Shown piece after piece: positions 1-64,000 of a DNA stretch of 64,000 bases; position 1 is the stretch's first letter; every line of letters starts with the position of its first letter. Below the pieces are notes generated by a model. The model worked only from the letters and a program-made list of their open reading frames with translations. It searched no databases and was not told the DNA's origin. Source of the DNA: Natronoarchaeum mannanilyticum (GTDB lineage: Archaea > Halobacteriota > Halobacteria > Halobacteriales > Natronoarchaeaceae); NCBI RefSeq assembly GCF_039522665.1, contig NZ_BAAADV010000001.1, forward strand, positions 1,437,792 through 1,501,791, read 5' to 3'. The translations under genes and the position numbers were made by a program.

Positions 1-76
1 AGCGTCTCGGTCGCGCCAGGCCGGGGTTCGGGCGTCCGCCGAACAGCTGTTGGCGGCGGTTCTCCCGGCCGCCGCG

Positions 77-322
77 CTACCCCTGGATCGTTAGCACGCC
101 GCCGTTGACTGTGACGTCTCGCGCCCCCTCGGGGACGTGGAACTCGAACTGCCGATCGCCCGCGACGACGATCGCCGTGTCGCCGACGATATCGACCGCC
201 GGCGTCGCAGCGGTCGGCCCGAAGTCGACGACGATCTCGCTCGCGCCGTCGTACTCGCGCTCGGTAACGACGATCGCCTCGTCGTCGCCCGCGGCGTCTC
301 GTAGTTCGGATGGCATTTCCAT
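77..322 (-). CDS. Small acidic hypothetical protein (80 aa). The C-terminal DVTVNGGVLTI segment is weakly Hsp20/CS-fold-like.
   Basis: Intact ATG..TAG ORF with strong GC3 bias and an acidic composition typical of haloarchaeal proteins. It lies downstream of and co-directional with rfcS. Confidence 0.5.
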   Translation of the reverse strand: MEMPSELRDAAGDDEAIVVTEREYDGASEIVVDFGPTAATPAVDIVGDTAIVVAGDRQFEFHVPEGARDVTVNGGVLTIQG

Positions 323-448
323 GTCCGAAGGAAGGGGATCGACGCGGATGAACCCCGCGCCAAAAGACGTTGTGCTCGCACAACCGATCGCGCTGGCCCT
401 ACTGCTCGCCCGCTTCCTCGCGAGCGCAGCGAGTGAGCTCGGAGGGTT

Positions 449-1432
449 CTACTCTCCGGCTTCCAGCGCCAGCGCCGCCAGCATCGCCTCCAGCTGGACG
501 CGCTCGTTGGCGCCCTCGGTGATGCGGTAGTCGGCCTCGCCGACCCGATCCATCAGGTGGACCGCGGCGTCGTCGTCGATGTCCAGATCCCACACTGACC
601 GGTGGAGCTGGTCGATCACGTCGCCGCCGGCGATCCCCTTGTCGACGAGCAGTTCCTGGAGCTTCGAACGGGCCGCGACGAAGTCGCCGTCGATGGCGGT
701 CTGGATCATCTCCTCGACCTCCTCGGGGCGGGCGGTCGAGGTGATCTTGAACACCGTCTCCTCGTCGACGGTCTCGCCCATCACCGCGGCGGCCTGCAGG
801 GCGTTGATCGCCTTGCGCATGTCGCCGTCGGCGGCGTAGGCCAGCGCGTCGACGCCGTCCTGGGTCAGATCGATCCCCTCCTCGGCGGCGATCTTGCGGA
901 CTTGCTCCTCGACGGCGTCGTCGCCCAGCGGCGCGAATCGGAACACGGCGCAGCGGGACTGGATCGGGTCGATGATCTGGCTGGAGTAGTTACACGAGAG
1001 GATGAAGCGGGTGTTCGAGGAGAACTGCTCCATCGTCCGGCGCAGCGCCGACTGGGCGTCGCTGGTCAGCGCGTCGGCCTCGTCCAGAAAGATGATCCGA
1101 TAGTCGTACTCGCCGAAGCTCGAGCGGGCGAACTCCTTGATCCGGCCGCGGACGACGTCGATCCCGCGCTGGTCGGAGGCGTTGAGTTCGAGGAAGTTCT
1201 GCTCCCAGTCGTCGCCGTAGATCTCGCGGGCGATCGCCGTGGCTGCCGTGGTTTTTCCGATGCCGGCCTCGCCCGCAAACAGGAGGTTCGGCAGGTCGTT
1301 GCGCGCGATGTAGCTCTGCAGGCGCTCGGTGATCCCCTCCTGGCCGACGATCTCTTCTAAAGTTTGGGGCCGGTACTTCTCGGTCCAGACGTCCTGTCTG
1401 CCCCCCGCCGGCTGGCCCTCTGCGTCGCTCAT
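449..1432 (-). CDS. rfcS: Replication factor C small subunit (clamp loader).
   Basis: Contains WTEKYRP, the Walker A motif [13 protein letters not shown]-like FLDEADAL, the SRC motif (QSRCAVFRF) and the C-terminal RFC domain. Start taken at MSDAEG (nt 1432); the track ORF extends 7 aa further upstream. Confidence 0.93.
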
Positions 1433-1573
1433 ACGTTGCCCCAGTCCCCTCACGGTGATAAAATCCCCGAGTGCGATCCTCCCTCTGCGAGGCGGTCGCG
1501 GGACGTCAACCCGGAATCGGCTCGCGCGGGGCCGTCTCGTACGCTTTTGGCGGCGTCCGTCGTAGCACGACCC

Positions 1574-2146
1574 ATGGGGGGTCCGGGTGTGGGCGAAGCG
1601 GTGATCGGCGCGCTGGCGACCGCCGCGAGACCGGCGGTGCCGCTCGACGCCGCCGTCGGGCTCGCGAGCTGGCTGCCCGCGCCGGTCGCGGGCGCCGCGG
1701 GCGCCGCGGCGGCGTACTACCTCGTCGGCGCGCTCGCGCTGACGCTCTGGCCCGAGTTCTCGCGGACGGCCGCTCGGACCGTCGTCCGCCGACCGGGTCG
1801 CGCGCTCGTCTCGGGCGTCCTCCTGATGCTCGCGGTGTCGGCCATCTCGGTCGCCGCGTTCGCCCTGCTGTGGATCGCCGGCCCGTTCGCCGTGTTCGCG
1901 CTGGTGTGGCTTCCGCTGGCGCTGCTCGCGCTGGTGTACGTCACGGTCGGGGTGATCGGCGGCGCGCTCTCGCTGGTCGGCGTCGACAGCCCCTACGCCG
2001 CGCTGGCGATCGGCGGCGTCGTCCCCGCGACGCTGTCGTGGCTCCCGCGCGACGCCGTGATCGACCTGCTATTCTTGGGCGTGCTGACGCTGGGCAGCGG
2101 CGCGATGCTGTGGTCGCTGTGGCATCGACGGAGAACTGCTGCGTGA
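1574..2146 (+). CDS. Hypothetical integral membrane protein, about 5 TM helices.
   Basis: Ala/Leu/Val-rich hydrophobic segments. Start placed at the internal ATG (MGGPGV) because the upstream part of the track ORF overlaps the rfcS promoter region. Confidence 0.5.
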
Positions 2147-2246
2147 GGCGATGCGTGCGATCGTTTCTCGTTCGTTTCGGTCGGTCCTGATCGCGACTCC
2201 TCGAAAGCCTTCCTAGCAACAGCGGCGACAGCCCTCAACGATCCTA

Positions 2247-2860
2247 CCACGAAAGCCCTCGGCCCGCGACCGTGCCTCGCCCTTTCAGTCCACCGGAAGA
2301 CTCGCTCCGCTCGTCTTCCGAGCCCTGCCTCGCTTCGCTCGGCAGGACACCAGGACAGCACCGCACGTCCCGGCCCTCCCCCGTCGTCCGCACGAGCGTA
2401 GCGAGTGCGGGCTCGGAAGAGCTTCGCTCTTCCGGCGGCGCGCCATGAAGGCGCGCCGGGCCGCGCGGTTGCCGTGGCGCGCGCTGTCGAGCCTTCCATG
2501 GCGAGACAGCGTCGCGCGAGGGACGAGCGAAGGAGCAGCGCGACTGAGCGAGTCGGTTGGGGAGGACGAGGTTGTAGTCGGGCGGGACTGAAAGGGGCCG
2601 TCGCGCTCGGCCCGGTGAGGCGACGTAAGCACCGTGGTTCGAAAGACGCCGTAGGCGTCTTTCGTCATCACGAAAGAGCGCTTCGCGCTCTTTCGAACGA
2701 CAGCCAAAGGCGAGGAGCGCAGCGAGCCGCAACCGGTCGAGCGCGGCGGGGGCTTTCAGTGAGTTGGAGGAAACGGCAGTTCCAGAGAGCGCGGCGGGAG
2801 CTTTCAGGGAATCGTAGGCAGTAACTGCCGTTCGAAAGACTACTCCCGATCCTAGACGCG
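2247..2860. repeat. Copy A of a ~510-bp hairpin-dense intergenic repeat (inverted partner at 52380-52950).
   Basis: Near-identical reverse complement of 52446-52950 (for example cgcgccatgaaggcgcgcc, ggaagagcttcgctcttcc, gaaagcccccgccgcgctcgaccggttgcggctcgctgcgc). Contains several perfect GC stem-loops (gaaagacgccgtaggcgtctttc; gaaagagcgcttcgcgctctttc) and an internal ~45-bp tandem duplication at 2741-2830. Confidence 0.8.
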
Positions 2861-2895
2861 ACACGCTCAAGCACCTCCCGCGACAACCCGAACCC

Positions 2896-3093
2896 ATGCA
2901 GGTCACGGTGGACGTCAAGGGCGAGGACACCCACGAGATCGAGGCCGAGGAGCCCACCTACGCCGACCTCCTCGCGGCCGTCGATCTCAGCCCCCACGAG
3001 GCGTCGGTGCTGGTCGACGGTCGTCCCGTCCCCGAGGACCAGCCCGTCGAAACCGACCGCGTCACCGTCCTCCGGCTGATCAAGGGCGGGTAG
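2896..3093 (+). CDS. samp2: Small archaeal modifier protein (ubiquitin-like, MoaD/ThiS fold), SAMP2-like, ending in diglycine.
   Basis: 65 aa with a C-terminal GG. Very similar to the Haloferax volcanii SAMP2 sequence as I recall it (…VLVDGRPVPEDQ…VLRLIKGG). Confidence 0.85.
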   Translation: MQVTVDVKGEDTHEIEAEEPTYADLLAAVDLSPHEASVLVDGRPVPEDQPVETDRVTVLRLIKGG

Positions 3094-3118
3094 TCCCGCC
3101 CCGGATCGTATAGAAGAT

Positions 3119-4042
3119 TTGAAACCATTGGCGACGGAATCGCCGCCGATGGACCTCGACGACCTGACCGTCGGTAGCGAGGCCGCGGCGACGGCGGCGG
3201 ACGGGCGAACGATCGCCTACCGCGAGTACGGTGACCCCGACGGCGCGCCCGTCCTCTTCCACCACGGGACGCCGGGGTCGCGCATCCTCCCCGCGGCGTT
3301 CCACGAGATCGCTCGCGAGGCGTCGATCCAATTGCTCGCCCCCGACCGTCCCGGACAGGGCCGATCCGACCCCGCGCCCGACGCCGACGTGCTCGACTGG
3401 GCGGACGACGCCGCCGCGGTGGCCGACGACGCCGGCGCCGACCGCTTCGCCGCGCTCGGATTCTCCGGGGGCGGCCGGTTCGCGCTCGCCTGCGCCCACG
3501 AGTACCCGGACCGAGTCACCCGCGTCGCGACCGTCGCCGCCGACGGCCCGCCCGGCGCGCCGACCGACGGCGTCGGCGTGCAGAACCGATTTCTCGACGT
3601 CCTCGCCCGCCGGGCGCCGCCGCTGCTTCGGCTGCTGTTCGCAGTTCAGGCGCGGACCGCCGACCGGACCGACCCAGAGGACGCGCTCGCCCTGCTCACC
3701 GACGCCGAGCGCGACGCGCTCGACGATCGACTCGACGCACCGCCGATCGCCCGGCTCGTCGCGCTCGATCTGCGCGAGGCGTTCCGGCAGGGCCACGGCG
3801 GCGTCTCCCGCGAGTTCCGCGCCAGCGTCCGCGAGTGGCCGTTCGACCTCGCCGACGTCGAGGCGCCGGTCCGGCTCCGGCACGGCGCCGACGACCGGAA
3901 CGTCTCGCCGGCGACCGCCGAGTACCTCGCGGCGCGGCTGCCCGACGCCGACGCCGCAGTGCTACCGGACGAAGATCACCTCTCGGCGCTGGTGGCCTGT
4001 CACGACGCGACGCTCTCGTGGCTGGCGGAGCCGCTTCGATGA
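3119..4042 (+). CDS. Alpha/beta-hydrolase fold protein.
   Basis: Has an HGTPGS oxyanion-like segment, a GFSGGG nucleophile elbow (GxSxG) and C-terminal Asp/His residues. The alternative start MDLDDL is at 3149. Confidence 0.75.
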   Translation: MKPLATESPPMDLDDLTVGSEAAATAADGRTIAYREYGDPDGAPVLFHHGTPGSRILPAAFHEIAREASIQLLAPDRPGQGRSDPAPDADVLDWADDAAAVADDAGADRFAALGFSGGGRFALACAHEYPDRVTRVATVAADGPPGAPTDGVGVQNRFLDVLARRAPPLLRLLFAVQARTADRTDPEDALALLTDAERDALDDRLDAPPIARLVALDLREAFRQGHGGVSREFRASVREWPFDLADVEAPVRLRHGADDRNVSPATAEYLAARLPDADAAVLPDEDHLSALVACHDATLSWLAEPLR

Positions 4043-4927
4043 CTACTTGTCCGGCTCGGCGTTCTCGCGGACCCACTCGTACAGTTCGCCGCCGTCGACC
4101 TCGATCCCCTGGCGGCGGAAGAATGAGGCGACGTTCTCGCAGTCGCGCTCGAGGAACTCCTCGGCGTTGGGGTGGTGGACGGTCACGGCCTGCCCGACGT
4201 CGATGATCACCAGCTGGCCCTCGTAGAACAGCACGTTGTACTCGCTCAGGTCGCCGTGGACCAGCCCGGCGGCGTACAGCCGGCGGACGTACTCCCGGAC
4301 GACCTCGTAGGCGGTCTCGGGGTTTTCGATCGACACCTCGTCGAGGCGGCGGGCCCGCTCGCCGTCGGTGGCGACGAACTCCATCAAGAGCACGTTGCGC
4401 TCGGCGGCCACCGGGTTGGGGACGCGGACGCCGGCCTTGCGCGCGCGTTCGAGGTTCGACAGCTCCTTGCGGGTCCACGCGAGCACGATGTCTTTCTTGT
4501 CGCCCAGCTCCTCGAAGCGCGGGTCGCCCACCAGGTACTCGCGCATGTCCTGGAAGTTCGTCGCTCGCGTGCGGTACACCTTGATGGCGACCTGCTCGGC
4601 GTCCTCGCCCAGCGTCTCCCGGGCGCGTTCCCCGGAGAGCGCCTCGTAAACGTTGGCCTCCTTGCCCGTCGAGACGGGGCCGCCCATCGCGTCGACGTAG
4701 CCGTCCTGGACGAGCTTGTACAGCGCGGCGAACGTGGCGTCGTCGAACGCCGAGTCCTGGACGATGAAGCGCTCGGAGTCCTTGATGCGCTTGCGCCACT
4801 GGTCGAACTCGCGGTCCCGCTCGCGCGCGATCCGGTCGGCCTCCGTGTCCGAAACGTCGATCTCCTCGAACTCGTCGCCGGGGGCGTCGGCTTCGTCGGG
4901 ATCGAGGAGGCCGTACTCGCCGTTCAT
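4043..4927 (-). CDS. rio1: RIO-type serine protein kinase (Rio1).
   Basis: RIO domain motifs: STGKEANVY, the LVHGDLSEYN catalytic loop and IIDVGQAV metal-binding loop. Typical archaeal neighbourhood with aIF-1A. Confidence 0.9.
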   Translation of the reverse strand: MNGEYGLLDPDEADAPGDEFEEIDVSDTEADRIARERDREFDQWRKRIKDSERFIVQDSAFDDATFAALYKLVQDGYVDAMGGPVSTGKEANVYEALSGERARETLGEDAEQVAIKVYRTRATNFQDMREYLVGDPRFEELGDKKDIVLAWTRKELSNLERARKAGVRVPNPVAAERNVLLMEFVATDGERARRLDEVSIENPETAYEVVREYVRRLYAAGLVHGDLSEYNVLFYEGQLVIIDVGQAVTVHHPNAEEFLERDCENVASFFRRQGIEVDGGELYEWVRENAEPDK

Positions 4928-4982
4928 CTACCACGGGCTAGGCGAGCCAGCCCTAAAAGGATGCGTTCACGGCGCTCCCGTC

Positions 4983-5180
4983 TCACTCGTCGACGTCGGC
5001 GTAGACCCGCACCAGTCCGCACTCGGGACAGACGACGGCGTCGACGTCGAACTGCTCTTTGACGCCGACGCGGCCCAGCAGTCCGTCCCGCGACTCGTCC
5101 AGCACGAACCGCTCCGCGCCGGCGAGTCGTCCGGCCTCCATCCGGACGCCGCAGTCGGGGCAGCGCCGCTCGGTCGGCAT
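4983..5180 (-). CDS. Small Zn-ribbon protein (two CxxC pairs).
   Basis: CPDCG…CPECG pairs; 65 aa from MPTERRCPDCG. Sits between aIF-1A and Rio1. The longer track ORF start is Arg-rich and unlikely. Confidence 0.6.
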   Translation of the reverse strand: MPTERRCPDCGVRMEAGRLAGAERFVLDESRDGLLGRVGVKEQFDVDAVVCPECGLVRVYADVDE

Positions 5181-5182
5181 CG

Positions 5183-5461
5183 CTACTGAATGTGGCCTTC
5201 TTCGCGGAGCTGGTCGGCGTCCTGCTTCTCGTAGCGCCAGGTGATGTCGGCCTTCTCGTCCTGCCAGTCCCACGGCTCGACGAGCACGACGTCGTCCTCC
5301 CGGATCCAGATGCGCTTTTGCATCTTGCCCGGGATCCGGGCGGTTCGTTCCTTGCCGTCGGCGCAGCGCACTTCCACGCGGTTCGCCCCGAGCATGTTCG
5401 TGACCTCCGCGAACACCTCGTCGTCCTCGGGCATCCGGAGGTCCTTCCGTCCGTCGCTCAT
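5183..5461 (-). CDS. eif1a: Translation initiation factor 1A (aIF-1A/eIF1A).
   Basis: S1-like OB fold with the signature (…[35 protein letters not shown]…). Confidence 0.93.
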
Positions 5462-5484
5462 ACCCGTCCGTTGGTGACGGACGG

Positions 5485-5493
5485 TTTTAAATA
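5485..5493 (-). promoter_or_regulatory. TATA box (ttttaaata) for aIF-1A.
   Basis: AT-rich 9-mer about 25-30 bp upstream of the eif1a start in a GC-rich background. Confidence 0.5.
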
Positions 5494-5571
5494 CGCTGCT
5501 CTCGCCCGCCGTCGGGCCGCTCGTCGGCCAAACGAAAAGGATTAACTGTCGCTCGGGACCACTCCGAGCGT

Positions 5572-5760
5572 ATGCTCAAACGTCTCGGCGCGACCGGAAT
5601 CGTCGGCCTGCTGGCGATCCTCGGCGGCATCGCGCTCATCGCCTACGAAAGTCTCGTCATCGCCGGCGGCATCGCCCTGGTACTGGCCGGCATCGGTCTG
5701 GTCGTCCGCGCGCTCGTCTCCAGCCTCATCAACTCGATGGGGATGGGCGGGATGTTCTAG
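5572..5760 (+). CDS. Small membrane protein (62 aa, 2 TM).
   Basis: Two hydrophobic helices rich in G/A/I/L. ATG start with an AT-rich element about 25 bp upstream. Confidence 0.5.
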
Positions 5761-5977
5761 CACGGGCGATACCCGATTCGTCTGTCAGATCGTCCCGAGC
5801 AGCGGCGTCGCCGTGTACGGCCGAATAGCGGCGTCGCCGAACACGACCGAATAGCGGCGTCGTCGAGCCGCGATCGCGTCGTACCGTTTCTCTCGAATCG
5901 CCGCAGCGCCGCCGCTGGTGCGTAGCAATCAAAAAATCCGCGACGCGTCGGTTAGCGAGCGGTGCGCGAGGAGTCCG

Positions 5978-8900
5978 TTACTCCTCGTCGTCCTCGTCGT
6001 CGTCGGACAGCCGGCTGGCGGCCGCGGCGGCGCCGGCCACGCCGGCCGCGCCCGCCCCGACGCCGAAGCCGGGCAGCCCGTCGCTGCTCGAGCCTTCCTC
6101 CTGCGACTCGTTGCCGGAGCCTTCGTCACCGCTGTCGTCGCCGTTGTCGCCGCCGTCGTCGCTACTGCCGCCACCACTGCCGCCGCCGTAGTCGCCGATC
6201 GTGACGAACGGCAGGCTCACGGTGCTGTCGGCGGAGTAGTCGGTCAGGATCGACTCCTGATCGGCGCCCTCGGGCGTGAGGATGTCCATCGCGGCCGGGT
6301 CGTTGGTGCCCGTGCCGCCGCCGATGGCGTGCTGACCGTTGGACTCGGAGATGCCGCGGACGCCCTTCGTGCCGTAGCCGTCGTACGGCACGGTGACCGG
6401 CTGGAGCGCCATGCCGCCGTCCTCGTGGCTCCAGTCGACGGCGCCGCGTGGCACGTCGATCGAGACGGTCTTGCCGTCGGTGACGGTGTTCACGTCGGTC
6501 GAGACGGCCTCGCCGGCCGCGTTCTCGACCGCCATGGTGCCCTCGCCGTGGACGACCACGCGGTAGTGGTACGGCTGATCGAAGCCGAGGTTCGTGCCGC
6601 CGCGGCCCTCGGTGCCGCTCGGGCCGCTGGCGCTCGAGGAGGCGATGTAGACCTGGAACATCTGGTGGCTGAACCCGGGACTGAAGCTCCACGGGTTCTG
6701 GATCTCCTCGGCCATCGTGTAGTTGAACCGGACGCGGCTCCGCGACGCCTCGACGCTGAAGGACTCGATGTCCCAGGCGTTCTCGTAGTAGGCGTCGGCG
6801 GTCGGCAGCGTGTACTGCCCCGAGGCCATCCCGTCGCCGGTCGGATCGTCGAAGCTGGCGACCTCCTGGAACTCGGTGGTGACCAGAACGTAGGGGATCT
6901 GGGCGAGCTCGCCGTCGGAGTAGGCCAGCGCGTCGGCCTGCGTGGTGTTATCGTTCGACACCATGTCGATGACGTTCGGCGCGCTGCCGTTCTCGGCGCC
7001 GCCGAACGCGTCGGCCGAGGCCTCGGACTCGACGGGCATGACGCCGCCCTCGGCCGAGCCGTCGTAGCCCAACATCAGGGGCGCCAGCTGCATGGTCTCG
7101 GGCGAGACGTCGAGCTCCCGCTTGGGGATCTCCGCGATGATCTCGTACACCGCGTTGTTGAGCTTGATGTCTCCCGTCGCGACTTCGTTGCCGTCGGCGT
7201 CCTCGAGACGGACGCCGTTCTCGCCGTCCGCGACCACGCGGTAGTGGTACGGCTCGGCGAACTCGGCGTTGACGCCCGTCCTCGCGCTCGTCGAACCGCC
7301 GTCGCCGCTCGAGTCGCGGACGTACACCTGCAGGTGCTGGTTGGAGAAGCCGTGCTCCAGGTCGTCGGGGTTGGCTACCTCGGTGTCGACGCCGTAGATG
7401 AACTGATAGTTGTCCTCGGTCTCGTGGACGCGGAACGTGTCGATGTCGAACGTTCCGTCGGCGTAGCCGTCTCCGGTCGGGTACGTGTACGACGTGGTGC
7501 TGTCCTCGGCGTCGGGCTGACCCGGGCCGATGTCGTCGCCCGTCGGGTCGCTCGTCTCGAAGACGGTTTCGCCGGTCGGCAGCAGCGAGGGCGCCTCGAA
7601 GATCGCGATTGTGTCGACCTCGGCGACGGCCGCCGCGGCACCGCTGGACATCGAGAGGTCCTCGCCGCTGAGCAGGTCCGTGGTGCTGACTTCCGGTCGG
7701 AGGTTGACCTGCGAGGGTTCTTCCTCGAAGTTGATGACGACGACGACTTTCTCGGGGCCGTCGACGTCCTCGAGGTGGCTCGCGTCGCGGCCGAACACGA
7801 GGAGGTTAGGTTCCTCCTTGTAGGCCGTGTTGAACCACTCGCCCGACATGTCGGCGTCGGGCTTGAGCACGTCCATATCGTGGTACGCGCCGATCAGGTC
7901 CTTGTAGAACTGGAGGTGTTCCTCGTCGTACTCGTCCCAGTTCATGAACGCGCGCTTCTTGCCGCCGGGGAAGATGTCCCCGCTACGCGGGTCGTCCTCG
8001 CCCATGTGGCGGCCCTCGCCGTACTCGCTGATGGCCCGTTCCTGGCCGTAGTAGACGAAGGGGACGCCGGGCAGTGTGACGCCGGCCGCCCAGCACGCCC
8101 GCTGGGCCTTCTTCGGTTGGTCGCGGGTGCCCCCCTCCATGATCTGGTTGAGAAGGCGCTCCTCGTCGTGGTTCTCGGTCGTGTTGAGGATCAGGGTGTG
8201 CTCCGGGAACCCTTCGGCCTTGCGGCTGTTGATCGAGCTGAGGATCTCGTTGGCGGGCGCGTTGTCCCGTCCGATCCCCCGCATCGTGTTCATGAACTCC
8301 GAGGTGTCGAAGTGCATGTCGAACTCGTTCTCGGCGAAGTGGGGATCCTTCGGGATCGACTCGTCGAGCATCAGGAACTCGCTGTCGTTCGAGCGCACGA
8401 GGTCCCGCACTTCCTTCCAGAAGCTGTGGGGCGTCCCCCACGCGATGTCGCAGCGGAACCCGTCGACGCCGACCTCGCCGGACCAGAAGTCAGCGACCGC
8501 GAGCATGTGCTCGCGCAGCGCCATGTTGTCGAAGTTCCAGTTGGGCTGTAGGCGCAGGCCCCAGAACCCGGTGTTACCCGGCGCGGGGTCGACGACGCCG
8601 CCGTCGGGACCGGTGATCGGGGCGTCCATCCGGTCGAACCAGTCGAAGTACTTCGAGTCCTGGTTCCACTCCTCGACCGGCAGGAACTCCCAGCTCTCCG
8701 CGGGCACCTCGTCGCCCTTGCTCGCGATCGTATCCTGGAAGTAGGGGTGGTTACGACCGGCGTGGTTGATCACCATGTCGAACACGACCTTGATGTCGTG
8801 GTTGTGACACTCTTCGATGAACGCCTGGTAGTCCTCGACCGATCCGAGGTCGGAGGCGACGGACATGTAGTCCGTGGCGTCGTAGCCGTGGGGGCCGCCG

Positions 8901-9922
8901 CCGGCCATCTCCTTGCTCGAGCTCACCGAGGGGTAGATCGGCGTCAGCCAGACGGCGTCGATACCGAGCTCGTCGAGATAGCTCACCTTCTCGGTGAGAT
9001 ACTGCATGTCGGTTTCGCCGCGCTCGCCGGCAAAGGAGCGGGTGAAAATCTCGTACATCACGCCGTCTTTCATCCACTCGGGCGGGCGGTTCGGCAGGTG
9101 GACCTCGCCGTCGGGGTCCAGCATGACCGTGTCGGCCATCCCGTGGATGTCGCCGTCGTAGGGCGCGGCGTGGACGCGCGCGGCGTCGCCGCTGATCGCG
9201 CTCGCGGGGACGCGCGCCGTCGTTCCCTCGTCGACGATGTCGCTCGTCGAGAGCGCGTCGCGGTCGTCCGCGAGGAACTCGACCGTCAGGTCCTCGGGAT
9301 TCGCGTTGCTGTTGGGCGACAGCTTGGCGTTGGACTCGATGACGAACTCGCCGGCCTCGCTGTCGAACTCGGCGTCCAGCGAGAGGCGCGGCGGGCCGCC
9401 CGCTCCGTCGGGCGTCGCGGGGAACGCGTGAAGCGTCATCTGGTGGGTGCCGTCCGGGGCGTCGACCTCGACGACGTACGTGCCCGGCGCGTCGGCGGTG
9501 AACTCCGCGACGTTCTTTTTACCGTTGTCCCAGCGCGGCTCGCCGTCCTCGTCGTCGGTCTCGAAGGCGAGCACGTCGCCGCTGCTACCGTCGGGCGACT
9601 CGGCGAGCGACCACTGGAAGTCGTCGGCGCTGTAGTTGGCCGGGTCGGCGCCGATGTCCGTCACTCGCGGCGCGAGATTGTCGCGGTCGAAAACGTGGCT
9701 CCCGTCGACGTAGATGGAGTTGCGCAGCGATTCGCCGACCTCGACGAACCGCGGTTCGCCGGGGTGATGGGAGTCCGCACCGTTCGATGCTGCCTGCTGA
9801 AGCGCCGGCTGGGTCTCCGCGCTGCCGTAGCCGGAGGACAGCGAGAGTGCGCCGAGCCCGGCGATGCCGCCGAGCACGCTTCGTCGACTCGTTGTGGGGG
9901 TGAGATTGTCGTTGTTGCTCAT
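5978..9922 (-). CDS. Tat-secreted, cell-surface GH13 alpha-amylase family glycoside hydrolase with tandem glucodextranase-like domains and a PGF-CTERM-like anchor.
   Basis: N-terminal twin-arginine signal (TSRRSVLGGIAGLGALS). GH13 catalytic core (GIDAVWLTPIY…, DGFRCDIAW, an EHDxxR-like region). Two ~150-aa repeats resembling glucodextranase C-terminal domains. C-terminal LPGFGVGAGAAGVAGAAAAA hydrophobic tail. The antisense 877-aa ORF 5918-8551 is an artefact. Confidence 0.85.
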   Translation of the reverse strand: MSNNDNLTPTTSRRSVLGGIAGLGALSLSSGYGSAETQPALQQAASNGADSHHPGEPRFVEVGESLRNSIYVDGSHVFDRDNLAPRVTDIGADPANYSADDFQWSLAESPDGSSGDVLAFETDDEDGEPRWDNGKKNVAEFTADAPGTYVVEVDAPDGTHQMTLHAFPATPDGAGGPPRLSLDAEFDSEAGEFVIESNAKLSPNSNANPEDLTVEFLADDRDALSTSDIVDEGTTARVPASAISGDAARVHAAPYDGDIHGMADTVMLDPDGEVHLPNRPPEWMKDGVMYEIFTRSFAGERGETDMQYLTEKVSYLDELGIDAVWLTPIYPSVSSSKEMAGGGPHGYDATDYMSVASDLGSVEDYQAFIEECHNHDIKVVFDMVINHAGRNHPYFQDTIASKGDEVPAESWEFLPVEEWNQDSKYFDWFDRMDAPITGPDGGVVDPAPGNTGFWGLRLQPNWNFDNMALREHMLAVADFWSGEVGVDGFRCDIAWGTPHSFWKEVRDLVRSNDSEFLMLDESIPKDPHFAENEFDMHFDTSEFMNTMRGIGRDNAPANEILSSINSRKAEGFPEHTLILNTTENHDEERLLNQIMEGGTRDQPKKAQRACWAAGVTLPGVPFVYYGQERAISEYGEGRHMGEDDPRSGDIFPGGKKRAFMNWDEYDEEHLQFYKDLIGAYHDMDVLKPDADMSGEWFNTAYKEEPNLLVFGRDASHLEDVDGPEKVVVVINFEEEPSQVNLRPEVSTTDLLSGEDLSMSSGAAAAVAEVDTIAIFEAPSLLPTGETVFETSDPTGDDIGPGQPDAEDSTTSYTYPTGDGYADGTFDIDTFRVHETEDNYQFIYGVDTEVANPDDLEHGFSNQHLQVYVRDSSGDGGSTSARTGVNAEFAEPYHYRVVADGENGVRLEDADGNEVATGDIKLNNAVYEIIAEIPKRELDVSPETMQLAPLMLGYDGSAEGGVMPVESEASADAFGGAENGSAPNVIDMVSNDNTTQADALAYSDGELAQIPYVLVTTEFQEVASFDDPTGDGMASGQYTLPTADAYYENAWDIESFSVEASRSRVRFNYTMAEEIQNPWSFSPGFSHQMFQVYIASSSASGPSGTEGRGGTNLGFDQPYHYRVVVHGEGTMAVENAAGEAVSTDVNTVTDGKTVSIDVPRGAVDWSHEDGGMALQPVTVPYDGYGTKGVRGISESNGQHAIGGGTGTNDPAAMDILTPEGADQESILTDYSADSTVSLPFVTIGDYGGGSGGGSSDDGGDNGDDSGDEGSGNESQEEGSSSDGLPGFGVGAGAAGVAGAAAAASRLSDDDEDDEE

Positions 9923-10314
9923 GAGTTACTTCGGAATCCGAAGTGGTCGTCTGTGGTTCTGGAACGCCGAAAGCGAACCCGCCGGGACGCGGATCCGGTT
10001 CGGGACGGCACCGTCGCTGACGATCGTTCGCCGTGACGTGAGTACGGCGTCGAACCGGGCGGGCCGCTCGCCCCACCGCGGTTCGACGGACCGATCGCCG
10101 GTCCGGGTCGTCGCAACCGTTGCCAGCACCTCATCGACACGCCACGATGTAATCTTTCTTCATGCTTAATGGTACGTCTGTGATTAACATTTGCCTGTAG
10201 TAATTCCGGTACGTAAATGAATCTATTATTTACATTACTTGTAACGGGTGTACACAATCGATGAAAAAATGGATCAAACGGCGCCGAGCGGCGTCCCGGC
10301 GATGTCCGGGTCGA

Positions 10315-10848
10315 TCAGGCGAACGCGACCCGGAGCCGACAGCGGTCGGCGCCCTTCCGTGCGCACTCGGACTCGGTGATCGTGACGTCGTCGCCGTAGT
10401 GGTCCGCGACGCCGAGCACGATCCCCCGCGCCAGCGAACAGAGCTTCCGCTCCGAATCGTAGGTCACCACGACGTCGCCGCCGTCGGCTTCGGTCGCGAC
10501 GTCGGGCAGCTCCGAGTCCTCGTCCTGCGCCGCGACGCGTTCGTAGACGATCTCCAGCGCGAGCAGCAGCTCGCGCGTCGCCCAGTCGTCCCGGACGTGC
10601 GCCTTGAACGTATTCAGAAGCTCCGGGGCGAGACGCCGGCCGAACGCGCGCTGGACCTCGGCCTCGGTCTCGCCGGTCGCGGCCGTCAGCGCGTCGAACA
10701 CGGCGGTAACTTCCTCGTCCGGGTAGTGCGACACCGGCAGGTACAGCTTCGGCTCCAGACCCGCGCGGTCGACGATCTCGTCCCAGTCGGCCGCGTCGAC
10801 GTCCTCCTCGACGTACTCTTTGAGCGTCTTGTGGACGATCCCGTGCAT
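10315..10848 (-). CDS. Heme-NO-binding (H-NOX/HNOB)-like domain protein with a V4R-like C-terminus.
   Basis: The N-terminus MHGIVHKTLKEYVEE resembles an HNOB domain start (MYGxV..). The C-terminal …GDDVTITESECARKGADRCRLRVAF resembles a V4R domain. Family assignment from memory only. Confidence 0.5.
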   Translation of the reverse strand: MHGIVHKTLKEYVEEDVDAADWDEIVDRAGLEPKLYLPVSHYPDEEVTAVFDALTAATGETEAEVQRAFGRRLAPELLNTFKAHVRDDWATRELLLALEIVYERVAAQDEDSELPDVATEADGGDVVVTYDSERKLCSLARGIVLGVADHYGDDVTITESECARKGADRCRLRVAFA

Positions 10849-10959
10849 GGTTTCAGTCCCTTCCTCGCGATCGCGTGCGTCCGTACATACGTCAACCAAG
10901 CGTAATCATCGCGTAAGTATTCCGGCGTTCCGGCGATTCGGGCTCCGAGTCGGTGCGGC

Positions 10960-11817
10960 TCAGTTCCGGTCCAGCGCGTCGGCGATCGCCGGCGCGGCGC
11001 TGACCTCGCTCTGGGGGCGCTCGATCGTGTCGGTGCCGTAGATCGCCGCGACGCCGGCCCGCGAGAGCTTCGTGACCGCGTTGCTCGCCAGCAGCGGATG
11101 GACGCAGGTGACGTACACGTCCGCGGCGCCGCGCTCGTCGAGCACGCCGACGGCCTCGCTCATCGTCGAGCCGGTCGCGATGATGTCGTCGACGACCACG
11201 ACGTCCCGGCCCTCGACGGCGGCGTCGCTCGGCGTCACCTCGACGTCGCTGCCTGAGTGGCGCGTCTTCTCGAAGTAGTCGACCTCGCCGCCGCCCGCGG
11301 CGTTCCTGACCGTTTCGGCGAGCTCGATCGCGCCCGCGTCCGGCGAGAGATACAGCGGGTCGGTCAGGTCCTCGGGGAGCGGCTCGGCCAGCCGGTCGGC
11401 CGCCGTGACGGCGGTCGCCGACGGCTCGAAAAAGTCACAAACCGCCTCCTCGTGGGGGTCGACGGTGATCACGCGGTCGGCGCCCGTGCTGATCGCCCGC
11501 GCGACGGCGCGGGCCGACACCGGCTCGCCGGCCTCGAACGCCCGATCCTGGCGGGCGTAGCCCATGTACGGCAGCACCGTGACGACCTCCTCGAAGCCGG
11601 CCTCGCGGGCGGCGTCCTGCAGCTGCAGGAGTTCGAGGTGGGCGTCGCTCGTCGGCGTCGACGCGACGACGACCGCGCGCTCGCCGCTTGCCTGTCCGAT
11701 GCTCGCCATCAGTTCGCCGTCCGGGAACCGATCGAACGCGACGGGCGCGAGCGGCTCGTCGAGCTCGCGGGCCAGCGCGGCGGCGATCGACTGGGAGTGG
11801 CGTCCGCTGAGGATCAT
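10960..11817 (-). CDS. prs: Ribose-phosphate pyrophosphokinase (PRPP synthetase).
   Basis: Pribosyltran domain with a PRPP-binding loop (VVVVDDIIATGSTM) and the N-terminal Prs domain. Confidence 0.9.
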   Translation of the reverse strand: MILSGRHSQSIAAALARELDEPLAPVAFDRFPDGELMASIGQASGERAVVVASTPTSDAHLELLQLQDAAREAGFEEVVTVLPYMGYARQDRAFEAGEPVSARAVARAISTGADRVITVDPHEEAVCDFFEPSATAVTAADRLAEPLPEDLTDPLYLSPDAGAIELAETVRNAAGGGEVDYFEKTRHSGSDVEVTPSDAAVEGRDVVVVDDIIATGSTMSEAVGVLDERGAADVYVTCVHPLLASNAVTKLSRAGVAAIYGTDTIERPQSEVSAAPAIADALDRN

Positions 11818-11915
11818 ACCCGACCGAACTCCGGCGAGCGGTAAACCCGTTTTCGTTCGTCACGAGGCCGGTCGCCGGCCCGCCGCTCCGCCGCCCTGCC
11901 CCGGCGTCGGCGCGC

Positions 11916-12710
11916 TCACTCGGCGACGGCGCAACCGACGACGCCCCGCAGCCCCAGCGGCTGGTGGCGCCAGCCGTCGCCGGCGTCGACCAGGAACGCC
12001 CCGTCGGCGGTCGCGACGTACGTCGCCGGGCCGTAGGCGACGCCGGCGGGTTCGGCGTCGACGGGCAGATCGACGCGGCTCCACTCCCCGTCGCTCGCGC
12101 GCGTGTAGAATACGCTATCGACCACGGCGTGAGCCCGCCCGTCGGCGTCGGCCGCGACGAGCGTCGCCTCGCCCTCGATCTCCCGCCGCCACCCATCGTC
12201 CCACCGGTAGACGCCGTCCGCCGTCGCGGCCAGGTCGACGTCGCCCGACGCCACGTCCGCCGCGGCGTCGAGTTCGCGATCCGAGCCGTCGAGCGTTTCT
12301 CCGAGCCGGTGGACGCCGTCGCTCGCCGCGACGAGGTCGCCGTCGAGCGCCCGGATCGTCCCGTCCGCCGTCCCGACGTCGGTCCACTCGTCGGGGTCGG
12401 TCGCGGTCGCCACCCGGCCGTCCTCGTCGCCGGCGACGACCGCGCCGTCGCGGAAGCCGACCGCGGACGCCGCTCCGAACCCGAGTTCGAGCGGCTCCTC
12501 GCCCAGCAGAACGACGTCCTCGGCCGTCGCGACCGCGATCTGGCCCGCTCGCCCGGCGACGTCCGCCGCCGGGGTCCGGTACTCGACGCCGAACTCGCCG
12601 ACGAGGTCGGCCGACACCGACACCGCGGCGACGCCGACGCCCGAGCCGACGAACGCCCGCGTCCGGCCGGACTTCTCCGCGAAGATCCGCTTTTCCTCGA
12701 TCGTCGTCAT
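11916..12710 (-). CDS. Conserved hypothetical protein, probably beta-propeller-like with Gly/Asp/Ala-rich repeats.
   Basis: Start at MTTIEEKRIF (nt 12710). The upstream part of the track ORF runs into the neighbour. Recurrent ~40-aa D/G/A-rich segments. Confidence 0.55.
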   Translation of the reverse strand: MTTIEEKRIFAEKSGRTRAFVGSGVGVAAVSVSADLVGEFGVEYRTPAADVAGRAGQIAVATAEDVVLLGEEPLELGFGAASAVGFRDGAVVAGDEDGRVATATDPDEWTDVGTADGTIRALDGDLVAASDGVHRLGETLDGSDRELDAAADVASGDVDLAATADGVYRWDDGWRREIEGEATLVAADADGRAHAVVDSVFYTRASDGEWSRVDLPVDAEPAGVAYGPATYVATADGAFLVDAGDGWRHQPLGLRGVVGCAVAE

Positions 12711-12812
12711 GTGGGTCCGGTGGACCGCGGGCGCCGAAAGCGTTCCGACGCGCGGGTCGGCGCTGACGCGCGGGACCCAACGTTCACGCCGCCGGACGGC
12801 GAACCAGCTTCT

Positions 12813-13094
12813 GTGACAGACGTCTCCGAACTGGTCGCCGAACTCCACGACGAGTTGCGCGCAACGGAGGAACTGCCGGTCGATCGCACCGCCGGCCGCT
12901 GGATCGGCGAGGCCCAGGCCGTCGCCGCCGACGTGGCGGAGGGCGATCCGCCCGAGTCAGTCGTCCGCGAGCGCGTCGGCCACGTCCGACGACTCCTCTC
13001 GGAAGTCGACGACGCCGGGGACGAGGAAGCGACCGAGCGCGTCGAGCGAGCGCGCGACCTGGCCGAGCAGATCCTCGATCGGATCGAGAACTGA
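12813..13094 (+). CDS. Small acidic hypothetical protein (about 93 aa, GTG start).
   Basis: Strong GC3 codon bias over the 3' end of a long track ORF. The only in-frame start after the divergent gene is GTG at 12813. Confidence 0.4.
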   Translation: MTDVSELVAELHDELRATEELPVDRTAGRWIGEAQAVAADVAEGDPPESVVRERVGHVRRLLSEVDDAGDEEATERVERARDLAEQILDRIEN

Positions 13095-13277
13095 GCTACC
13101 TGATCGTCGCCGTCCTCACCGTCGTCCCGACGTTTATATGCGATCGGGCGGCGACCGCCGACGTGACCTGACCGCAGCTCCGGCGCGGTCCAGGCGGGTG
13201 CGCGGCGTCCCGCGTCGGGGTGTGACTGCAACTGGTAGAAAACGCCGCCTGTCAGCTCCGAAGCCTCCCGCGACGGC

Positions 13278-14591
13278 TCAGGCGTCGGCGTCCGCCACCA
13301 CGCTCATCGCCTCCTCCAGTATCGCGTCGGCGTCGTCGGGCTCCCGCGCCTCGGCGGTGACCCGGATCAGCGGCTGGGTCCCGCTCGCGCGCACGAGGAA
13401 CCAGCCGTCCTCCCGGTCGACCCGGACGCCGTCGAGCGTCGCGACGTCGTCGTACCGACCGGCGACGAGCTCGCGGACGCGGTCCATCGTCTCTGCCTTC
13501 GCGTCGGTCTCGACGTTCTCGCGCCGGATCGGGTACGTATCGATCTCACCGGCGAGCTCAGCGAGCGGACCGCGGCGCGCGACCAGCGCGGCGAGCCGGC
13601 AGGCCGCCAGCGGGCCGTCGGGACACAGCGTCTCGTCCGGCCAGATCCACGCGCCGCTTGGCTCGCCGCCGAAGACGACGTCCGAGTCGCTGGCCCGCTC
13701 CGCGACGTACACGTCGCCGACCGGCGTCCGGGTCGTCTCGGCGCCGACCTCGGCGAGCGCGTCGGCCACCGCGAGGCTGGTGTCGACCGGCACCGCGACC
13801 CTGTCGCCCGCCGCCGCGGCCTCGCGGCCGAACAGCGCGAGCAGCACGTCGCCCGAGAGGAACGAGCCGTCGCCGGCCACCGCTCGCATCCGGTCGGCGT
13901 CGCCGTCGTGGGCGATCCCCAGATCGGCGTCCGTGCCGGCGACGGTCGCCGCGAGCGTCCCGCAGTTCTCCTCGGTGGGCTCGCTCGGACGCGCCGGAAA
14001 ACTGCCGTCCGGCTGGGCGTTGAGCGTCTCGACCGCACAGCCCAGGTCCGCCAGCGCGTCGGCGGTGACGCCGCCGGCGCCGTTGCCGACGTCGACGACG
14101 ACCGACAGCGGCTCGTCGATCGAGACGGCGTCGACAAGCGTCTCGACGTGGCGCCGGTGGGCGCCGTCCCACGACGAGCGCTCGCCCTGGCCGGTCCAGT
14201 CGGCCAGCGCCCACTCCTCGTCGCGGATCCGGCGCTCGATCGTCGTCCGGCGCTCCTCGTCGAACGCCTGTCCGCTGGGCGTCCAGAGCTTGATGCCGTT
14301 GTCCGGCGCCGGGTTGTGCGAGGCGGTGATCGCGACGCCGGCGTCGGCGTCCCGCCACCCCACGGAGCGGGCGATCGTCGGCGTCGCCGCCAGCCCGAGG
14401 TCGATCACGTCCGCGCTGCACTCCCGGGCGCCCGCCGCGAGCGCGTCGGTCAGCAGTCGCCCGCTCCCCCGCGGGTCCCGCCCGACCACGATCCGGTCGG
14501 CGTCGACGCCGACCGCTCGGCCCACCGACAGCGCGAGGTCCGCAGTGACCGTCTCGCCGACGGGTCCGCGGATGCCGCTCGTTCCGAACAT
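13278..14591 (-). CDS. glmM: Phosphohexomutase (phosphoglucosamine mutase/phosphomannomutase family).
   Basis: Active-site TASHNP, metal loop GIAHDGDADR, sugar-binding GGEPSG. Start at MFGTSGIRG (nt 14591). Confidence 0.88.
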   Translation of the reverse strand: MFGTSGIRGPVGETVTADLALSVGRAVGVDADRIVVGRDPRGSGRLLTDALAAGARECSADVIDLGLAATPTIARSVGWRDADAGVAITASHNPAPDNGIKLWTPSGQAFDEERRTTIERRIRDEEWALADWTGQGERSSWDGAHRRHVETLVDAVSIDEPLSVVVDVGNGAGGVTADALADLGCAVETLNAQPDGSFPARPSEPTEENCGTLAATVAGTDADLGIAHDGDADRMRAVAGDGSFLSGDVLLALFGREAAAAGDRVAVPVDTSLAVADALAEVGAETTRTPVGDVYVAERASDSDVVFGGEPSGAWIWPDETLCPDGPLAACRLAALVARRGPLAELAGEIDTYPIRRENVETDAKAETMDRVRELVAGRYDDVATLDGVRVDREDGWFLVRASGTQPLIRVTAEAREPDDADAILEEAMSVVADADA

Positions 14592-14691
14592 ACCCAAAAC
14601 GGGAGCGGGCACCGACAAAAAGAGCGGGTATCCGTCCGGCCGCTCGCCCCCGCTCGCCAACTTTTTGCACCCGCCCCGGCGAGAGAGACCC

Positions 14692-15378
14692 ATGAAGACG
14701 AGCGGCGGATCGGCGGCGGCGAAGCGCCGGGCGGGCGAAAGCACAGCCGACGCGGTCGAGGACGGGCAGGTCGTCGGGCTGGGCACCGGCAGCACGGCGG
14801 CCCACGCCATCCGGGCGATCGGCGACGCGGTCGCCGACGGGCTCGACGTCCGGGGCGTCCCGACCTCCTTCCAGTCCCGGCAGCTCGCGATCGAGGCGGA
14901 GATTCCGCTGGTCGAGCTGGACGAGGTCGACGGGGTCGACCTGGCGATCGACGGTGCCGATCAGGTCGCGGGCGGTCAGCTGATCAAGGGCGGCGGCGCG
15001 GCTCACGCCCGCGAGAAGATCGTCGACGCCGCGGCCGACCGGCTGCTGGTCGTCGTCGATCCCGGGAAGCTCGCCGACCGGCTCGATCGATCGGTGCCCG
15101 TCGAGGTGCTGCCGGCAGCGCGGCCGGTCGTCGAGGATCGGCTCGCGACGCTGGGCGGCGAGCCGACGCTCCGCTCGGCCGAACGCAAGGACGGCCCGGT
15201 CGTCACCGACAACGGAAACGTCGTGCTCGACTGCGAGTTCGGCGCGATCGACGCGCCCGCCGATCTTGCAGCCGAGCTATCGAGCGTGCCGGGCGTCGTC
15301 GAGCACGGACTGTTCGTCAACCTGGCCGACGAGATCCACGTCGGCCGCGAGGACGGCGTCGACGTCCGGACGCCGTAG
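14692..15378 (+). CDS. rpiA: Ribose-5-phosphate isomerase A.
   Basis: RpiA motifs (GLGTGSTA; DGADQV; KGGGAAHAREKI). ATG at 14692 within a longer antisense-overlapping track ORF. Confidence 0.9.
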   Translation: MKTSGGSAAAKRRAGESTADAVEDGQVVGLGTGSTAAHAIRAIGDAVADGLDVRGVPTSFQSRQLAIEAEIPLVELDEVDGVDLAIDGADQVAGGQLIKGGGAAHAREKIVDAAADRLLVVVDPGKLADRLDRSVPVEVLPAARPVVEDRLATLGGEPTLRSAERKDGPVVTDNGNVVLDCEFGAIDAPADLAAELSSVPGVVEHGLFVNLADEIHVGREDGVDVRTP

Positions 15379-15524
15379 CGCAGGCGTCGGTCGGACGCCG
15401 AAGCGCGGTTGACGGCCGGACGCCGAAGCGCGGCGTCGTCACTCCCGATTCGTCCGGCGGCTACGTTACGCGGCGCCGTGGCTGGTCGGTCGGCGTCGAT
15501 AAAAAATCGGAGCAGGAAACCTGC

Positions 15525-15692
15525 TTACAGGTCGCGCGGCTGGACCGTCTTCCGGTCGTTTGCCTCGGCACGGCGGGCGGCGTCCTCGAGCAGCTCGTCG
15601 ACTTCCTCGTCGAGGGCGTCGTAGAAATCCGATGCGACGTTCTTGTCGTCGAGCGCTTCCTTCACGGCTGCTTTGACAATGAGGTCTGCCAT
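15525..15692 (-). CDS. DUF1931-like histone-fold small protein (55 aa).
   Basis: MADLIVKAAVKEA…DAARRAEANDRKTVQPRDL resembles a histone-fold C-terminal helix (…RKTV…D). TATA tttataaa 25-30 bp upstream. Confidence 0.55.
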   Translation of the reverse strand: MADLIVKAAVKEALDDKNVASDFYDALDEEVDELLEDAARRAEANDRKTVQPRDL

Positions 15693-15715
15693 ACGACCTG
15701 ACATTGAAAACGGCT

Positions 15716-15723
15716 GTTTATAA
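15716..15723 (-). promoter_or_regulatory. TATA box (tttataaa) for the DUF1931-like gene.
   Basis: AT octamer at about -28 relative to the ATG at 15692. Confidence 0.45.
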
Positions 15724-15884
15724 ACGTTCCCAAATCGCCCGGAGAGCGGGTCTGTAGACGGTATCCTGACCCCCGCTGTCGGACGGATGACAGTGATCGG
15801 CACGATAGATCGGCGACGGTATTTAATTCTTCCCCCGGAACGTTCTCGTTTCCGGCCGCGCCCGGCGGGAAACGACATATAGGA

Positions 15885-16670
15885 GTGCCTCGGCGCGGGA
15901 GTGGCGGTATGCGCGAGTTACTGGACGCCGTCGCGAGCGGCGAGGTCAGTCCCGCCGAGGCCGAGGCGCGCCTCGCCGGCTACGCGACGACGGATGCGGG
16001 CCGGTTCGACGCCGCCCGCGAGCAGCGACGCGGCGTGCCCGAAGCGGTGTACGCGGAGGGCAAGACCGCCGAGGAAGTCGTCGATATGCTGCTTGCGGCC
16101 CTGGAGACGACGGGCAGAGGTATCGCGACGCGCGTGAGCGACGAGCAGGTCGCGGCCGTGCGCGAGGCGCTTGACGACGCCGGGCTCGACGCCGACGTTC
16201 GGTGGCACGAGCGATCCGACGTGCTGGTCATTCACGGGCCCGAGTACGAACCGCCGGACGTGGACGCGACGGTCCGCGTCGTCACCGGCGGGACCGTCGA
16301 CCGCGGGCCGGCCGGCGAGGCGCGCGCGATCGCCGTCGAGATGGGCGCGACGGTCGAGATGGTCGAAGACGTCGGCGTCGCCGGCATCGTTCGCCTGCTC
16401 GATCGGCTCGACGAGCTGCGCGAGGCTGACGTGCTCGTCGTCGCGGCGGGTCGCGAAGGCGCGCTGCCGACCGTCGTCGCCGGCCTCGTCGACACGCCCG
16501 TGATCGGGCTGCCGACCGCGAGCGGCTACGGCCACGGCGGCGACGGCGAGGCGGCGCTGGCCGGGATGCTCCAGTCCTGTACCGTTCTTTCGACCGTGAA
16601 CGTCGACGCCGGCTTCGTCGCGGGCGCGCAGGCGGGCCTGATCGCACGCGCGATCGATGACAATACCTGA
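15885..16670 (+). CDS. larB: PurE(NCAIR mutase)-related protein, LarB-like (nickel-pincer cofactor biosynthesis carboxylase/hydrolase).
   Basis: A PurE-like fold segment (VVTGGTVDRGPAGEARA…VVAAGREGALPTVVAGLVDTPVIGLPTASGYG) follows an N-terminal AIR-carboxylase-related domain. The alternative start MRELLD is at 15909. Confidence 0.7.
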   Translation: MPRRGSGGMRELLDAVASGEVSPAEAEARLAGYATTDAGRFDAAREQRRGVPEAVYAEGKTAEEVVDMLLAALETTGRGIATRVSDEQVAAVREALDDAGLDADVRWHERSDVLVIHGPEYEPPDVDATVRVVTGGTVDRGPAGEARAIAVEMGATVEMVEDVGVAGIVRLLDRLDELREADVLVVAAGREGALPTVVAGLVDTPVIGLPTASGYGHGGDGEAALAGMLQSCTVLSTVNVDAGFVAGAQAGLIARAIDDNT

Positions 16671-16893
16671 TCACCGAGCGGACACGACTCCTGAACACTG
16701 ATCGAACACGACTACACGATGAACGGGTGAGGGCGTCGTGCTCGCGAACGGCCGTGCGCCGGTTGGCGAATATTTCTTCACGAACGGCGAACCACGTTTC
16801 GGTTTTGCGGAAATAGAAGGGGTGTTTCGGAAGGATATTTACCGATGGACCGCATAGTGAAGGGTGCCGGCGCGTACCGTGCCGGTTGTACCC

Positions 16894-17037
16894 AATGCCC
16901 ACGTGTGACCACTGCGACGCGCACGTCTCCGACCGGTTCGAGCGAGTGTTCGCCGACGAGCACGGACGCATCTTCGCGTGTCCGAGCTGCTCGGCCAACG
17001 CGGGTATCGCCGAGGCGGCGAGACAGCGAGCCCGCTG
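16894..17037 (+). CDS. Unlisted small Zn-ribbon protein (47 aa; CDHC…CPSC).
   Basis: ATG..TGA ORF MPTCDHCDAHVSDRFERVFADEHGRIFACPSCSANAGIAEAARQRAR with very high GC3. Overlaps the 5' half of a track ORF in a different frame. Confidence 0.55.
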
Positions 17038-17116
17038 AACGTCGGATCGATCGGACAGTGCAGCCGCGTGATCACCACGCGAAGCCTTTCTGTGGCCTCG
17101 GCGTAACCGACCAGTC

Positions 17117-17365
17117 GTGAGCGACCACTACGTCTACGTGCTGGAATGCGCCGACGGGACGTTCTACACCGGCTACACGACCGACGTCGAGCGCCGCGTC
17201 GCGGAACACGACGCCGGCGAGGGCGCCAAGTACACTCGCGGGCGGACGCCGGTCGAACTGGTCTACCGGGAGCAGTTCGACTCGCAGTCGGCGGCGATGT
17301 CGCGCGAACACGAACTGAAGCAGCTCTCTCGGGACCAGAAAGAGCAACTCGTCGACGACGAGTGA
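17117..17365 (+). CDS. GIY-YIG nuclease superfamily protein (UPF0213).
   Basis: [27 protein letters not shown]…; GIY-YIG motifs present. Confidence 0.85.
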
Positions 17366-17453
17366 TCGATCGCGGCGTTCGATCGGCGGCGGCGTTCGCG
17401 ATCGACGCCGCGACCACGCCAGCGCTTTTCTTCGCGTCCGTGGATCTCCCGAT

Positions 17454-17999
17454 ATGGCGATCGATACTCTCCTGGTTGCGGTCGGCACCGACGACGGCGT
17501 CGACACCGACACGCTCGCGGACGCCGTCGTCCCGCTGGCCGAGTCGACCGGCGCGACGGTCCTCCTTGCGCACGCGCTCTCGCGCGACGAAGTCGAAACC
17601 GCGGCAGAGCAACTCGACGTCGACGTCTCCACGGGAAGCCACGAACGGCCGACCGAGGAGATTCCCAGCGGCGGGCAGACGTCGCTCTACCAGAAAATCT
17701 GGCCCGGCGACCCGACGTCGACCGACCGGTACGGCGACGCCGGCGACGAGGTCGTCGGGCAGTTCGCCGCGGTGGACGAACTGGACGCGGCGCTCGACGA
17801 CGCCGCCGTCGAGCGCGAACTCGTCGGGACGATCGGCGAACCGGCTCCCGAGGTCGTCCGACTGGCCGACGAGCGCGACGCCGACATGATCGTCGTCGGT
17901 CGGCGGGACCGCTCGGGAGCGTCCCAGGCGCTGTTCGGCAGCACGTCCGAGGAGATCGTCGAGCGGTCGCCGGTTCCGGTCGTCGTCGCGAGCGAGTAG
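17454..17999 (+). CDS. Universal stress protein (UspA family).
   Basis: LLVAVGTDD… and the C-terminal G-x2-G-x9-G-S motif (VVGRRDRSGASQALFGSTSEEIV). Confidence 0.8.
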   Translation: MAIDTLLVAVGTDDGVDTDTLADAVVPLAESTGATVLLAHALSRDEVETAAEQLDVDVSTGSHERPTEEIPSGGQTSLYQKIWPGDPTSTDRYGDAGDEVVGQFAAVDELDAALDDAAVERELVGTIGEPAPEVVRLADERDADMIVVGRRDRSGASQALFGSTSEEIVERSPVPVVVASE

Positions 18000-18050
18000 T
18001 CACCGTTCCGTCACCACCGTCTTTTTCGCCCCCGCCCCCGAAGCTGACGT

Positions 18051-19430
18051 ATGGAGACGGCGATTTCGTTCGGGACCGACGGCTGGCGAGCGACGCTCGA
18101 CGAGTTCACGGCACCCCGCGTGCGGATGGTCGGACAGGCGGTCGTCGACTACCTCGACGGGGCGGGGCTGGGCGACGACCCCGTCGTCGTCGGGTACGAC
18201 GCCCGCGAGACCTCAGAAGGGTTCGCCAAGGAGCTGGCCCGCGTGCTCGCGGCCGGCGGTCACGACGTGATCGTGCCCGAGCGCGACCGGCCGACGCCGC
18301 TGGTCGCGTGGGCGATCGTCGACCGCGACCTGGCGGGCGGGCTGATGATCACCGCCTCGCACAACCCGCCGGAGTACAACGGCGTCAAGTTCATCCCGGA
18401 AGACGGCGCCCCGGCGCTGCCGGAGGTCACCGACCGGATCATGGAGAACCTTCGGGAGCCCGATCCGCTGCCGGAGGAGCGACACGGGAACGTCCGGCGG
18501 GTCGATCTGGTCGAGTCCCACGCCGAGCAGGCGATGGATCTGGTGGGCGCGGACCTCTCGGAACTCTCGGTCGCCTACGACGCGATGCACGGCAGCGGCC
18601 GCGGGACGACCGACGCCCTGCTCGAACGGGCCGGTGCGACCGTCGAGCGGCGTCGCTGCGAGCGCGACCCCGAGTTCGGCGGCGTCTCGCCCGAACCGAG
18701 CGCGGAGAACCTGGAGGGGCTCGTCGACGCCGTCGAGTCGGGCGACGCCGATCTGGGGATCGCCAACGACGGCGACTCGGATCGGATCGCGGTCGTCACG
18801 CCCGAGCGGGGCTTTCTCGACGAGAACCTGCTCTTCGCGGCGCTGTACGACTATCTCCTCGAAGAGCAGTCCGGCCCGGCCGTCCGGTCGGTGTCGACGA
18901 CGTTCCTGATCGACGAGATCGCCGAAGCCAACGGCGAGGAGGTCGTCGAGACGCCGGTCGGCTTCAAGTGGGTCGCGCAAGCGATGGCCGAGCGCGACGC
19001 GCTGATCGGCGGGGAGGAGAGCGGCGGGTTCACCATCCGCGGGCACGTGCGCGAGAAGGACGGCGTGCTGACAGCGCTGCTGGCCGCCGCCGCCGAGTCC
19101 GAGGAGTCGATCGACGAGCGTGTCGACCGCCTGCTCGACGCCCACGGCGACATCGTGCCGGGGAAGATCAGCGTCGACTGTCCGGACGATCAGAAGGCCG
19201 CGGCGATGGCGGCGATCGAGGACGCCTTGCCGGACGAACTGGCGGGGCGAGCGGTCGCCGAGACCAGCACCGTCGACGGCGTCAAGCTGCTTCTCGACGA
19301 CGGATCGTGGGTGCTCGTGCGACCGAGCGGCACCGAGCCGAAGCTCAGGGTGTACGCCGAAGCCGAGAGTACCGAGGCCGTCGACGCGCTGCTGGCAGAC
19401 GGACGCGAACTGGTCGAAGCGAACGTCTGA
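18051..19430 (+). CDS. Phosphoglucomutase/phosphomannomutase (second phosphohexomutase paralogue).
   Basis: FGTDGWR, ITASHNPPEYNGVKF, GIANDGDSDR, GGEESGG motifs. Confidence 0.88.
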   Translation: METAISFGTDGWRATLDEFTAPRVRMVGQAVVDYLDGAGLGDDPVVVGYDARETSEGFAKELARVLAAGGHDVIVPERDRPTPLVAWAIVDRDLAGGLMITASHNPPEYNGVKFIPEDGAPALPEVTDRIMENLREPDPLPEERHGNVRRVDLVESHAEQAMDLVGADLSELSVAYDAMHGSGRGTTDALLERAGATVERRRCERDPEFGGVSPEPSAENLEGLVDAVESGDADLGIANDGDSDRIAVVTPERGFLDENLLFAALYDYLLEEQSGPAVRSVSTTFLIDEIAEANGEEVVETPVGFKWVAQAMAERDALIGGEESGGFTIRGHVREKDGVLTALLAAAAESEESIDERVDRLLDAHGDIVPGKISVDCPDDQKAAAMAAIEDALPDELAGRAVAETSTVDGVKLLLDDGSWVLVRPSGTEPKLRVYAEAESTEAVDALLADGRELVEANV

Positions 19431-19454
19431 GCGCACCTCGATTTTTGTTCTCGA

Positions 19455-19866
19455 CTACTTAAGGACGCCCCGATAGCGGTCATCGTCGGCGTCGGTCGGC
19501 TCGATGGCGAACTCCAGCGACTCGTAGAACGGCCGAACGCCGGCGTCGAACTCCGCGGCGAGCGGCCCGTAGTCCTCTCGCGCGCGGTGGATCAGCGTCC
19601 GCCCGACGCCGCGGCCGCGGCGGCGCCGCCGGACGGCGATCGCATCGACGTGCGCGCCTTCGCTGTTCTCGCGAGGAGAGAGTACGATCGTTCCGACGAC
19701 GCGTCCGTCGGCTTCGGCCACGAGCACGTCGCCCGCCGCGAGCCGCTCGTCGAGGTCGTCGACCGCCAGCACGGCGGCGTCCAGCTGTCGGCGGACCGCG
19801 AGCCGGTCGTCGGCTTCCGCTCGCCGTACCTCGACGTCGAGCGCGTCGCGTTCCACGTGCGGGTGA
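19455..19866 (-). CDS. GNAT family N-acetyltransferase (GTG start).
   Basis: Acetyl-CoA-binding motif (IAVRRRRRGRGVGRTLI) and GNAT beta-strand pattern. The Ser-rich N-terminal extension in the track ORF is non-coding and no in-frame ATG exists. Confidence 0.55.
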
Positions 19867-20034
19867 GCGTCCGCCGTCGCCTTGGACGTTTCGTCCGGCG
19901 AGCCGATCGCGCATTCGTCTCGCGAGCCGGTCGCTCGCCAGTTTCGGCCGAACGGCGGCGTTCGCGACCGTCCTTCGGGGGAACGATCTCCGCGCTCGGG
20001 AAAGCTTTTACAGCCCGAGCCACTACCGCGACGT

Positions 20035-20583
20035 ATGCAGCACGTGAAGATTCCGCAGGACAGGATTGGGGTGCTGATCGGCGAGGGCGGTGCGACGCTG
20101 CGCGAGATCGAGCGGCGGGCCGAAGTGCGACTCGACGTCGACTCCGAGAACGGCTCGGTCGCGATCGAGAAGACGGGCGATCCCGTCAAGGCGCTCAAGG
20201 GACCCGACATCGTCCGCGCGATCGGCCGCGGGTTCGCGCCGGACGACGCCATGGGCCTGCTCGACGACGACATGATGATGTTCGATCTGGTCGACATCGA
20301 CGCCGCGGCGCGCAACACGAACGACCTCAAGCGCAAGAAGGGCCGGCTCATCGGGGAGAACGGCCGCACGCGCGAGCTGATGGAGGAGCTGACCGGCGCG
20401 TCGGTCGTCATCTACGGCACGACGCTGGGCACCATCGGCGGCCCCCAGCAGGTCGAGGCCGTCCGCGAGGCCGCCGAGATGATCATCGACGGCGCGCCCC
20501 ACGGCGCGGTGTACTCGTTCCTCGAGCGCAAGCACAACGAGCTGAAACGTCAGGGGCTGGAGTACCACCAGTTCACCGGCTGA
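20035..20583 (+). CDS. Archaeal KH-domain RNA-binding protein (Dim2/Pno1-like).
   Basis: Two KH motifs (IGVLIGEGGATLREIE; GRLIGENGRTRELMEELTGA). ATG at 20035 preceded by an AT-rich element. Total 182 aa, typical of aDim2. Confidence 0.8.
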   Translation: MQHVKIPQDRIGVLIGEGGATLREIERRAEVRLDVDSENGSVAIEKTGDPVKALKGPDIVRAIGRGFAPDDAMGLLDDDMMMFDLVDIDAAARNTNDLKRKKGRLIGENGRTRELMEELTGASVVIYGTTLGTIGGPQQVEAVREAAEMIIDGAPHGAVYSFLERKHNELKRQGLEYHQFTG

Positions 20584-20648
20584 GTCCGGCCGTCCACCTT
20601 CGGCTCGACACGGCGCACTTTTCCGTAGGCGGCGCGAACCACCGGTAG

Positions 20649-21125
20649 ATGACAGACGATTTCTCCGCGAGGCGCCGTAAACTCCTCCAGAGCGCCGGTG
20701 CCGGAGGCACTGCACTACTGGCGGGCTGTACGGAACAGCTCGGTCTCGCACAGAACTCGGACGAGGGCGGTGACGGGCAGCGCGAGGCCGGCGTCGTAGC
20801 GATGGTCGACCAGCAGGCGCTCCAGCAGGCTCAACTCGAGGCCCAGCAGGCGGCCCAACAGGACAACGTGAGCCAGCAGGAGGCCCAGCAGGACTACCGG
20901 GAAACCCAGCAGGAGCTCATATCTGAGGCCATCTCGTCGCTCGTCGACGAGCTGGAGTCGAACACTTCGGCCACCGTCGAGCAGGAGTACTCCCAGTTCG
21001 GCGCCGTCCGCATCTCCGGCTCGGCGAGCGCGCTGATCGACGCGCTGGAGATCGAGAGCTCCCAGTCGCTGGTTGCCGCCGCGCGGCTCGAGGAAGCGAC
21101 GTCCGGATCCACGAACTCCTCGTAG
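20649..21125 (+). CDS. Tat-signal lipoprotein with a Gln-rich coiled-coil segment, hypothetical.
   Basis: [22 protein letters not shown] (twin-Arg plus lipobox Cys) followed by a [13 protein letters not shown] low-complexity stretch. Confidence 0.6.
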
Positions 21126-21266
21126 CGTACGCTCGGGACCGGGGAGTCCGGTCGACGCGGCTTCTCTGTGGTCGCCGCACCTTCCTTATGAATGGATTCC
21201 CGGTAGCCGTCCGCACGCCGTCACGTCCGGCGTGTTACTCCTCACCACACTGCTCGGAACAAAGGA

Positions 21267-21275
21267 TTTATATAG
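21267..21275 (+). promoter_or_regulatory. Thermosome TATA box (tttatatag).
   Basis: Near-consensus archaeal box A 26 bp upstream of the thermosome ATG (21301), implying a very short leader. Confidence 0.6.
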
Positions 21276-21300
21276 AACGACAATCAATCCTCTACCGATT

Positions 21301-22992
21301 ATGGCGCAGCAGATGGGCAACCAGCCGATGATTGTACTTTCGGAGGACAGCCAGCGCACCTCCGGGGACGACGCACAGTCGATGAACATCACAGCCGGGA
21401 AGGCCGTCGCGGAGGCCGTCCGCACCACGCTCGGCCCCAAGGGGATGGACAAGATGCTCGTCGACTCGACGGGCAACGTCGTCGTCACGAACGACGGCGT
21501 CACGATCCTCAAGGAGATGGAGATCGAGCACCCCGCGGCCAACATGATCGTCGAGGTCGCCGAGACCCAGGAGGACGAAGTCGGCGACGGTACGACCTCC
21601 GCCGTCGTCGTCTCCGGCGAACTCCTCAGCGAGGCCGAGGACCTTCTCGACCAGGACATCCACGCGACTACCCTCGCGCAGGGGTACCGCCAGGCCGCCG
21701 AGGAAGCCAAAGACATCCTCGAGGACGTCTCGATCGACGTCGACGCCGACGACACCGAGATCCTCGAGCAGATCGCCGCCACCGCGATGACGGGCAAGGG
21801 CGCCGAGAACGCCAAGGACCTGCTCGCGGACCTCGTCGTCCGCGCCGTCAGCAGCGTCGCCGACGGCAACGAGGTCGACACTGACAACATCAAGGTCGAG
21901 AAGATCGTCGGCTCGGCCGTCGAGAACTCCGAGCTCGTCGAGGGCGTCCTCGTCGACAAGGAGCGCGTCCACGAGAACATGCCCTACCTCGTCGAGGACG
22001 CCGACGTCGCCGTGCTCGACGACGCTCTCGAGGTCCAGGAGACCGAGATCGACGCCGAGGTCAACGTCACCGACCCCGACCAGCTTCAGGACTTCCTCGA
22101 CCAGGAAGAGGAGCAGCTCAAGGAGATGGTCGACCAGATCGTCGAGTCCGGCGCGGACGTCGTGTTCGCCCAGGACGGCATCGACGACATGGCCCAGCAC
22201 TACCTCGCCGAAGAGGGCGTGCTCGCGACCCGGCGCGTCAAGTCCGACGACGCCACGAAGCTCGCCCGCGCGACGGGCGCCACCGTCGTGAGCAACGTCA
22301 ACGACATCGAGGCCGACGACCTCGGCTTCGCCGGCTCCGTCTCCCAGCAGGAGGTCGGCGGCAGCCAGCAGCTCCTCGTCGAGGACGTCGAGAACGCCAA
22401 GTCCGTCACGCTGCTGCTGCGCGGCGGCACCGAGCACGTCGTCGACGAGATCGAGCGCGCCATCGAGGACTCGCTCGGCGTCGTCAGCGTCACGCTCGAG
22501 GACGGCAAGGTGCTGCCCGGTGGCGGCGCCCCCGAGACCGAGCTCGCTCTGCAGCTGCGCCAGTTCGCCGACTCGGTCGGCGGCCGCGAGCAGCTCGCCG
22601 TCGAGGCGTTCGCCGACGCGCTGGAAGTCGGTCCCCGCACGCTCGCCGAGAACGCCGGTCTGGACTCGATCGACTCGCTCGTCGAGCTCCGTCGCGAGCA
22701 CGACGCCGGCAACGACGCCGCCGGTCTCGACGCCTACACGGGCGACGTGATCGACATGGAGGAGGAGGGCGTCGTCGAGCCGCTCCGCGTCAAGACCCAG
22801 GCCATCGAGTCCGCCACCGAGGCGGCCGTGATGATCCTGCGCATCGACGACGTGATCGCGGCGGGCGACCTGAAGGGCGGTCAGGTCGACGCCGGCGGCG
22901 ACGACGACGGCGGCCCGCCCGCGGGCGGCCCCGGCGGCGCGCCCGGCGGCATGGGCGGCGGTATGGGCGGCGGCATGGGCGGCATGATGTAA
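21301..22992 (+). CDS. ths: Thermosome (group II chaperonin) subunit.
   Basis: TCP-1 family signatures ([12 protein letters not shown]; VTNDGVTIL; [10 protein letters not shown]) and a C-terminal GGM repeat tail. Confidence 0.95.
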
Positions 22993-23065
22993 GCTCGGCC
23001 CATCTGCCAGCAGCTACGTCACCGTCACCGCGTCGACCCCGCACTGCTCGCCGAACGAACGCGCG

Positions 23066-23074
23066 TTTTTCTTT
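23066..23074 (+). terminator. Oligo-T terminator after the thermosome gene.
   Basis: tttttcttt about 75 nt after the stop, a typical archaeal T-tract terminator. Confidence 0.45.
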
Positions 23075-23179
23075 CGTGCTCGCTCGATAGCGGCGGCGCT
23101 CTCGATCGGTAGTCTACTCTCTCGACGGCGCGGCGACGCCGTTCCTCGGCGCCACGTATTAAGTGCGGCCCCGCAAAAT

Positions 23180-24178
23180 TTGCCACCCATGGAGACGCTG
23201 TTGCTCAACGGGGGAGACGTCGAGGCCAACGCCGACACCGGCGCCGTGATCGACGCCGTCGAGGCGGCGTTCGCGGCCTACGAGCGCGGGGACGTGCAGA
23301 TGCCCGCCAAGTCCTACGTCGACCTGCCGCGGTACAACGGGGACTTCCGGTCGATGCCAGCGTACGTCGAGGCCGACGAGTGGGACGCCGCCGCCGTGAA
23401 GTGGGTGAACGTCCACCCCGACAACCCCGCCGACCACGACCTGCCCACCGTGATGGGGACGCTGATCTACTCCGACCCCGAGACGGCCTTCCCGCTCTCG
23501 ATCATGGACGGGACGGCGCTGACGATGCTGCGCACGGGCGCCGCGGCGGCCGTCGCGACAGACCACCTCGCCGTCGAGTCGGCGTCGAGTCTGGGCCTGG
23601 TCGGCGCGGGCGTCCAGTCCTACAGTCAGCTCGAGGCGATCGCCGAGGCGCGCCCGATCGAGGAAGTGGTCGTGGCAGATCAGGACGAGGAGCGCGTCGC
23701 CGACTTCGTCGGCGCCTTCGACGATCGGTTCGATGTCCGCGGCGGCTCGATCTCGGAGGCCGGTCACTGCGACGTGCTCTCGACGGTGACGCCGGTGCGC
23801 GAGCCGATCGTCGGCGCCGACGATCTGGGCGAGCGCACGCACGTCAACGCCATCGGCGCCGACGCCGCCGGAAAACACGAGATAGCGGACGCGGTGCTGC
23901 TGGACTCGAAGCTCGTCATCGACGACTACGAGCAGTGCACCCACTCCGGCGAGATCAACGTCCCCTGGAGCGAAGGAGTGCTGGGCGACGACGACCTCCA
24001 CGCCGAGCTCGGCGAGATCGTCGCCGGGGGGAAAGACGGTCGGACGAGCGAGGACGGTATCACCGTCTTCGACTCGACCGGACTTGCGATCCAGGACGTC
24101 GCGGCCGCTCGCGTGGTCTACGAGAACGCCCGCGAGAACGGCGACGGGTACGAGTTCGAGATGATCGATCTCGGCTGA
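23180..24178 (+). CDS. Ornithine cyclodeaminase/mu-crystallin family protein (archaeal-type alanine dehydrogenase-like).
   Basis: OCD_Mu_crystall Rossmann fold (LGLVGAGVQS) and overall family architecture. The alternative start METLL is at 23189. Confidence 0.8.
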   Translation: MPPMETLLLNGGDVEANADTGAVIDAVEAAFAAYERGDVQMPAKSYVDLPRYNGDFRSMPAYVEADEWDAAAVKWVNVHPDNPADHDLPTVMGTLIYSDPETAFPLSIMDGTALTMLRTGAAAAVATDHLAVESASSLGLVGAGVQSYSQLEAIAEARPIEEVVVADQDEERVADFVGAFDDRFDVRGGSISEAGHCDVLSTVTPVREPIVGADDLGERTHVNAIGADAAGKHEIADAVLLDSKLVIDDYEQCTHSGEINVPWSEGVLGDDDLHAELGEIVAGGKDGRTSEDGITVFDSTGLAIQDVAAARVVYENARENGDGYEFEMIDLG

Positions 24179-24198
24179 CGAGCCGTCCGTCCTGCTTC

Positions 24199-24402
24199 CT
24201 ATTCGCCGCTGAACCGGTCGAGCACCTTCGTTATCAGCCAGACGATCACGATGAAGGGGAGCAGCGGCACCAGCAGCACCAGCATCCCGACGAGCATGCT
24301 CCAGCCGATCACGTCCATCCCGGGGTCCTTGTGGCCGCGGGTTCCGGGCGTCACCGTGCGCAGCACCTTCTTCGGCAGCGAGGGGTCCTCGGCGTCGCTC
24401 AT
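24199..24402 (-). CDS. Small membrane protein (67 aa, 1-2 TM).
   Basis: Start at MSDAED with a C-terminal hydrophobic helix (GWSMLVGMLVLLVPLLPFIVIVWLI). Immediately downstream of the MFS transporter. Confidence 0.45.
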   Translation of the reverse strand: MSDAEDPSLPKKVLRTVTPGTRGHKDPGMDVIGWSMLVGMLVLLVPLLPFIVIVWLITKVLDRFSGE

Positions 24403-24457
24403 GTCCGTCAATTGGAGCGAGCGAGGGATAAAGGCGCGGTCGCGGCGCCGCCCCGGC

Positions 24458-25981
24458 TCAGTCGTCGTCCGAGTCGGCGCGGCGTCTCCCCGCCGAATCG
24501 GCGCCGGCGGCGTCGACACGCGCGTCGCCGCCCAGCGCCGTCTCGCGCAGGTCGGACTCGATCTCCTCGAGCGTGCGTCCGGTCGTCTCGGGGACGAACG
24601 CGTAGGCGAACGCGAACGCGGCGACGCTCAGCGCCGCGAACGTCCAGAACGTGCCGGCCTCGCCGACGGTGTCGACGAGGTAGGGGAACGACTGGGCGAC
24701 CGCGAGGTTCGCCGCCCAGTTGACGACCGTGGTGACGCCGACGGCCGTCCCGCGGACCTTCAGCGGGTAGATCTCGGAGTTGAGCAGCCAGAACACGGGC
24801 CCGAGGCCGATCGCGAAGAAGGCGACGTACAGCATCAGGCTGGCCACGGCGATCAGGCCGACCGCGCCCGAGAGCCCGGGCAGGAAGTACGCCGCGCCCA
24901 GCCCGGTCAGCGTCACGGTCATCCCGACCAGTCCGACGAGCAACAGCGGTCGCCGACCGACCCGGTCGATCAACAGCAGCGCGACCAGCGTCATCGTCAC
25001 GTTGACGACGCCGATGACCACCGTCGCGAGCAGGGAGCCGCTGGCGCCGAAGCCGGTCGACTCGAGGATCGAAGGACCGTAGTACATCACCGTGTTGATG
25101 CCGGTCAGCTGCTGGAACGCCGCCAGCCCGACGCCGACGACCAGCATCGGGCGGACCCACGGCGCCAGCAGGTCCCGCAGGCTCGCGTCCTCCATCTGGG
25201 CTTTCTCCTCGATCTCTCGTAGTTCGGGCTCGACCTGCTCGCTCGTCCGAACGGACGCGAGCACGTCCCTCGCCTCGTCCTCGCGGTGCTGCTCGAACAG
25301 CCAGCGCGGGCTCTCGGGCATGAACAGCATCCCGACGAACAGCGCGGCGGCCGGGACCGTCCCGGCGCCGAGCATCCAGCGCCAGACGGCCGCGCCCTCG
25401 AACGCGAGGTTCGTCACCGCGGTCACGAGCAGCTCCTCCGCGAACGCGTAGTTCACCAGGTAGGAGGTCAGCAGGCCGAACGTCACCGCGAACTGGAACA
25501 GCGTCACCATGCCGCCGCGGATGTCGGCCGGCGAGATCTCCGAGATGTACAGCGGGCCGATCATCGACGCCAGGCCGACGGCGACGCCGTCGACCACGCG
25601 GCCGACGAACAGCCACTCGATCGTCGGCGCGACGGCCATGATCGCCGAGCCGACGAAGAACACGACCGCGGCGCCGAGGATCACTCGCCGGCGGCCGATC
25701 AGATCGGAGAGCCGACCGCCGACCGCGGCGCCGACGATCGCGCCGACCAGCGCGCCGCTGACGACGAAGCCTTCGACGAGCGATTCGTCCATCGCGATCC
25801 CGAACAGCGACGTCATCTCGAAGGTGTCGGGGATAAAGAGCAGAGCCCCGGAGATGACGCCCGTGTCGAAGCCGAAGAGCAGCCCGGTCAGCGCGGCCAG
25901 CGCGCCGATGACGTAGACGAAGCGGTTGCGCCCGCCGGCCGCCGTCCCTGTGTGTGTCGTTGCCATAAGTATCGGTTTCAT
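24458..25981 (-). CDS. MFS sugar porter family transporter.
   Basis: 12 TM. Sugar-transporter signatures (GRRxxL loop; PESPRWL; PETTGR[TS]LEEIE). Confidence 0.88.
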   Translation of the reverse strand: MKPILMATTHTGTAAGGRNRFVYVIGALAALTGLLFGFDTGVISGALLFIPDTFEMTSLFGIAMDESLVEGFVVSGALVGAIVGAAVGGRLSDLIGRRRVILGAAVVFFVGSAIMAVAPTIEWLFVGRVVDGVAVGLASMIGPLYISEISPADIRGGMVTLFQFAVTFGLLTSYLVNYAFAEELLVTAVTNLAFEGAAVWRWMLGAGTVPAAALFVGMLFMPESPRWLFEQHREDEARDVLASVRTSEQVEPELREIEEKAQMEDASLRDLLAPWVRPMLVVGVGLAAFQQLTGINTVMYYGPSILESTGFGASGSLLATVVIGVVNVTMTLVALLLIDRVGRRPLLLVGLVGMTVTLTGLGAAYFLPGLSGAVGLIAVASLMLYVAFFAIGLGPVFWLLNSEIYPLKVRGTAVGVTTVVNWAANLAVAQSFPYLVDTVGEAGTFWTFAALSVAAFAFAYAFVPETTGRTLEEIESDLRETALGGDARVDAAGADSAGRRRADSDDD

Positions 25982-26313
25982 CCCGACCGTTCCGAACGCT
26001 CATTAACAAATACGTCGATTTTTCTGAAAGAAAAGACCGTTAACACGGTAGATCGTCGTATTATTTGTTTTTGAACGGTTCCCGTTAATGTTCTCGGTGA
26101 GCGTTCACCGCCTGGGATCGCGACACGCGGCGCGCGGCGTGCCGCGTCGACCTTCGTCGCGTCGCCCGGGTGTCTCGACGTCCGCGCGTCGATGCCGCTG
26201 GGGCGCCGTCGTCGCGCCGCGTCGGTCGACGGGCCGGCACTCGTCGACCCGACAGATCCGGAAGTCGGATGGAAAGGTATAGGGCGCCGACCCGCCGAAT
26301 CACGTACAAGCTG

Positions 26314-28983
26314 ATGAGTATGGAGAGCTACGACCACGCCGCCGTCGAGGCCCGCTGGCAGGAGGCGTGGGACGACGCGGACGTGCATCGGACGCCCGAC
26401 GACGTCGAGGACCCGACGTACGTCCTCGGGATGTACCCCTACCCCTCCGGAAAGCTCCACATGGGCCACGTCCGGAACTACACGATCACGGACGCCTACG
26501 CCCGCTATCGGCGGCTGCGCGGCGACGACGTGCTCCACCCGATGGGGTGGGACTCCTTCGGACTGCCCGCCGAGAACGCCGCCAAGGAGCGCGACACGAA
26601 CCCGCGGGACTGGACGTTCGACTGCATCGACACCATGAAAGGCCAGATGGAGTCGATGGGCTTCGGGTACGACTGGGACCGCGAGATCACCACCTGCACG
26701 CCCGAGTACTACCGATGGAACCAGTGGCTGTTCCGACGGTTCGTCGAGGAGGACCTCGCCGAGCGCCGGGACGCCGAGGTCAACTGGTGTCCCCACTGCG
26801 AGACCGTCCTCGCGGACGAGCAGGTCGAAGGCGAAGAGGAGCTGTGCTGGCGCTGCGACAACCCGGTCGAGCAGCGCGAACTCGAACAGTGGTTCCTGCA
26901 AATCACCGACTACGCCGACGAGCTGCTGGAGGACATCGACGAGCTGGAGGGCTGGCCCGACTCGGTCCGCCAGATGCAGCGCAACTGGATCGGCCGCCAG
27001 CACGGCACGCATCTCCCCTTCGACGTCGACGCCGCCGACGGGAGCGCCGAGTACGGCACGGTCACCGCCTTCACGACGCGCGCCGACACGATCCACGGCG
27101 CGACGTTCTTCGCGCTGGCGCCGGACCACCCGATTGCCGAGGAGCTGGCCGAGACTGACGACGCGGTTCGCGAGTTCGTCGAACACGAGGCCGACCCCGA
27201 CGGCGACGAGCCCAACGGCGTCGAGACCGATCTGGTCGCCACCAACCCCGTCAACGGCGACGAACTGCCCGTCTACGTCGCCGACTTCGTGCTCTCCGAC
27301 GTCGGCACCGGCGCGCTGATGGCCGTGCCCGCCCACGACGAGCGCGACCACGCGTTCGCAGAGAAGAAGGGCATCGACGTCCGGCCCGTGATCGCACCCG
27401 AACCCGAGGAGGGCGAGGATCCCGAGGCACCCGACGTCTCGGAGGAAGCGTTCACCGAGGACGGCGTGCTGGTCAACTCCGGCGAGTACTCCGGGCTGGA
27501 CAGCGAGGAAGCTCGCGAGCGCATTACCCAAGACACCGAGGGCGCCGAGGAGGCCACCCAGTACCGCCTGCGCGACTGGGGCATCTCCCGGCAACGCTAC
27601 TGGGGGACGCCGATCCCGGTCGTCCACTGCGACGACTGCGGCCCGGTGCTGGTGCCCGAGGAGGACCTGCCGGTCGAGCTGCCCGAGTTCGTCAACACCA
27701 CCGGGAATCCGCTGGACGCCGCCGACGAGTGGAAGCAGACCACGTGTCCCGACTGCGGCGGCGACGCCACGCGCGAGACCGACACGATGGACACGTTCTT
27801 CGACTCCTCGTGGTACTTCCTGCGGTACGTCTCTCCGGACCTGTCGGACGCTCCCTTCGACCTGGAGCGGGCCAACGACTGGATGCCCGTCGACCAGTAC
27901 GTCGGCGGCATCGAGCACGCCGTGATGCACCTGCTGTACTCCCGGTTCTTCACGAAGGTGCTGGCCGACGAGGAGAGCCTGGAGCACCGCGAGCCCTTCA
28001 CGAATCTGCTCGCCCAGGGGATGGTCCAGCTGGAGGGCGAGAAGATGTCCAAGTCCAAGGGCAACGTCGTCTCGCCCCAGCGCATCGTCGAGGAGTACGG
28101 CGCCGACACCGCGCGCCTGTTCATGATGCAGGCCGCCCGCCCCGAGCGGGACTTCGACTGGAAGGAGGAGGGCGTCCGCTCGACCCACCAGTTCCTGAAC
28201 CGGCTGAAGGACGTGGTCGAAAGCTTCGACGCCGACGACGCGGCGTCGGGCGACCGCGACCCGATCGACCGCTACGTCGCCGACGAGATCGACGCCGCCG
28301 TCGCCGTGGCGACCGACGAGTACGACTCGCTGACGTTCAACGAGGCGCTCCGCGAGGCCCAGTCGCTGGTTCGGACGCTCCGGCAGTACGATGAGCACGC
28401 CGACGTCCACGCCGAGACGTTCGAGCGCGGGCTGGACGTCGCGGTCCGCCTGCTGGCGCCGGTGACGCCCCACCTCGGCGAGGAGCTGTGGCAGGAGCTG
28501 GGCAACGACGGCTTCGTCGCCGAGGCCGAGTGGCCCGACGCCGACGTCGACCGCGAGACCGTTGAGCAGCGTCGCAACCTCGTCGAGAACACCCGCGAGG
28601 ACGTCCGCCAGATCGTCGACGTCGCCGGGATCGAGGACCCCGAGCGGATCGACGTCGTCGTGACGCCCGAGTGGAAGTACGACGCCCTGGAAATCGCCGT
28701 CGAATCGGACGCCGACAACCTGATCTCCGAGCTGATGCAGAACGGCGAGATCCGCGAACAGGGCGACGCCGCCGCGAGCTACGGGCAGGACCTGCAGGAA
28801 GAACGAGAGGCGCTCTCGAAGACGCTCGCGCCCGACGCCGAGTACGAGGCGCTGGAAGCCGCCGCGTGGCTGATCGAGCGCGAGTTCGACGCGCCGGTCC
28901 GCGTGGTTCGCGCCGCGGACGCCGACGACGACGTGGTCAGCAAAGCCGAACCCGGCCGGCCTGCGATCGACATCGTGGAGTAG
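26314..28983 (+). CDS. leuS: Leucyl-tRNA synthetase.
   Basis: Class I motifs HMGH and KMSKS, CP1 editing domain and archaeal LeuRS C-terminus. Start at MSMESY (26314). Confidence 0.95.
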   Translation: MSMESYDHAAVEARWQEAWDDADVHRTPDDVEDPTYVLGMYPYPSGKLHMGHVRNYTITDAYARYRRLRGDDVLHPMGWDSFGLPAENAAKERDTNPRDWTFDCIDTMKGQMESMGFGYDWDREITTCTPEYYRWNQWLFRRFVEEDLAERRDAEVNWCPHCETVLADEQVEGEEELCWRCDNPVEQRELEQWFLQITDYADELLEDIDELEGWPDSVRQMQRNWIGRQHGTHLPFDVDAADGSAEYGTVTAFTTRADTIHGATFFALAPDHPIAEELAETDDAVREFVEHEADPDGDEPNGVETDLVATNPVNGDELPVYVADFVLSDVGTGALMAVPAHDERDHAFAEKKGIDVRPVIAPEPEEGEDPEAPDVSEEAFTEDGVLVNSGEYSGLDSEEARERITQDTEGAEEATQYRLRDWGISRQRYWGTPIPVVHCDDCGPVLVPEEDLPVELPEFVNTTGNPLDAADEWKQTTCPDCGGDATRETDTMDTFFDSSWYFLRYVSPDLSDAPFDLERANDWMPVDQYVGGIEHAVMHLLYSRFFTKVLADEESLEHREPFTNLLAQGMVQLEGEKMSKSKGNVVSPQRIVEEYGADTARLFMMQAARPERDFDWKEEGVRSTHQFLNRLKDVVESFDADDAASGDRDPIDRYVADEIDAAVAVATDEYDSLTFNEALREAQSLVRTLRQYDEHADVHAETFERGLDVAVRLLAPVTPHLGEELWQELGNDGFVAEAEWPDADVDRETVEQRRNLVENTREDVRQIVDVAGIEDPERIDVVVTPEWKYDALEIAVESDADNLISELMQNGEIREQGDAAASYGQDLQEEREALSKTLAPDAEYEALEAAAWLIEREFDAPVRVVRAADADDDVVSKAEPGRPAIDIVE

Positions 28984-29062
28984 GGATTTCTGCGTCGAGC
29001 GTTTGTGGGCGAGCAAACTCCTCTCCACAAAGTATATTATCGGGAGTACAGACGCGAATAAT

Positions 29063-29650
29063 ATGCCCTCCCGCTTCTCCCGCCGTTCGATCGTCGGCAG
29101 CCTCGGCGCCGTCGCGGCCGCGGGGTGTCTCGGATCCGCCCCCGGCGAACCCAGTTCCGGCCCGGACGGGAACCGGACCGAAGCCGACCCCCGAGAGTCC
29201 GACGACGTTCCCGCAAGATGCGACGTCGCACCCCGGTCAGAGCAGGGACGCGGCGATCCGATCGAAACGACAGTCGAGACCGTCCGTCCCGACGATGTCG
29301 AAGCGGAGTGTGGCTACTGGGCGTCCGACGCCGCGTTCCGGAAAACTGACGACCGCCTCGATCTCGAATTCGTCCCGGCGCCGAGCGCTATCGCCCCGTG
29401 GATCCGGTCCTCGTTCGTAGAACGCGCCGACGGCGACAGGGTCGAGATCGGGATCGTAGCCGAGAAAAGCAGCGAAGCGACCGGTGACGGGTCGTACAAC
29501 TACTGTCCGCCCCCCGAGTACGATTTCGACGAGTTCGTTCAGGCGGTCCCGAGTGAAGTAACTGTTACAGTACGATTCGACACCGACGACGGCGAGTACG
29601 AGTGCACGCACGATGTCTGGGTAGAACAGAGACAATCGCAGGTCGACTGA
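29063..29650 (+). CDS. Tat-signal lipoprotein, hypothetical.
   Basis: SRRSIVGSLGAVAAAGC lipobox. TATA-like gtatattat about 30 bp upstream. Confidence 0.6.
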   Translation: MPSRFSRRSIVGSLGAVAAAGCLGSAPGEPSSGPDGNRTEADPRESDDVPARCDVAPRSEQGRGDPIETTVETVRPDDVEAECGYWASDAAFRKTDDRLDLEFVPAPSAIAPWIRSSFVERADGDRVEIGIVAEKSSEATGDGSYNYCPPPEYDFDEFVQAVPSEVTVTVRFDTDDGEYECTHDVWVEQRQSQVD

Positions 29651-29665
29651 ACTTCGTTCCGTCGT

Positions 29666-31240
29666 TCAGTCCCCTTTCTCGCCGCCGTCCGGCGTCGGAT
29701 ACTCCCGGTGCTCCAACCCCTCGACCGCCGGCCCCGAGAGGATCTCGCCGTCGTAGTCGAACCGCGAGCCGTGACACGGGCAGTCCCAGGAGCGCTCGGC
29801 GTCGTTCCAGGTGACGAGACAGCCCATGTGCGGGCAGGTCGCGTCGACCGCGTGGACCGCACCGTCCTCGTCGCGGTAGACGCCGGTCGGCCGACCCTCT
29901 TTCCGGAGCACCTCGGCCTCGCCCGGGCGGGGCAGGTCGTCGCGGTCGTGCAGCAGCGTTCGGACGCGGTCGCCGACGAACCGGGCGCCGACGACGGCGT
30001 TCTCCGAGAAGAAGTTCTTCGCGGACGCTTTCGGCGTCACGCGCTTCGGGTCGAACAGGTCGGCGTAGTGGCTTTGCCCCATCTCGATCAGGTCTGCGAT
30101 GAGCATCCCCGCGACGGTGCTGCCAGTCATCCCCCAGCCGTCGAACCCCGTCGCGACGTACACGTCGCCCGCGCCGGGGCCGATCTCGCCGATATAGGGC
30201 ATCCCGTCGACCGTCGAGTAGTCGTGGGTCGACCAGCGGTACGCGACCGACTCGACGTCGAACCGGCTGCGGGCGTACGCCTCGCAGCGCCGGTAGCGCT
30301 CGGACGTCGGCGGCCCGCCGAGGCTCGGCTCGTGGCTCTGGCCGCCGACGATCAGGTACTCCTCGCCGTCCGAGCGGTACGGTCGCATGGTGGCCGGCGG
30401 CGACGCCGCGCTGTAGTACATCCCCTCCGGCACTTCTCCGGCGATCTCGACGGCGAGCAGGTACGCCCGGTGCGGGTGGGTGCGCGCGAAGTAGCCCCCG
30501 CGGTCGTAGATCGGGAACTGCGTCGCGACGACGACGTCGTCGGCGACGACCGCGCCCCGCTCGGTCTCGACGCGGCTGGGCGCGCCGGCGTCCACGTCGG
30601 TCGCGCGCGTCTCCTCGAACACGTAGCTCCCGTCGCCGTGGATCGCCTCGACGACGCCCAGCAGGTACTTCCGCGGGTGGAACTCGGCCTGCTCGGAGAA
30701 CTCGACCGCCGCCTCGACGTCGAACGGCAGGTCGGTCTCCTGGACGAACGACGAGGGCAGGCCGGCCTGCGTGGCCGCCCGGTCCTCCTCGCGGATCTTG
30801 TCGACGTTCTCCTCGGACTCGGCGTAGACGTACGACGGCGTCCGCCGGAACTGGGCGTCGACGTCGTACGCCTCGACGATCCGCTCGACCTCGTCGATCG
30901 CCGCCTCGTTCGCCCGGCCGTACTGCTCGGCGGTGCGCCGGTCGAACGTCTCGGTCAGCTTGCTGTAGCGAAGCCCGTGCTGGGACGTCACCTTCGCCGT
31001 CGTGTGGCCGGTGGCGCCGGTGACGACCCGGTCGGCCTCGACGACCGCGACCGTCGAACCGCGCTCTTTCAACTCCAGGGCCGTCGTCAGCCCGGCGATC
31101 CCCCCGCCGACGACCGCGACGTCGACGTGCAGGCCGCCGTCGAGCGGCTCGTAGTCGGTCGTCGGCGTCGTCGCGAGCCACAGCGACTCGGGGTCGTCGG
31201 CTCGCCGCGTCGTGCCGGTCGGCGTTGTGTCCTCGGACAT
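29666..31240 (-). CDS. FAD-dependent oxidoreductase fused to a C-terminal Rieske [2Fe-2S] domain.
   Basis: N-terminal GGGIAG dinucleotide-binding motif (DAO family). C-terminal CPHMGC…CPCHGS Rieske ligands. Start at MSEDTT (31240); the upstream part of the track ORF is antisense to the neighbouring gene. Confidence 0.85.
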   Translation of the reverse strand: MSEDTTPTGTTRRADDPESLWLATTPTTDYEPLDGGLHVDVAVVGGGIAGLTTALELKERGSTVAVVEADRVVTGATGHTTAKVTSQHGLRYSKLTETFDRRTAEQYGRANEAAIDEVERIVEAYDVDAQFRRTPSYVYAESEENVDKIREEDRAATQAGLPSSFVQETDLPFDVEAAVEFSEQAEFHPRKYLLGVVEAIHGDGSYVFEETRATDVDAGAPSRVETERGAVVADDVVVATQFPIYDRGGYFARTHPHRAYLLAVEIAGEVPEGMYYSAASPPATMRPYRSDGEEYLIVGGQSHEPSLGGPPTSERYRRCEAYARSRFDVESVAYRWSTHDYSTVDGMPYIGEIGPGAGDVYVATGFDGWGMTGSTVAGMLIADLIEMGQSHYADLFDPKRVTPKASAKNFFSENAVVGARFVGDRVRTLLHDRDDLPRPGEAEVLRKEGRPTGVYRDEDGAVHAVDATCPHMGCLVTWNDAERSWDCPCHGSRFDYDGEILSGPAVEGLEHREYPTPDGGEKGD

Positions 31241-31372
31241 TGCTCCCCGTGTCCCAGCACCACGAACGCCGACGTAAAACCCGGCCGCGCGATGCCATCG
31301 AGCGGTCGGCGCTACCGAGAGTTGTTGCCGATTCCCTCTCCTTGAGTAGGTCGAGCTGCCCACGTCGAGCTC

Positions 31373-31870
31373 GTGGGCGAGTTCGCCGACGCCATTCAGG
31401 AGCGCCTCCGCGAGCGCCTCGCCGAGCGGCAGCTCTCGCTCGACTGGCGGACCGAGTACCGCGTCGGCCCGACGCCGGTCGACATCGCGGGCGTCGCCAG
31501 CGGCGCCGCTGCGGACTCGGCGACCCCGAAAACGCTTGCGCTGGTCGAACTGGAGTGGCGCCGCGCCGATCCGGCCGACAACTCCGCGAAACTGTTCCGA
31601 CACCTCGCGGACGGCGCGCTCGACGAGCACGACCGGATCGTCGTCTGTCAGGTCTTCACCGGGTACTACGACCTCGCGCGCGGCGGCGTCTCCTCGAAGC
31701 GAGAGAACGCCGAGTTCGTCGGCCGGGTCGCCGCCGAGGCGTTCGACCGGGTCGCGTACCACCCCGTAGACTTCGACCTCGACCCGCCCAAGCGCGGCGC
31801 CGAGTGGCCCGACGACTGGCGAGGCCGGGCGGACGACTGCGCCCGGCGGATCGATGACCTGCTCGATTGA
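31373..31870 (+). CDS. Conserved hypothetical protein (GTG start).
   Basis: Coding-type GC3 bias throughout; no recognisable domain. Confidence 0.5.
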   Translation: MGEFADAIQERLRERLAERQLSLDWRTEYRVGPTPVDIAGVASGAAADSATPKTLALVELEWRRADPADNSAKLFRHLADGALDEHDRIVVCQVFTGYYDLARGGVSSKRENAEFVGRVAAEAFDRVAYHPVDFDLDPPKRGAEWPDDWRGRADDCARRIDDLLD

Positions 31871-31886
31871 CGACGGCGCCCGCCGA

Positions 31887-32309
31887 TCACTCGATGTCGA
31901 TGTGGTGGCCGTCGTCGACGCCGTGGCGCTTGGGCAGCGTCACCGTCAGGACGCCGTTGTTGTACGACGCCGAGACCGAGTCCTCGTCGACGGCTTCCGG
32001 CAGCGGCACCGACCGGCTGACCCGCTGGTGGCGCCGCTCGCGCCGGATGTACTGTTCGTCTTCGTCTTCCATCTCCTCCTCGCGCTCGGCCTCGATCCGC
32101 ACGGTGTCGTCGGCCAGCGTCAGGTCGATGTCCTCGGTGTCGTAGCCCGGCAGGTCGGCGGTCACGACGAACTCGTCGCCCTGGTCGGCGACGTCGACCG
32201 ACGCCGACGATCCGCCGACTTGGACGTTTGCGCCGCCTTCGAACTGGCCGAGTTGCTGGTTCATCCGCTCTAGCATCCGTTCGAACTCGTCGAAGGGGTT
32301 CCCTGGCAT
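31887..32309 (-). CDS. hsp20: Hsp20/alpha-crystallin family small heat-shock protein.
   Basis: ACD domain with the C-terminal signature (SASYNNGVLTVTLPK). Confidence 0.9.
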   Translation of the reverse strand: MPGNPFDEFERMLERMNQQLGQFEGGANVQVGGSSASVDVADQGDEFVVTADLPGYDTEDIDLTLADDTVRIEAEREEEMEDEDEQYIRRERRHQRVSRSVPLPEAVDEDSVSASYNNGVLTVTLPKRHGVDDGHHIDIE

Positions 32310-32446
32310 CGTGGATCCGGGATCGGTTTCCCGCTAGAAAGTTCGACGCTATCGCTCATAAGTTCTGTCCTCGGAGCGGGGTCAGGAGATGGGTCGGCGC
32401 GGTCGCCGCGGCGTCCTCGGCGACTCGCAGAACAACTGGCGGCGTC

Positions 32447-33250
32447 CTACACGACGTGCTCCGAATCGTACGAGCCGAGCCGTCGGACCCAGCCGTCCTC
32501 GGCGATGTGCTCGATCTCCGCGAGCGCCTGGGCCGTGCGGTCCTCGTACAGCCCCGCCGCGACGTCGATGTGGAACACGTAGTCGCCGAGTCGCTCGCCG
32601 CTCGGGCGGGACTCGACGCGCGTGAGGTTGATGTCGCGATCCGCAAAGGGTTCCAGCAGGTCAAGCAGGAGGCCGGGGTAGTCGGCGTTCGGGTAGACGA
32701 CGAACGTCGACTTGCCGCCCGCCGGCGAGCGGTCCTCCAGTGGTGCGAGCACGAAGAAGCGCGTCGCGTTCGAGTTCTGGTCCTGGATATCCTCGGCGAG
32801 CACCTCCAGCCCATCTCCCCCGTTATCGGGGTGGCCGATCCCGGCGACCGAGGCGTCGTCGCGGGCCATCTGGACGCCGCGGGCCGTGCTGGCGACCGCC
32901 TCCAGGTCGGCGTCGGGGTACTCCGAGTCGAGGTAGCCCCGGCACTGCGCGAGCGCCTGCGAGTGGCTGGCGATCCGGTCGAACTCCTCGCCCTGGGCGA
33001 GCAGTGCGTGGCGGATCGGCGTCACGACCTCCTTGACGACCGCGACTTCATACTCCGCGAGAGCGTCGAGACTCTCGGTGACGCTGCCCTCGATGCTGTT
33101 CTCGATGGCGACGACGCCCCGGTCGTACTCGCCGTCGGCGACGGCGTCGACGATCGCCGTCACGGACTCGCGGAAGTCGACCGTATCGGAGATCGACCGG
33201 GCCGCGCGGTGGGAGTAAGTTCCCTCGGGGCCCAGCGTTACTACGTTCAT
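32447..33250 (-). CDS. pheA: Prephenate dehydratase.
   Basis: PDT domain (TRF…ESRP motif: TRVESRPS) plus a C-terminal ACT domain. Confidence 0.9.
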   Translation of the reverse strand: MNVVTLGPEGTYSHRAARSISDTVDFRESVTAIVDAVADGEYDRGVVAIENSIEGSVTESLDALAEYEVAVVKEVVTPIRHALLAQGEEFDRIASHSQALAQCRGYLDSEYPDADLEAVASTARGVQMARDDASVAGIGHPDNGGDGLEVLAEDIQDQNSNATRFFVLAPLEDRSPAGGKSTFVVYPNADYPGLLLDLLEPFADRDINLTRVESRPSGERLGDYVFHIDVAAGLYEDRTAQALAEIEHIAEDGWVRRLGSYDSEHVV

Positions 33251-33347
33251 TACCCGTCGCTACGCCGTTCCGGGTGAAAAGCGACGCGATTACGACAGGT
33301 TCGGTCGGCGGACGAGAGCGCGGGCACGGCGTCGACCGGAGACGCCG

Positions 33348-33527
33348 TCACTCCCGCCCCTCGATCCACCACGTGCACCTGCAGTCGGGATCGAGGCACT
33401 CGTAGAACTCCGCCAGCACGCGACCGTCGAGGTCCGTCTTCTCGCCGCCGTAAAGCGCCACCGTGCCGCACTCCGGACATCTCTCCTGCTGTTCCACCTC
33501 CCCCGCAGAAAGTTCGACGGTCTCCAT
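33348..33527 (-). CDS. Unlisted small Zn-finger protein (59 aa).
   Basis: METVELSAGEVEQQERCPECGTVALYGGEKTDLDGRVLAEFYECLDPDCRCTWWIEGRE: CPxCG-type ribbon with strong GC3 bias. Not in the track (under 60 aa) and overlapped by an artefactual 154-aa ORF. Confidence 0.55.
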   Translation of the reverse strand: METVELSAGEVEQQERCPECGTVALYGGEKTDLDGRVLAEFYECLDPDCRCTWWIEGRE

Positions 33528-33584
33528 GCAGGATTGTACGGCGCTCCGGCGTAAAACCGTACGTCCCAGATACTAGCACTGGAT

Positions 33585-33868
33585 CTACGTTCGCCGCCAC
33601 TGGACGCCGACGCCGATCGCCGCGACGAACGCGCCCACCGCCAGCAGTTCGACGACCGCCTCGACGCCGCCGCTCGTTCCCTTCGCGATCTGAAAGAAAC
33701 TCCACGCGAGCCACATCAGCGCCATCGCCGACTGCGCGAAGAACCCGGACCGAGAGATGCGCTCCTGACGATGCTGGTAGCCGACCCAGCCAAGCACGCC
33801 GACGACGCCAGCGCGAAGACGGTCCCGAGCGTGGCGTCCGGGACGCCGAACACGGCCACTACGAACAT
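33585..33868 (-). pseudogene. Small membrane protein gene interrupted by a frameshift (about 95 aa if repaired).
   Basis: ATG at 33868 opens MFVVAVFGVPDATLGTVFALASSAC…. After about 25 codons the hydrophobic protein continues in another frame (…LGWVGYQHRQERISRSGFF…MALMWLAWSFFQ…), which is the track ORF 33585-33797. Confidence 0.35.
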
Positions 33869-34057
33869 GGTACTATTCGTCTACCGTAATTTGATAAATA
33901 CTCACATCCGCGACCGAACGCATCGGTTCGTTGCGGCGTGCGTGCCAAATGTTTATTGTCGAACGGCGGTGATTGTCCCACAACCTATGTCTTTCAAGAT
34001 GACACGATATCCCCTGAAGCGGGTGCGGCGTCGGCATCCGGTACGAGGTGGTGAGCG

Positions 34058-35863
34058 ATGAACTGTCCGGACTGCGCGACGGACGTCGGCGAGAGCGCGC
34101 AGTACTGTCCGAACTGCGGGGCCCGGCTCGCCGAGCACTGTCCCGACTGCGGAGCCGACAATCCGGCCGCGGCGAACTTCTGTGCGGAGTGCGGTACCGA
34201 CCTCTCGGCGAGCGCGTCCGACGACGCCTCGGACGCCGACGCCGCGGCGGACGACGCGCCCGAGGACGTGTTCCGGCTGACGGGCGGGACGTTCGCGCGG
34301 CGCGTCTCCGGCGACGCGCTGGAAGCCGACGGGCTGTTGAGCCGTCTCAAGAACGAACAGCGGATCAAGATCGAAGCCGGCACCGAGGCGCTGGTGATCC
34401 GGGACGGCGAACTCGCCGAGACGCTGTCGGCCGGGGAGCACACTCTCGACGACATCACGCGCCAGGTCGCGGAGGCGCGGACGTCCCAGTCGCTGTCGGT
34501 CGTCCTCGTCCGGCGCGGCGACACGCCGCTGACGTTCGCGGTCTCGGACCTGCTCACCGCCGACGGCGTGCAGGTGTCGGCCGAACTGGAGCTGGTCGCG
34601 ACCGTCGACGACGAGGAATCGTTCTTCCGGAACCTCATGTCCGGCCGGGACGCCGTCACCCGCGAGACGTTCCGGTCGCTGCTGGGGCCGGCGATCCGGG
34701 ACGAGCTGGAGGCCCGCGTCAGCGAGTACGAGCGCTCCGAACTGTACGGTAACGACGGCCTCAAGCGGGATCTGGAAGCCGTCGTCACGGATCGCCTCTC
34801 GGACGTGCTCGGGCGCAACGGACTGGAGCTGCTGAGCGTCCGTTCGTTCGAGTACGACGACGGTCGCGAGGAGCTCCGCGAGGAACGCACCGAGCTCGCG
34901 AACCGCGAGGAGCGCGAGTCGCTGCGCGACGAGGCGGCCGACCTCGACAAGCAGGCTCGCGAACGCGAGACCGGCGACGAGATCCACGCCGCACGCCAGG
35001 AGGCCCGCCAGGAGCTCACCGAGAACGCGGCGTCCCACGAGGTCGAGAAACAGGAGGTCGAACACGACCACGAGATCGACGACGCCGAGCGCGAACACCG
35101 CCACGAGGCCGAGCGCGAGGACGTCGAGCACACCCAGGAGATCGAGACCCGGCGCACCGAGGGCGAGGTCGACCGGCGCGAGCTCGAACACGAGCAGGAC
35201 GTCTCCGAGATGGAGGACATGATCGAGCTCAAAGACGAGAAGGAGCGCCTCGACGTCGAGCGGGAGAAAGAGCGCCTCGACGCCCGCGACGACGTCGACG
35301 CCCAGACGCTCGCATCGCTGGAGGACGCCGACGACAGCGTGGCCGACATCGCCCGGATGGAGGCCGCCGAGGATCTCTCGGCCGAACAGCTCGACTCGCT
35401 GGGCGCCCGCGAGAGCGACGAGCTCGCGAAGGCCCGTCAGGAGGCAAACAGCGCCGAGGTCGAGCGCAAGCGCGTCGAGGACCAGAAGGAGTTCCGCGAC
35501 GACCTCAAGGACGTCGCCGGGGACGCGATGGACCGCACCCAGGAGACGACCGAATCCGCGATGGACAACATGGGCGAGACGGCGACCGAGGCCGCGCGCG
35601 ACGGCCCGGTGCCCGACGACGAGGACGACGAAGACGACGAGCGCTCGCGGGGTCGCGGCGGCGGGGACGCCGAACCGCAGGACGCTGACCGATCCGGGGC
35701 GTCGGACGGTGGCGGCGCGGACGCAGGCACGAGCGACGCGACCGAAACGGCCGACGCATCCGGCGCGACCGGCGCGGGGTCTCGCGAGTGTCCCGACTGT
35801 GGCGCGTCCGTCGCGGCGGACGACGGCTTCTGCACCGACTGCGGCGCGACCCTCGGTGAGTGA
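34058..35863 (+). CDS. Zn-ribbon / SPFH(band-7)-like / coiled-coil / Zn-ribbon protein.
   Basis: N-terminal double Zn ribbon (CPDC…CPNCG…CPDCG…CAECG). Central SPFH-like fold. Long E/R/D-rich coiled coil. Acidic disordered region. C-terminal CPDCG…CTDCG ribbon. Confidence 0.65.
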   Translation: MNCPDCATDVGESAQYCPNCGARLAEHCPDCGADNPAAANFCAECGTDLSASASDDASDADAAADDAPEDVFRLTGGTFARRVSGDALEADGLLSRLKNEQRIKIEAGTEALVIRDGELAETLSAGEHTLDDITRQVAEARTSQSLSVVLVRRGDTPLTFAVSDLLTADGVQVSAELELVATVDDEESFFRNLMSGRDAVTRETFRSLLGPAIRDELEARVSEYERSELYGNDGLKRDLEAVVTDRLSDVLGRNGLELLSVRSFEYDDGREELREERTELANREERESLRDEAADLDKQARERETGDEIHAARQEARQELTENAASHEVEKQEVEHDHEIDDAEREHRHEAEREDVEHTQEIETRRTEGEVDRRELEHEQDVSEMEDMIELKDEKERLDVEREKERLDARDDVDAQTLASLEDADDSVADIARMEAAEDLSAEQLDSLGARESDELAKARQEANSAEVERKRVEDQKEFRDDLKDVAGDAMDRTQETTESAMDNMGETATEAARDGPVPDDEDDEDDERSRGRGGGDAEPQDADRSGASDGGGADAGTSDATETADASGATGAGSRECPDCGASVAADDGFCTDCGATLGE

Positions 35864-35907
35864 CCGATGCACCGCCAGCGAGACGCCGATCGATCGGGAA
35901 CCGACCG

Positions 35908-36888
35908 ATGAAGGCGTACGTTTCGACCGAGCGCGACGACGGGAAAGTCGAGATCGACGGGACGGCGGCGATCTACCGCGACCCCGAGCGGGGCCACGCG
36001 ATCGTCGTCGAGAGCGGCGGCCGCGACGTCGCGCTCGACGTGGCCGACGCGACCGTCTCCCGGCGCTCCGACGGCGACGCGCCGATCGTCGTCGAACTTG
36101 CCGACTCCCGTGTAGAGGTCCGGAACAACGGGAACGCGAACGGACTCACCGTCACCAGCGGCGGGCAGACCGAGTCGGTGCCCGAGGATCGGGTCGCGAC
36201 CGTCGACCGCGACGCGACGCTGTCGATCGGCGCGCGCGCGTCGATCGAACTCGTCGTCGAGCGGACCGCCGGCGTCACCAACGTCTACCACGAGGGGAGC
36301 GGCGACGTGGTCGCCGGCGACGTGACCACGGTCGACCGGTCGACGACGATCACCGACAGCGTGGTGAACCGATCCGACGTCGGAAGTTCGGGCGCGGACG
36401 GAGCCGACGGCGGATCGACGGCCGACGCAGCCGGCGGGGAGACGACCGTCGAGGACAGCGTGGTGAACCGCTCGGACGTCGGCGGATCGAACGCCGACGC
36501 GGCAGACGGACGGGCGTCCGACCTGACGGACGAGCGGATGGCCGACCCGACGGACGAACGGCCGCAGAACCCGGAGAACGACGACGGCGCGCGGACGCAG
36601 CGCATCTGCGACGAGCACGGCCCCTACGCGCCGCCGGAGTGTCCCGAGTGCGAGCGGTCGGCGGCGTCCGACGCCGGTGGGCGATCGGACGGCTCGACGT
36701 CCGGTCGGAGCGCCGACTCGTCGTCCGGCGATGCTGACGCGGCGTCCGGGGGAGAGGACGCGGCGTCCGGCGGTACTGACGAGGCGTCCGACGGTGACGA
36801 CGAGGCGACGCAGTTTTGCATCTTCTGCGGCGAGGGGATTCCGGCCGGCGCGGCGTTCTGCCCGGAGTGTGGAGAAGAGCTGCCCTGA
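35908..36888 (+). CDS. FHA-like domain protein with C-terminal Zn ribbons.
   Basis: N-terminal ~110 aa with FHA-like landmarks (GRDVALDVADATVSRRS…NNGNANGLTV…ATLSIGARASIEL). Central S/D/G-rich disordered region. C-terminal CPECERS…CIFCGEG…CPECGEE. Confidence 0.55.
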   Translation: MKAYVSTERDDGKVEIDGTAAIYRDPERGHAIVVESGGRDVALDVADATVSRRSDGDAPIVVELADSRVEVRNNGNANGLTVTSGGQTESVPEDRVATVDRDATLSIGARASIELVVERTAGVTNVYHEGSGDVVAGDVTTVDRSTTITDSVVNRSDVGSSGADGADGGSTADAAGGETTVEDSVVNRSDVGGSNADAADGRASDLTDERMADPTDERPQNPENDDGARTQRICDEHGPYAPPECPECERSAASDAGGRSDGSTSGRSADSSSGDADAASGGEDAASGGTDEASDGDDEATQFCIFCGEGIPAGAAFCPECGEELP

Positions 36889-36935
36889 CGCCGCTGCCGC
36901 CTCAGAATCTGTTCTGGACCGGTCCGTTCGTCCGC

Positions 36936-39620
36936 TTACGCCTGCGTCTCGTCCGCGAGGTCGGCGAGCGCGTCCCGCAGGTACAGCACCGACTCGTAGC
37001 GGTCCGCCTTCTCGCGTTCGAGCGCCGGCATCAGCACGTCGTCGAGTTCGGCGGGCAGCGACGGGTCGGCCTCGCTGGGGGGCTGGATTTCGTCTTCGAC
37101 GACCCGCGTGAGCACCTCGCCGCCCTCGCCCTCGAACGGCGGGCGGCCGACGAACAGGTCGTAGAAGACCGCCCCCAGCTGGTACACGTCGGTCGACTGG
37201 TCGGGATCGCCGAACCGATCGGCGTCGACCTGCTCCGGCGCGGCGTAGCGCGGCGACAGCCCCTCGACGCCGCCGTCGTCGTGGAGCAGCGCCCGCGCGA
37301 GCCCCCAGTCGGCGACCTTCGGCACCGGCCAGCCGCCGTCGTTCGTCCGGAACAGCACGTTCTCGGGCTTGAGATCGAGGTGGGCGACGCCCCGCGAGTG
37401 GGCGTGCTGGACGCCGTCGCTCACGCAGCGGGCCGTCCAGACGGCCTGGTCGAAGGGGAGTTCGCCCGCGTAGTTCGAGAGGTCCCCTCCGTCCATGTAC
37501 TCCAGAAGCATCCACGGGAGCGGCTCGGCGTCCCAGTCGATCACGCCGACGATGAAGTCGTGATCGTCCAGCCCCGCCCAGGTCTCGGCCTCCTCGACGA
37601 ACGACTCCATCGTGTCGGCGTGGAGCGTCCCCTGCATCCGCGGCTCTTTCAGTGCGGCGTCTATTTCCCCGTCACCGGCGGGGATCGTCGCCCGGAACAC
37701 CTCGGCGCTGCCGCCTTCGCCGAGCCGGTCGCCCCGCTCGATATCGGCGTACTCGACGTCGGCGTCCGGCGCGACCGGGATGACGTCGGGAGCACCGTCG
37801 GCCGCACTCTCTCCCGACGTCGATTCGGCACTGGCGGCGTCGGCTCCGGCGGCACCAGCGTCTCCCGCGGCGTCAGCGGCGCGCACGGCCTCTGTCGCGT
37901 CGCCCTCGTCCGGCTCGACGACTGTCGGCGTCCCGTCGCCGATCCCGAGGACGGCCCGGCGGGCCGCGTCGGCGTTCTCCTCGGCGACCGAGCGGAGGTG
38001 CGCCAGCCGGTCCCGTAGCTCTCCGTCGTCGACGGCATCGGTCGCGTCGTCGGCGTCCTCGGCAGCCGCGGTGAACGCGTCGCGGGCCGACTCGTATCGG
38101 CCGTCCCGGAACGTCGCGATGCCGTCGTCGAGCTGGCGTTCGATCCCGGCGACGTACGTCTCGCCGCGCCTGCGCTCGGCGGTCTCGCGGACGCGTTCGA
38201 GTTCGTCGGTCGCCTCGACGCCGCGCTCGTTCGCGCGTTCGAGCGCGACGGTCGCGTGGTCGACCGCCTCGGAGAACGCCGAGCGGGCGTCGTCGAAGTC
38301 CCCGTCGTTCGCTCGCGCGTCCGCCTCCTCGAGACGCGCCTGAGCCGCGTCGGTGAGGACAGTCGCGTACGCCTCCTGTGCCTCCTCGCGGACGAGTTCG
38401 AGGTTTCGGCCCGACAGCGCCTCGGTGTCGTCGAGCGCGGCCAGCACCTCCTCGATCTCGTCGATCGCCCGCTCCCGGTTCTCGGCGTCGGTCGATCGGG
38501 CGTCGTTCACGCGCGCGACGAACCACTTACGCTCGCTCTCCGCGCTTAGATCCCTGGCCTCGTCGCGCAGCGCCATCGCCTCGTCCGTCTCGACGCCGGC
38601 CGTTCCGGCGTGGTCGATCGCGGTCTCGGCTTCGCCGGCGGCCTCGGCGGCCAGTTCGGCGGCGTCGCCGTACGCCTCGTCCGCGGCGGCGCTCTCGGCC
38701 GCCTCGAACTTCGAGCGGGCCGTCTCGATCGCCGACTCGTAGTCGGCCTCGTGCCGGCGCTTTCGCGCGGTCTCGCGTTTCCCGGAGAGGCGCTCTCTGA
38801 CCGTCGAGAGCCGCTCGGCCAGCGCCGGGTTTTCCTCGGGATCGACGTCGCCGACCTCCTTCAGCGCGGCCCTGACGTCGCCGAAGGCGTCGTGGGCGGC
38901 CGCGAACTCGCCGGCCTCCATGCGAGCGTTTCCGGTCGCGAGTTTCTCCTCGGCCCGGTCGAGCGCTTCGCCGACGTCCGTCGCGTTCCGCGCGTGTCGG
39001 AACCGAACGAGCGAGTACAGCGGGACCGTCAGAACGTTGAATCCCCAGACGGCCGTCAGAAGCGTCCACAGCCGGGTCGAGAGCGACTCCTGGGTCGTTC
39101 GGTTGAGCGTCTTCGCGTCGGCGTACACCGCGAGCGGGGTCAGCAGGTACGTCAGAATGAACGTCGAATATAGGGCGTTGGTCGTCATGCCGGAACTGCT
39201 TGACCCCGCTAGCAGGCTGCCGAACTGGACGACGAAGGTCGCCCAGACGACCGCGTGCCAAGGCACCGATCGACCGTGACGTCCGTACCGGGCGAGCGCG
39301 TAGGCCGCGACCACGCCGGACGACAGTATCGGGACGATGGTACCTGCCGGCCACAGCCACGAGGGAGGATCGTCCGCCGACCGTCGCTGCTTGACGTCGT
39401 ACGCGACGGCTCCGATACCACCGAGCCAGCTCACGAGATAGAGAACCGCGAGCGAGCCGCTGCCGTTGGCGTCGCCGCCGAAAGCGAGCGGGCCGACACA
39501 CTGGACCAGCGCGATGCCGGCCAGCGCGTACGTCCAGACTGCGTCCGGGCGATCGTTCGATACGTCCTTCGCCGACTCGGCGTCCGCCTTCCGCACGTCA
39601 TCTTCCCTGGTGACACTCAT
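36936..39620 (-). CDS. Membrane-anchored Hanks-type Ser/Thr protein kinase (6 TM N-terminus, long helical linker, C-terminal kinase).
   Basis: Kinase subdomains: GEGGSAEVF (Gly loop), ALK (Lys), HLDLKPENVLF (catalytic loop), VADWGLA (DFG-equivalent), APE. Six N-terminal hydrophobic helices and an ~350-aa Ala/Glu/Arg-rich helical region. Confidence 0.88.
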   Translation of the reverse strand: MSVTREDDVRKADAESAKDVSNDRPDAVWTYALAGIALVQCVGPLAFGGDANGSGSLAVLYLVSWLGGIGAVAYDVKQRRSADDPPSWLWPAGTIVPILSSGVVAAYALARYGRHGRSVPWHAVVWATFVVQFGSLLAGSSSSGMTTNALYSTFILTYLLTPLAVYADAKTLNRTTQESLSTRLWTLLTAVWGFNVLTVPLYSLVRFRHARNATDVGEALDRAEEKLATGNARMEAGEFAAAHDAFGDVRAALKEVGDVDPEENPALAERLSTVRERLSGKRETARKRRHEADYESAIETARSKFEAAESAAADEAYGDAAELAAEAAGEAETAIDHAGTAGVETDEAMALRDEARDLSAESERKWFVARVNDARSTDAENRERAIDEIEEVLAALDDTEALSGRNLELVREEAQEAYATVLTDAAQARLEEADARANDGDFDDARSAFSEAVDHATVALERANERGVEATDELERVRETAERRRGETYVAGIERQLDDGIATFRDGRYESARDAFTAAAEDADDATDAVDDGELRDRLAHLRSVAEENADAARRAVLGIGDGTPTVVEPDEGDATEAVRAADAAGDAGAAGADAASAESTSGESAADGAPDVIPVAPDADVEYADIERGDRLGEGGSAEVFRATIPAGDGEIDAALKEPRMQGTLHADTMESFVEEAETWAGLDDHDFIVGVIDWDAEPLPWMLLEYMDGGDLSNYAGELPFDQAVWTARCVSDGVQHAHSRGVAHLDLKPENVLFRTNDGGWPVPKVADWGLARALLHDDGGVEGLSPRYAAPEQVDADRFGDPDQSTDVYQLGAVFYDLFVGRPPFEGEGGEVLTRVVEDEIQPPSEADPSLPAELDDVLMPALEREKADRYESVLYLRDALADLADETQA

Positions 39621-39779
39621 GACAGACCGGTTATCCGATTGGGGAAGTAACTCTGCCGGAGCGAGTAAAGTGCTTTGGACGCCGGCTCCGCGTCGTTCCG
39701 CTCCCGTCGCGGGAGCGTCCGGTCGGGTTGCCAGCGTCTTCCCGATCCGGTCGTCGTAGCGATTCTCGTTTCCGGACGC

Positions 39780-41270
39780 CTATCGATTCAGCGTGTGGAT
39801 CGCGTGGCCCAGCGCGTTCTCGGCGGCCTCCATCACGGCTTCCGAGAGCGTCGGGTGGGTGTGGACCGTCGCGGCGACGTCCTCGACGGTGGCGCCCAGT
39901 TCGACGGCCAGCCCGATCTCGGCGATCAGCTCGGAGGCCTCAGGGCCGACGACCTGCCCGCCGAGCACGAAGCCCGATTCCTCGTCGGCGACCAGCCTGA
40001 CGAACCCGTCGGACTCGCCGGTCGTGAGCGCCCGGCCGCTCGCGCGGAACGGGAACTCGCCGACCATCGGCTCGAACCCTTCCGCCTCGGCCTCTTCGGC
40101 TGTGAGCCCGACGGTGCCGATCTCGGGGTCGGTGAACACCGCGGCGGGGATCGCCTGGTAGTCCAGCGCCGCGGGCTCGCCGGCGATCACTTCCGCGGCG
40201 ACCTGCCCCTCCTTGCTGCCCTTGTGAGCCAGCATCGGCTCGCCCGCCACGTCGCCGACGGCGAAGACGTGCTCGACGTCGGTCCGGGCCTCCTCGTCGG
40301 TCTGCAGGAAGCCCCGGTCGTCCGGTTCGAGGCCGATCGCCTCGGGGTTCACCGTGTCGGTGACCGGCTCGCGCCCGACCGCGACGAGCACCTTCTCCGC
40401 CTGCAAGCTGAGCCCCTCGTCCTCGGCATCCTCGCTTTCGGCGTCCTCCACCTCCGCCTGTTCGCCCCCGTCCGCGGCGGCGCCGCCCGCCGGCTCCGTC
40501 TCGACCGTCACCGTCCCGTCGCCGGTGTGGTGCCACTCGCTGGCGGTCTGGCCGAAGTGGAACTCGACGCCGAGCTCCTCGGCGCGCTTTTTCACTGGTC
40601 GCGCGAGGTCGTCCTCGTAGCCCGGCAGCGCCTGGTCTAACATCTCGATCACGGTGACGTCGGTGCCGAGCTTGGCGAACACGCCCGCCAGCTCCATCCC
40701 GATGTAGCCCGCGCCGACGACCACCAGCGAATCGGGCACCGTATCGAGCGCCAGCGCCTGCCGCGAGTCTAGAACGGGCTCGTCGTCGTAGGCGAACCCG
40801 GGGATCTCGATCGGTCGCGAGCCCGTCGCGACGACCGCGTGCTCGAACTCGATCGTCTCCGACCCCTGCCCCTCGCCGCCGTGCACGACGCGGGCCTCGT
40901 GCTCGCCGGCGAACTCCGCGCGGCCCTCCACGATGTTGACCTGGTTGGCCTTGCAGAGCTTCTCGACGCCGCCGGTGAGCTGGTCGACGACGCCGCCTTT
41001 CCACTCCTGCATCCCGCTCAGATCCACGGCGGGGTCGGCGTGGATCCCCATCTCCTCGGCGTTGGCGGCGTCGTGGGCGACGTCCGTCGCCGAGAGCAGC
41101 GCCTTCGAGGGGATGCAGCCGTGGTTGAGGCAGGTGCCACCCACGGCGTCGTCCTCGACGAGCGTCACGTCCAGATCGAGCTGTCCGGCCCGGATCGCGG
41201 CGACGTAGCCCGCCGGTCCGCCGCCGATCACCAGTACGTCCGTCCCTGTCGCGATGTCTCCGACGACCAT
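39780..41270 (-). CDS. lpdA: Dihydrolipoamide dehydrogenase (E3).
   Basis: GGGPAGY FAD motif, redox CLNHGC disulfide, NAD-binding GAGYIGME and a C-terminal dimerisation HTHPT motif. Confidence 0.95.
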   Translation of the reverse strand: MVVGDIATGTDVLVIGGGPAGYVAAIRAGQLDLDVTLVEDDAVGGTCLNHGCIPSKALLSATDVAHDAANAEEMGIHADPAVDLSGMQEWKGGVVDQLTGGVEKLCKANQVNIVEGRAEFAGEHEARVVHGGEGQGSETIEFEHAVVATGSRPIEIPGFAYDDEPVLDSRQALALDTVPDSLVVVGAGYIGMELAGVFAKLGTDVTVIEMLDQALPGYEDDLARPVKKRAEELGVEFHFGQTASEWHHTGDGTVTVETEPAGGAAADGGEQAEVEDAESEDAEDEGLSLQAEKVLVAVGREPVTDTVNPEAIGLEPDDRGFLQTDEEARTDVEHVFAVGDVAGEPMLAHKGSKEGQVAAEVIAGEPAALDYQAIPAAVFTDPEIGTVGLTAEEAEAEGFEPMVGEFPFRASGRALTTGESDGFVRLVADEESGFVLGGQVVGPEASELIAEIGLAVELGATVEDVAATVHTHPTLSEAVMEAAENALGHAIHTLNR

Positions 41271-41364
41271 TGAATGGCCCTTCGGTCCGGAGCAAGTAGT
41301 AGGTGGGGTCGGCGAACGGTCAGTAGGCGGAGTCGGCGAACGGTCGCCCCCCGGCCCGGGTGCG

Positions 41365-41422
41365 GCGTCACACTGTGTGACGCTCTGACGATAACACCGG
41401 TGTAACCACCTGACACCGGTGT
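41365..41422. promoter_or_regulatory. Cluster of perfect palindromes in the lpdA/LUD divergent intergenic region (candidate operator sites).
   Basis: A 19-bp palindrome gcgtcacac-t-gtgtgacgc at 41365-41383. Two copies of the 10-bp palindrome acaccggtgt at 41394-41403 and 41413-41422, 19 bp centre to centre. Both lie just upstream of a ttaagg box at about -30 of the LUD gene. Confidence 0.5.
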
Positions 41423-41466
41423 CCGCGAGAGGTTAAGGATGTGCCGCCGCAACTAACAGTACGATC

Positions 41467-42120
41467 ATGTCGCAGAAATCTGACTACGCAGACGACGCCG
41501 ACGTCGACGCGACGCTCGACCAGCTTCCCGACGACGAGACGATCGAGGAGACGGTCGCCAATCTCGAAGCCAACGGGTTCGAGGTCGTCGTGGTCGACTC
41601 GCGCGAGGAGGCGCTCGACGCCGTGCAGTCCCAGATCCCCGCGGGGGCGTCCGTGATGAACGGTCACTCGACGACGCTCGAGGAGATCGGCTTCGTCGAG
41701 CACCTGAGCGAGGGCGACCACGAGTGGGAGAGCCTGCCCGACCAGATCTGGAGCATCGACGACGACGAGGAGCGCCAGGCCGCCCGCCGCGAGTCCCAGA
41801 CCGCCGACTACTTCCTCGGCGGCATCAACGCCATCTCTCAGACCGGCGAGCTCGTCGCCGCCGACCGCTCGGGCAGCCGCGTCGGCGCCTACCCCTTCGC
41901 CGCCGGCAACGTCGTGATCGTCAGCGGCGTCAACAAGATCGTCCCGACGCTCGACGACGCGCTCGACCGGCTCGAAGACGTCGCGTACCCGCTCGAAAAC
42001 GAGCGCGCGCAGGACGCCTACGGCGTCGACTCCGCGATCGCCAAGCAGCTCATCTTCCGCCAGGAGCTCGAAGAGGGCCGCACGACGGTCGTGCTCGTCC
42101 GCGAGCAGCTGGGCTACTGA
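41467..42120 (+). CDS. LUD-domain (LutC/YkgG-like, DUF162) protein.
   Basis: Lactate-utilisation-like fold (…FLGGINAISQTGELV…GNVVIVSGVNKIV…). Confidence 0.7.
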   Translation: MSQKSDYADDADVDATLDQLPDDETIEETVANLEANGFEVVVVDSREEALDAVQSQIPAGASVMNGHSTTLEEIGFVEHLSEGDHEWESLPDQIWSIDDDEERQAARRESQTADYFLGGINAISQTGELVAADRSGSRVGAYPFAAGNVVIVSGVNKIVPTLDDALDRLEDVAYPLENERAQDAYGVDSAIAKQLIFRQELEEGRTTVVLVREQLGY

Positions 42121-42135
42121 GCGCCGCTCCCCTCG

Positions 42136-43839
42136 CTACTCTAACAGCAGCAGCGACGGCTCTTCGAGGTACTCTTTCAGCGTGTTAGTAAAGCGGGCGG
42201 CGTCGGCGCCGTCGACGACCCGGTGGTCGATCGACAGGCTGAGCGGCAGCGTCTCGCGCGCCACCACCTCGCCGTCTTCGGCGACGGGTCGCTCGTCGAT
42301 CGCGCCGAGCCCGAGGATCGCCACTTCGGGGTGGTTGATGATCGGCGTCGCGAAGTCGCCGCCGATGCCGCCGAAGTTGGTGATCGTGAACGTGCCGCCC
42401 TGCATCTCGGCGCGCTCGATCGACCGTTCGCGGGCCTTCTGGACGAGTTCGTTCGTCTCGGAGGCGACCTGCAACAGTCCCTTCTCGTCCACGTCGTCGA
42501 CGACCGGCACCATCAGCCCCGCCTCGGTGTCGGCGGCGACGCCGACGTTGTAGTAGCGCTTCTCGACGATCTCCTCGGCCTCCTCGTCGAGTTGGGCGTT
42601 GACGATCGGATGCTCCTTCAGCGCCGCGACGCAGGCCTTCATCACGAACGGCATGTAGGTTAGGCGGATGCCCCGCTCCTCGGCCTCGGGCTTGAGGCGC
42701 TCGCGAATCTCGACCAGCCGGGTCGCGTCCGCGGTGTCGTGGTGGGTGACGTGGGGCGCGGTGAACTTCGACTGGCTCATCCGCTCGCCGATCGTCCGCC
42801 GGACGCCGCGGTAGGGTCGACGTCGCTCGCGCTCGCCCTCGACCGCAGTTGCCTCCGCAGCGTCACCGGTCGACGCCGCGGCGTCGTCCGCCGACTCCGC
42901 CGCGGGAACGTCGGCGTCCTGCACCTGCAGCGCCTGCACGTCGGCCTCCTGGGCCTCGCGCTGAGCCTGCGCGTACTCGCGGACAGCATCCTCGCTGACG
43001 AACGCCTCGCCGTCGCGCTGTTCGGTCGCCGGCACCGCGTTCAGATCGACGCCCTTCTCGCGGGCGACGCGGCGGGTCGCCGGCGCGGCGAGCGTCCGGT
43101 CGCGGTCGGCGGCGTCGGTTCGGGTGGCCTGTCCGCTCGCCTCGCCGGTCGGCGCCGATCCCTGCGACGCGGCGTCGGTCGGGGCATCCGTCGCTTCGGC
43201 GTCCGTCGTCGCTTCGGCGTCGGTCGACCCCGTTGTCGCCGCGTCGCCTCCCGCAGCCGCTTGCTCGGCGCCGCCGCTCGCGGCCGCCCGGACGTCGCCG
43301 GCGGTGACGCGCCCGCCCGGTCCGGAGCCCTCGACCGACCCGAGGTCGACGCCTTCCTCCCGGGCCAATCGTCGGACGCTCGGCGGTGCGAACACCCGGC
43401 CGCTCGACGCCGTCTCGGCGTCCGGCTCGACCGCGGTCTCGGTTTCGGGATCGCCGGTTTCGGCTGGTTCGGCGTCGGCGCCGCCGGTCGCCTGGGCGTC
43501 GTCTGCGGCTCGCGCTTCGACCTCGGCCTTCTCGGTGTCGGCTTCCTCAGCTTCGGGTTCGGCCTCCGCTTGGGCGTCCGCCTCGGCCGCCGATTCCTCG
43601 CCCGCAACGTCGAAGGTGATGATCACCTCGCCGACGGGGACGACCTCGCCCTCCTCGGCCAGGATCTCTCTGACCGTCCCGTCGACCGGCGCGGGCACGT
43701 CGACGACCGCCTTGTCGGTCTCGACCTCCGCGACGGGCTGGTCCTCCTCGACCGCGTCGCCCGGTTCGACGAGCCAGCGGACGATCTCGCCCTCCGCGAC
43801 CCCCTCGCCGACGTCGGGGAGTTTGAACTCTCGTACCAT
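42136..43839 (-). CDS. pdhC: Dihydrolipoamide acyltransferase (E2) of a 2-oxoacid dehydrogenase complex.
   Basis: Lipoyl domain (ETDKA lipoyl-lysine), long Ala/Glu/Asp-rich linkers, E3-binding domain and a catalytic domain with DHRVVDG. Confidence 0.92.
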   Translation of the reverse strand: MVREFKLPDVGEGVAEGEIVRWLVEPGDAVEEDQPVAEVETDKAVVDVPAPVDGTVREILAEEGEVVPVGEVIITFDVAGEESAAEADAQAEAEPEAEEADTEKAEVEARAADDAQATGGADAEPAETGDPETETAVEPDAETASSGRVFAPPSVRRLAREEGVDLGSVEGSGPGGRVTAGDVRAAASGGAEQAAAGGDAATTGSTDAEATTDAEATDAPTDAASQGSAPTGEASGQATRTDAADRDRTLAAPATRRVAREKGVDLNAVPATEQRDGEAFVSEDAVREYAQAQREAQEADVQALQVQDADVPAAESADDAAASTGDAAEATAVEGERERRRPYRGVRRTIGERMSQSKFTAPHVTHHDTADATRLVEIRERLKPEAEERGIRLTYMPFVMKACVAALKEHPIVNAQLDEEAEEIVEKRYYNVGVAADTEAGLMVPVVDDVDEKGLLQVASETNELVQKARERSIERAEMQGGTFTITNFGGIGGDFATPIINHPEVAILGLGAIDERPVAEDGEVVARETLPLSLSIDHRVVDGADAARFTNTLKEYLEEPSLLLLE

Positions 43840-43842
43840 GCG

Positions 43843-44868
43843 TTAGAACTCCACGGCCTCCCGGATTCCCTCTTCGATGCGGGCGGGTTCGGGCAGGTAG
43901 AAGTCCTCCAAGGCGTACAGCGGGAACGGCGTGTCGAAGCCGGTGACCCGCTCGACGGGCGCTTCCTGGTAGAGCAGCGCCTCCTCCTGGAGGATCGCCG
44001 TGATCTCGCCGGCCAGCCCGCCGGTGCGGGGCGCCTCGTGGACGACGACCGCGCGGCCGGTCTTCTCGAAGGAGTCGACGATCGTCTCGCGGTCGAGCGG
44101 CGACAGCGAGCGCAGATCGACGACCTCGACGTCGATGTCGCCGTCGAGGTTCTCCGCGGCCTCCTCGGTCCGGTGGGCCATCGCGCCCCAGGCGTAGGCG
44201 GTGACGTCCGATCCCTCCCGGCGCACGGTCGCCTCGCCCAGCGGCACCTCGTAGGGTTCTCGGGGGACGTCGCCGCGGAACGCCCGGTAGATCAGCTTCG
44301 GTTCGAGGAAGAGGACGGGATCGGGGTCGCGGATCGCGCTGATGAGCATCCCCTTGGCGTCGTACGGCGTCGAGGGGACCGCCACCTTGAGGCCGGGCTG
44401 GTGGACGAAAAACGCCTCCGTCGACTCGGAGTGGTGCTCGGGCGCGCGGATGCCGCCGCCGTACGGCGCCCGGACGACCATCGGGCAGGTGTAGCGCCCG
44501 CGCGAGCGCGTCCGCAGGCGGGCGGCGTGGGAGACGAGCTGGTCGAACGCGGGGTAGATAAAGCCCATGAACTGCACCTCGGCGACCGGTTTGAGACCGT
44601 AGGCGGCCATCCCGATCGCGCTGCCGACGATGCCCGACTCCGCGAGGGGAGTGTCGATCACCCGGTCCTCGCCGAACTCCTCGTACAGCCCGTCGGTGGC
44701 GCGGAACACGCCGCCGTTCTTGCCGACGTCCTCGCCCATCACCAGCACGTCGTCGTCGCGGGCGAGTTCGGTCGCCATCGCCTCTCTTACTGCTTCGACC
44801 AGCGTCAGCGAGTCGGTGTCGACGGTACCCGGATCCGGCGTCTCGGTGGATTGCTGTTTGCTCGCCAT
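43843..44868 (-). CDS. pdhB: 2-oxoacid (pyruvate) dehydrogenase E1 beta subunit.
   Basis: Transketolase-like pyrimidine-binding and C-terminal domains (…VIDTPLAESGIVG…). Confidence 0.92.
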   Translation of the reverse strand: MASKQQSTETPDPGTVDTDSLTLVEAVREAMATELARDDDVLVMGEDVGKNGGVFRATDGLYEEFGEDRVIDTPLAESGIVGSAIGMAAYGLKPVAEVQFMGFIYPAFDQLVSHAARLRTRSRGRYTCPMVVRAPYGGGIRAPEHHSESTEAFFVHQPGLKVAVPSTPYDAKGMLISAIRDPDPVLFLEPKLIYRAFRGDVPREPYEVPLGEATVRREGSDVTAYAWGAMAHRTEEAAENLDGDIDVEVVDLRSLSPLDRETIVDSFEKTGRAVVVHEAPRTGGLAGEITAILQEEALLYQEAPVERVTGFDTPFPLYALEDFYLPEPARIEEGIREAVEF

Positions 44869-44870
44869 GG

Positions 44871-45980
44871 TCAGTCCTCCAGGAAGGTCTCGTCGCCGTG
44901 CGTTTCGCGGAGCCGTCGGAAGTACTCCAGTTGCTGTTCGAGTCGCTTCGGCATATCCTGATACACGTGGCGGAACATCGCCTCGGGGTCGGGGCGCTCG
45001 GCCGATTCGGCCGTGTCGATGGCGTCGGCGACGCGCTCTTCGATCCCGTCTTCGATCGCGGCGACGCGCTCGTCGTCGAGCCGCCCCGTCGAGCGCAGGA
45101 ACGTCTCTAGGCGCGGGATCGGGTCTTTCTGCTTCCAGCGCTCGACCTCCGCTTCCTCGCGGTAGACGCTAGGGTCGTCGGCGGTGGTGTGGGCGCCGAA
45201 TCGGTACTGCACCGCCTCGATCAGCGTCGGGCGCAGCTCGCCGTCGTCGGGGTCCTTGGCTTTCTCGATCGCCTCGCGGGTCACCTTGTACACCGCCAGC
45301 GGGTCCATCCCGTCGACCTGTACGCCCTCGAACCCGTACGCCTCGGCCTTCTGGGCCAGCGTTGCGCTGGCGGTCTGGCGCCCGCGGGGCACCGAGATCG
45401 CCCACTGGTTGTTGTTACAGAAGAAGATCGCCGGCACGTCGAACACGCCGGCGAAGTTCAACCCCTCGTGGAAGTCGCCCTCGCTGGTCGCGCCGTCGCC
45501 GAAGTAACAGAGGAAGGCGCGATTTTCCCCTTTGAGCTTCGAGGCCCAGGCCGCCCCGGTCGCGTGGGGGATCTGGGTGGCGATGGGGACGGCGGGCGTG
45601 AACATATTGACGTCCTCGGGCACTCTGGTTCCCTCCTCGCTGCCCATCCAGTACAGCAGTGTCCGCTCTAGAGGCATCCCCCGGATCATCACCGCGGCGT
45701 GCTCGCGGTAGCTCGGGAAGATCCAGTCCTCCTCGGCCAGCGCGCGGGCGCTGCCGACCTGCGAGCCCTCCTGGCCGGACATCGGGGGATACGTCCCCAT
45801 CCGGCCCTGCCGCTGGAGGCTCACCGCCCGCTCGTCGAACCGCCGCGCCAGGCGCATGTCCCGGTACATCTCGATCATCGCCTCGTCGTCGAGATCGGGA
45901 ACCTCGGCGCCCTCGCGCACCCGACCCGCGTCGTCGAGCACCTGTACTCGCTCGTCGGGGTCGCGCTGTATCGTACTCAT
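44871..45980 (-). CDS. pdhA: 2-oxoacid (pyruvate) dehydrogenase E1 alpha subunit (TPP-binding).
   Basis: TPP motif [17 protein letters not shown]…NN and E1 alpha fold. Lies 3 bp upstream of pdhB. Confidence 0.92.
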
Positions 45981-46231
45981 GGAAGAATCCTCCGGCGCAT
46001 AGTATCATGATCGTTCGCTCGGGTTATAGGATTTTCGTACATAGTTTACTAACGACTCAATACTTGCCACCGAGTCGCAAACTCGTCCAGTTTAGAGGAA
46101 GGTATCGAAACGAACAGCGCATTCGACACCGATTAACTGACTGGGGAGTCACCGAAGCAGCGGCTGGCGTCACCCTTCTGGACGAACGGCCAGTTTCCGG
46201 AAGTCGCGATAGTCTCTCAGCCGCTCCGCGC

Positions 46232-47179
46232 TCAGTCGCCCGCCCGCGCTTCGGCCCTGGCGTCCTCGACGCTCTTGCCCTCTCGGAGGACGGCGTCGAC
46301 GAACAGCTCCCCCGCCTTGTACGACGATCGCACCATCGGACCCGACGCGCAGTACAGGAAGTCGAGTTCCTCCTCGGCGACGCGGCGCCACGTCTCGTAC
46401 GTGTCGGGGTGGACGTACGATTCGACGGGGAGGTGCTCGCGCGAGGGCCGGAGATACTGGCCCAGCGTCACGACGTCGACCTCGGCTTCGCGAAGGTCCG
46501 CGAGCGTCCGGTAGACCTCGTGGTCGTACTCGCCGTGGCCCAGCATGATCGAGGTCTTCGTGTAGACGTCGGACTCGCGACCGGCCTGTTCGAGCACCGA
46601 GAGGCTCTGCTCGTAGCCCGCTCGCGGGTCCCTGACTTTCCCCTGGAGGCGCTCGACCGTCTCGACGTTGTGGGCGATCACGTCCGGGCCGGCGTCGATG
46701 ATCTTCCGGACGAGTTCGGGCTCGCCCTGGAAGTCGGGGATCAGCACCTCGACCAGGATGCCGGGGTGGCGCCGTTTGATCTCCCGGATCGTCTCGGCGA
46801 AGTGGGCGGCGCCCTGGTCGGGCAGATCGTCCCGGTCCACGGAGGTCAGAACGACGTAGTCCAGCCCGATCTCGGCGACGGCGCTGGCGACGTTTTCCGG
46901 TTCGTCGGGATCGAGCGGCTCGCCGCCGCCGGTCTCGACGTCGCAGAAGCCACACGAGCGCGTGCACTTGTGACCCATCAGCATGAACGTCGCCGTCCCG
47001 CCGGCGTCGCCCTCTCCCGGTCCCCCGCGCCCGCTCCAGCACTCCCCCAGATTCGGGCAGTTTGCCTCCTCGCAGACGGTGTTGAGGTCGTGCTCGCGAA
47101 GCGTCCGCTTGATATCGGTGAACTCGTTTCCGGAGGGCGGCTGGACCGCCAGCCAGTCGGGCTTCCGCGAGCGGCTCAT
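46232..47179 (-). CDS. lipA: Lipoyl synthase.
   Basis: Radical-SAM CxxxCxxC (CTRSCGFC) plus an N-terminal auxiliary cluster ([12 protein letters not shown]). Confidence 0.93.
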
Positions 47180-47258
47180 GGTATTCGTTCGGGGCTACCC
47201 GGACAAAAGGATGCAGGATCGGTCCGGCGTCGCAGCGGGTCGGGGCGAACGGATACCG

Positions 47259-47585
47259 CTACTCGGCGTCGGTGAGAGCGCGGGCGGCCTCGAGGGGCTC
47301 GGCGCCGTCGGCGATCGACTCCACCACGGGATCGCTCTCGTAGCGGACGGTGTTGAGCTCGTGGTCGTACTCGAGCAGTCCGGCGTCGTCGAGCTTCGGG
47401 AGGTGAACGTGGTGAAGTTCGACTCTCACCGTTTGCGGGTCCGCCCCGTCGTGGTCGCGCGACGCGACGCGCTCGCTCACCTCCTCCAGCGGCAGGAACT
47501 CCCGCTCGGCCGCGGCGACCACTTCGCAGACGTTCCGTCGCCGTCCGTGGGCCAGTGCGTCGAGAATATCGTGGGCGGGAATCAT
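47259..47585 (-). CDS. Small conserved hypothetical protein (108 aa), possibly winged-helix.
   Basis: Start at MIPAHD (47585). The N-terminal extension of the track ORF is Arg-rich junk. Confidence 0.45.
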   Translation of the reverse strand: MIPAHDILDALAHGRRRNVCEVVAAAEREFLPLEEVSERVASRDHDGADPQTVRVELHHVHLPKLDDAGLLEYDHELNTVRYESDPVVESIADGAEPLEAARALTDAE

Positions 47586-47700
47586 TGGTGAACTCGGGGT
47601 CCGGGTCGACGTGGTACAGTACTGTTCGACACAGCTCCGGATAACCGTTGACCATGGACTGTCATGCAAGCCGCGACGATCCCGACGCCTCGCCCCGATC

Positions 47701-48366
47701 TCAGTCGGCCGCCGCGGCGTCGGCACGCGCGAAGATCGTGTTCGCCGCGAGCGTCGAGATCCCCCGCCGCAGGCGCTCGGTCAGCGCCTGATCGGAGATG
47801 CCGAGCTCTGCGGCCACCTCTACCGTGTTGCAGCGTCGCGGCACGTCGTAGTACCCCATTTCGACGGCCAGCGTCAGCGCCTCGTGCTGGTGATCGGTCA
47901 GCCCGAACCGCGGCCCGGCGTCGGGCTGTCCGGGATGGTACACCCGCTCGACCGACAGGGACACGTCGGCGTCCGTACAGTAAGCTCGGAACGCCGACAG
48001 AGCGTCGTGGTCCGGAAATCGGAGCTCGAAGCGCCACTCGTCGCCGCCGCCGGTGGCTCGGAGGATCTGGCCGCACTGGTCTCTGACTGCCGAGAGAAAC
48101 GGATCGTCTTCGACGTTCCAGTCCAGCCCGTACAGCGTCTGGTCGTCGAACTCCTCGACGATCTCGACGCCCTCGACGACGGGCCGACTCTCGAGCCGAA
48201 CCGCGAACGCCTCGGTGTCGACGCCGTGCACCCAGAAGAACGGCACCGCGCGGTCGGCGACGGGCACCAGCGTTTCGAGCTCGACGCTGACGTAACCTGA
48301 TACATCTAGAATGCGTCCTAACTCGAAGTCAGCAGCAGGAATACGAAGTTCTGCGATGACGCTCAT
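47701..48366 (-). CDS. Bat-type (HTH_10) transcriptional regulator with an N-terminal sensor-like domain.
   Basis: C-terminal HTH_10 signature (GLTDHQHEALTLAVEMGYYDVPRRCNTVEVAAELGISDQALTERLRRG). Confidence 0.8.
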   Translation of the reverse strand: MSVIAELRIPAADFELGRILDVSGYVSVELETLVPVADRAVPFFWVHGVDTEAFAVRLESRPVVEGVEIVEEFDDQTLYGLDWNVEDDPFLSAVRDQCGQILRATGGGDEWRFELRFPDHDALSAFRAYCTDADVSLSVERVYHPGQPDAGPRFGLTDHQHEALTLAVEMGYYDVPRRCNTVEVAAELGISDQALTERLRRGISTLAANTIFARADAAAAD

Positions 48367-48527
48367 ATATGGCGTTTTATACTAGTGTCTGATAGGACGT
48401 TTATCTGAACGGCTTGGCATATCAGGGGGAATAAACCCGCCGGCGATTGGTGGCGACGATGGTGAGATCTACACGCAAGCTAGAGCGCGGCGATACGACC
48501 GCTTCGCGACGCCGAAGAAAAAACCGA

Positions 48528-49085
48528 TCAGCCGAGGACGTACCGCAGCGCGGGGTAGCGCTCGATCAGCGCCTCGCCGCCGACGTCGATCCGTTCGATG
48601 TAGCGGTCCAGCCCGAGGATCCGCCCCGCGCCGAACGCCGCGACGGCCAGGAACACGACGCCGTAGATCAGCGTCGAGTCGAACAGAGCGAGCCAGTCGC
48701 CGGTCCAGCCGCCGAGGTAGAACAGCGCCATCTGCATGGCGCCGCCCAGCGCGGCCAGTCGGACGAAGGCGCCGGCGATCAGCGCGACGCCGATGAGCAG
48801 TTGGGTGACCGGGACGACCACGTTGACGACCTCCATCAGCGCGGCGTTGCCGGCCATCGCGGCGAAGAGCCCGCTCGCGGGGCTGGCGGGGTCGACGCCG
48901 TGCGCGAGGTAGCCGGCGGCGTCGAACGGCCACTCGGCGACTTTGCCGAGCCCGGCGAAGAGGATCATCCCGCCGATGACGACTCGCAGGGCGACGACGA
49001 ACCACGCCGACAGGGCGTGGGGCCGTCCTTCGAGGTTGATTCCGGCGTAGCGGCTTTCGAGTCTGTTTTGAGTTTTGGTGGACAT
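48528..49085 (-). CDS. DoxX family membrane protein.
   Basis: Four TM helices with DoxX-like topology and conserved pattern (…ALRVVIGGMILFAGLGKV…). Confidence 0.7.
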   Translation of the reverse strand: MSTKTQNRLESRYAGINLEGRPHALSAWFVVALRVVIGGMILFAGLGKVAEWPFDAAGYLAHGVDPASPASGLFAAMAGNAALMEVVNVVVPVTQLLIGVALIAGAFVRLAALGGAMQMALFYLGGWTGDWLALFDSTLIYGVVFLAVAAFGAGRILGLDRYIERIDVGGEALIERYPALRYVLG

Positions 49086-49279
49086 TAGTTTTCTCCTCTT
49101 ACAGATATCACTACGCCCGTTCGCATATTAACTGGAGAAGGTGGTTTCCAAAACCCGAGAACCGTGGTAGTGTGACGCACGTCGATTCGCGAATCGGCCG
49201 CGAGGCCCGTCGTCGGCGTCGCCGCCCGCTTCCGGTCCAAAGGAAACGCATATGGCCCCCGACCCCACGCCTAGGGACG

Positions 49280-51652
49280 ATGGAGGTCGCCGAGGTTCTC
49301 CCCGACTTCGCGGACGCTTTCGCCTTCGAGGAGTTCAACGAGATGCAGCGCGAGGCGTACCGCCCGATCCTCGAGTCCGACGAGAACGTCGTCGCCAGCG
49401 CGCCGACCGGCAGCGGCAAGACCGCCCTCGCCGAGCTGGCGATCTGCAAAGCCCTCGAAGAGGGCGGGACGGCGCTGTTCATCGCGCCGCTCCGGGCCCT
49501 GACCAACGAGAAGGAGTCGGACTGGGAGCGCTTCGAGGCGCTCGATTTCTCGGTGTACGTCGTCACCGGCGAGCGGGACCTGAACCCGCGGCGCGCCGAG
49601 CGCGCCGACATCCTCGTGATGACGCCCGAGAAGGCCGACTCGGCGACCCGCAAACACGACACGCGCAGGTACTCCTTTATCACGGACGTCGACGTCTGCG
49701 TGATCGACGAGGTCCACCTGCTGGACTCCGAGAAGCGCGGCAGCGTGCTGGAGGTGACGATCTCGCGGCTCCGTCGGCTCTGCGATCCCCGGATCGTCGC
49801 GCTCTCCGCGACGATGCCCAACGTCGACGACGTGGCGGCGTGGCTCGACGCCCCCGACGAAACGACGTTCCAGTTCGGCGACGAGTACCGTCCCGTGGAC
49901 CTGCACGCCGACGTGCGCACGTACACCCACGGCGAGAACTCCTTCGCCGACAAGTACCGACGCCTCTACCGGGCGCTGGATCTCGCGGAGCCCCACATCG
50001 AGGAGGACGGCCAGGCGCTGGTGTTCGTCTCCTCGCGTCAGGACACCGTCCAGGCCGCAAAGAAGGCTCGCGACGAGATCGCCGAACGCGACCTGTCGAT
50101 GGGCGCTCGCGGCGACTACGATTTTCACACCGAGACGCAGAAGCTGGAAAACGACACCCTCCGGCAGTCGGCGCTCGACGGCGTCGCCTTCCACCACGCC
50201 GGGCTCTCGAAGAACGACAAGGATCTGATCGAGGAGTGGTTCAAGCAGGGCCACATCCAGCTGCTGTTCTCGACGTCGACGCTCGCGTGGGGCGTCAACC
50301 TCCCCGCGCGCTGCGTCGTTATTCGGGACACGAAGTACCACGACCCCCTGGAGGGCGAGGTCGACATGAGCCCGCTGGACGTGCTCCAGATGCTCGGACG
50401 CGCGGGCCGGCCGGGCTACGACGACGTGGGGTACGGCTGGATCGTCTGCGACCGCTCGGACGCCGACAAGTACCGCAAACTGCTCCGGGACGGCAAGGAG
50501 ATCGAGTCCCGCCTCGCGGAGGACCTGGAGGCCCACCTCAACGCCGAGATCGCGATGGGGACGATCGACGACGTCGACGACGTGGTCGAGTGGGTCGAGA
50601 CGACCTTCTACTACCGGCGCGCCCAGACCGTCCCCGAGCAGTACGGCTTCGGCGACGTGGACGCCGACGGCGAGAAGTTCGAGGAGGCGCTCCGCGAGCA
50701 GGTCAGCGACGCGCTCGCGGGGCTGGAGGAACGGGGCTTCGTCGAGACCCAGGGACTGCGCGTCGACTCGACGGCGCTGGGGACGCTGGCCTCGAAGTAC
50801 TACCTCCGGCTCGACACCGCAAAGCGGTTCCACGAGGTGGCGACCGGCGGCGAGATCGACGTCGACGCCGTGCTCGAAGCGGTCGCGACGGCCAGCGAGT
50901 TCGACTCGGTCAACGCCCGCTCGGCCGAGCGCGACGCCATCTCCGCGGTGCTCTCTGGCAAGACGGTCGGCGACGTCGACGCCGGCCAGCGCAAGGTGCT
51001 CGCGATCTTGCACTCCTCGATGACCGGCTCGACGCCCGCCGATCTCTCCAGCGACGCGTGGGTGATCCGCCAGAACGCGGTGCGGCTGCTGTCGTCGTTG
51101 CAGGCCTTCTTCGGGCGGTTTGCGGATCCCCGAGCTGCCAACCTCGCGCGGCGCGTCGAGGCGCGCCTGGAGAACGGCGTCAGCTCGGACGCGGTGGGGC
51201 TGACGGCGGTCGACGGCATCGGCTCGGGGCGCGCGAGCAAGCTGGCCTCGGAGGGCATGACGACGCCCGCCGACGTCCAGTCGGCCGGCGTCGACGGTCT
51301 GGTGGCCGCGGGGCTCTCCGAGGGCGTCGCCGAGCGCGTCGTCGAGTCCGCCGGCGAGTTGCCGGTAGTGGGGATCGAGTGGGGGTCGTTCCCGGATTCG
51401 ATCGCGCAGGGCGACAACGAAATGTGCGAAGTGACGGTGACGAACTCGGGCGGCGGCGCGCAGGCCGGCGTGCGCGTGACGGTCAACGGCGTCGAAATGA
51501 CCGCGACGGAGGCGTATCTCTCGCAGCCCGTGGAGGTGCCGGTGGGGGTGTTCGGCGGGTCGGAAAGCCCGATGGAGTTCACCGTCGAGGTGTGTTTCCC
51601 CGAACTTCCCTTACTGCCCGTTCGGGACTCCCGGACCGTTCGGGTGGAGTGA
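49280..51652 (+). CDS. Ski2-like superfamily-2 helicase with a Sec63-like C-terminal region (Hel308/Brr2-related).
   Basis: Helicase motifs I (APTGSGKT), II (DEVH), III (SAT), VI (QMLGRAGR). A winged-helix/Sec63-like segment follows, then a unique ~100-aa C-terminal beta-rich tail. Confidence 0.85.
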   Translation: MEVAEVLPDFADAFAFEEFNEMQREAYRPILESDENVVASAPTGSGKTALAELAICKALEEGGTALFIAPLRALTNEKESDWERFEALDFSVYVVTGERDLNPRRAERADILVMTPEKADSATRKHDTRRYSFITDVDVCVIDEVHLLDSEKRGSVLEVTISRLRRLCDPRIVALSATMPNVDDVAAWLDAPDETTFQFGDEYRPVDLHADVRTYTHGENSFADKYRRLYRALDLAEPHIEEDGQALVFVSSRQDTVQAAKKARDEIAERDLSMGARGDYDFHTETQKLENDTLRQSALDGVAFHHAGLSKNDKDLIEEWFKQGHIQLLFSTSTLAWGVNLPARCVVIRDTKYHDPLEGEVDMSPLDVLQMLGRAGRPGYDDVGYGWIVCDRSDADKYRKLLRDGKEIESRLAEDLEAHLNAEIAMGTIDDVDDVVEWVETTFYYRRAQTVPEQYGFGDVDADGEKFEEALREQVSDALAGLEERGFVETQGLRVDSTALGTLASKYYLRLDTAKRFHEVATGGEIDVDAVLEAVATASEFDSVNARSAERDAISAVLSGKTVGDVDAGQRKVLAILHSSMTGSTPADLSSDAWVIRQNAVRLLSSLQAFFGRFADPRAANLARRVEARLENGVSSDAVGLTAVDGIGSGRASKLASEGMTTPADVQSAGVDGLVAAGLSEGVAERVVESAGELPVVGIEWGSFPDSIAQGDNEMCEVTVTNSGGGAQAGVRVTVNGVEMTATEAYLSQPVEVPVGVFGGSESPMEFTVEVCFPELPLLPVRDSRTVRVE

Positions 51653-52309
51653 TCAGCTCGTCAGTTCCAGCAACAGGCCGCGCAGTTCTTCGGGTCCCTC
51701 GGCGACGTGATCCGCCTTCGAGAGATCCATCCCCTGGTTGATCTCGGTTCGGTAGCCGACGCTGGTCATCCCTGCCCTATTGGCCGCCTCGACGCCGTTC
51801 TCGGAATCTTCGACGGCGACGCAGTCGGCGGGGTCGACGCCGACCTCGGCGGCGGCGATCTCGTACACCTCCGGTTCGGGCTTGCTCGGCCCCTCGATCT
51901 CGTCGCCGCTGACCAGCGCGTCGAAGTGCTCGCCGATCTCGAAGCGGTCGACGACGATGCCGATCCAGTCCAGCGGCGAGGATGAGACGACCGCCGTGCG
52001 GACGCCGCGGTCGCGCAGGTCGTCGGCAAGTTTCTCGAATCCCTCGATCAACTCGACGCGCTCGCTGTAGAGATCATCGGCGGCGTCCTCGTAGTAGGTC
52101 TCGAACTGCTCGCGGCCGATGTCGAGGTGCTCGCCGTAGTGGTCGTCGAGGTAGCCGTGGATCTCCCGGTAGTTCATGCCCGTGATCTCCTCGTCGTCGA
52201 CGACGCCCTCGCCGACGGCCTCGGGGAGGACCTCCTCCTCTTCGAGCGCGACCCAGTACTCCTCGGAGTCGACGAGGACGCCGTCCATGTCGAACAGGAC
52301 TGCTTTCAT
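51653..52309 (-). CDS. HAD-superfamily hydrolase (beta-phosphoglucomutase-like subfamily IA).
   Basis: Motif I DMDGVLVDS, motif II SSS, and K…D/ED motifs. Start at MKAVLF (52309). Confidence 0.85.
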   Translation of the reverse strand: MKAVLFDMDGVLVDSEEYWVALEEEEVLPEAVGEGVVDDEEITGMNYREIHGYLDDHYGEHLDIGREQFETYYEDAADDLYSERVELIEGFEKLADDLRDRGVRTAVVSSSPLDWIGIVVDRFEIGEHFDALVSGDEIEGPSKPEPEVYEIAAAEVGVDPADCVAVEDSENGVEAANRAGMTSVGYRTEINQGMDLSKADHVAEGPEELRGLLLELTS

Positions 52310-52379
52310 TGCGTGGGCGTAGAGCGGGCGGCGGGTTATAGGGTGGAGTTGCGGCGGTTCGTGCTGGGTTCGGGTTAGG

Positions 52380-52950
52380 AGTTGGAGATTGCACCTGCAC
52401 TTGTGTCGCACTCCCTGGAACTGGGGCGACGACTTCGAACACGCCGAAAGCCCCCGCCGCGCTCGACCGGTTGCGGCTCGCTGCGCGCTTCCTTCGCTCC
52501 CCTCGGTCGCTCCGTCCAGTGCTTACTTCGCCTCACCGGATCGACCGCGGCGGCCCCTTTCATTCCACCCGGACCGCAACCTCGTCCTCCCCAACCGACT
52601 CGTTCGCCTGACGGCTCACTCGCCCCTCGCGCGCTGCTGTCTCGCCATGAAGGCTCGACAGCGCGCGCCATCGCAACCGCACGGCCGGGCGCGGCTTCAT
52701 GGCGCGCCGCCGGAAGAGCGAAGCTCTTCCGAGCCCGCACTCGCTACGCTCGTGCGGACGACGGGGGAGGGCCGGGGCGCGCGTGGTCGGCCGCTAGCCG
52801 ACCCGCGCACTGCGGTTGCGGTGCTGGCCTGGCGGACTGAAAGGGCGAGGCACGCTCCGGGAAGCACGACCCGTCAAGCACCGGAGCGACCGAAGGGAGC
52901 GAGGAGCGCAGGCGGGGCGCGCGACTGGAGCGGGCCGAGGGCTTTCGTGG
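52380..52950. repeat. Copy B (inverted) of the hairpin-dense ~510-bp intergenic repeat.
   Basis: Reverse-complement match to 2247-2757 with scattered substitutions and small indels. Intergenic between the HAD hydrolase and the NucS-N-like gene. Confidence 0.8.
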
Positions 52951-53065
52951 TGTTGTTCGCTGCAGTTGCAATTGATAGATGCGATTTGAAGTCGTTCGAG
53001 ATGTTTCCGTTCCAGGTTGCCCCGCTCTCCACACCTTTAACACCGGAAACGAATCCAGACGCCCC

Positions 53066-53836
53066 ATGTCCCAGACAACGGACGCCCATCCCCGCGATCC
53101 GACCCGCTCGATCCGCGTGCTGGCCGGCGAGTGTACCACCATCTACGACGGCGACCAGCGCGAGGAGCACCGCGGCCACGTCGCGGTCGTCGTCAAACCC
53201 GACAACACCGTGCTGGTCCACGACGCCGACGGCTACCAGCCCGTGGCGTGGCTCACCCGCGCGGACGCCGTCTCCTGCGCGCGTGACGGCGGGTTCTCTC
53301 TCACGGCGCAGTCCGGCGACGAGCACCTGCGCGTCGTCGGCCACACCGAGGACGGCTACGGGAGCTACCCCGCGACCGAGGCCGGCCGTCCCGTCGGCGA
53401 GTGCCCCGACTGCGAGCGCACGCTCGTCCGCGCTGGCGGCGCGGTCAACTGCCTAGGCTGCGGCGAGCGCTACGGGCTGCCCGCCGGCGCGAACGTCCGA
53501 TCGGAAACCTGTGACTGCGGCCTCCCGCGGATGCGCGTCGAGCGCGGCGTCCCGTTCGACCTGTGTCTCGATCGCGAGTGCGAGTCGCTCGACGCCGCCG
53601 TCCGCGAAGAGTTCGACCGCGCGTGGGACTGTCCCGACTGCGGCGACGATCTGCGAATCCTCCGGAGAGGCGGCCTGCTCGCTGGCTGTGACTCCCATCC
53701 CGACTGCGAGGCGAGCTTCGCGATCCCCGCCGGCACGGTTGTCGGCACCTGCCCCTGCGGGCTGCCGCTGTTCGACGCCGGCAGCCGAAACCGCTGTCTC
53801 GACTCGACGTGCGAGCGCGTCGAGCGCGCGGACTGA
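53066..53836 (+). CDS. NucS-N-terminal-like DNA-binding domain fused to four topoisomerase-type C4 Zn ribbons (no nuclease domain).
   Basis: N-terminus IRVLAGECTTIYDGDQREEHRGHVAVVVKPDNTVLVHDADGYQPVAWL resembles the NucS/EndoMS N-terminal domain. This is followed by CPDCE…CLGCG, CDCG…, CPDCG…CDSHPDC and CPCG… ribbons. Confidence 0.5.
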   Translation: MSQTTDAHPRDPTRSIRVLAGECTTIYDGDQREEHRGHVAVVVKPDNTVLVHDADGYQPVAWLTRADAVSCARDGGFSLTAQSGDEHLRVVGHTEDGYGSYPATEAGRPVGECPDCERTLVRAGGAVNCLGCGERYGLPAGANVRSETCDCGLPRMRVERGVPFDLCLDRECESLDAAVREEFDRAWDCPDCGDDLRILRRGGLLAGCDSHPDCEASFAIPAGTVVGTCPCGLPLFDAGSRNRCLDSTCERVERAD

Positions 53837-53909
53837 CGGCGCTACTCCGTCGCACGGACTCGCGCCCCGCGACCGTCACGCATTTGCCGACCCGAGAGCG
53901 AGGGAGAGT

Positions 53910-54947
53910 ATGCACGGCCACCGCCGGGACGGCGTCGTCCGCGTCGCCGAGGACGCCCGCCAGCGCTTCTACGACGCTCGCGGGTACGGCTACCCCCTGG
54001 ACGGCGACGAGATCGCGCTCGCCCCCGTCGAGGCGGCCCACCTCCTGTTCCGGGGCGACCTCGACGCGGTCGACGGCGAGGGGTTCCGGGAGTTCCTCGC
54101 GAGCGCCGACGCCGACGGGTTCGGGCTGCGATTCCTGGTGTACGCCGACCTGCGCGCCAGGGGGTTCTACCTCTCGCCCGCTCGCGACCGATGGACGCCC
54201 GACGCCGTCGACACCGAGCACGTCGACTTCGTCGTCTACCCGCGCGGGAAGGATCGCCACGCCGGCGAGGTCGCCTACCGGATCCGCGTCGTCGGCGAGC
54301 GCGAGCGCCTCCCCGCGAGCTCGCTGGGCGACTGTACGCTCGCGATCGTCGACGAGGAGAGCGAGATCACCTACTTCGAGACGAGCCGTCCCGACCCCTC
54401 GGGATCGACGACCGTCGACCTGCCCGAGGGCGTCCCGACGGCGCTGTTCGACGACCGGGCGATCTGCTGGGAACCGCCGAAACGGCTCCACCAGAGCGGG
54501 TTTTACGGCCAACCCCTCGCGGGGCGCGAACCGGCCGACGAGCAAGGTCTGCAGCTCTCGCTGGTCGAGGCGGCCCAGCTTTCCGCCGCGGGCGCGATCG
54601 ACGTACCCGGCGGCTACGACGCCGTCGTCGAGCGCGGCCGCGCGGTCGAGGGCGAGCGGTTCGACCGCCGGCTCCGGACGTACGCCGTCCTGCGCGAGCG
54701 CGGCGTCGTCCCCAAGACCGGGTTCAAGTTCGGCGCCGACTTCCGGACGTACGCGGACGTCGAGTCGGTCGAGGAGCTGAGCCACTCCGAGCGCCTCGTC
54801 AGAGTGTTGCCGCCGGGCTACGCGTTCGCGCCGCGGGACCTCTCGCTGGACGTGCGCCTGGCCCACGGCGTCCGCAAGGAGATGGTGTTCGCGCTCCCCG
54901 ACGGCGACGAGCTGGCGTGGCTCGGCGTCGAGCGCATCACGCCCTGA
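53910..54947 (+). CDS. endA: tRNA-splicing endonuclease, tandem-repeat (homodimeric) type.
   Basis: Two EndA repeats: a degenerate N-terminal repeat and a catalytic C-terminal repeat with YxR…H…K-like residues (…GFKFGADFRTY…). The 345-aa size is typical of the Euryarchaeota tandem-repeat enzyme. Confidence 0.85.
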   Translation: MHGHRRDGVVRVAEDARQRFYDARGYGYPLDGDEIALAPVEAAHLLFRGDLDAVDGEGFREFLASADADGFGLRFLVYADLRARGFYLSPARDRWTPDAVDTEHVDFVVYPRGKDRHAGEVAYRIRVVGERERLPASSLGDCTLAIVDEESEITYFETSRPDPSGSTTVDLPEGVPTALFDDRAICWEPPKRLHQSGFYGQPLAGREPADEQGLQLSLVEAAQLSAAGAIDVPGGYDAVVERGRAVEGERFDRRLRTYAVLRERGVVPKTGFKFGADFRTYADVESVEELSHSERLVRVLPPGYAFAPRDLSLDVRLAHGVRKEMVFALPDGDELAWLGVERITP

Positions 54948-55026
54948 CGTCGAGAACCGGCCCCGGCCCACCGCAGTGTCCCGCCCGTCTCCCCCGATTT
55001 TGTTCCGGCGGACACGACTAGCGCAC

Positions 55027-55725
55027 ATGGGAGACGACGAGCGAAGCGACTCGGACGACGCCGACCCGACGAGTCAGTCGCTGCGCGAGCTCGGCAGCGA
55101 GATGGGGCTTGGATCGATCGTCGCACATCTCTACCGCGGCGAGATGGATCGGGTCATCAACTGGCGCACCCGGCTGGACAGCACGACGAACTTCGCGGTC
55201 ACCGTGATCGGCGCCGTGCTGGCCTACGCCTTCTCCGGGCAGGGCGCCGGCCACACTGTGGTCCTCGTCGGCATCATGATCGGGACCGTGTTCCTGCTGA
55301 TCGAGGCCCGTCGCTACCAGCTCTACGACGTCTGGCGCTCGCGGGCCCGGGTGCTCCAGGAGAACCTGTTCGCGAACGCGCTCGATCCCTCGGCGGGCGT
55401 CGAGCAGCGCGACTGGCGCGCCGAGCTGAGTCGGGACTACCGGCAGCCGTCCGCGAAGATGGCGTACCACGTTGCCGTCGCCCACCGACTCCGACGTGTC
55501 TACCTCCCGCTGCTGGGCGGGCTGGGCGCGGTCTGGTTGTTCCGCCTCGCCGCGTACGGGGACGACGGACTGGTCGACTCCGCCGCCATCGAGGGCGTGT
55601 CGGGGACGATCGTGCTCGGCACCGTCGCGGCGTTCTACGCGGCGTTGCTGGGGCTCGCGATCGCGGCCGACACGCGCGGCGAGACGAGCGGGAGCGACCA
55701 CGCGCAGCTCGACCGGCGTCGGTGA
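55027..55725 (+). CDS. DUF2270-like membrane protein.
   Basis: Four TM helices with the conserved ARRYQLYDVWRSR motif region. Confidence 0.6.
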   Translation: MGDDERSDSDDADPTSQSLRELGSEMGLGSIVAHLYRGEMDRVINWRTRLDSTTNFAVTVIGAVLAYAFSGQGAGHTVVLVGIMIGTVFLLIEARRYQLYDVWRSRARVLQENLFANALDPSAGVEQRDWRAELSRDYRQPSAKMAYHVAVAHRLRRVYLPLLGGLGAVWLFRLAAYGDDGLVDSAAIEGVSGTIVLGTVAAFYAALLGLAIAADTRGETSGSDHAQLDRRR

Positions 55726-55821
55726 TCTCGACCCGACGCCGAACGCGGGTTTCGACGCCGCCGAGGGTGCGAAACAACGGCTTTATGCGCCCGCCGGGTC
55801 GACTCTGGCCTGTCTAGAGGT

Positions 55822-57468
55822 ATGAGCCGAGACACTGATCCCCGCGAGGCCAGCGAATCGTCGTCCGAACAGCCGTCGTCGGACGGGGAGCGCTGGCGCT
55901 CCGACGCCGACGCGTCTCCGACAGCCTACACTGACGGAGGCGCCGCCGCGGGCGCCGACGAGGTCGCGCTCGACCCGTGGGGGTCGTCCTCGGTCGCCGA
56001 CTACCGGAAGCTGTTCGAGGACTTCGGCATCGAGGTGTTCGAGGAGCTACTCGACGGCGTCCCCTCGCCACACTACCTGATGCGCCGGGGCGTGATCTTC
56101 GGCCACCGCGACTACGAGCCCGTCGCCGAGGCGATGCGCGAGGGCGAGCCCTTCGCCGCCCTGTCGGGCTTCATGCCGACCGGCGACCCCCACATCGGCC
56201 ACAAGCTGGTGTTCGACGAGATCATCTGGCACCAGGAGCGCGGCGGCGACGCGTACGGCCTGATCGCCGACCTCGAAGCCCACAGCGCCCGGGGGATGAC
56301 GTGGGACGAGATCGACGAGCACGCCCGCGACTACGTGCTCTCGCTGCTCGCGCTGGGCTTCGACCCCGAGGAGGGAACGCTGTACCGCCAGTCGGACAAC
56401 CGCGAGGTGCAGGATCTGGCGTTCGAGCTGGGCGTCGAGGCGAACTTCTCGGAGCTGGGGTCGATCTACGGCTTCGACGGCGAGACCGACGTCTCGCACA
56501 TGCAGTCTGTCGTCACCCAGATGGCCGATATCCTCTACCCGCAGGTCGCCGACGAGCCAAAGCCCACCGTGATCCCGGTCGGTCCCGACCAAGACCCTCA
56601 CATGCGGCTGGCGCGGGATCTGGCCGCTCGCACGCGCTACTTCGGCGTCACCGAGGCGTACGCCAGCTTCGAGGCGACGCCGACCGAGCGCCGGCTGATC
56701 GGCGAGGCTTACAACGACCTTGGCGGCGAGGACGCCCGCACCGACGACGATGCGGAGGACGTGCGCTGTGAAGACGCCGCCGACTGGCTCCGCGAGCACG
56801 AACCCGCGCCGGACGACGCCCGGCAGACCGCGATCGAGAAGCTCGACGCCGCGGGGATGGAGCCCGTCCGCCCGCGGGTTCGGTTCCTCGACCAGCACGC
56901 CCCCGAGGACGCCTTCGAGGCGCTCATCGAGGCGATCGACGGCGAGAAGCGCGTCTACGACGCCCACATCGACACGTTCGAGCTCACCAGGGAGGAAGCC
57001 GACGAGCTCGCCCGCGAGGTCGAACTCGACCACGGCGGCTACGGCTTCCGGCCGCCGTCGTCGATCTACCACCGCTTCATGACCGGGCTGACCGGCGGCA
57101 AGATGTCGTCGTCGATCCCCGCCTCTCACATCTCGCTGCTCGACGACCCCGAGGACGGCTACGACAAGGTCAAGTCCGCCACGACGGGCGGCCGACAGTC
57201 AGCAGAGGAACAGCGCGAGAAGGGCGGGAAGGCCGACGAGTGTCCGGTCTACGAGCTGTACGCCTACCTGCTCGCGGGCGAGGACGACGAGTTCGCCAAG
57301 GAGGTGTACGACGAGTGCGTCGGCGGCGAGCGGCTCTGTGGCGACTGCAAGGAACAGGCCGCACAGCTCATGACGGAGTTCCTCGAGGACCACCAGGAGA
57401 AACGCGACGAGTGGGCCGAGAAGCTCGACGAGCTCGACATCGACCTCGACAGCGACCGGAAGCGGTAG
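55822..57468 (+). CDS. trpS: Tryptophanyl-tRNA synthetase (long haloarchaeal form).
   Basis: Class I HIGH (PHIGH) and KMSSS motifs. Contains a large acidic insertion and a C-terminal Cys-containing extension. Confidence 0.92.
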   Translation: MSRDTDPREASESSSEQPSSDGERWRSDADASPTAYTDGGAAAGADEVALDPWGSSSVADYRKLFEDFGIEVFEELLDGVPSPHYLMRRGVIFGHRDYEPVAEAMREGEPFAALSGFMPTGDPHIGHKLVFDEIIWHQERGGDAYGLIADLEAHSARGMTWDEIDEHARDYVLSLLALGFDPEEGTLYRQSDNREVQDLAFELGVEANFSELGSIYGFDGETDVSHMQSVVTQMADILYPQVADEPKPTVIPVGPDQDPHMRLARDLAARTRYFGVTEAYASFEATPTERRLIGEAYNDLGGEDARTDDDAEDVRCEDAADWLREHEPAPDDARQTAIEKLDAAGMEPVRPRVRFLDQHAPEDAFEALIEAIDGEKRVYDAHIDTFELTREEADELAREVELDHGGYGFRPPSSIYHRFMTGLTGGKMSSSIPASHISLLDDPEDGYDKVKSATTGGRQSAEEQREKGGKADECPVYELYAYLLAGEDDEFAKEVYDECVGGERLCGDCKEQAAQLMTEFLEDHQEKRDEWAEKLDELDIDLDSDRKR

Positions 57469-57839
57469 TCCCCAGTGGACGGGAGCGGTGGGCGCCATCG
57501 CCGCGGCGTCGAGACGCCGCGGTTCCCGCGTTGACGCCGCGCTCGCCGCGTCGGCGCGATGGCCGCGATGCCGACGAACGCGTAACGCTTTTTAGAACCC
57601 CTCACAACCGTTCGCACATGGCGTCCGAACCCCACGCCGGCGTTCGCGTCGATAGCAAGCCACGCGCGGCCAGAGCGGGGTTCGGCTTTTTTGTCGCGGC
57701 TTAGGGCCGGTGGACTCCGCGGAGCGACGGCGTCTCGACGCCGTCCCCGGACGAAACCGATCCGAGAAGAGCCGCACCGATGCCGTTCCAGACCGGAACC
57801 GGTAACTGACGACCGAGCGGTTGATCCAACAATGAACCC

Positions 57840-59351
57840 ATGAAACTCCCGGACGCACAGGTCGCGGTCTTGGAGACCGCGAGCGCGGACGACGCACAGA
57901 CGATCGACGCGATCGCGAACGCTACCGACCACAAGCCCGAGACGATCACCGGGGCGGCGTTCGATCTCGAAGAGCAGGGGCTCGTCGCCGTCGAGTCGGC
58001 GACCGAGGATGGCGTCGAGCTAACCGACGAAGCCCATCGCTATCTCGACGAGGGGCTTCCCGAGGTTCGACTGTACGAGGCAGCGCTGGCCCTCGACGCC
58101 GACGAGTCGCCGGTCCAGATGGGCCGGGCGATCGGCGAGTCGGGCCTCGACGGGCAGGCGGTCGACATCGCGCTGTCGAACTACGCCCGCAAGGGATACG
58201 GTTCGATCGACAGCGGCGAGATCACCGCCGACGCGGACGCCGACCCCGACAGCGATCCCGAGGCGACGGCGCTCGCCGCGCTCGATCGCGGCGACGCCGA
58301 CGTCGACGACGACACGCTCGATCGGCTCGACAGCCGCGGGCTGGTCGAGCTCACCGAGCGCACGGTTCGATCGGTTCGACTCACCGACGAGGGCGTCACG
58401 GCGCTGATGGAGGGCGTCGAGGCCGCCGAGTCCGTCGGCCAGCTCACGCCCGAGCTGCTCACGAGCGGCGAGTGGCGCGACGTCGAGTTCAGCGAGTACA
58501 ACGTCGAGGCCGACGCCGCCGAGGTCGGCGGCGGCAAGGAACACATCCTCCGCCAGACCGCGAATCGTGTCAAGGACGTACTGGTCGGGATGGGCTTCGA
58601 GGAGATGGAGGGCCCCCACGTCGACGCCGACTTCTGGATCAACGACTGCCTGTTCATGCCCCAGGACCATCCCGCGCGCACCCACTGGGACCGGTTCGCC
58701 ATGGATCAGCCCCGGGAGATCGACGAGCTGCCCGCGGATCTCGTCGACCGCGTCGAGGACGCACACCGCAACGGCGTCGGGCCTGACGGCGACGGCTACC
58801 ACTCGCCGTGGGACGAGGACTTCGCGCGGGCGCTCGCGCTACGCGGGCATACGACCTCCCTGTCGACGCGGTACCTCTCGGGCGAGCAGGTCGGCGAGCT
58901 CGAACCGCCCCAGCGGTACTTCAGCGTCGAGAAGGTGTACCGCAACGACACCCTCGATCCGACCCACCTGCTGGAGTTCTTCCAGATCGAGGGCTGGGTG
59001 ATGGCCGAGGACCTCTCGGTGCGTGACCTGATGGGCACCTTCGAGGAGTTCTACGCCCAGTTCGGCATCACCGACCTGGAGTACAAGCCCCACTACAACC
59101 CCTACACGGAGCCGAGCTTCGAGCTCTTTGGTACTCATCCCGAGACGGGCGAACTGATCGAGGTCGGAAACTCGGGGATCTTCCGCGAGGAGATGCTCGC
59201 CCCGCTGGGCGTCGAGGACGCCGACGTGATGGCCTGGGGGCTCTCCCTTGAGCGCCTGCTCATGCTGATCTACGGCTTCGAGGACATCCGGGACGTCCAC
59301 GGGACGCTGTGCGATCTCGAACTGCTGCGAGACACCGAGGTGATGTACTGA
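57840..59351 (+). CDS. pheS: Phenylalanyl-tRNA synthetase alpha subunit.
   Basis: Class II motifs 1-3 (…FRNDTLDPTHL…, GSGIFREE…, GWGLSLERL). Its stop overlaps the pheT ATG (TGATG). Confidence 0.93.
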   Translation: MKLPDAQVAVLETASADDAQTIDAIANATDHKPETITGAAFDLEEQGLVAVESATEDGVELTDEAHRYLDEGLPEVRLYEAALALDADESPVQMGRAIGESGLDGQAVDIALSNYARKGYGSIDSGEITADADADPDSDPEATALAALDRGDADVDDDTLDRLDSRGLVELTERTVRSVRLTDEGVTALMEGVEAAESVGQLTPELLTSGEWRDVEFSEYNVEADAAEVGGGKEHILRQTANRVKDVLVGMGFEEMEGPHVDADFWINDCLFMPQDHPARTHWDRFAMDQPREIDELPADLVDRVEDAHRNGVGPDGDGYHSPWDEDFARALALRGHTTSLSTRYLSGEQVGELEPPQRYFSVEKVYRNDTLDPTHLLEFFQIEGWVMAEDLSVRDLMGTFEEFYAQFGITDLEYKPHYNPYTEPSFELFGTHPETGELIEVGNSGIFREEMLAPLGVEDADVMAWGLSLERLLMLIYGFEDIRDVHGTLCDLELLRDTEVMY

Positions 59352-61111
59352 TGCCCACAGTAGACGTCGATCCCGACGAACTGCGCGACCTGACCGGCCA
59401 CGACGAGAAGAGCGACGAAGAACTCAAGGAGGACCTGTTCGGCCTCGGACTCGAGTACGAGGGCGAGACTGAAGATGGCGGGTTCGAGCTCGAGTTCGCG
59501 CCCGACCGGCTCGATCGCCTCTCGGTCGGGGGGATCGCCCGGTCGCTGCGCTACCACTACGGCGACGACCGGGGCGTGGACATCCCGAACACGAACGACG
59601 CCGACTGGACGATCGAAGTCGACGAGTCGGTTCCCGACGAGCGCCCCTACGTCACCGGCGCGGTGATCCGCGGCGTCGACCTCGACGAGGACGCGCTGGA
59701 CTCGCTGATCCAGCTCCAGGAGAAGCTCCACGCGACGATGGGGCGCAAGCGCGCCAAGGGCGCCATCGGCATCCACGACCTGACGATGCTGAAAGGCGAG
59801 GCCCCGGAACCGGGCGACGAGGCTGCGGACGACGCCGCCCCCGACGCGGGCGCCGCGACGCCGAACAAGTCCATCCGCTACACCGGCGTCGAGCCCGACG
59901 GCGATCGGTTCGTCCCGCTGGACTCGGACGCCGAGCTGACGCCCGGAGAGGTACTCGAAGGGCACCCCACCGGCGAGACGTACGCCGACCTCGTGGCCGA
60001 CTACGAACGCTTCCCGGCGATCTACGACGACATCGGCCTGTTCTCGTTCCCGCCGGTGATCAACGGCCGGCGGACCGAGGTGACCACCGACTCGCGGAAC
60101 CTGTTCGTCGAGCTGACGGGCACCGACCAGTGGACGATCGACCGGATGTGCGCGATCGTCTGCTACGCGCTCGACGCCCGCGGCGCGACGATCGAGGACG
60201 TCGTGGTGAACTACCCCGATCGAGAACTTCACCGACCGGACTTCGAGGTCAAGCAGAAGTCGGTCGCCCACGACCGCATCGAGACGCTGCTCGGCGTCGA
60301 TCTCGATCCCGAGGAGGTCGTCGACCTGTTCGAGCGGTCGGGGCTAGATGCCGAGACCGACGAAAACGAGGCGGGCGATCTCGCCTACGACGTCTCGATC
60401 CCGCCGTACCGCGTCGACGTTCTCCATCCCCTCGATCTGGTGGACGACACGGGACGGGCCTTCGGCTTCAACGAGCTGGAGCCGCGGTACCCCGACGTCA
60501 GCACGGTCGGCGGCCGCCACGAGCGCTCCCGGCTAGAGGACGCCGTCCGCACGCAACTCGTGGGGCTCGGCTTCGAAGACATGCTGAACTTCCACATGAT
60601 CAACGAGGCCGAGAACTTCGACCGGATGGGCCTCGAGGAGGGCGACGACGCCGTCGGCGCCGCGCGGCCGACGACGATCAAGAACCCCTACAGCGAGGAC
60701 TACACGATGCTTCGCACCTGGGCGCTCCCGTCGCTGCTGATGGTGCTGGAGCGCAACACCCACCGGAGCTACCCCCAGGACCTCGCGGAGATCGGACTGG
60801 CCGCCCACCTCGACGAGTCCGAGAACACCAACGTCGCCGAGCACCGGACGGTCGCCGGCGCGCTTGCACGTCACGACGCCTCCTACGAGGACGCCAAGGC
60901 CCGCCTGCAGGGGCTCGCGCGGAACTTCGACGTCGACCTGGAGACGCCGCCGACGAGCCACCCCTCGTTCATCGACGGCCGCACCGCCGAGGTAGTGATC
61001 GACGGTGAGTCGGTCGGCGTGATCGGCGAGATCCATCCCGAAGTGCTCGTCGAGCACGATCTGGAACTGCCGGTGGCGGCGTTCGAGTTCCAGCTGGACG
61101 CGCTGCGGTAA
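59351..61111 (+). CDS. pheT: Phenylalanyl-tRNA synthetase beta subunit.
   Basis: B3/B4 and B5 domains with the archaeal PheT architecture. Translationally coupled to pheS. Confidence 0.93.
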   Translation: MPTVDVDPDELRDLTGHDEKSDEELKEDLFGLGLEYEGETEDGGFELEFAPDRLDRLSVGGIARSLRYHYGDDRGVDIPNTNDADWTIEVDESVPDERPYVTGAVIRGVDLDEDALDSLIQLQEKLHATMGRKRAKGAIGIHDLTMLKGEAPEPGDEAADDAAPDAGAATPNKSIRYTGVEPDGDRFVPLDSDAELTPGEVLEGHPTGETYADLVADYERFPAIYDDIGLFSFPPVINGRRTEVTTDSRNLFVELTGTDQWTIDRMCAIVCYALDARGATIEDVVVNYPDRELHRPDFEVKQKSVAHDRIETLLGVDLDPEEVVDLFERSGLDAETDENEAGDLAYDVSIPPYRVDVLHPLDLVDDTGRAFGFNELEPRYPDVSTVGGRHERSRLEDAVRTQLVGLGFEDMLNFHMINEAENFDRMGLEEGDDAVGAARPTTIKNPYSEDYTMLRTWALPSLLMVLERNTHRSYPQDLAEIGLAAHLDESENTNVAEHRTVAGALARHDASYEDAKARLQGLARNFDVDLETPPTSHPSFIDGRTAEVVIDGESVGVIGEIHPEVLVEHDLELPVAAFEFQLDALR

Positions 61112-61116
61112 CCGGC

Positions 61117-61130
61117 TTTTCTTCCTCTTT
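61117..61130 (+). terminator. T-rich terminator after pheT.
   Basis: cttttcttcctctt immediately after the stop codon. Confidence 0.4.
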
Positions 61131-61287
61131 ACCGCTCAGCCGACTGGCGAGCGTAATAGCGAACAGGCGCCACTCTCCGGTCGCGGGGCGGCGTGGCGCA
61201 CAACCGCGGAACGCCCCGCGGCGAGTCTCAGGTCACGCCGGGCCTGGCCGCGGCTCCCGTCAAAAGGGTGTGGCCGCTCGCTCGGTG

Positions 61288-62343
<1,056 letters not shown>

Positions 62344-62406
62344 CGTTGGAGACCCCTTCGCGCTGGTGTAAAAAGTCCTCGGAGCACCGCCGACGATACG
62401 GATCTC

Positions 62407-62604
62407 TCAGAAATCGTGTTCCACTTCGTCCTGATCCGCCTTCTGAATGATAATCTTGTCTTCACGCACGCGGACGAATACTTCGTCGCCGATTTCCATC
62501 CCGGCAACCGCCAGCTCGTCCTCGTGGATGTTGATGTGTACGTTGTGGTACTCGCCGTCTTCGTCTTTCGCACCACTCGGACTGAGCTTCTTTTTCCGTA
62601 CCAT
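62407..62604 (-). CDS. AbrB/SpoVT-like swapped-hairpin DNA-binding domain protein (65 aa).
   Basis: Small basic N-terminus followed by a beta-rich segment (…VREDKIIIQKAD). Palindromic ACTTAAGT box about 40 bp upstream. Confidence 0.45.
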   Translation of the reverse strand: MVRKKKLSPSGAKDEDGEYHNVHINIHEDELAVAGMEIGDEVFVRVREDKIIIQKADQDEVEHDF

Positions 62605-62817
62605 CGGGGTAGTCTAGGACGAAGTTCGCCGTACGACCTACTTAAGTGTTTTCTACGGTCGCGGCGCCGGCGCGGCGTCTTGCGGCGCGCGCGAGGTCAA
62701 AGTGACCTGATACGTCCCGACGATGGGCGTCTCGTTGGCGGTTTTCACGCTCCCCTCCGCGATATCATGGAAAAAATTTATGTAGTATGTTTCGCATCGG
62801 CGTCCCGTCGGGGATAT

Positions 62818-62826
62818 CTTTATAGT
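62818..62826 (+). promoter_or_regulatory. TATA box (ctttatagt) for the MC1 gene.
   Basis: About 37 bp upstream of the ATG at 62863. A second AT element aaatttatgta lies at about 62775-62786. Confidence 0.45.
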
Positions 62827-62862
62827 GGGGCATGTGCTCGGTTGGCATGGAGGTCCAAAATC

Positions 62863-63171
62863 ATGGTACGTGAGGACGGTAAGCGGAACTTCGCGTTGCG
62901 ACGTAACGATGGTGAAGAACCGAGTGTCTTCTCCGGAAACACCCCCCGACAGGCAGCTCTCAAGGCGGCCCGGAGACTCGAACCCGCTCCGTCGGAAGAC
63001 GACGCCGACGAGACCGAGCTTCGGCTTCGAGAGAAGGGTACGGACAAGGTACATATCTATGAGGGCTGGGCTTGGCACGAGACGGCGCCCGACGACAAGC
63101 CCGACTGGATGCCCGACGAGATCACCGAAGCCAACGTCTCGAAGGAAGGCATCGAACACCTCGACGATTGA
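62863..63171 (+). CDS. mc1: Chromatin protein MC1 (non-histone chromosomal protein).
   Basis: RNFALRRNDGEEPSVFSGNTPRQAALKAARR…LRLREKGTDKVHIYEGWAW closely parallels Methanosarcina MC1 (…GVFTGKQPRQAALKAANR…IRLRERGTKKVHVF…). Confidence 0.9.
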   Translation: MVREDGKRNFALRRNDGEEPSVFSGNTPRQAALKAARRLEPAPSEDDADETELRLREKGTDKVHIYEGWAWHETAPDDKPDWMPDEITEANVSKEGIEHLDD

Positions 63172-63399
63172 CGCGGTGGACGGTCCCATCCCACGCCCAG
63201 AGATTTTCGCTGACCGTACAGTAGGCGTTGCCGGCAGCACGTGTTGAGCCGTTCTCATAGATGTGCCTGGCTGTTACTTCGCGCGTACACGCCATCCGAT
63301 AGCGAGGCTTGTCGCCTCCGTCACGTGTCCGCCCGCGTCTCACCGCTTCGTGCCGTTTCGTTCGATACGCCGTATCACGAGAACTGTCTCCGATGCCGC

Positions 63400-63740
63400 T
63401 TTCGTTCGACGGTCTTAAGTGTTCCACCAGCATCCGAATGAACGCGAACGGTGCGATGCACCATGACGCCGGGCCGCAGTTTCCAGCGTCTCGTCCGGGT
63501 CGGTCCGGACGACAGTCGGGCCAGCTCCCTCACGGCATCGATCCGATGCCCTTAAGTGGAAAAGGCCTGTACTGTTCAGGTGCGAACGTTCACTCCGACG
63601 CCAGACGGCGCCGGGGACGATCCGATGCCCTTAAGTGGAACAGGGCACTCGGATTGGATGCGAACGACACGATGCGACCGACGGACCGTTCAACTCGGTC
63701 TGTTGTCGTGCCGGACGCGCTCCGAAGGGTTTAACACCTC
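63400..63740 (+). promoter_or_regulatory. Tandem rRNA operon promoters.
   Basis: Repeated box-A-like CTTAAGTG elements at 63414-63420, 63551-63558 and 63631-63638. The last two sit inside an 18-nt identical repeat atccgatgcccttaagtgg. A further gggtttaacac lies at 63727-63737. Each is followed 20-30 nt later by a gcgaacg motif. This matches the multi-promoter arrangement known upstream of haloarchaeal 16S genes. Confidence 0.6.
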
Positions 63741-63970
63741 TTCGGAGCGTATCACAAAGTCCGGAAGGAAATGAGGATTCCACCCCTGCGGTCCGCCGTA
63801 CAGATGGGATCTGATGTTAGCCTTGGTAGTTCGGCGACATCCGGCCGATCGAGCGATGTCGTCGACCTACGGACCCATGCAATAGACGACCGTGGTCCCT
63901 GACGGGGACCACATTTGGTGTTGTCTCCTTTTGGGAGACATCCCGCCCACCGCCCCCACTCTGGGGGCAC

Positions 63971-64000
63971 ATTCCGGTTGATCCTGCCGGAGGCCATTGC
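63971..64000 (+). rRNA. rrs: 16S rRNA gene, 5' end (truncated by the window edge).
   Basis: ATTCCGGTTGATCCTGCCGGAGGCCATTGC is the canonical archaeal/haloarchaeal SSU rRNA 5' terminus. Upstream stem-loops (tggtccctgacggggacca; gtctccttttgggagac) fit leader processing helices. Confidence 0.9.

Follow-up and report, generated by a model that had tools for sequence, protein, structure and literature searches.

A composite haloarchaeal repeat, probably of the MITE kind, whose two copies mark the ends of a 50-kb inversion

Intergenic palindromic units such as the REP/BIME sequences and the Correia/NEMIS, ERIC, BOX and RUP families occur in alternating orientation, build nested or mosaic clusters, serve as substrates for rearrangement and have a structure that is conserved at the single-strand level. 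Bacterial REPs are short (20-40 nt), are not flanked by target-site duplications (TSDs), are associated with RAYT genes and are found mainly 3' of genes. In the ISH6 family the ends are GGT and the duplications 8 bp long.

Described haloarchaeal MITEs include ISH2, MITEHsal1-14 (Halobacterium salinarum) and the HqIRS MITEs (Haloquadratum walsbyi) (PMC7002104, PMC3119063). Two further kinds of element are PATEs, which by definition have neither a terminal inverted repeat (TIR) nor a TSD, and SMR-A, which is about 110 bp long and belongs to a low-GC genome (PMC3119063). A 23.8-kb inversion bounded by ISHsal1 is described for Hbt. salinarum 91-R6 (PMC7002104).

How, then, does a pair of inverted, hairpin-dense repeats in Natronoarchaeum mannanilyticum relate to these systems? 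The window analysed here is a 64,000-nt stretch of that genome, in which an earlier note had described two such repeats some 50 kb apart, one at either end of a segment running from SAMP2 to a HAD hydrolase gene. These repeats, called A and B below, are probably paralogues within a family of MITE-like mobile repeats that are composite, GC-rich and non-coding, and the breakpoints of a ~50-kb inversion in a sister lineage fall exactly at them.

Two composite copies in inverted orientation

The inverted pair is real. A blastn search of 2200-2870 against the window gave four reverse-strand matches, pairing A 2362-2632 with B 52783-52519 (87.5% over 271 nt, E = 9e-92), A 2717-2768 with B 52486-52435 (92%), A 2246-2267 with B 52951-52930 (22/22) and A 2263-2294 with B 52861-52831 (91%), and a repeat search of the window recovers the same A/B arms (I1, 135 nt at 95%, plus I2, I4 and I24). 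The homology thus stands, but "near-exact", as the pair had been called, does not, since the mean column identity in a MAFFT alignment is 78% with indels of whole hairpins; the differences between A and B are gains and losses of entire hairpin modules. Both copies are intergenic and non-coding, as the note had it: A lies between a membrane-protein gene and SAMP2, B lies between the HAD and NucS-like genes, and the ORFs called over both are judged spurious because the copy-to-copy indels are not multiples of three. Both also fold far better than shuffled sequences (z = -6.7 and -7.3). The parts of the two copies and the neighbouring genes are as follows.

1574-2146, + strand: membrane-protein gene, left of copy A
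2200-2846, + strand: copy A, whole composite element, from homology with copy B and with orthologous loci L138, L139 and L135
2241-2297, - strand: left unit of A with internal deletion, head GGACTGAAAGGGC joined to tail GAGGGCTTTCGTGG; covariance-model match of 17.6 bits, E = 0.025
2295-2348, + strand: two-hairpin module, GGAAGAC…GTCTTCC plus CCTGCC…GGCAGG, in A and not in B
2362-2578, + strand: hairpin-rich spacer between the two unit heads of A, the best-conserved A/B core (I1, 95% over 135 nt)
2579-2765, + strand: right unit of A (GGGACTGAAAGGGGCC…GGGGGCTTTC) with nested insert; covariance-model match at 2591-2756, 55.8 bits, E = 1.6e-10
2637-2698, no strand assigned: 62-nt mini-element of two hairpins inside the right unit of A, a precise indel at CCG^CAG
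2786-2808, + strand: second tail motif of A (GAGAGCGCGGCGGGAGCTTTCAGGG), 91 nt upstream of the SAMP2 ATG and kept in orthologues
2847-52397, no strand assigned: segment from SAMP2 to the HAD hydrolase, inverted in a related lineage
2896-3093, + strand: SAMP2 gene, downstream of copy A (Pfam PF21965, E = 1e-31)
51653-52309, - strand: HAD-family hydrolase gene, downstream of the right unit of B (Pfam HAD_2, E = 9e-28)
52398-52956, - strand: copy B, whole composite, a head-to-head dimer with a 255-nt spacer, from blastn, alignment and covariance model
52436-52572, - strand: right unit of B, complete, tail toward the HAD gene; covariance-model match of 79.6 bits, E = 1.4e-15, the sequence being itself a member of the model's seed alignment A2
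52828-52956, + strand: left unit of B, complete, tail toward the NucS-like gene; covariance-model match over the full model length, 70.9 bits, E = 1e-13
53066-53836, + strand: NucS-like gene, downstream of the left unit of B (Pfam NucS_N, E = 2e-6)

Each copy consists of two structured units of about 120 nt that stand head-to-head with their tails outward, around a spacer of smaller palindromic modules. A unit begins with GGGACTGAAAGGGGCC, continues through three covarying helices (P1-P3) with conserved internal loops and ends with GGGGGCTTTC. The copies belong to a repeat family, as proposed, but are not a single simple element: they are unit dimers in which hairpin modules are nested. Copy A has, in order, an outer tail remnant, the internally deleted left unit, which is homologous in alignment to the full left unit of B, the hairpin spacer, the right unit, the second tail and a right extension. 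In the right unit the covariance-model match contains a 60-nt insertion and the nhmmer matches are fragmentary. Tandem tail modules are seen at many loci.

The ends of the elements bear on a further claim, that there is one sharp terminus. The left end of A (ACCACGAAAGCCC) is indeed sharp, with a degenerate tail motif upstream of it at 2202-2215, but the right limit given as 2757 does not hold, as the element runs on to about 2846. In a rearranged relative the flank on the membrane-protein side stops at about 2209-2235 in window coordinates. L140, L141 and L142 have a junction without an element, and this sets the right end of B: homology picks up there at window 52386-52397.

The 2295-2348 module is 90-95% identical to unannotated plasmid DNA from at least seven genera and occupies the same position in Halopiger L049, where the changes in its stems are compensatory. 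The spacer of A includes, in the predicted fold, a long-range pair CCCTCCCC…GGGGAGG, and its 3' part (GCGCGAGGGAyGAGCGA…GGTTGGGGAGG) is found again upstream of units at many loci. The 62-nt mini-element is missing from copy B and from the orthologous units of L138 and L139; six distinct copies with the same flanks occur at other loci, and in L147 it sits at a different site of the orthologous B unit.

Might the pair simply be an assembly artefact, for example a duplicated or collapsed contig end, as the earlier note had allowed? A short-read Logan contig of the same strain does end within the repeat, at window 2748. However, A and B are only 78-87% identical and differ in their indels, an independent assembly (GCA_042661785.1, L002, 99.6% identical) covers copy A with both flanks, and both loci hold elements in relatives, so that this explanation is refuted and its probability is negligible. 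No tRNA genes were found in the window, and a tRNA- or SINE-like origin of the element was set aside on that ground.

Spread, mobility and structure of the unit

A check for further copies had been advised, and the building unit does recur, at no fewer than 120 marker loci, mostly in Halobacteria, and in 83 plasmid records, which include Haloferax volcanii pHV4, with a unit at 14804-14910 on the minus strand, and Halobacterium salinarum PHS2. A 16-mer marker of the unit is present in at least 120 stretches, with about 112 of the matches listed coming from Halobacteria of many genera, and the covariance model gives 135 matches in 739 kb. The unit, which is 101-129 nt long, extends over more than 30 haloarchaeal genera with several copies per genome, and several MAGs have at least seven unit loci each; it is a class-wide haloarchaeal repeat. 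In viral DNA it is scarce, with the 16-mer in only 6 contigs of IMG/VR and, among phage records, only 35-nt partial matches to two Halorubrum pleomorphic viruses (four records). No account of the unit came up in the library searched, whether by sequence words or by topic. Neighbouring units stand head-to-head in 29 cases (20 of them 15-27 nt apart), as against 8 that stand tail-to-tail and 11 in tandem. Units are almost always intergenic, only 18 of 161 overlapping a called gene, and divergent spacers are enriched among unit sites (47 of 108).

That the family is MITE-like, as suggested earlier, is supported by this wide recurrence and by relatives that have TIRs together with exact TSDs of 8-10 bp. 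There are 14 TIR-bounded relatives of 206-483 nt with the ends GRYAGTGTTCAGATWAGC (the TIR starting GRYAGTGTTCAGAT…). Exact direct repeats of 8-10 bp flank 5 of the 14, a length of at least 8 bp being reached in 0 of 182 mismatched flank pairs. Elements of the family are short (206-650 nt, within MITE size) and non-coding, and similar copies are dispersed within genomes, namely in MAGs, in Haloplanus sp. C73, where at least six copies that are 87-98% identical lie at unrelated loci with sharp ends, and twice in the window. Hairpin modules, too, show presence and absence at orthologous sites. From the TIRs and exact TSDs of some relatives it follows that the family transposes like a MITE, and the same features suggest that a DDE-type transposase supplied in trans would be the mover. 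Smaller hairpin elements would then insert into the element and give it its onion-like, hairpin-dense appearance.

The window copies carry fewer of these marks. At the corresponding positions A and B have only weak similarity to the TIRs, and no TSD was found for copy B. An 8-bp repeat, CGATCCTA, at 2239-2246 and 2847-2854 was considered as a TSD of copy A and rejected as unreliable, because its left copy sits between two tail motifs inside the element and its right copy belongs to a SAMP2 upstream region that is conserved in orthologues. A target-site-like repeat common to the A-left and B-right flanks, which would have been a sign of replicative transposition, was likewise dropped, the similarity being too weak. 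No autonomous element with the same ends was seen, in that the TIR pairs in about 1 Mb of scanned loci are all spaced at 483 nt or less, and blastn of the terminal 46 nt against plasmids returned only chance bacterial matches, none of them haloarchaeal. The ISH6 family would be a candidate for such an element. The TIR motif is near only about a quarter of units, so that the unit may be older or broader than any one MITE subfamily.

Mobilisation could also be of another sort, with REP/BIME-like palindromic units or IS200/IS605-derived PATEs moved as single-stranded DNA by a Y1 transposase of the TnpA/RAYT type. The units do form hairpins and alternate in orientation as BIMEs do, a single-stranded DNA form could account for their strand-specific structure, on pNRC200 a TnpB gene is followed 400 nt downstream by one hairpin module, and similar nesting is known in the PATEs and SMRs of Haloquadratum (PMC3119063). 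Yet exact 8-10 bp TSDs and TIRs are not made by Y1 transposases; relatives here have both, whereas PATEs are defined as having neither (PMC3119063), and the same two features separate the family from other IS200/IS605 derivatives. The unit length and the TSDs of relatives separate it equally from REP/BIME elements with a RAYT. What directly follows the tnpB stop on pNRC200 bears no relation to the unit, and a TnpB/ωRNA origin was rejected along with a PATE origin. A REPtron was also considered; for the ORFs that lie between unit pairs, convergent or divergent, in L073 and L048, a reading of the translations alone suggested ordinary small proteins and nothing like a transposase. Movement by a Y1 enzyme is thus very improbable.

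What is unusual for a MITE is the interior. A structured ncRNA family, as also proposed, is possible, since the unit shows strong strand-specific covariation; Rfam offers no match. In an alignment of 62 units there are compensatory changes in 22 of 30 pairs; 92.1% of helix cells pair, against 73.3% in shuffles (none of 500 reaching the observed value), and the covariation score is 0.442, compared with 0.134 for the shuffles and no more than 0.087 for slid partners. On the unit strand G·U outnumbers A·C by 63 to 16 in a first count and by 113 to 18 over 105 units, and in 14 head-to-head dimers the bias is present in both members (12:2 and 14:4), so that one strand is constrained. With Rfam 15, the whole window gave no match at gathering score, and a permissive search of 2150-2900 reached at best 19 bits against a 44-bit cut-off. 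The covariation is nevertheless as strong as that of many curated RNA families. Such strand-specific conservation of base pairs suggests that the unit strand is used in single-stranded form, most likely as a putative RNA that would be transcribed outward toward the adjacent promoters.

Could the main role of the unit then be that of a functional structured RNA, or of a cis-regulatory element (RNA or DNA) just upstream of promoters, selected across Halobacteria and with the MITE-like copies as secondary carriers? A and B would in that case be conserved regulatory modules of the SAMP2, HAD and NucS promoters. The covariation and the excess of G·U over A·C, even in both members of a dimer, speak for this, as does the conservation of loop primary sequence over more than 30 genera; class-wide conservation with covarying stems is unusual for MITE interiors. 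In 79 of 108 cases the tail of the unit is directed at a gene start, with tail-to-ATG distances clustered at 74-113 nt, elements have been kept at both loci through speciation, and the GC content of the elements equals that of the host genome (0.66-0.71 against 0.69). Against it, the downstream genes are functionally unrelated, there is neither an Rfam family nor, in the library searched, a paper on the unit, orthologous copies decay freely (L135 lacks the unit interior and L139 the left half), and TSDs with near-identical dispersed copies mean transposition. A primary function of this kind is rather unlikely.

A related proposal is put forward tentatively. The unit (GGGACUGAAAGGGGCC, P1-P3, GGGGGCUUUC) may serve a function in its own right, as a structured RNA or single-stranded DNA element that is found throughout the Halobacteria and has so far gone undescribed. 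It may do so as a promoter-proximal regulatory or insulating RNA made from the dimer centre outward, or as a structure for its own mobilisation. If true, the MITE-like copies, including A and B, would be its vehicles and not inert DNA.

The composite, probably MITE-like nature of the copies explains the spacers of 0.5-0.8 kb of hairpins met with in some haloarchaea: small palindromic mobile modules are nested about a single structured unit that is conserved. For the unit, a sequence and a structure have now been concretely defined; it is present in more than 30 genera, and its hosts include Haloferax volcanii and Halobacterium salinarum, in which a parasitic and a promoter-affecting role can be directly told apart by experiment.

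A 50-kb inversion with its ends at the two copies

The suggestion that the pair could invert the segment from SAMP2 to the HAD gene is borne out between genomes, as a lineage of about 90% identity, represented by samples ERZ508514, JGI 3300026991 and SRR6201721, carries that ~50-kb segment in the opposite orientation. Its two junctions are membrane-protein|HAD, where window 2209 is joined to 52386 in reverse orientation with no element (L140, L141 and L142), and NucS-element-SAMP2, which runs from 53003 in reverse complement through an element to 2745 onward (L135); the first is thus supported by three assemblies and the second by one. Other relatives keep the gene order of the window. The two copies are homologous and inverted, and both orientations of the DNA between them are seen, in different lineages.

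Elements are present at both the A and the B locus in several relatives, and the two window copies already had their places, upstream of SAMP2 and between HAD and NucS, before several Natronoarchaeum-like lineages diverged. A and B are 86.5% identical to each other and only 70-73% and 57% identical to their positional orthologues. That paralogues are more alike than orthologues suggests sequence exchange or recopying between A and B.

The inversion may have come about by recombination between A and B or by transposase action on their ends. In its simplest form the former would be a plain homologous crossover between inverted copies that are passive substrates, with no transposase involved. The copies are inverted and share a 135-nt stretch at 95% identity and a 271-nt one at 87%, the greater likeness of the paralogues suggests that they exchange sequence, and the surviving element in L135 has a B-side left flank and an A-side right flank. 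A crossover predicts two hybrid copies, however, and the membrane-protein|HAD junction has none in three assemblies. The breakpoints, moreover, coincide with the ends of the elements and not with the homologous core. The surviving element of L135 is A-like throughout, including a module missing in B, which places the junction at the left end of the element and led to the rejection of a crossover point inside the core. An additional precise deletion would be required. Because the breakpoints are at element ends and one junction is element-free, plain crossover is not sufficient by itself, and this account, though possible, is doubtful. What stands is that such elements lie at the exact ends of a 50-kb inversion between close lineages, with one junction free of them, and the case is relevant to the part that MITE-like repeats, besides full insertion sequences, play in reshaping haloarchaeal chromosomes.

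Comparison with described systems

With the REP/BIME, Correia/NEMIS, ERIC, BOX and RUP families the unit shares its intergenic palindromes, alternating orientation, strand-level structure, nesting and association with rearrangement. It departs from REPs in that units are about 120 nt long and promoter-proximal, and in that at least one subfamily has TIRs and TSDs of 8-10 bp.

There is a likeness to haloarchaeal MITEs as well: both are non-coding, under about 0.6 kb and dispersed in several copies with TIRs and TSDs, and both can land in other mobile elements and contribute to rearranging the genome (PMC7002104, PMC3119063). They differ in that the interior here holds a unit, mostly dimerised head-to-head, whose helices covary and which is conserved throughout the class, and in that window copies A and B are without clear TIRs or TSDs. 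The Halobacterium MITEs are, in the tables of the source, AT-richer than their genome at 46-49% GC, while the unit family has a host-like GC content of about 70%; identity of the element with those MITEs was rejected on this basis (PMC7002104). Heterogeneous mosaic copies are typical of PATEs, yet PATEs derive from IS605-type ends, and no such similarity was seen here (PMC3119063). The double-hairpin mini-elements of 54-62 nt can be likened, by description, to Haloquadratum SMR-A, with prominent inverted ends, no target duplication and a preference for inserting into other repeats (PMC3119063).

For the inversion, the nearest counterpart is the ISHsal1-bounded case, where oppositely oriented copies of a mobile element likewise bracket a segment found both ways round (PMC7002104). 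Unlike that case, the repeats here are non-coding, 0.55-0.65 kb long and 87% identical, one junction of the inverted form is element-free, and the two orientations are found not within one population but between lineages of about 90% identity.

The inverted pair and its building block

Blastn shows region 52446-52950 to be a reverse-complement copy of region 2247-2757, which served as query against the window; a repeat finder recovers these arms as well, among them one of 135 nt at 95%. This confirms the inverted pair of ~510 bp that the earlier note had described at these positions.

Reverse-strand matches between copy A (first interval) and copy B (blastn)
2362-2632 with 52783-52519: 87.5% over 271 nt, E = 9e-92
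2717-2768 with 52486-52435: 92%
2246-2267 with 52951-52930: 22/22
2263-2294 with 52861-52831: 91%

The copies are not near-exact overall, as had been thought: mean column identity after MAFFT alignment is 78%, and the differences between conserved blocks are whole hairpins gained or lost. Both do lie between genes, copy A with a membrane-protein gene on one side and SAMP2 on the other, and copy B between the divergent HAD hydrolase and NucS-like genes, and the predicted folds of both are far more stable than those of shuffled sequences (z = -6.7 and -7.3). Copy A is spanned by an independent assembly at 99.6% identity, and one short-read contig from this strain ends inside the repeat. Other repeats of the window were also seen. 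Inverted matches at 13888-13931/18744-18787 (91%) and 14286-14331/18347-18392 (87%), ~4-5 kb apart, look like conserved motifs of two opposite paralogous genes, which from a TASHNP motif we presume may be of the phosphohexomutase type. A direct repeat, 6542-6592/7220-7270 (80%, 678 nt apart), lies within an alpha-amylase/glucodextranase-like gene (5978-9922, minus strand, ~1300 aa) and thereby suggests internal domain repeats in its product.

When plasmids were searched with copy A, only fragments of it matched, though in many haloarchaeal genera, and reading of these matches revealed a common 16-mer, GGGACTGAAAGGGGCC. The search for further copies was productive, with at least 120 stretches carrying this word listed in a scan of one genome per species, ~112 of them from Halobacteria, in many genera and often several per genome; the few bacterial matches, which have no other part of the unit, are due to chance. 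The conserved unit 3' of the word measures 101-129 nt.

Order of elements in the unit
1, head: GGGACTGAAAGGGGCC
2: 5' arm, variable
3: CCCGGaCGACGyAAGCACCGCAG
4: small hairpin, variable
5: GAGGAGCGCAGCGAG
6: 3' arm, matching the 5' arm
7, tail: GGGGGCTTTC

A covariance model built from 62 units has four matches in the window.

Unit matches in the window (covariance model)
52572-52436, minus strand: 79.6 bits
52828-52956, plus strand: 70.9 bits
2591-2756, plus strand: 55.8 bits, with a 60-nt insert
2297-2241, minus strand: 17.6 bits, an internally deleted unit

Each copy thus consists of two units set head-to-head, whose tails face outward and which enclose a spacer of 255-290 nt made up of additional hairpins, and it is this arrangement that makes the whole element fold end to end.

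Strand-specific structure and genomic placement

Covariation, named in the earlier note as a check on the hairpins, is evident in the unit helices, with compensatory changes in 22 of the 30 predicted pairs of the 62-sequence alignment. Paired cells amount to 92.1%, against 73.3% in shuffles (0 of 500 reaching the observed value) and at most 48.1% when partners are slid, and the covariation score is 0.442, against 0.134 and at most 0.087 for the same controls. G·U pairs outnumber A·C mismatches by 63:16 in the units and by 113:18 in 105 model-aligned units, where an alignment fitted to the model somewhat favours G·U. A mutation bias of the replication strand was considered as the cause of this excess and is ruled out, because the members of head-to-head dimers sit on opposite genomic strands and both show it in the 14 dimers (12:2 and 14:4). 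The pairing pattern points to constraint on the unit strand in single-stranded form, as RNA or as DNA, and a structured RNA is one possible reading. Rfam holds no family matching the unit, and a literature search found no description of it.

Genes were called from the GC content of codon positions by a simple rule, and of 161 units only 18 overlap one. Divergent spacers hold 47 of 108 units, an enrichment over their share of all spacers (21% by number, 32% by length), and the unit tail is directed toward a gene start in 79 of the 108. In these 79 (loci L006-L125; L numbers denote stretches of other genomes, plasmids or metagenomic assemblies) the tail-to-ATG distances cluster at 74-113 nt, a range that holds 30 of them, although the downstream genes are unrelated. 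The equivalent distances in the window are 91 nt (second tail) and 139 nt (first tail) for SAMP2, 137 nt for HAD and 120 nt for NucS. Elements bounded by terminal inverted repeats (TIRs) end ~45-55 nt before the ATG, with TATA-like TTTWW motifs following directly, and since haloarchaeal transcripts are mostly leaderless this end would fall just upstream of the TATA/BRE region. The position near start codons could reflect target choice, survival of harmless insertions only, or function. In the metagenomic relative L147 (~900-1060) the element tail runs up to about codon 10 of HAD, which has lost its promoter and start codon, so that a product of 174 aa rather than 218 is called.

Mobility of the family and its nested modules

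The repeat family transposes, and the MITE-like nature proposed for it earlier is supported by dispersed copies, TIRs and exact duplications in relatives. For instance, the dimer element occurs in at least six copies, 87-98% identical, at unrelated loci of Haloplanus sp. C73, and alignment of these copies reveals sharp ends (left GATAGTGTTCAGATTAGCG..., right ...CTTATCTGAACACTGCC) that form TIRs, with direct repeats such as TCGCTTGGG bordering the copies. Across all loci there are 14 TIR-bounded elements of 206-483 nt, monomers and dimers, and five of them have exact 8-10 bp boundary duplications, compared with none of 182 mismatched flank pairs having a repeat of at least 8 bp. This combination is the signature of DDE-type transposition, so that at least the TIR-bounded subfamily would be a MITE. 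The terminal motif lies near only about a quarter of units. Target-site duplications (TSDs) are borne out for these five elements of relatives, and neither TIRs nor TSDs are clear at copies A and B. A plasmid end-sequence search and a TIR-pair scan of the loci found no element long enough for a transposase gene, and no transposase-like ORF was seen, by reading, between paired units.

Smaller hairpin modules probably move independently of the units. A double-hairpin mini-element of 54-62 nt with constant flanks occurs in six places besides the window.

Positions of the double-hairpin mini-element
Window 2637-2698, inside the right unit of A
L043 7725-7778
L068 6103-6160
L088 4215-4272
L103 6980-7037
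L112 4540-4597
L147 about 735-805

Its pattern is GTTCGAAAG...CTTTCGTSATSACGARAG...CTYTCGAAC, with covarying stems and the constant flanks ..GTG before and GAC.. after the element, and no target duplication accompanies it in the window or the listed loci. Its sites within the units vary, with presence and absence at orthologous sites: copy B lacks it precisely, as do the orthologous units in two relatives, and a third carries it elsewhere in the unit. A two-hairpin module (window 2295-2348; L003 2501-2556; L004 1501-1610) matches, at 90-95% identity, unannotated DNA on plasmids from at least seven genera (Halomicrobium, Salinigranum, Halostella, Natrinema, Salinibaculum, Haloarcula and Halobacterium, there on pNRC200 with a ~60-nt insertion in the second hairpin's loop); Halopiger carries it in the corresponding position, with stems that have changed in a compensatory way. 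A plasmid module with one unit is shared at 92-97% identity by Halobacterium salinarum PHS2 and Halorubrum salinarum pHAR02 (L126 2817-3107 and 3160-4409; L128 2942-3107 and 4383-5626), and identical match statistics in seven genera suggest that it travels between genera.

The inversion and known systems

Among relatives gathered through the neighbouring hydrolase and HAD proteins, the order membrane protein, element, SAMP2 is kept in L138 and L139 (85% and 82% hydrolase identity). The element adjoins HAD in L145 (93% HAD identity), L147 (94%, partial) and L146 (90%), and also in L143 and L144 (84%), with NucS on the other side. With elements at both loci in relatives, both insertions must be old. 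The cores of A and B are 86.5% identical, compared with only 70-73% for A and 57% for B against their positional orthologues, and this greater likeness indicates that within a lineage the copies have probably exchanged sequence or been recopied from one another.

The window copies mark inversion breakpoints. In lineage R, ~90% identical to the window at the DNA level, three independent assemblies (L140, L141, L142) join 2209 to inverted 52386 with 18 nt between, and have HAD 156 nt after the membrane-protein gene without an element; L135 has the NucS gene and promoter, then one A-like element, then SAMP2 and the genes beyond. These junctions show that the ~50-kb SAMP2...HAD segment is inverted in R, so that the inversion envisaged in the earlier note is supported between lineages. 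SAMP2 and the hydrolase, adjacent in the window, are separated in L135 by three extra genes (1470-3824), one for a lipoyl-domain protein and two for the E1 beta and E1 alpha subunits of a 2-oxoacid dehydrogenase. R falls within a group of lineages that have the window order, and its arrangement is therefore most simply the derived state.

The mode of origin is a matter that we infer. A plain crossover between the inverted copies is a somewhat doubtful source, since within the homologous core it would leave two hybrid elements, yet one R junction is clean, the breakpoints are at element ends, and the surviving element is A-like throughout although it adjoins the flank of B. A crossover near the shared left end may instead have taken place, with one copy then being lost precisely, or a transposase may have acted on one end of each copy, which would join the two flanks and leave two adjacent copies that then collapse. 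With the opposite polarity, replicative intramolecular transposition from an R-like ancestor could possibly give the window arrangement exactly, but the distribution of arrangements among relatives argues against such an ancestor and for R as derived.

As a case of rearrangement associated with repeats, the inversion is good but unsurprising. IS-bounded inversions are well known from Halobacterium (PMC7002104). Of greater interest is the ~120-nt unit: it is widespread and strand-specific, covaries strongly, lies close to promoters and, as far as could be found, has not been described. Membership of REP/BIME and PATE fails on unit size, on the presence of TSDs and TIRs, and on the lack of similarity to the pNRC200 tnpB 3' region, the sole IS605-type end compared. 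The mini double hairpin behaves like the Haloquadratum SMR-A class (PMC3119063). The closest kind to the family as a whole is the haloarchaeal MITE, against which it is unusual in its host-like GC, in window copies lacking clear TIRs or TSDs, in its head-to-head dimer architecture and in an interior conserved class-wide with covarying helices.

Follow-up and report, generated by a model that had tools for sequence, protein, structure and literature searches.

In the 64-kb stretch of Natronoarchaeum mannanilyticum DNA that was analysed (the window, counted from its first letter), three adjacent genes encode an SPFH-type protein, a divergent FHA protein and a putatively membrane-associated kinase, and we lean towards reading this trio as a reduced form, maintained by selection, of the phospho-signalling arm in the Halo_FHA ESCRT-like system of haloarchaea. 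The idea of a module made of a kinase, a phospho-reader and a scaffold, put forward in a first-pass annotation, is supported both by the domain assignments and by conserved gene neighbourhoods. Current public labels of the three products ('zinc-ribbon', 'hypothetical' and 'protein kinase') miss both the FHA and the SPFH domain. The genes are as follows:

34058-35863, + strand: protein 1, 601 aa, predicted SPFH and coiled-coil protein with no TM segment and with Zn ribbons at each end, an arCOG15283-type orthologue
35908-36888, + strand: protein 2, 326 aa, predicted divergent FHA domain, then S/T-rich repeats and two Zn sites (CHCC knuckle and ribbon)
36936-39620, - strand: protein 3, 894 aa, predicted non-RD Hanks-type Ser/Thr kinase of the arCOG03682-type subfamily

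All three ORFs are genuine coding frames, because their GC3 is 0.89-0.91 vs. 0.66-0.79 for the overlapping shadow ORFs, their dN/dS is 0.16-0.36 in comparison with two relatives, and exactly the same proteins are present in the N. mannanilyticum genome (WP_343773318/19/20). The adjacency and lengths of the genes given in the first-pass annotation agree with this. The dN/dS range indicates that the trio is under purifying selection and, together with the intact catalytic motifs, rules out its reading as a decaying relic. As annotated earlier, the genes for proteins 2 and 3 are convergent and 47 bp apart. The stop codon of protein 1 had been thought to overlap the region of the FHA gene; with the ATG at 35908, which the NCBI annotation supports and with which all homologues agree, a 44-nt gap separates the two instead. 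Annotated flanks of the trio, ~8 kb at one end and ~6 kb at the opposite end, hold genes for Hsp20 and prephenate dehydratase and a 2-oxoacid dehydrogenase operon. An Rfam scan of positions 33000-40000 gave no match.

Protein 1 was divided into four regions:

34064-34195, + strand: N-terminal double zinc ribbon, aa 3-46, four CxxC pairs
34280-34861, + strand: predicted SPFH (Band 7) alpha/beta domain, ~aa 75-268 (AF2 and Foldseek)
34865-35596, + strand: long charged helical/coiled-coil region, aa 270-513 (AF2)
35780-35851, + strand: C-terminal zinc ribbon, aa 575-598 (Pfam Zn_ribbon_3 at 577-597)

The Zn ribbons previously noticed at both ends are recovered by Pfam. At the N-terminus, DZR scores 53 bits and Zn_Ribbon_1 55 bits, and the Cys residues are invariant in 43 orthologues; at the C-terminus, where the ribbon is preceded by an acidic disordered spacer, C578, C581, C592 and C595 are likewise invariant among orthologues. 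Pfam Band_7 (PF01145) gave no match to protein 1 of the window even at E<=1, and the SPFH assignment made earlier stands instead by the structural model, the fold search and the orthologues. The AF2 pLDDT is ~80-90 over aa 150-270 and 50-77 over aa 75-150. Searched with Foldseek, the model matches prohibitin at E=5e-9, and also HflK/C, erlin, flotillin, stomatin and QmcA. Band_7 is found in the L004 orthologue (39 bits, cut-off 23.6), and a precomputed PF01145 match exists for most of 42 orthologues. The family profile compared with the PDB retrieved stomatin alone, at E=0.37.

The long charged coiled coil that had been described agrees with AF2 helices at aa 270-359, 373-412 and 454-513, and the Foldseek alignments reach into the coiled-coil walls of the prohibitin, HflK/C and flotillin cages. 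Protein 1 thus has the layout of prohibitin, HflK/C, flotillin, stomatin and QmcA, an SPFH alpha/beta domain and then a long coiled coil. Unlike typical SPFH proteins, it fails Pfam Band_7, carries Zn ribbons at both ends and has no N-terminal TM or hairpin anchor; no segment of it reaches a Kyte-Doolittle value of at least 1.4, and the double Zn ribbon occupies the N-terminus instead. Based on the model, we assign protein 1 as an SPFH and coiled-coil protein of the cage-forming type, in which Zn ribbons replace the membrane anchor.

The features of protein 2 are the following:

35908-36267, + strand: predicted FHA-like beta-sandwich, aa 1-120 (AF2, Foldseek)
36319-36483, + strand: two invariant DSVVNRS motifs, each after TxxD, aa 138-192 (23 homologues aligned)
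36607-36651, + strand: CHCC zinc knuckle C234, H237, C245, C248 (near-invariant columns, pLDDT ~83)
36817-36870, + strand: C-terminal zinc ribbon C304, C307, C318, C321 (invariant Cys, pLDDT ~90)

The N-terminal domain is modelled by AF2 with 12 strands and a pLDDT of 87-96. Its top Foldseek match in the PDB is the FHA domain of Sulfolobus ArnA (5a8i, E=1.4e-4, TM 0.65, 17% identity), followed by dozens of FHA domains, GarA and OdhI included, and a few SMAD MH2 domains, which belong to the SMAD/FHA fold class. Profile methods were silent or weak: Pfam FHA (PF00498) did not match protein 2 at E<=1, an NCBIfam scan of the window proteins gave no FHA and no Band_7 match, the family profile had no PDB match at E<=10, and hhalign against GarA reached a probability of 3-10%. 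At the same time, the domain is 30% identical (blastp, E=4e-7) to the FHA domain of the arCOG13166 protein of Halomicrobium mukohataei, WP_012807434. The FHA fold claimed in the first-pass annotation is therefore upheld by structure and not by Pfam, and the Pfam and NCBIfam scans taken alone would wrongly refute both the FHA and the SPFH domain, because remote evidence recovers them.

Within the FHA family of protein 2, the conserved residues are Ser51 (72/72 sequences), Arg52 (61/72), Asn78 (51/72), Arg24 and Gly108. In the weak GarA alignment (hhalign probability 3-10%), TVSRR falls in register with TVSRRHA and NANG with SLNG. A GR arginine is present in protein 2 as G38-R39. Most members are without this arginine, the His of SxxH is replaced in the family and Pfam FHA fails, so that binding of phospho-threonine is a putative function. 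We conclude from the model that the N-terminal domain is a divergent FHA fold.

In the C-terminal half, TxxD occurs at aa 140, 147 and 180, and the DSVVNRS repeat region has a pLDDT of <50. The C-terminal ribbon noticed earlier was found again, together with the CHCC knuckle; Pfam Zn_Ribbon_1 scores the ribbon at 24.4 bits, slightly below the cut-off of 25. A paralogue without an FHA domain has the same type of DSVVNRS repeat, and the CHCC motif forms its N-terminus. The arCOG13166 proteins have been described as FHA fused to a CdvA-like helical domain (PMC10936438). The H. mukohataei member shares with protein 2 a homologous N-terminal FHA domain of the same small family (92 clusters among 1.84 billion representatives), and a Cys-free helical tail is present in ~65/87 family clusters. 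Unlike that description, the C-terminal half of protein 2 consists of the DSVVNRS repeats, the CHCC knuckle and the Zn ribbon and is not CdvA-like; the FHA member from Natronolimnobius baerhuensis has the same non-CdvA architecture. By family membership and motif content, protein 2 belongs to the arCOG13166-type ESCRT-associated FHA family, within its Zn-ribbon sub-branch.

Protein 3 is composed of three parts:

39006-39542, - strand: six hydrophobic segments with short loops, aa 27-205 (Kyte-Doolittle of at least 1.4)
37761-38975, - strand: Ala/Glu/Asp/Arg-rich linker of ~400 aa, aa 216-620 (composition windows)
36996-37739, - strand: kinase catalytic domain, aa 628-875 (Pfam Pkinase, PF00069, E=1e-29)

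The C-terminal kinase with HLDLKPEN and DWG motifs, as first annotated, is borne out by the Pkinase match and by motif conservation in the subfamily. The G-loop, the ALK Lys, the alphaC Glu, HLDLKPEN, DWG and APE are all present and are kept in 10 locus-associated kinases, HLD (non-RD) and DWG being conserved variants of the subfamily. Six TM helices had been proposed; six hydrophobic segments are seen by Kyte-Doolittle hydropathy alone, and their topology is ambiguous, with Arg-rich loops alternating between sides when inspected by eye. This domain is a putative intramembrane sensor or anchor. It is conserved only in locus L010 (47% identity, tblastn), and a gene of similar length is present in locus L038. 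The helical linker, earlier estimated at ~350 aa, measures ~400 aa; from composition it is probably helical with a disordered tail at ~aa 561-620, and in L010 it is 42% identical. Protein 3 is thus a non-RD Hanks kinase that is intact and has a hydrophobic domain at its N-terminus. Of the domain models suggested for checking the trio, Pkinase and the Zn ribbons matched the window proteins and FHA and Band_7 did not, Band_7 being matched in orthologues.

The 'Halo_FHA' ESCRT system was catalogued by comparative genomics, with N. baerhuensis as the representative locus (Makarova et al. 2024, mBio, PMC10936438). Table S1 of that study lists for N. baerhuensis arCOG15283 (SPFH), arCOG13166 (FHA), arCOG07402, arCOG01307, arCOG08177 and arCOG03682 (STK), and such ESCRT-like systems were proposed to handle phosphorylated proteins (PMC10936438). 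We matched the Table S1 accessions to the N. baerhuensis genes by accession order. The gene order in this locus (L037) is arCOG09748, arCOG08177, ESCRT-III, Vps4, SPFH, u264, FHA/Znr, PP2C, STK, STK, and orthologues of all three trio proteins are found in it. Protein 1 (aa 3-599) shares 44% identity with a DZR+Band_7 protein of 592 aa encoded beside Vps4 (WP_087715646 by accession order, listed as arCOG15283, 'SPFH family protein, ESCRT system component'); protein 2 is 40% identical to a 271-aa protein (WP_087715645 by accession order, listed as arCOG13166); protein 3 has an orthologue with 50% identity in the kinase domain, matched to the listed arCOG03682. The FHA signature YRxPERG...LGVxDxTVSR and the kinase signature HLDLKPxN/DWG are common to both sets, and the kinase domain of protein 3 is 42-50% identical to Halo_FHA STKs. 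In the window no gene separates SPFH from FHA and the kinase gene is convergent, vs. the N. baerhuensis order given above. Links to H. mukohataei were also seen, for arCOG13166 (E=4e-7), Vps4 (E=1.5e-33), ESCRT-III (E=2.5e-6), PP2C (42% identity) and STK (42% identity).

In ~35 related loci, retrieved by the DSVVNRS motif and so a biased sample, the three families are found together and in the company of genes for PP2C, ESCRT-III-like and Vps4-like proteins, arCOG09748 and arCOG08177, which answers positively the question of co-occurrence raised by the first-pass annotation. Protein 2 homologues adjoin kinases of the same subfamily, PP2C and protein 1 orthologues in many independent loci, and relatives of protein 2 lie beside Vps4 and ESCRT-III in L001, L004, L005, L006, L018/L031 and L037. 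Homologues of both arCOG09748 and arCOG08177 are present in L006, L027 and L031, whereas L009 and L029 have only an arCOG09748 homologue. An SPFH gene is missing from the 10 kb around protein 2 in about half of the informative loci. An assignment of the cluster AAA ATPase to Vps4 by best PDB match was rejected, the best PDB matches being Cdc48/VCP D2. It was assigned to Vps4 because it is 31% identical to the H. mukohataei Vps4 and 64% identical to the N. baerhuensis gene adjoining ESCRT-III, which is the listed arCOG01307 Vps4, WP_087715647 (accession order). The same trio as in the window is found in L010 and L038, so that three lineages with 56-93% amino-acid identity share it. Unlike in most other loci, where locus-associated kinases have PQQ propellers or other sensors in place of the six-segment domain (N. 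baerhuensis kinases left out), protein 3 combines this domain with the ~400-aa linker.

By homology and gene context, all three families belong to the Halo_FHA system, both in evolution and in neighbourhood, and not to an archaellum network. By the same comparison, the trio appears as a trimmed form of a gene set already catalogued in 2024, of which the reduced variant is new. The claim that such a module had not been characterised in Euryarchaeota therefore holds for experiments, as the literature searched contained no work on the interactions, substrates or phenotype of any family member, and does not hold for computational description. Unlike Halo_FHA, the 64-kb window has no genes for ESCRT-III, Vps4, PP2C, u253/u264, arCOG09748 or arCOG08177, and the link of the trio to membrane remodelling comes, because of this, from its relatives only. 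A functional link between SPFH proteins and the ESCRT-III superfamily has a precedent in B. subtilis YdjI-PspA (cited in PMC10936438).

A mechanism for the trio as a reduced Halo_FHA arm can be outlined as follows. Protein 3, held in the membrane by its six-segment domain, would respond to a membrane-borne cue and phosphorylate threonines, whether its own, those in the TxxD repeats of protein 2 or those of a cargo protein. Protein 2 would read the phospho-threonine with its FHA domain, and its repeat/Zn-ribbon half might, purely by inference, couple to the SPFH protein 1. Protein 1 would use its coiled coil to assemble a ring or cage on the cytoplasmic side of the membrane. Where the locus is complete, this platform together with ESCRT-III/Vps4 would carry out membrane remodelling or sorting of phosphorylated proteins and would be reset by PP2C; in N. 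mannanilyticum, these partners would be encoded >25 kb away or be absent.

The trio bears on the role of Halo_FHA-type ESCRT-like systems in archaea dividing with FtsZ. With one kinase, one FHA reader and one SPFH scaffold, it is the simplest genetic entry point to Halo_FHA. The three-gene version isolates the phospho-signalling arm from the ESCRT-III/Vps4 motor, and FHA reading, kinase substrates and recruitment of an anchor-less SPFH protein are therefore directly testable. The advance is modest in absolute terms, because the families and their association had been catalogued already.

A self-sufficient switch is a possible, if doubtful, alternative to the reduced Halo_FHA arm. Here the six-segment-anchored kinase would drive FHA-dependent assembly of an anchor-less Zn-ribbon SPFH cage, forming an autonomous membrane-microdomain phospho-switch, e.g., for membrane-stress sensing or scaffold assembly, without ESCRT-III/Vps4; the ESCRT association seen elsewhere would be a secondary recruitment, or the ESCRT genes would have been lost in N. 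mannanilyticum. The 64 kb free of ESCRT-III, Vps4 and PP2C speak for it, as do the membrane domain that is this lineage's own in the kinase and the three-gene arrangement kept in the three lineages under purifying selection. No N. mannanilyticum member was found among the 120 ESCRT-III-like matches listed of 218. However, this absence covers only the 64-kb window and those 120/218 matches, L010 is just 5.7 kb long and so uninformative on its flanks, and all other lineages have the families in or beside ESCRT-like loci. If the alternative is true, the trio would be a signalling core, and other haloarchaea would have either gained ESCRT modules on top of it or lost them from it.

An anti-virus or conflict system, in which the kinase/FHA/SPFH module would bring about abortive infection or membrane sealing upon infection, is improbable. 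Distribution is patchy, in H. mukohataei the locus is on a plasmid, in L038 the trio has IS elements on its flanks, some loci contain arrays of paralogous sensor kinases, and the PD-T4-6 and mad6 models match the kinase domain. Yet the PADLOC matches reflect generic kinase and AAA similarity, and proteins 1 and 2, u227, u253 and PP2C match no defence model. The window flanks consist of housekeeping genes, and the trio is without an effector such as a nuclease, TIR or pore-former.

The parallel to the Sulfolobus acidocaldarius ArnA/ArnB/ArnC/ArnD network, drawn in the first-pass annotation, holds at the fold level only. Both sets combine FHA and a Zn-binding module with Hanks-type kinases, and no structure matches the FHA domain better than ArnA, so that the FHA/Zn protein and its partner could be pictured as a kinase-controlled, phosphorylation-dependent repressor of the archaellum or motility. 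ArnA-ArnB complex formation is described as phosphorylation-driven in two papers (PMC6509490, PMC12852372). We regard such a regulator as highly improbable. As the earlier annotation correctly pointed out, the domain order is reversed (Zn finger N-terminal and FHA C-terminal in ArnA, FHA N-terminal and Zn sites C-terminal in protein 2), and an SPFH partner stands in place of the vWA protein ArnB. The FHA similarity is fold-level, at 17% identity. ArnA is linked to the archaellum operon, whereas relatives of the trio lie in ESCRT-like loci; no archaellum gene is among the annotated flanks (~8 kb and ~6 kb), which hold the Hsp20, prephenate dehydratase and dehydrogenase genes.

Control of the adjacent 2-oxoacid dehydrogenase complex by a kinase-regulated FHA protein, after the manner of GarA/OdhI, is the least credible reading: the kinase gene follows lpdA after 159 nt and is co-directional with it and its E1alpha-E1beta-E2-E3 operon, GarA and OdhI are among the structural matches and the adjacency is common to L038, but E1, E2 and E3 genes are near 0/37 other loci (375 kb), L038 has a truncated lpdA beside an intact trio, and protein 2, with FHA at its extreme N-terminus, has no ETTS-type acceptor tail. 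The trio thus differs from GarA/OdhI in lacking both a conserved dehydrogenase linkage and the N-terminal acceptor tail, and in the hhalign probability of 3-10%. It resembles GarA/OdhI with PknB/PknG in pairing a small FHA protein with a Hanks kinase and in adjoining a 2-oxoacid dehydrogenase operon, and the intramolecular phospho-switch of GarA/OdhI offers a possible analogy for the TxxD repeats of protein 2.

Three adjacent genes were recognised from the raw sequence of Natronoarchaeum mannanilyticum (Halobacteria, Natronoarchaeaceae), and this observation was confirmed. ORF calls are listed with the accessions and names of identical N. mannanilyticum proteins.

34058-35863, + strand: protein 1, 601 aa; WP_343773318.1, 'double zinc ribbon domain-containing protein'
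35908-36888, + strand: protein 2, 326 aa; WP_343773319.1, 'hypothetical / zinc-ribbon'
36936-39620, - strand: protein 3, 894-aa kinase; WP_343773320.1, 'protein kinase domain-containing'

The genome has a GC content of 70% and contains many long spurious ORFs. The trio ORFs carry a coding signature (GC3 0.89-0.91, GC2 0.45-0.56; GC3 of overlapping shadow ORFs 0.66-0.79) and are under purifying selection (dN/dS 0.16-0.36 vs. two relatives). A decaying relic is excluded by these dN/dS values and the intact kinase catalytic motifs. Protein 2 starts from the ATG at 35908, as in the NCBI annotation, and all homologues open there with M[RK][GA]Y. The genes of proteins 1 and 2 are therefore spaced by 44 nt, and the first-pass annotation erred in letting the stop of protein 1 overlap the FHA gene region; the convergent orientation of the protein 2 and kinase genes, with a 47-bp gap, was borne out.

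SPFH and FHA domains had been assigned to proteins 1 and 2, respectively. Taken literally, Pfam would have refuted both, as neither Band_7 in protein 1 nor FHA in protein 2 was matched even at E<=1 and NCBIfam added nothing, but more sensitive evidence reversed this outcome. In an AlphaFold model of protein 1, built with 43 orthologues, ~240 residues of long helices come after an alpha/beta domain (aa ~75-268), and the fold is matched by the cage-forming SPFH proteins prohibitin (E=5e-9), HflK/C, erlin, flotillin, stomatin and QmcA. Orthologues of protein 1 score above the Pfam Band_7 threshold (39 vs. 23.6 bits), and a PF01145 match is precomputed for most of them. Zn ribbons at both ends were found by Pfam in protein 1 itself (double ribbon at aa 3-46, further ribbon at 577-597).

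The AlphaFold model of protein 2, made with 23 homologues, shows a 12-strand beta-sandwich at aa 1-120 (pLDDT 87-96). The best PDB matches of this N-terminal domain are nearly all FHA domains; that of Sulfolobus ArnA comes first (5a8i; E=1.4e-4, TM 0.65), and APLF, CT664, OdhI, GarA, DgcB and Rv1747 come next. The domain is divergent; searched against 1.84 billion representative proteins, its profile retrieved only 92 clusters, and by sequence it matched nothing in the PDB. Ser51 never varies within the family (72/72), strong conservation extends to Arg52, Arg24, Asp47, Asn78 and Gly108, and hhalign aligns TVSRR and NANG with the canonical TVSRRHA and SLNG, respectively. As conservation is partial, with most relatives lacking the canonical GR arginine (G38-R39 in the Natronoarchaeum protein) and another residue standing in for the SxxH His, phospho-threonine binding by this putative reader is only plausible. 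The remainder of protein 2 contains:

C-terminal to the FHA domain: two invariant DSVVNRS motifs, TxxD ahead of each (TxxD at aa 140, 147, 180)
C-terminal to the DSVVNRS motifs: CHCC knuckle, then Cys4 ribbon

Pfam matched the C-terminal Zn ribbon marginally. The knuckle/repeat/ribbon module is an independent unit, because related loci also encode it on its own, as a protein that lacks FHA (L-numbers denote loci with homologues in related genomes).

FHA-less paralogues of the protein 2 C-terminal half
L006: 8460-9029
L007: 9906-10760
L023: ~7190-7867
L027: 447-1235
L029: ~8670-9191

Each has its knuckle (MPYC[DE]xHNEVYxGxxCPxC) at the N-terminus and a Zn ribbon at the C-terminus; in between come an acidic spacer and repeats of the STTVxD / DSVVxxS type. 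Their genes mostly adjoin that of the u253 family in ESCRT/SPFH loci.

Protein 3 had rightly been read as a Hanks kinase. Its kinase domain (aa 628-875; Pfam, E=1e-29) keeps all catalytic residues, and HLDLKPEN (non-RD) and DWG are conserved signatures of the subfamily adjoining protein 2 homologues. Six hydrophobic segments lie at aa 27-205; the Ala/Glu/Asp/Arg-rich linker at aa 216-620 probably forms helices that give way to a disordered tail. This linker and the putative membrane domain formed by the six segments are confined to this lineage.

All components were mapped in ~35 loci around homologues. The trio families co-occur in other haloarchaea, and the identical trio, six-segment kinase included, was seen in L038 and L010, at 86-93% and 56-65% amino-acid identity, respectively. 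At other loci, full-length protein 2 homologues adjoin kinases of the same subfamily (mostly with PQQ beta-propeller sensors, at times in arrays of five or more), PP2C phosphatases, and a block of u227 (an ESCRT-III-like family), AAA ATPase, (u266), SPFH/Zn-ribbon protein and u253.

In the Halo_FHA clade of euryarchaeal ESCRT-like systems, Vps4 and ESCRT-III are joined by arCOG13166, a distinct FHA family, and some loci of the clade add STK, STP, arCOG09748 and arCOG08177 (Makarova et al. 2024, mBio, PMC10936438). We compared the H. mukohataei locus of that study directly with our loci. The protein 2 FHA domain proved homologous to that of arCOG13166 (30% identity, E=4e-7); in related loci, the AAA ATPase matches Vps4 (E=1.5e-33) and u227 matches ESCRT-III (E=2.5e-6). 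Both PP2C and the kinase domain share 42% identity with their counterparts, and several loci carry arCOG09748 and arCOG08177 homologues. The u227 family takes in Natronolimnobius baerhuensis, the Halo_FHA representative of PMC10936438, with the gene order arCOG09748, arCOG08177, ESCRT-III, Vps4, SPFH/Zn-ribbon (592 aa), u264, FHA/Zn-ribbon (271 aa), PP2C, STK, STK; proteins 1, 2 and 3 are 44%, 40% and 50% identical to its genes' products. Table S1 of PMC10936438 lists the accessions that correspond by their order under arCOG15283 ('SPFH family protein, ESCRT system component'), arCOG13166, arCOG01307 (Vps4), arCOG07402 (ESCRT-III), arCOG08177 and arCOG03682 (STK); therefore, all three window families are already catalogued. 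The module had been called uncharacterised in Euryarchaeota, which holds for experiments, as our literature search found no experimental study of a Halo_FHA-type system, but not for its computational definition in 2024.

The trio is thus a reduced variant of a known system, computationally defined and experimentally untouched. Unlike Halo_FHA, the window is without ESCRT-III, Vps4, PP2C, u253, arCOG09748 and arCOG08177 (searched in 64 kb), and no N. mannanilyticum ESCRT-III-like protein was among the matches listed (120 of 218). A second, less likely reading makes the trio an autonomous, ESCRT-independent switch. For the reduced Halo_FHA variant, domains, homologies, conserved gene neighbourhoods and selection are demonstrated, and we infer all interactions and the biological output as follows. 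The kinase, presumably anchored in the membrane, would phosphorylate threonines on itself, the protein 2 TxxD repeats or cargo; these would be read by the FHA domain, and the Zn/repeat half of protein 2 would link to the SPFH protein, which would oligomerise as a ring or cage close to the membrane. Where the system is complete, this SPFH platform would work with ESCRT-III/Vps4 and be reset by PP2C, consistent with the proposal that these ESCRT-like systems handle phosphorylated proteins (PMC10936438).

A role in defence finds only generic support. The first-pass interpretation, a phospho-signalling module akin to the Arn network, is partly supported: the module stands, but Halo_FHA is closer to it than Arn. 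That the trio regulates motility in an Arn-like way is unlikely, because it encodes no vWA partner, archaellum genes are absent from the annotated flanks (~8 kb on one side, ~6 kb on the other) and the FHA/Zn domain order is reversed. The trio is flanked by Hsp20, prephenate dehydratase and a dehydrogenase operon:

39780-45980, - strand: complete 2-oxoacid dehydrogenase operon (E1alpha, E1beta, E2, E3)

A LUD-domain gene on the + strand is inserted in this operon, and the kinase gene follows lpdA by 159 nt on the same strand, an adjacency kept only in the close relative L038. A GarA/OdhI-like role for protein 2 and the kinase, acting on this dehydrogenase, is therefore unlikely: none of 37 other loci keeps the adjacency.

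The ~800-nt 'gap' that separates pheA from protein 1 contains small ORFs:

33348-33527, - strand: small ORF
33585-33868, - strand: small ORF

A zinc-finger micro-protein of 59 aa, with CPEC...C..PDC, is encoded there together with one or two short hydrophobic ORFs, so the true intergenic stretch upstream of protein 1 is only ~190 nt; it is AT-richer. Elsewhere in the window, a 1016-aa ORF (25978-29028, - strand) is without Pfam match at E<=1e-5, and GC falls to 0.605 at 62001-64000 (window mean ~0.69). L018 and L031 lie on the same contig, Ga0207757_100043, where at least five paralogous kinases of the protein 3 subfamily, mostly with PQQ propellers, surround the FHA gene directly next to the ESCRT-III, Vps4, SPFH, u253 block and arCOG09748/08177 genes. 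A 104-aa ORF of L004 (7154-7468), between the PP2C and FHA genes and 56% identical to the window kinase C-lobe, appears to be a kinase remnant. In L038, the closest relative, IS240-type and DDE_3 transposase genes (814-1449, 13031-13480) flank the trio, lpdA (7242-7847) is truncated to a 201-aa fragment, and the DNA is homologous to the window from window position 33934, 124 nt ahead of protein 1, into lpdA.
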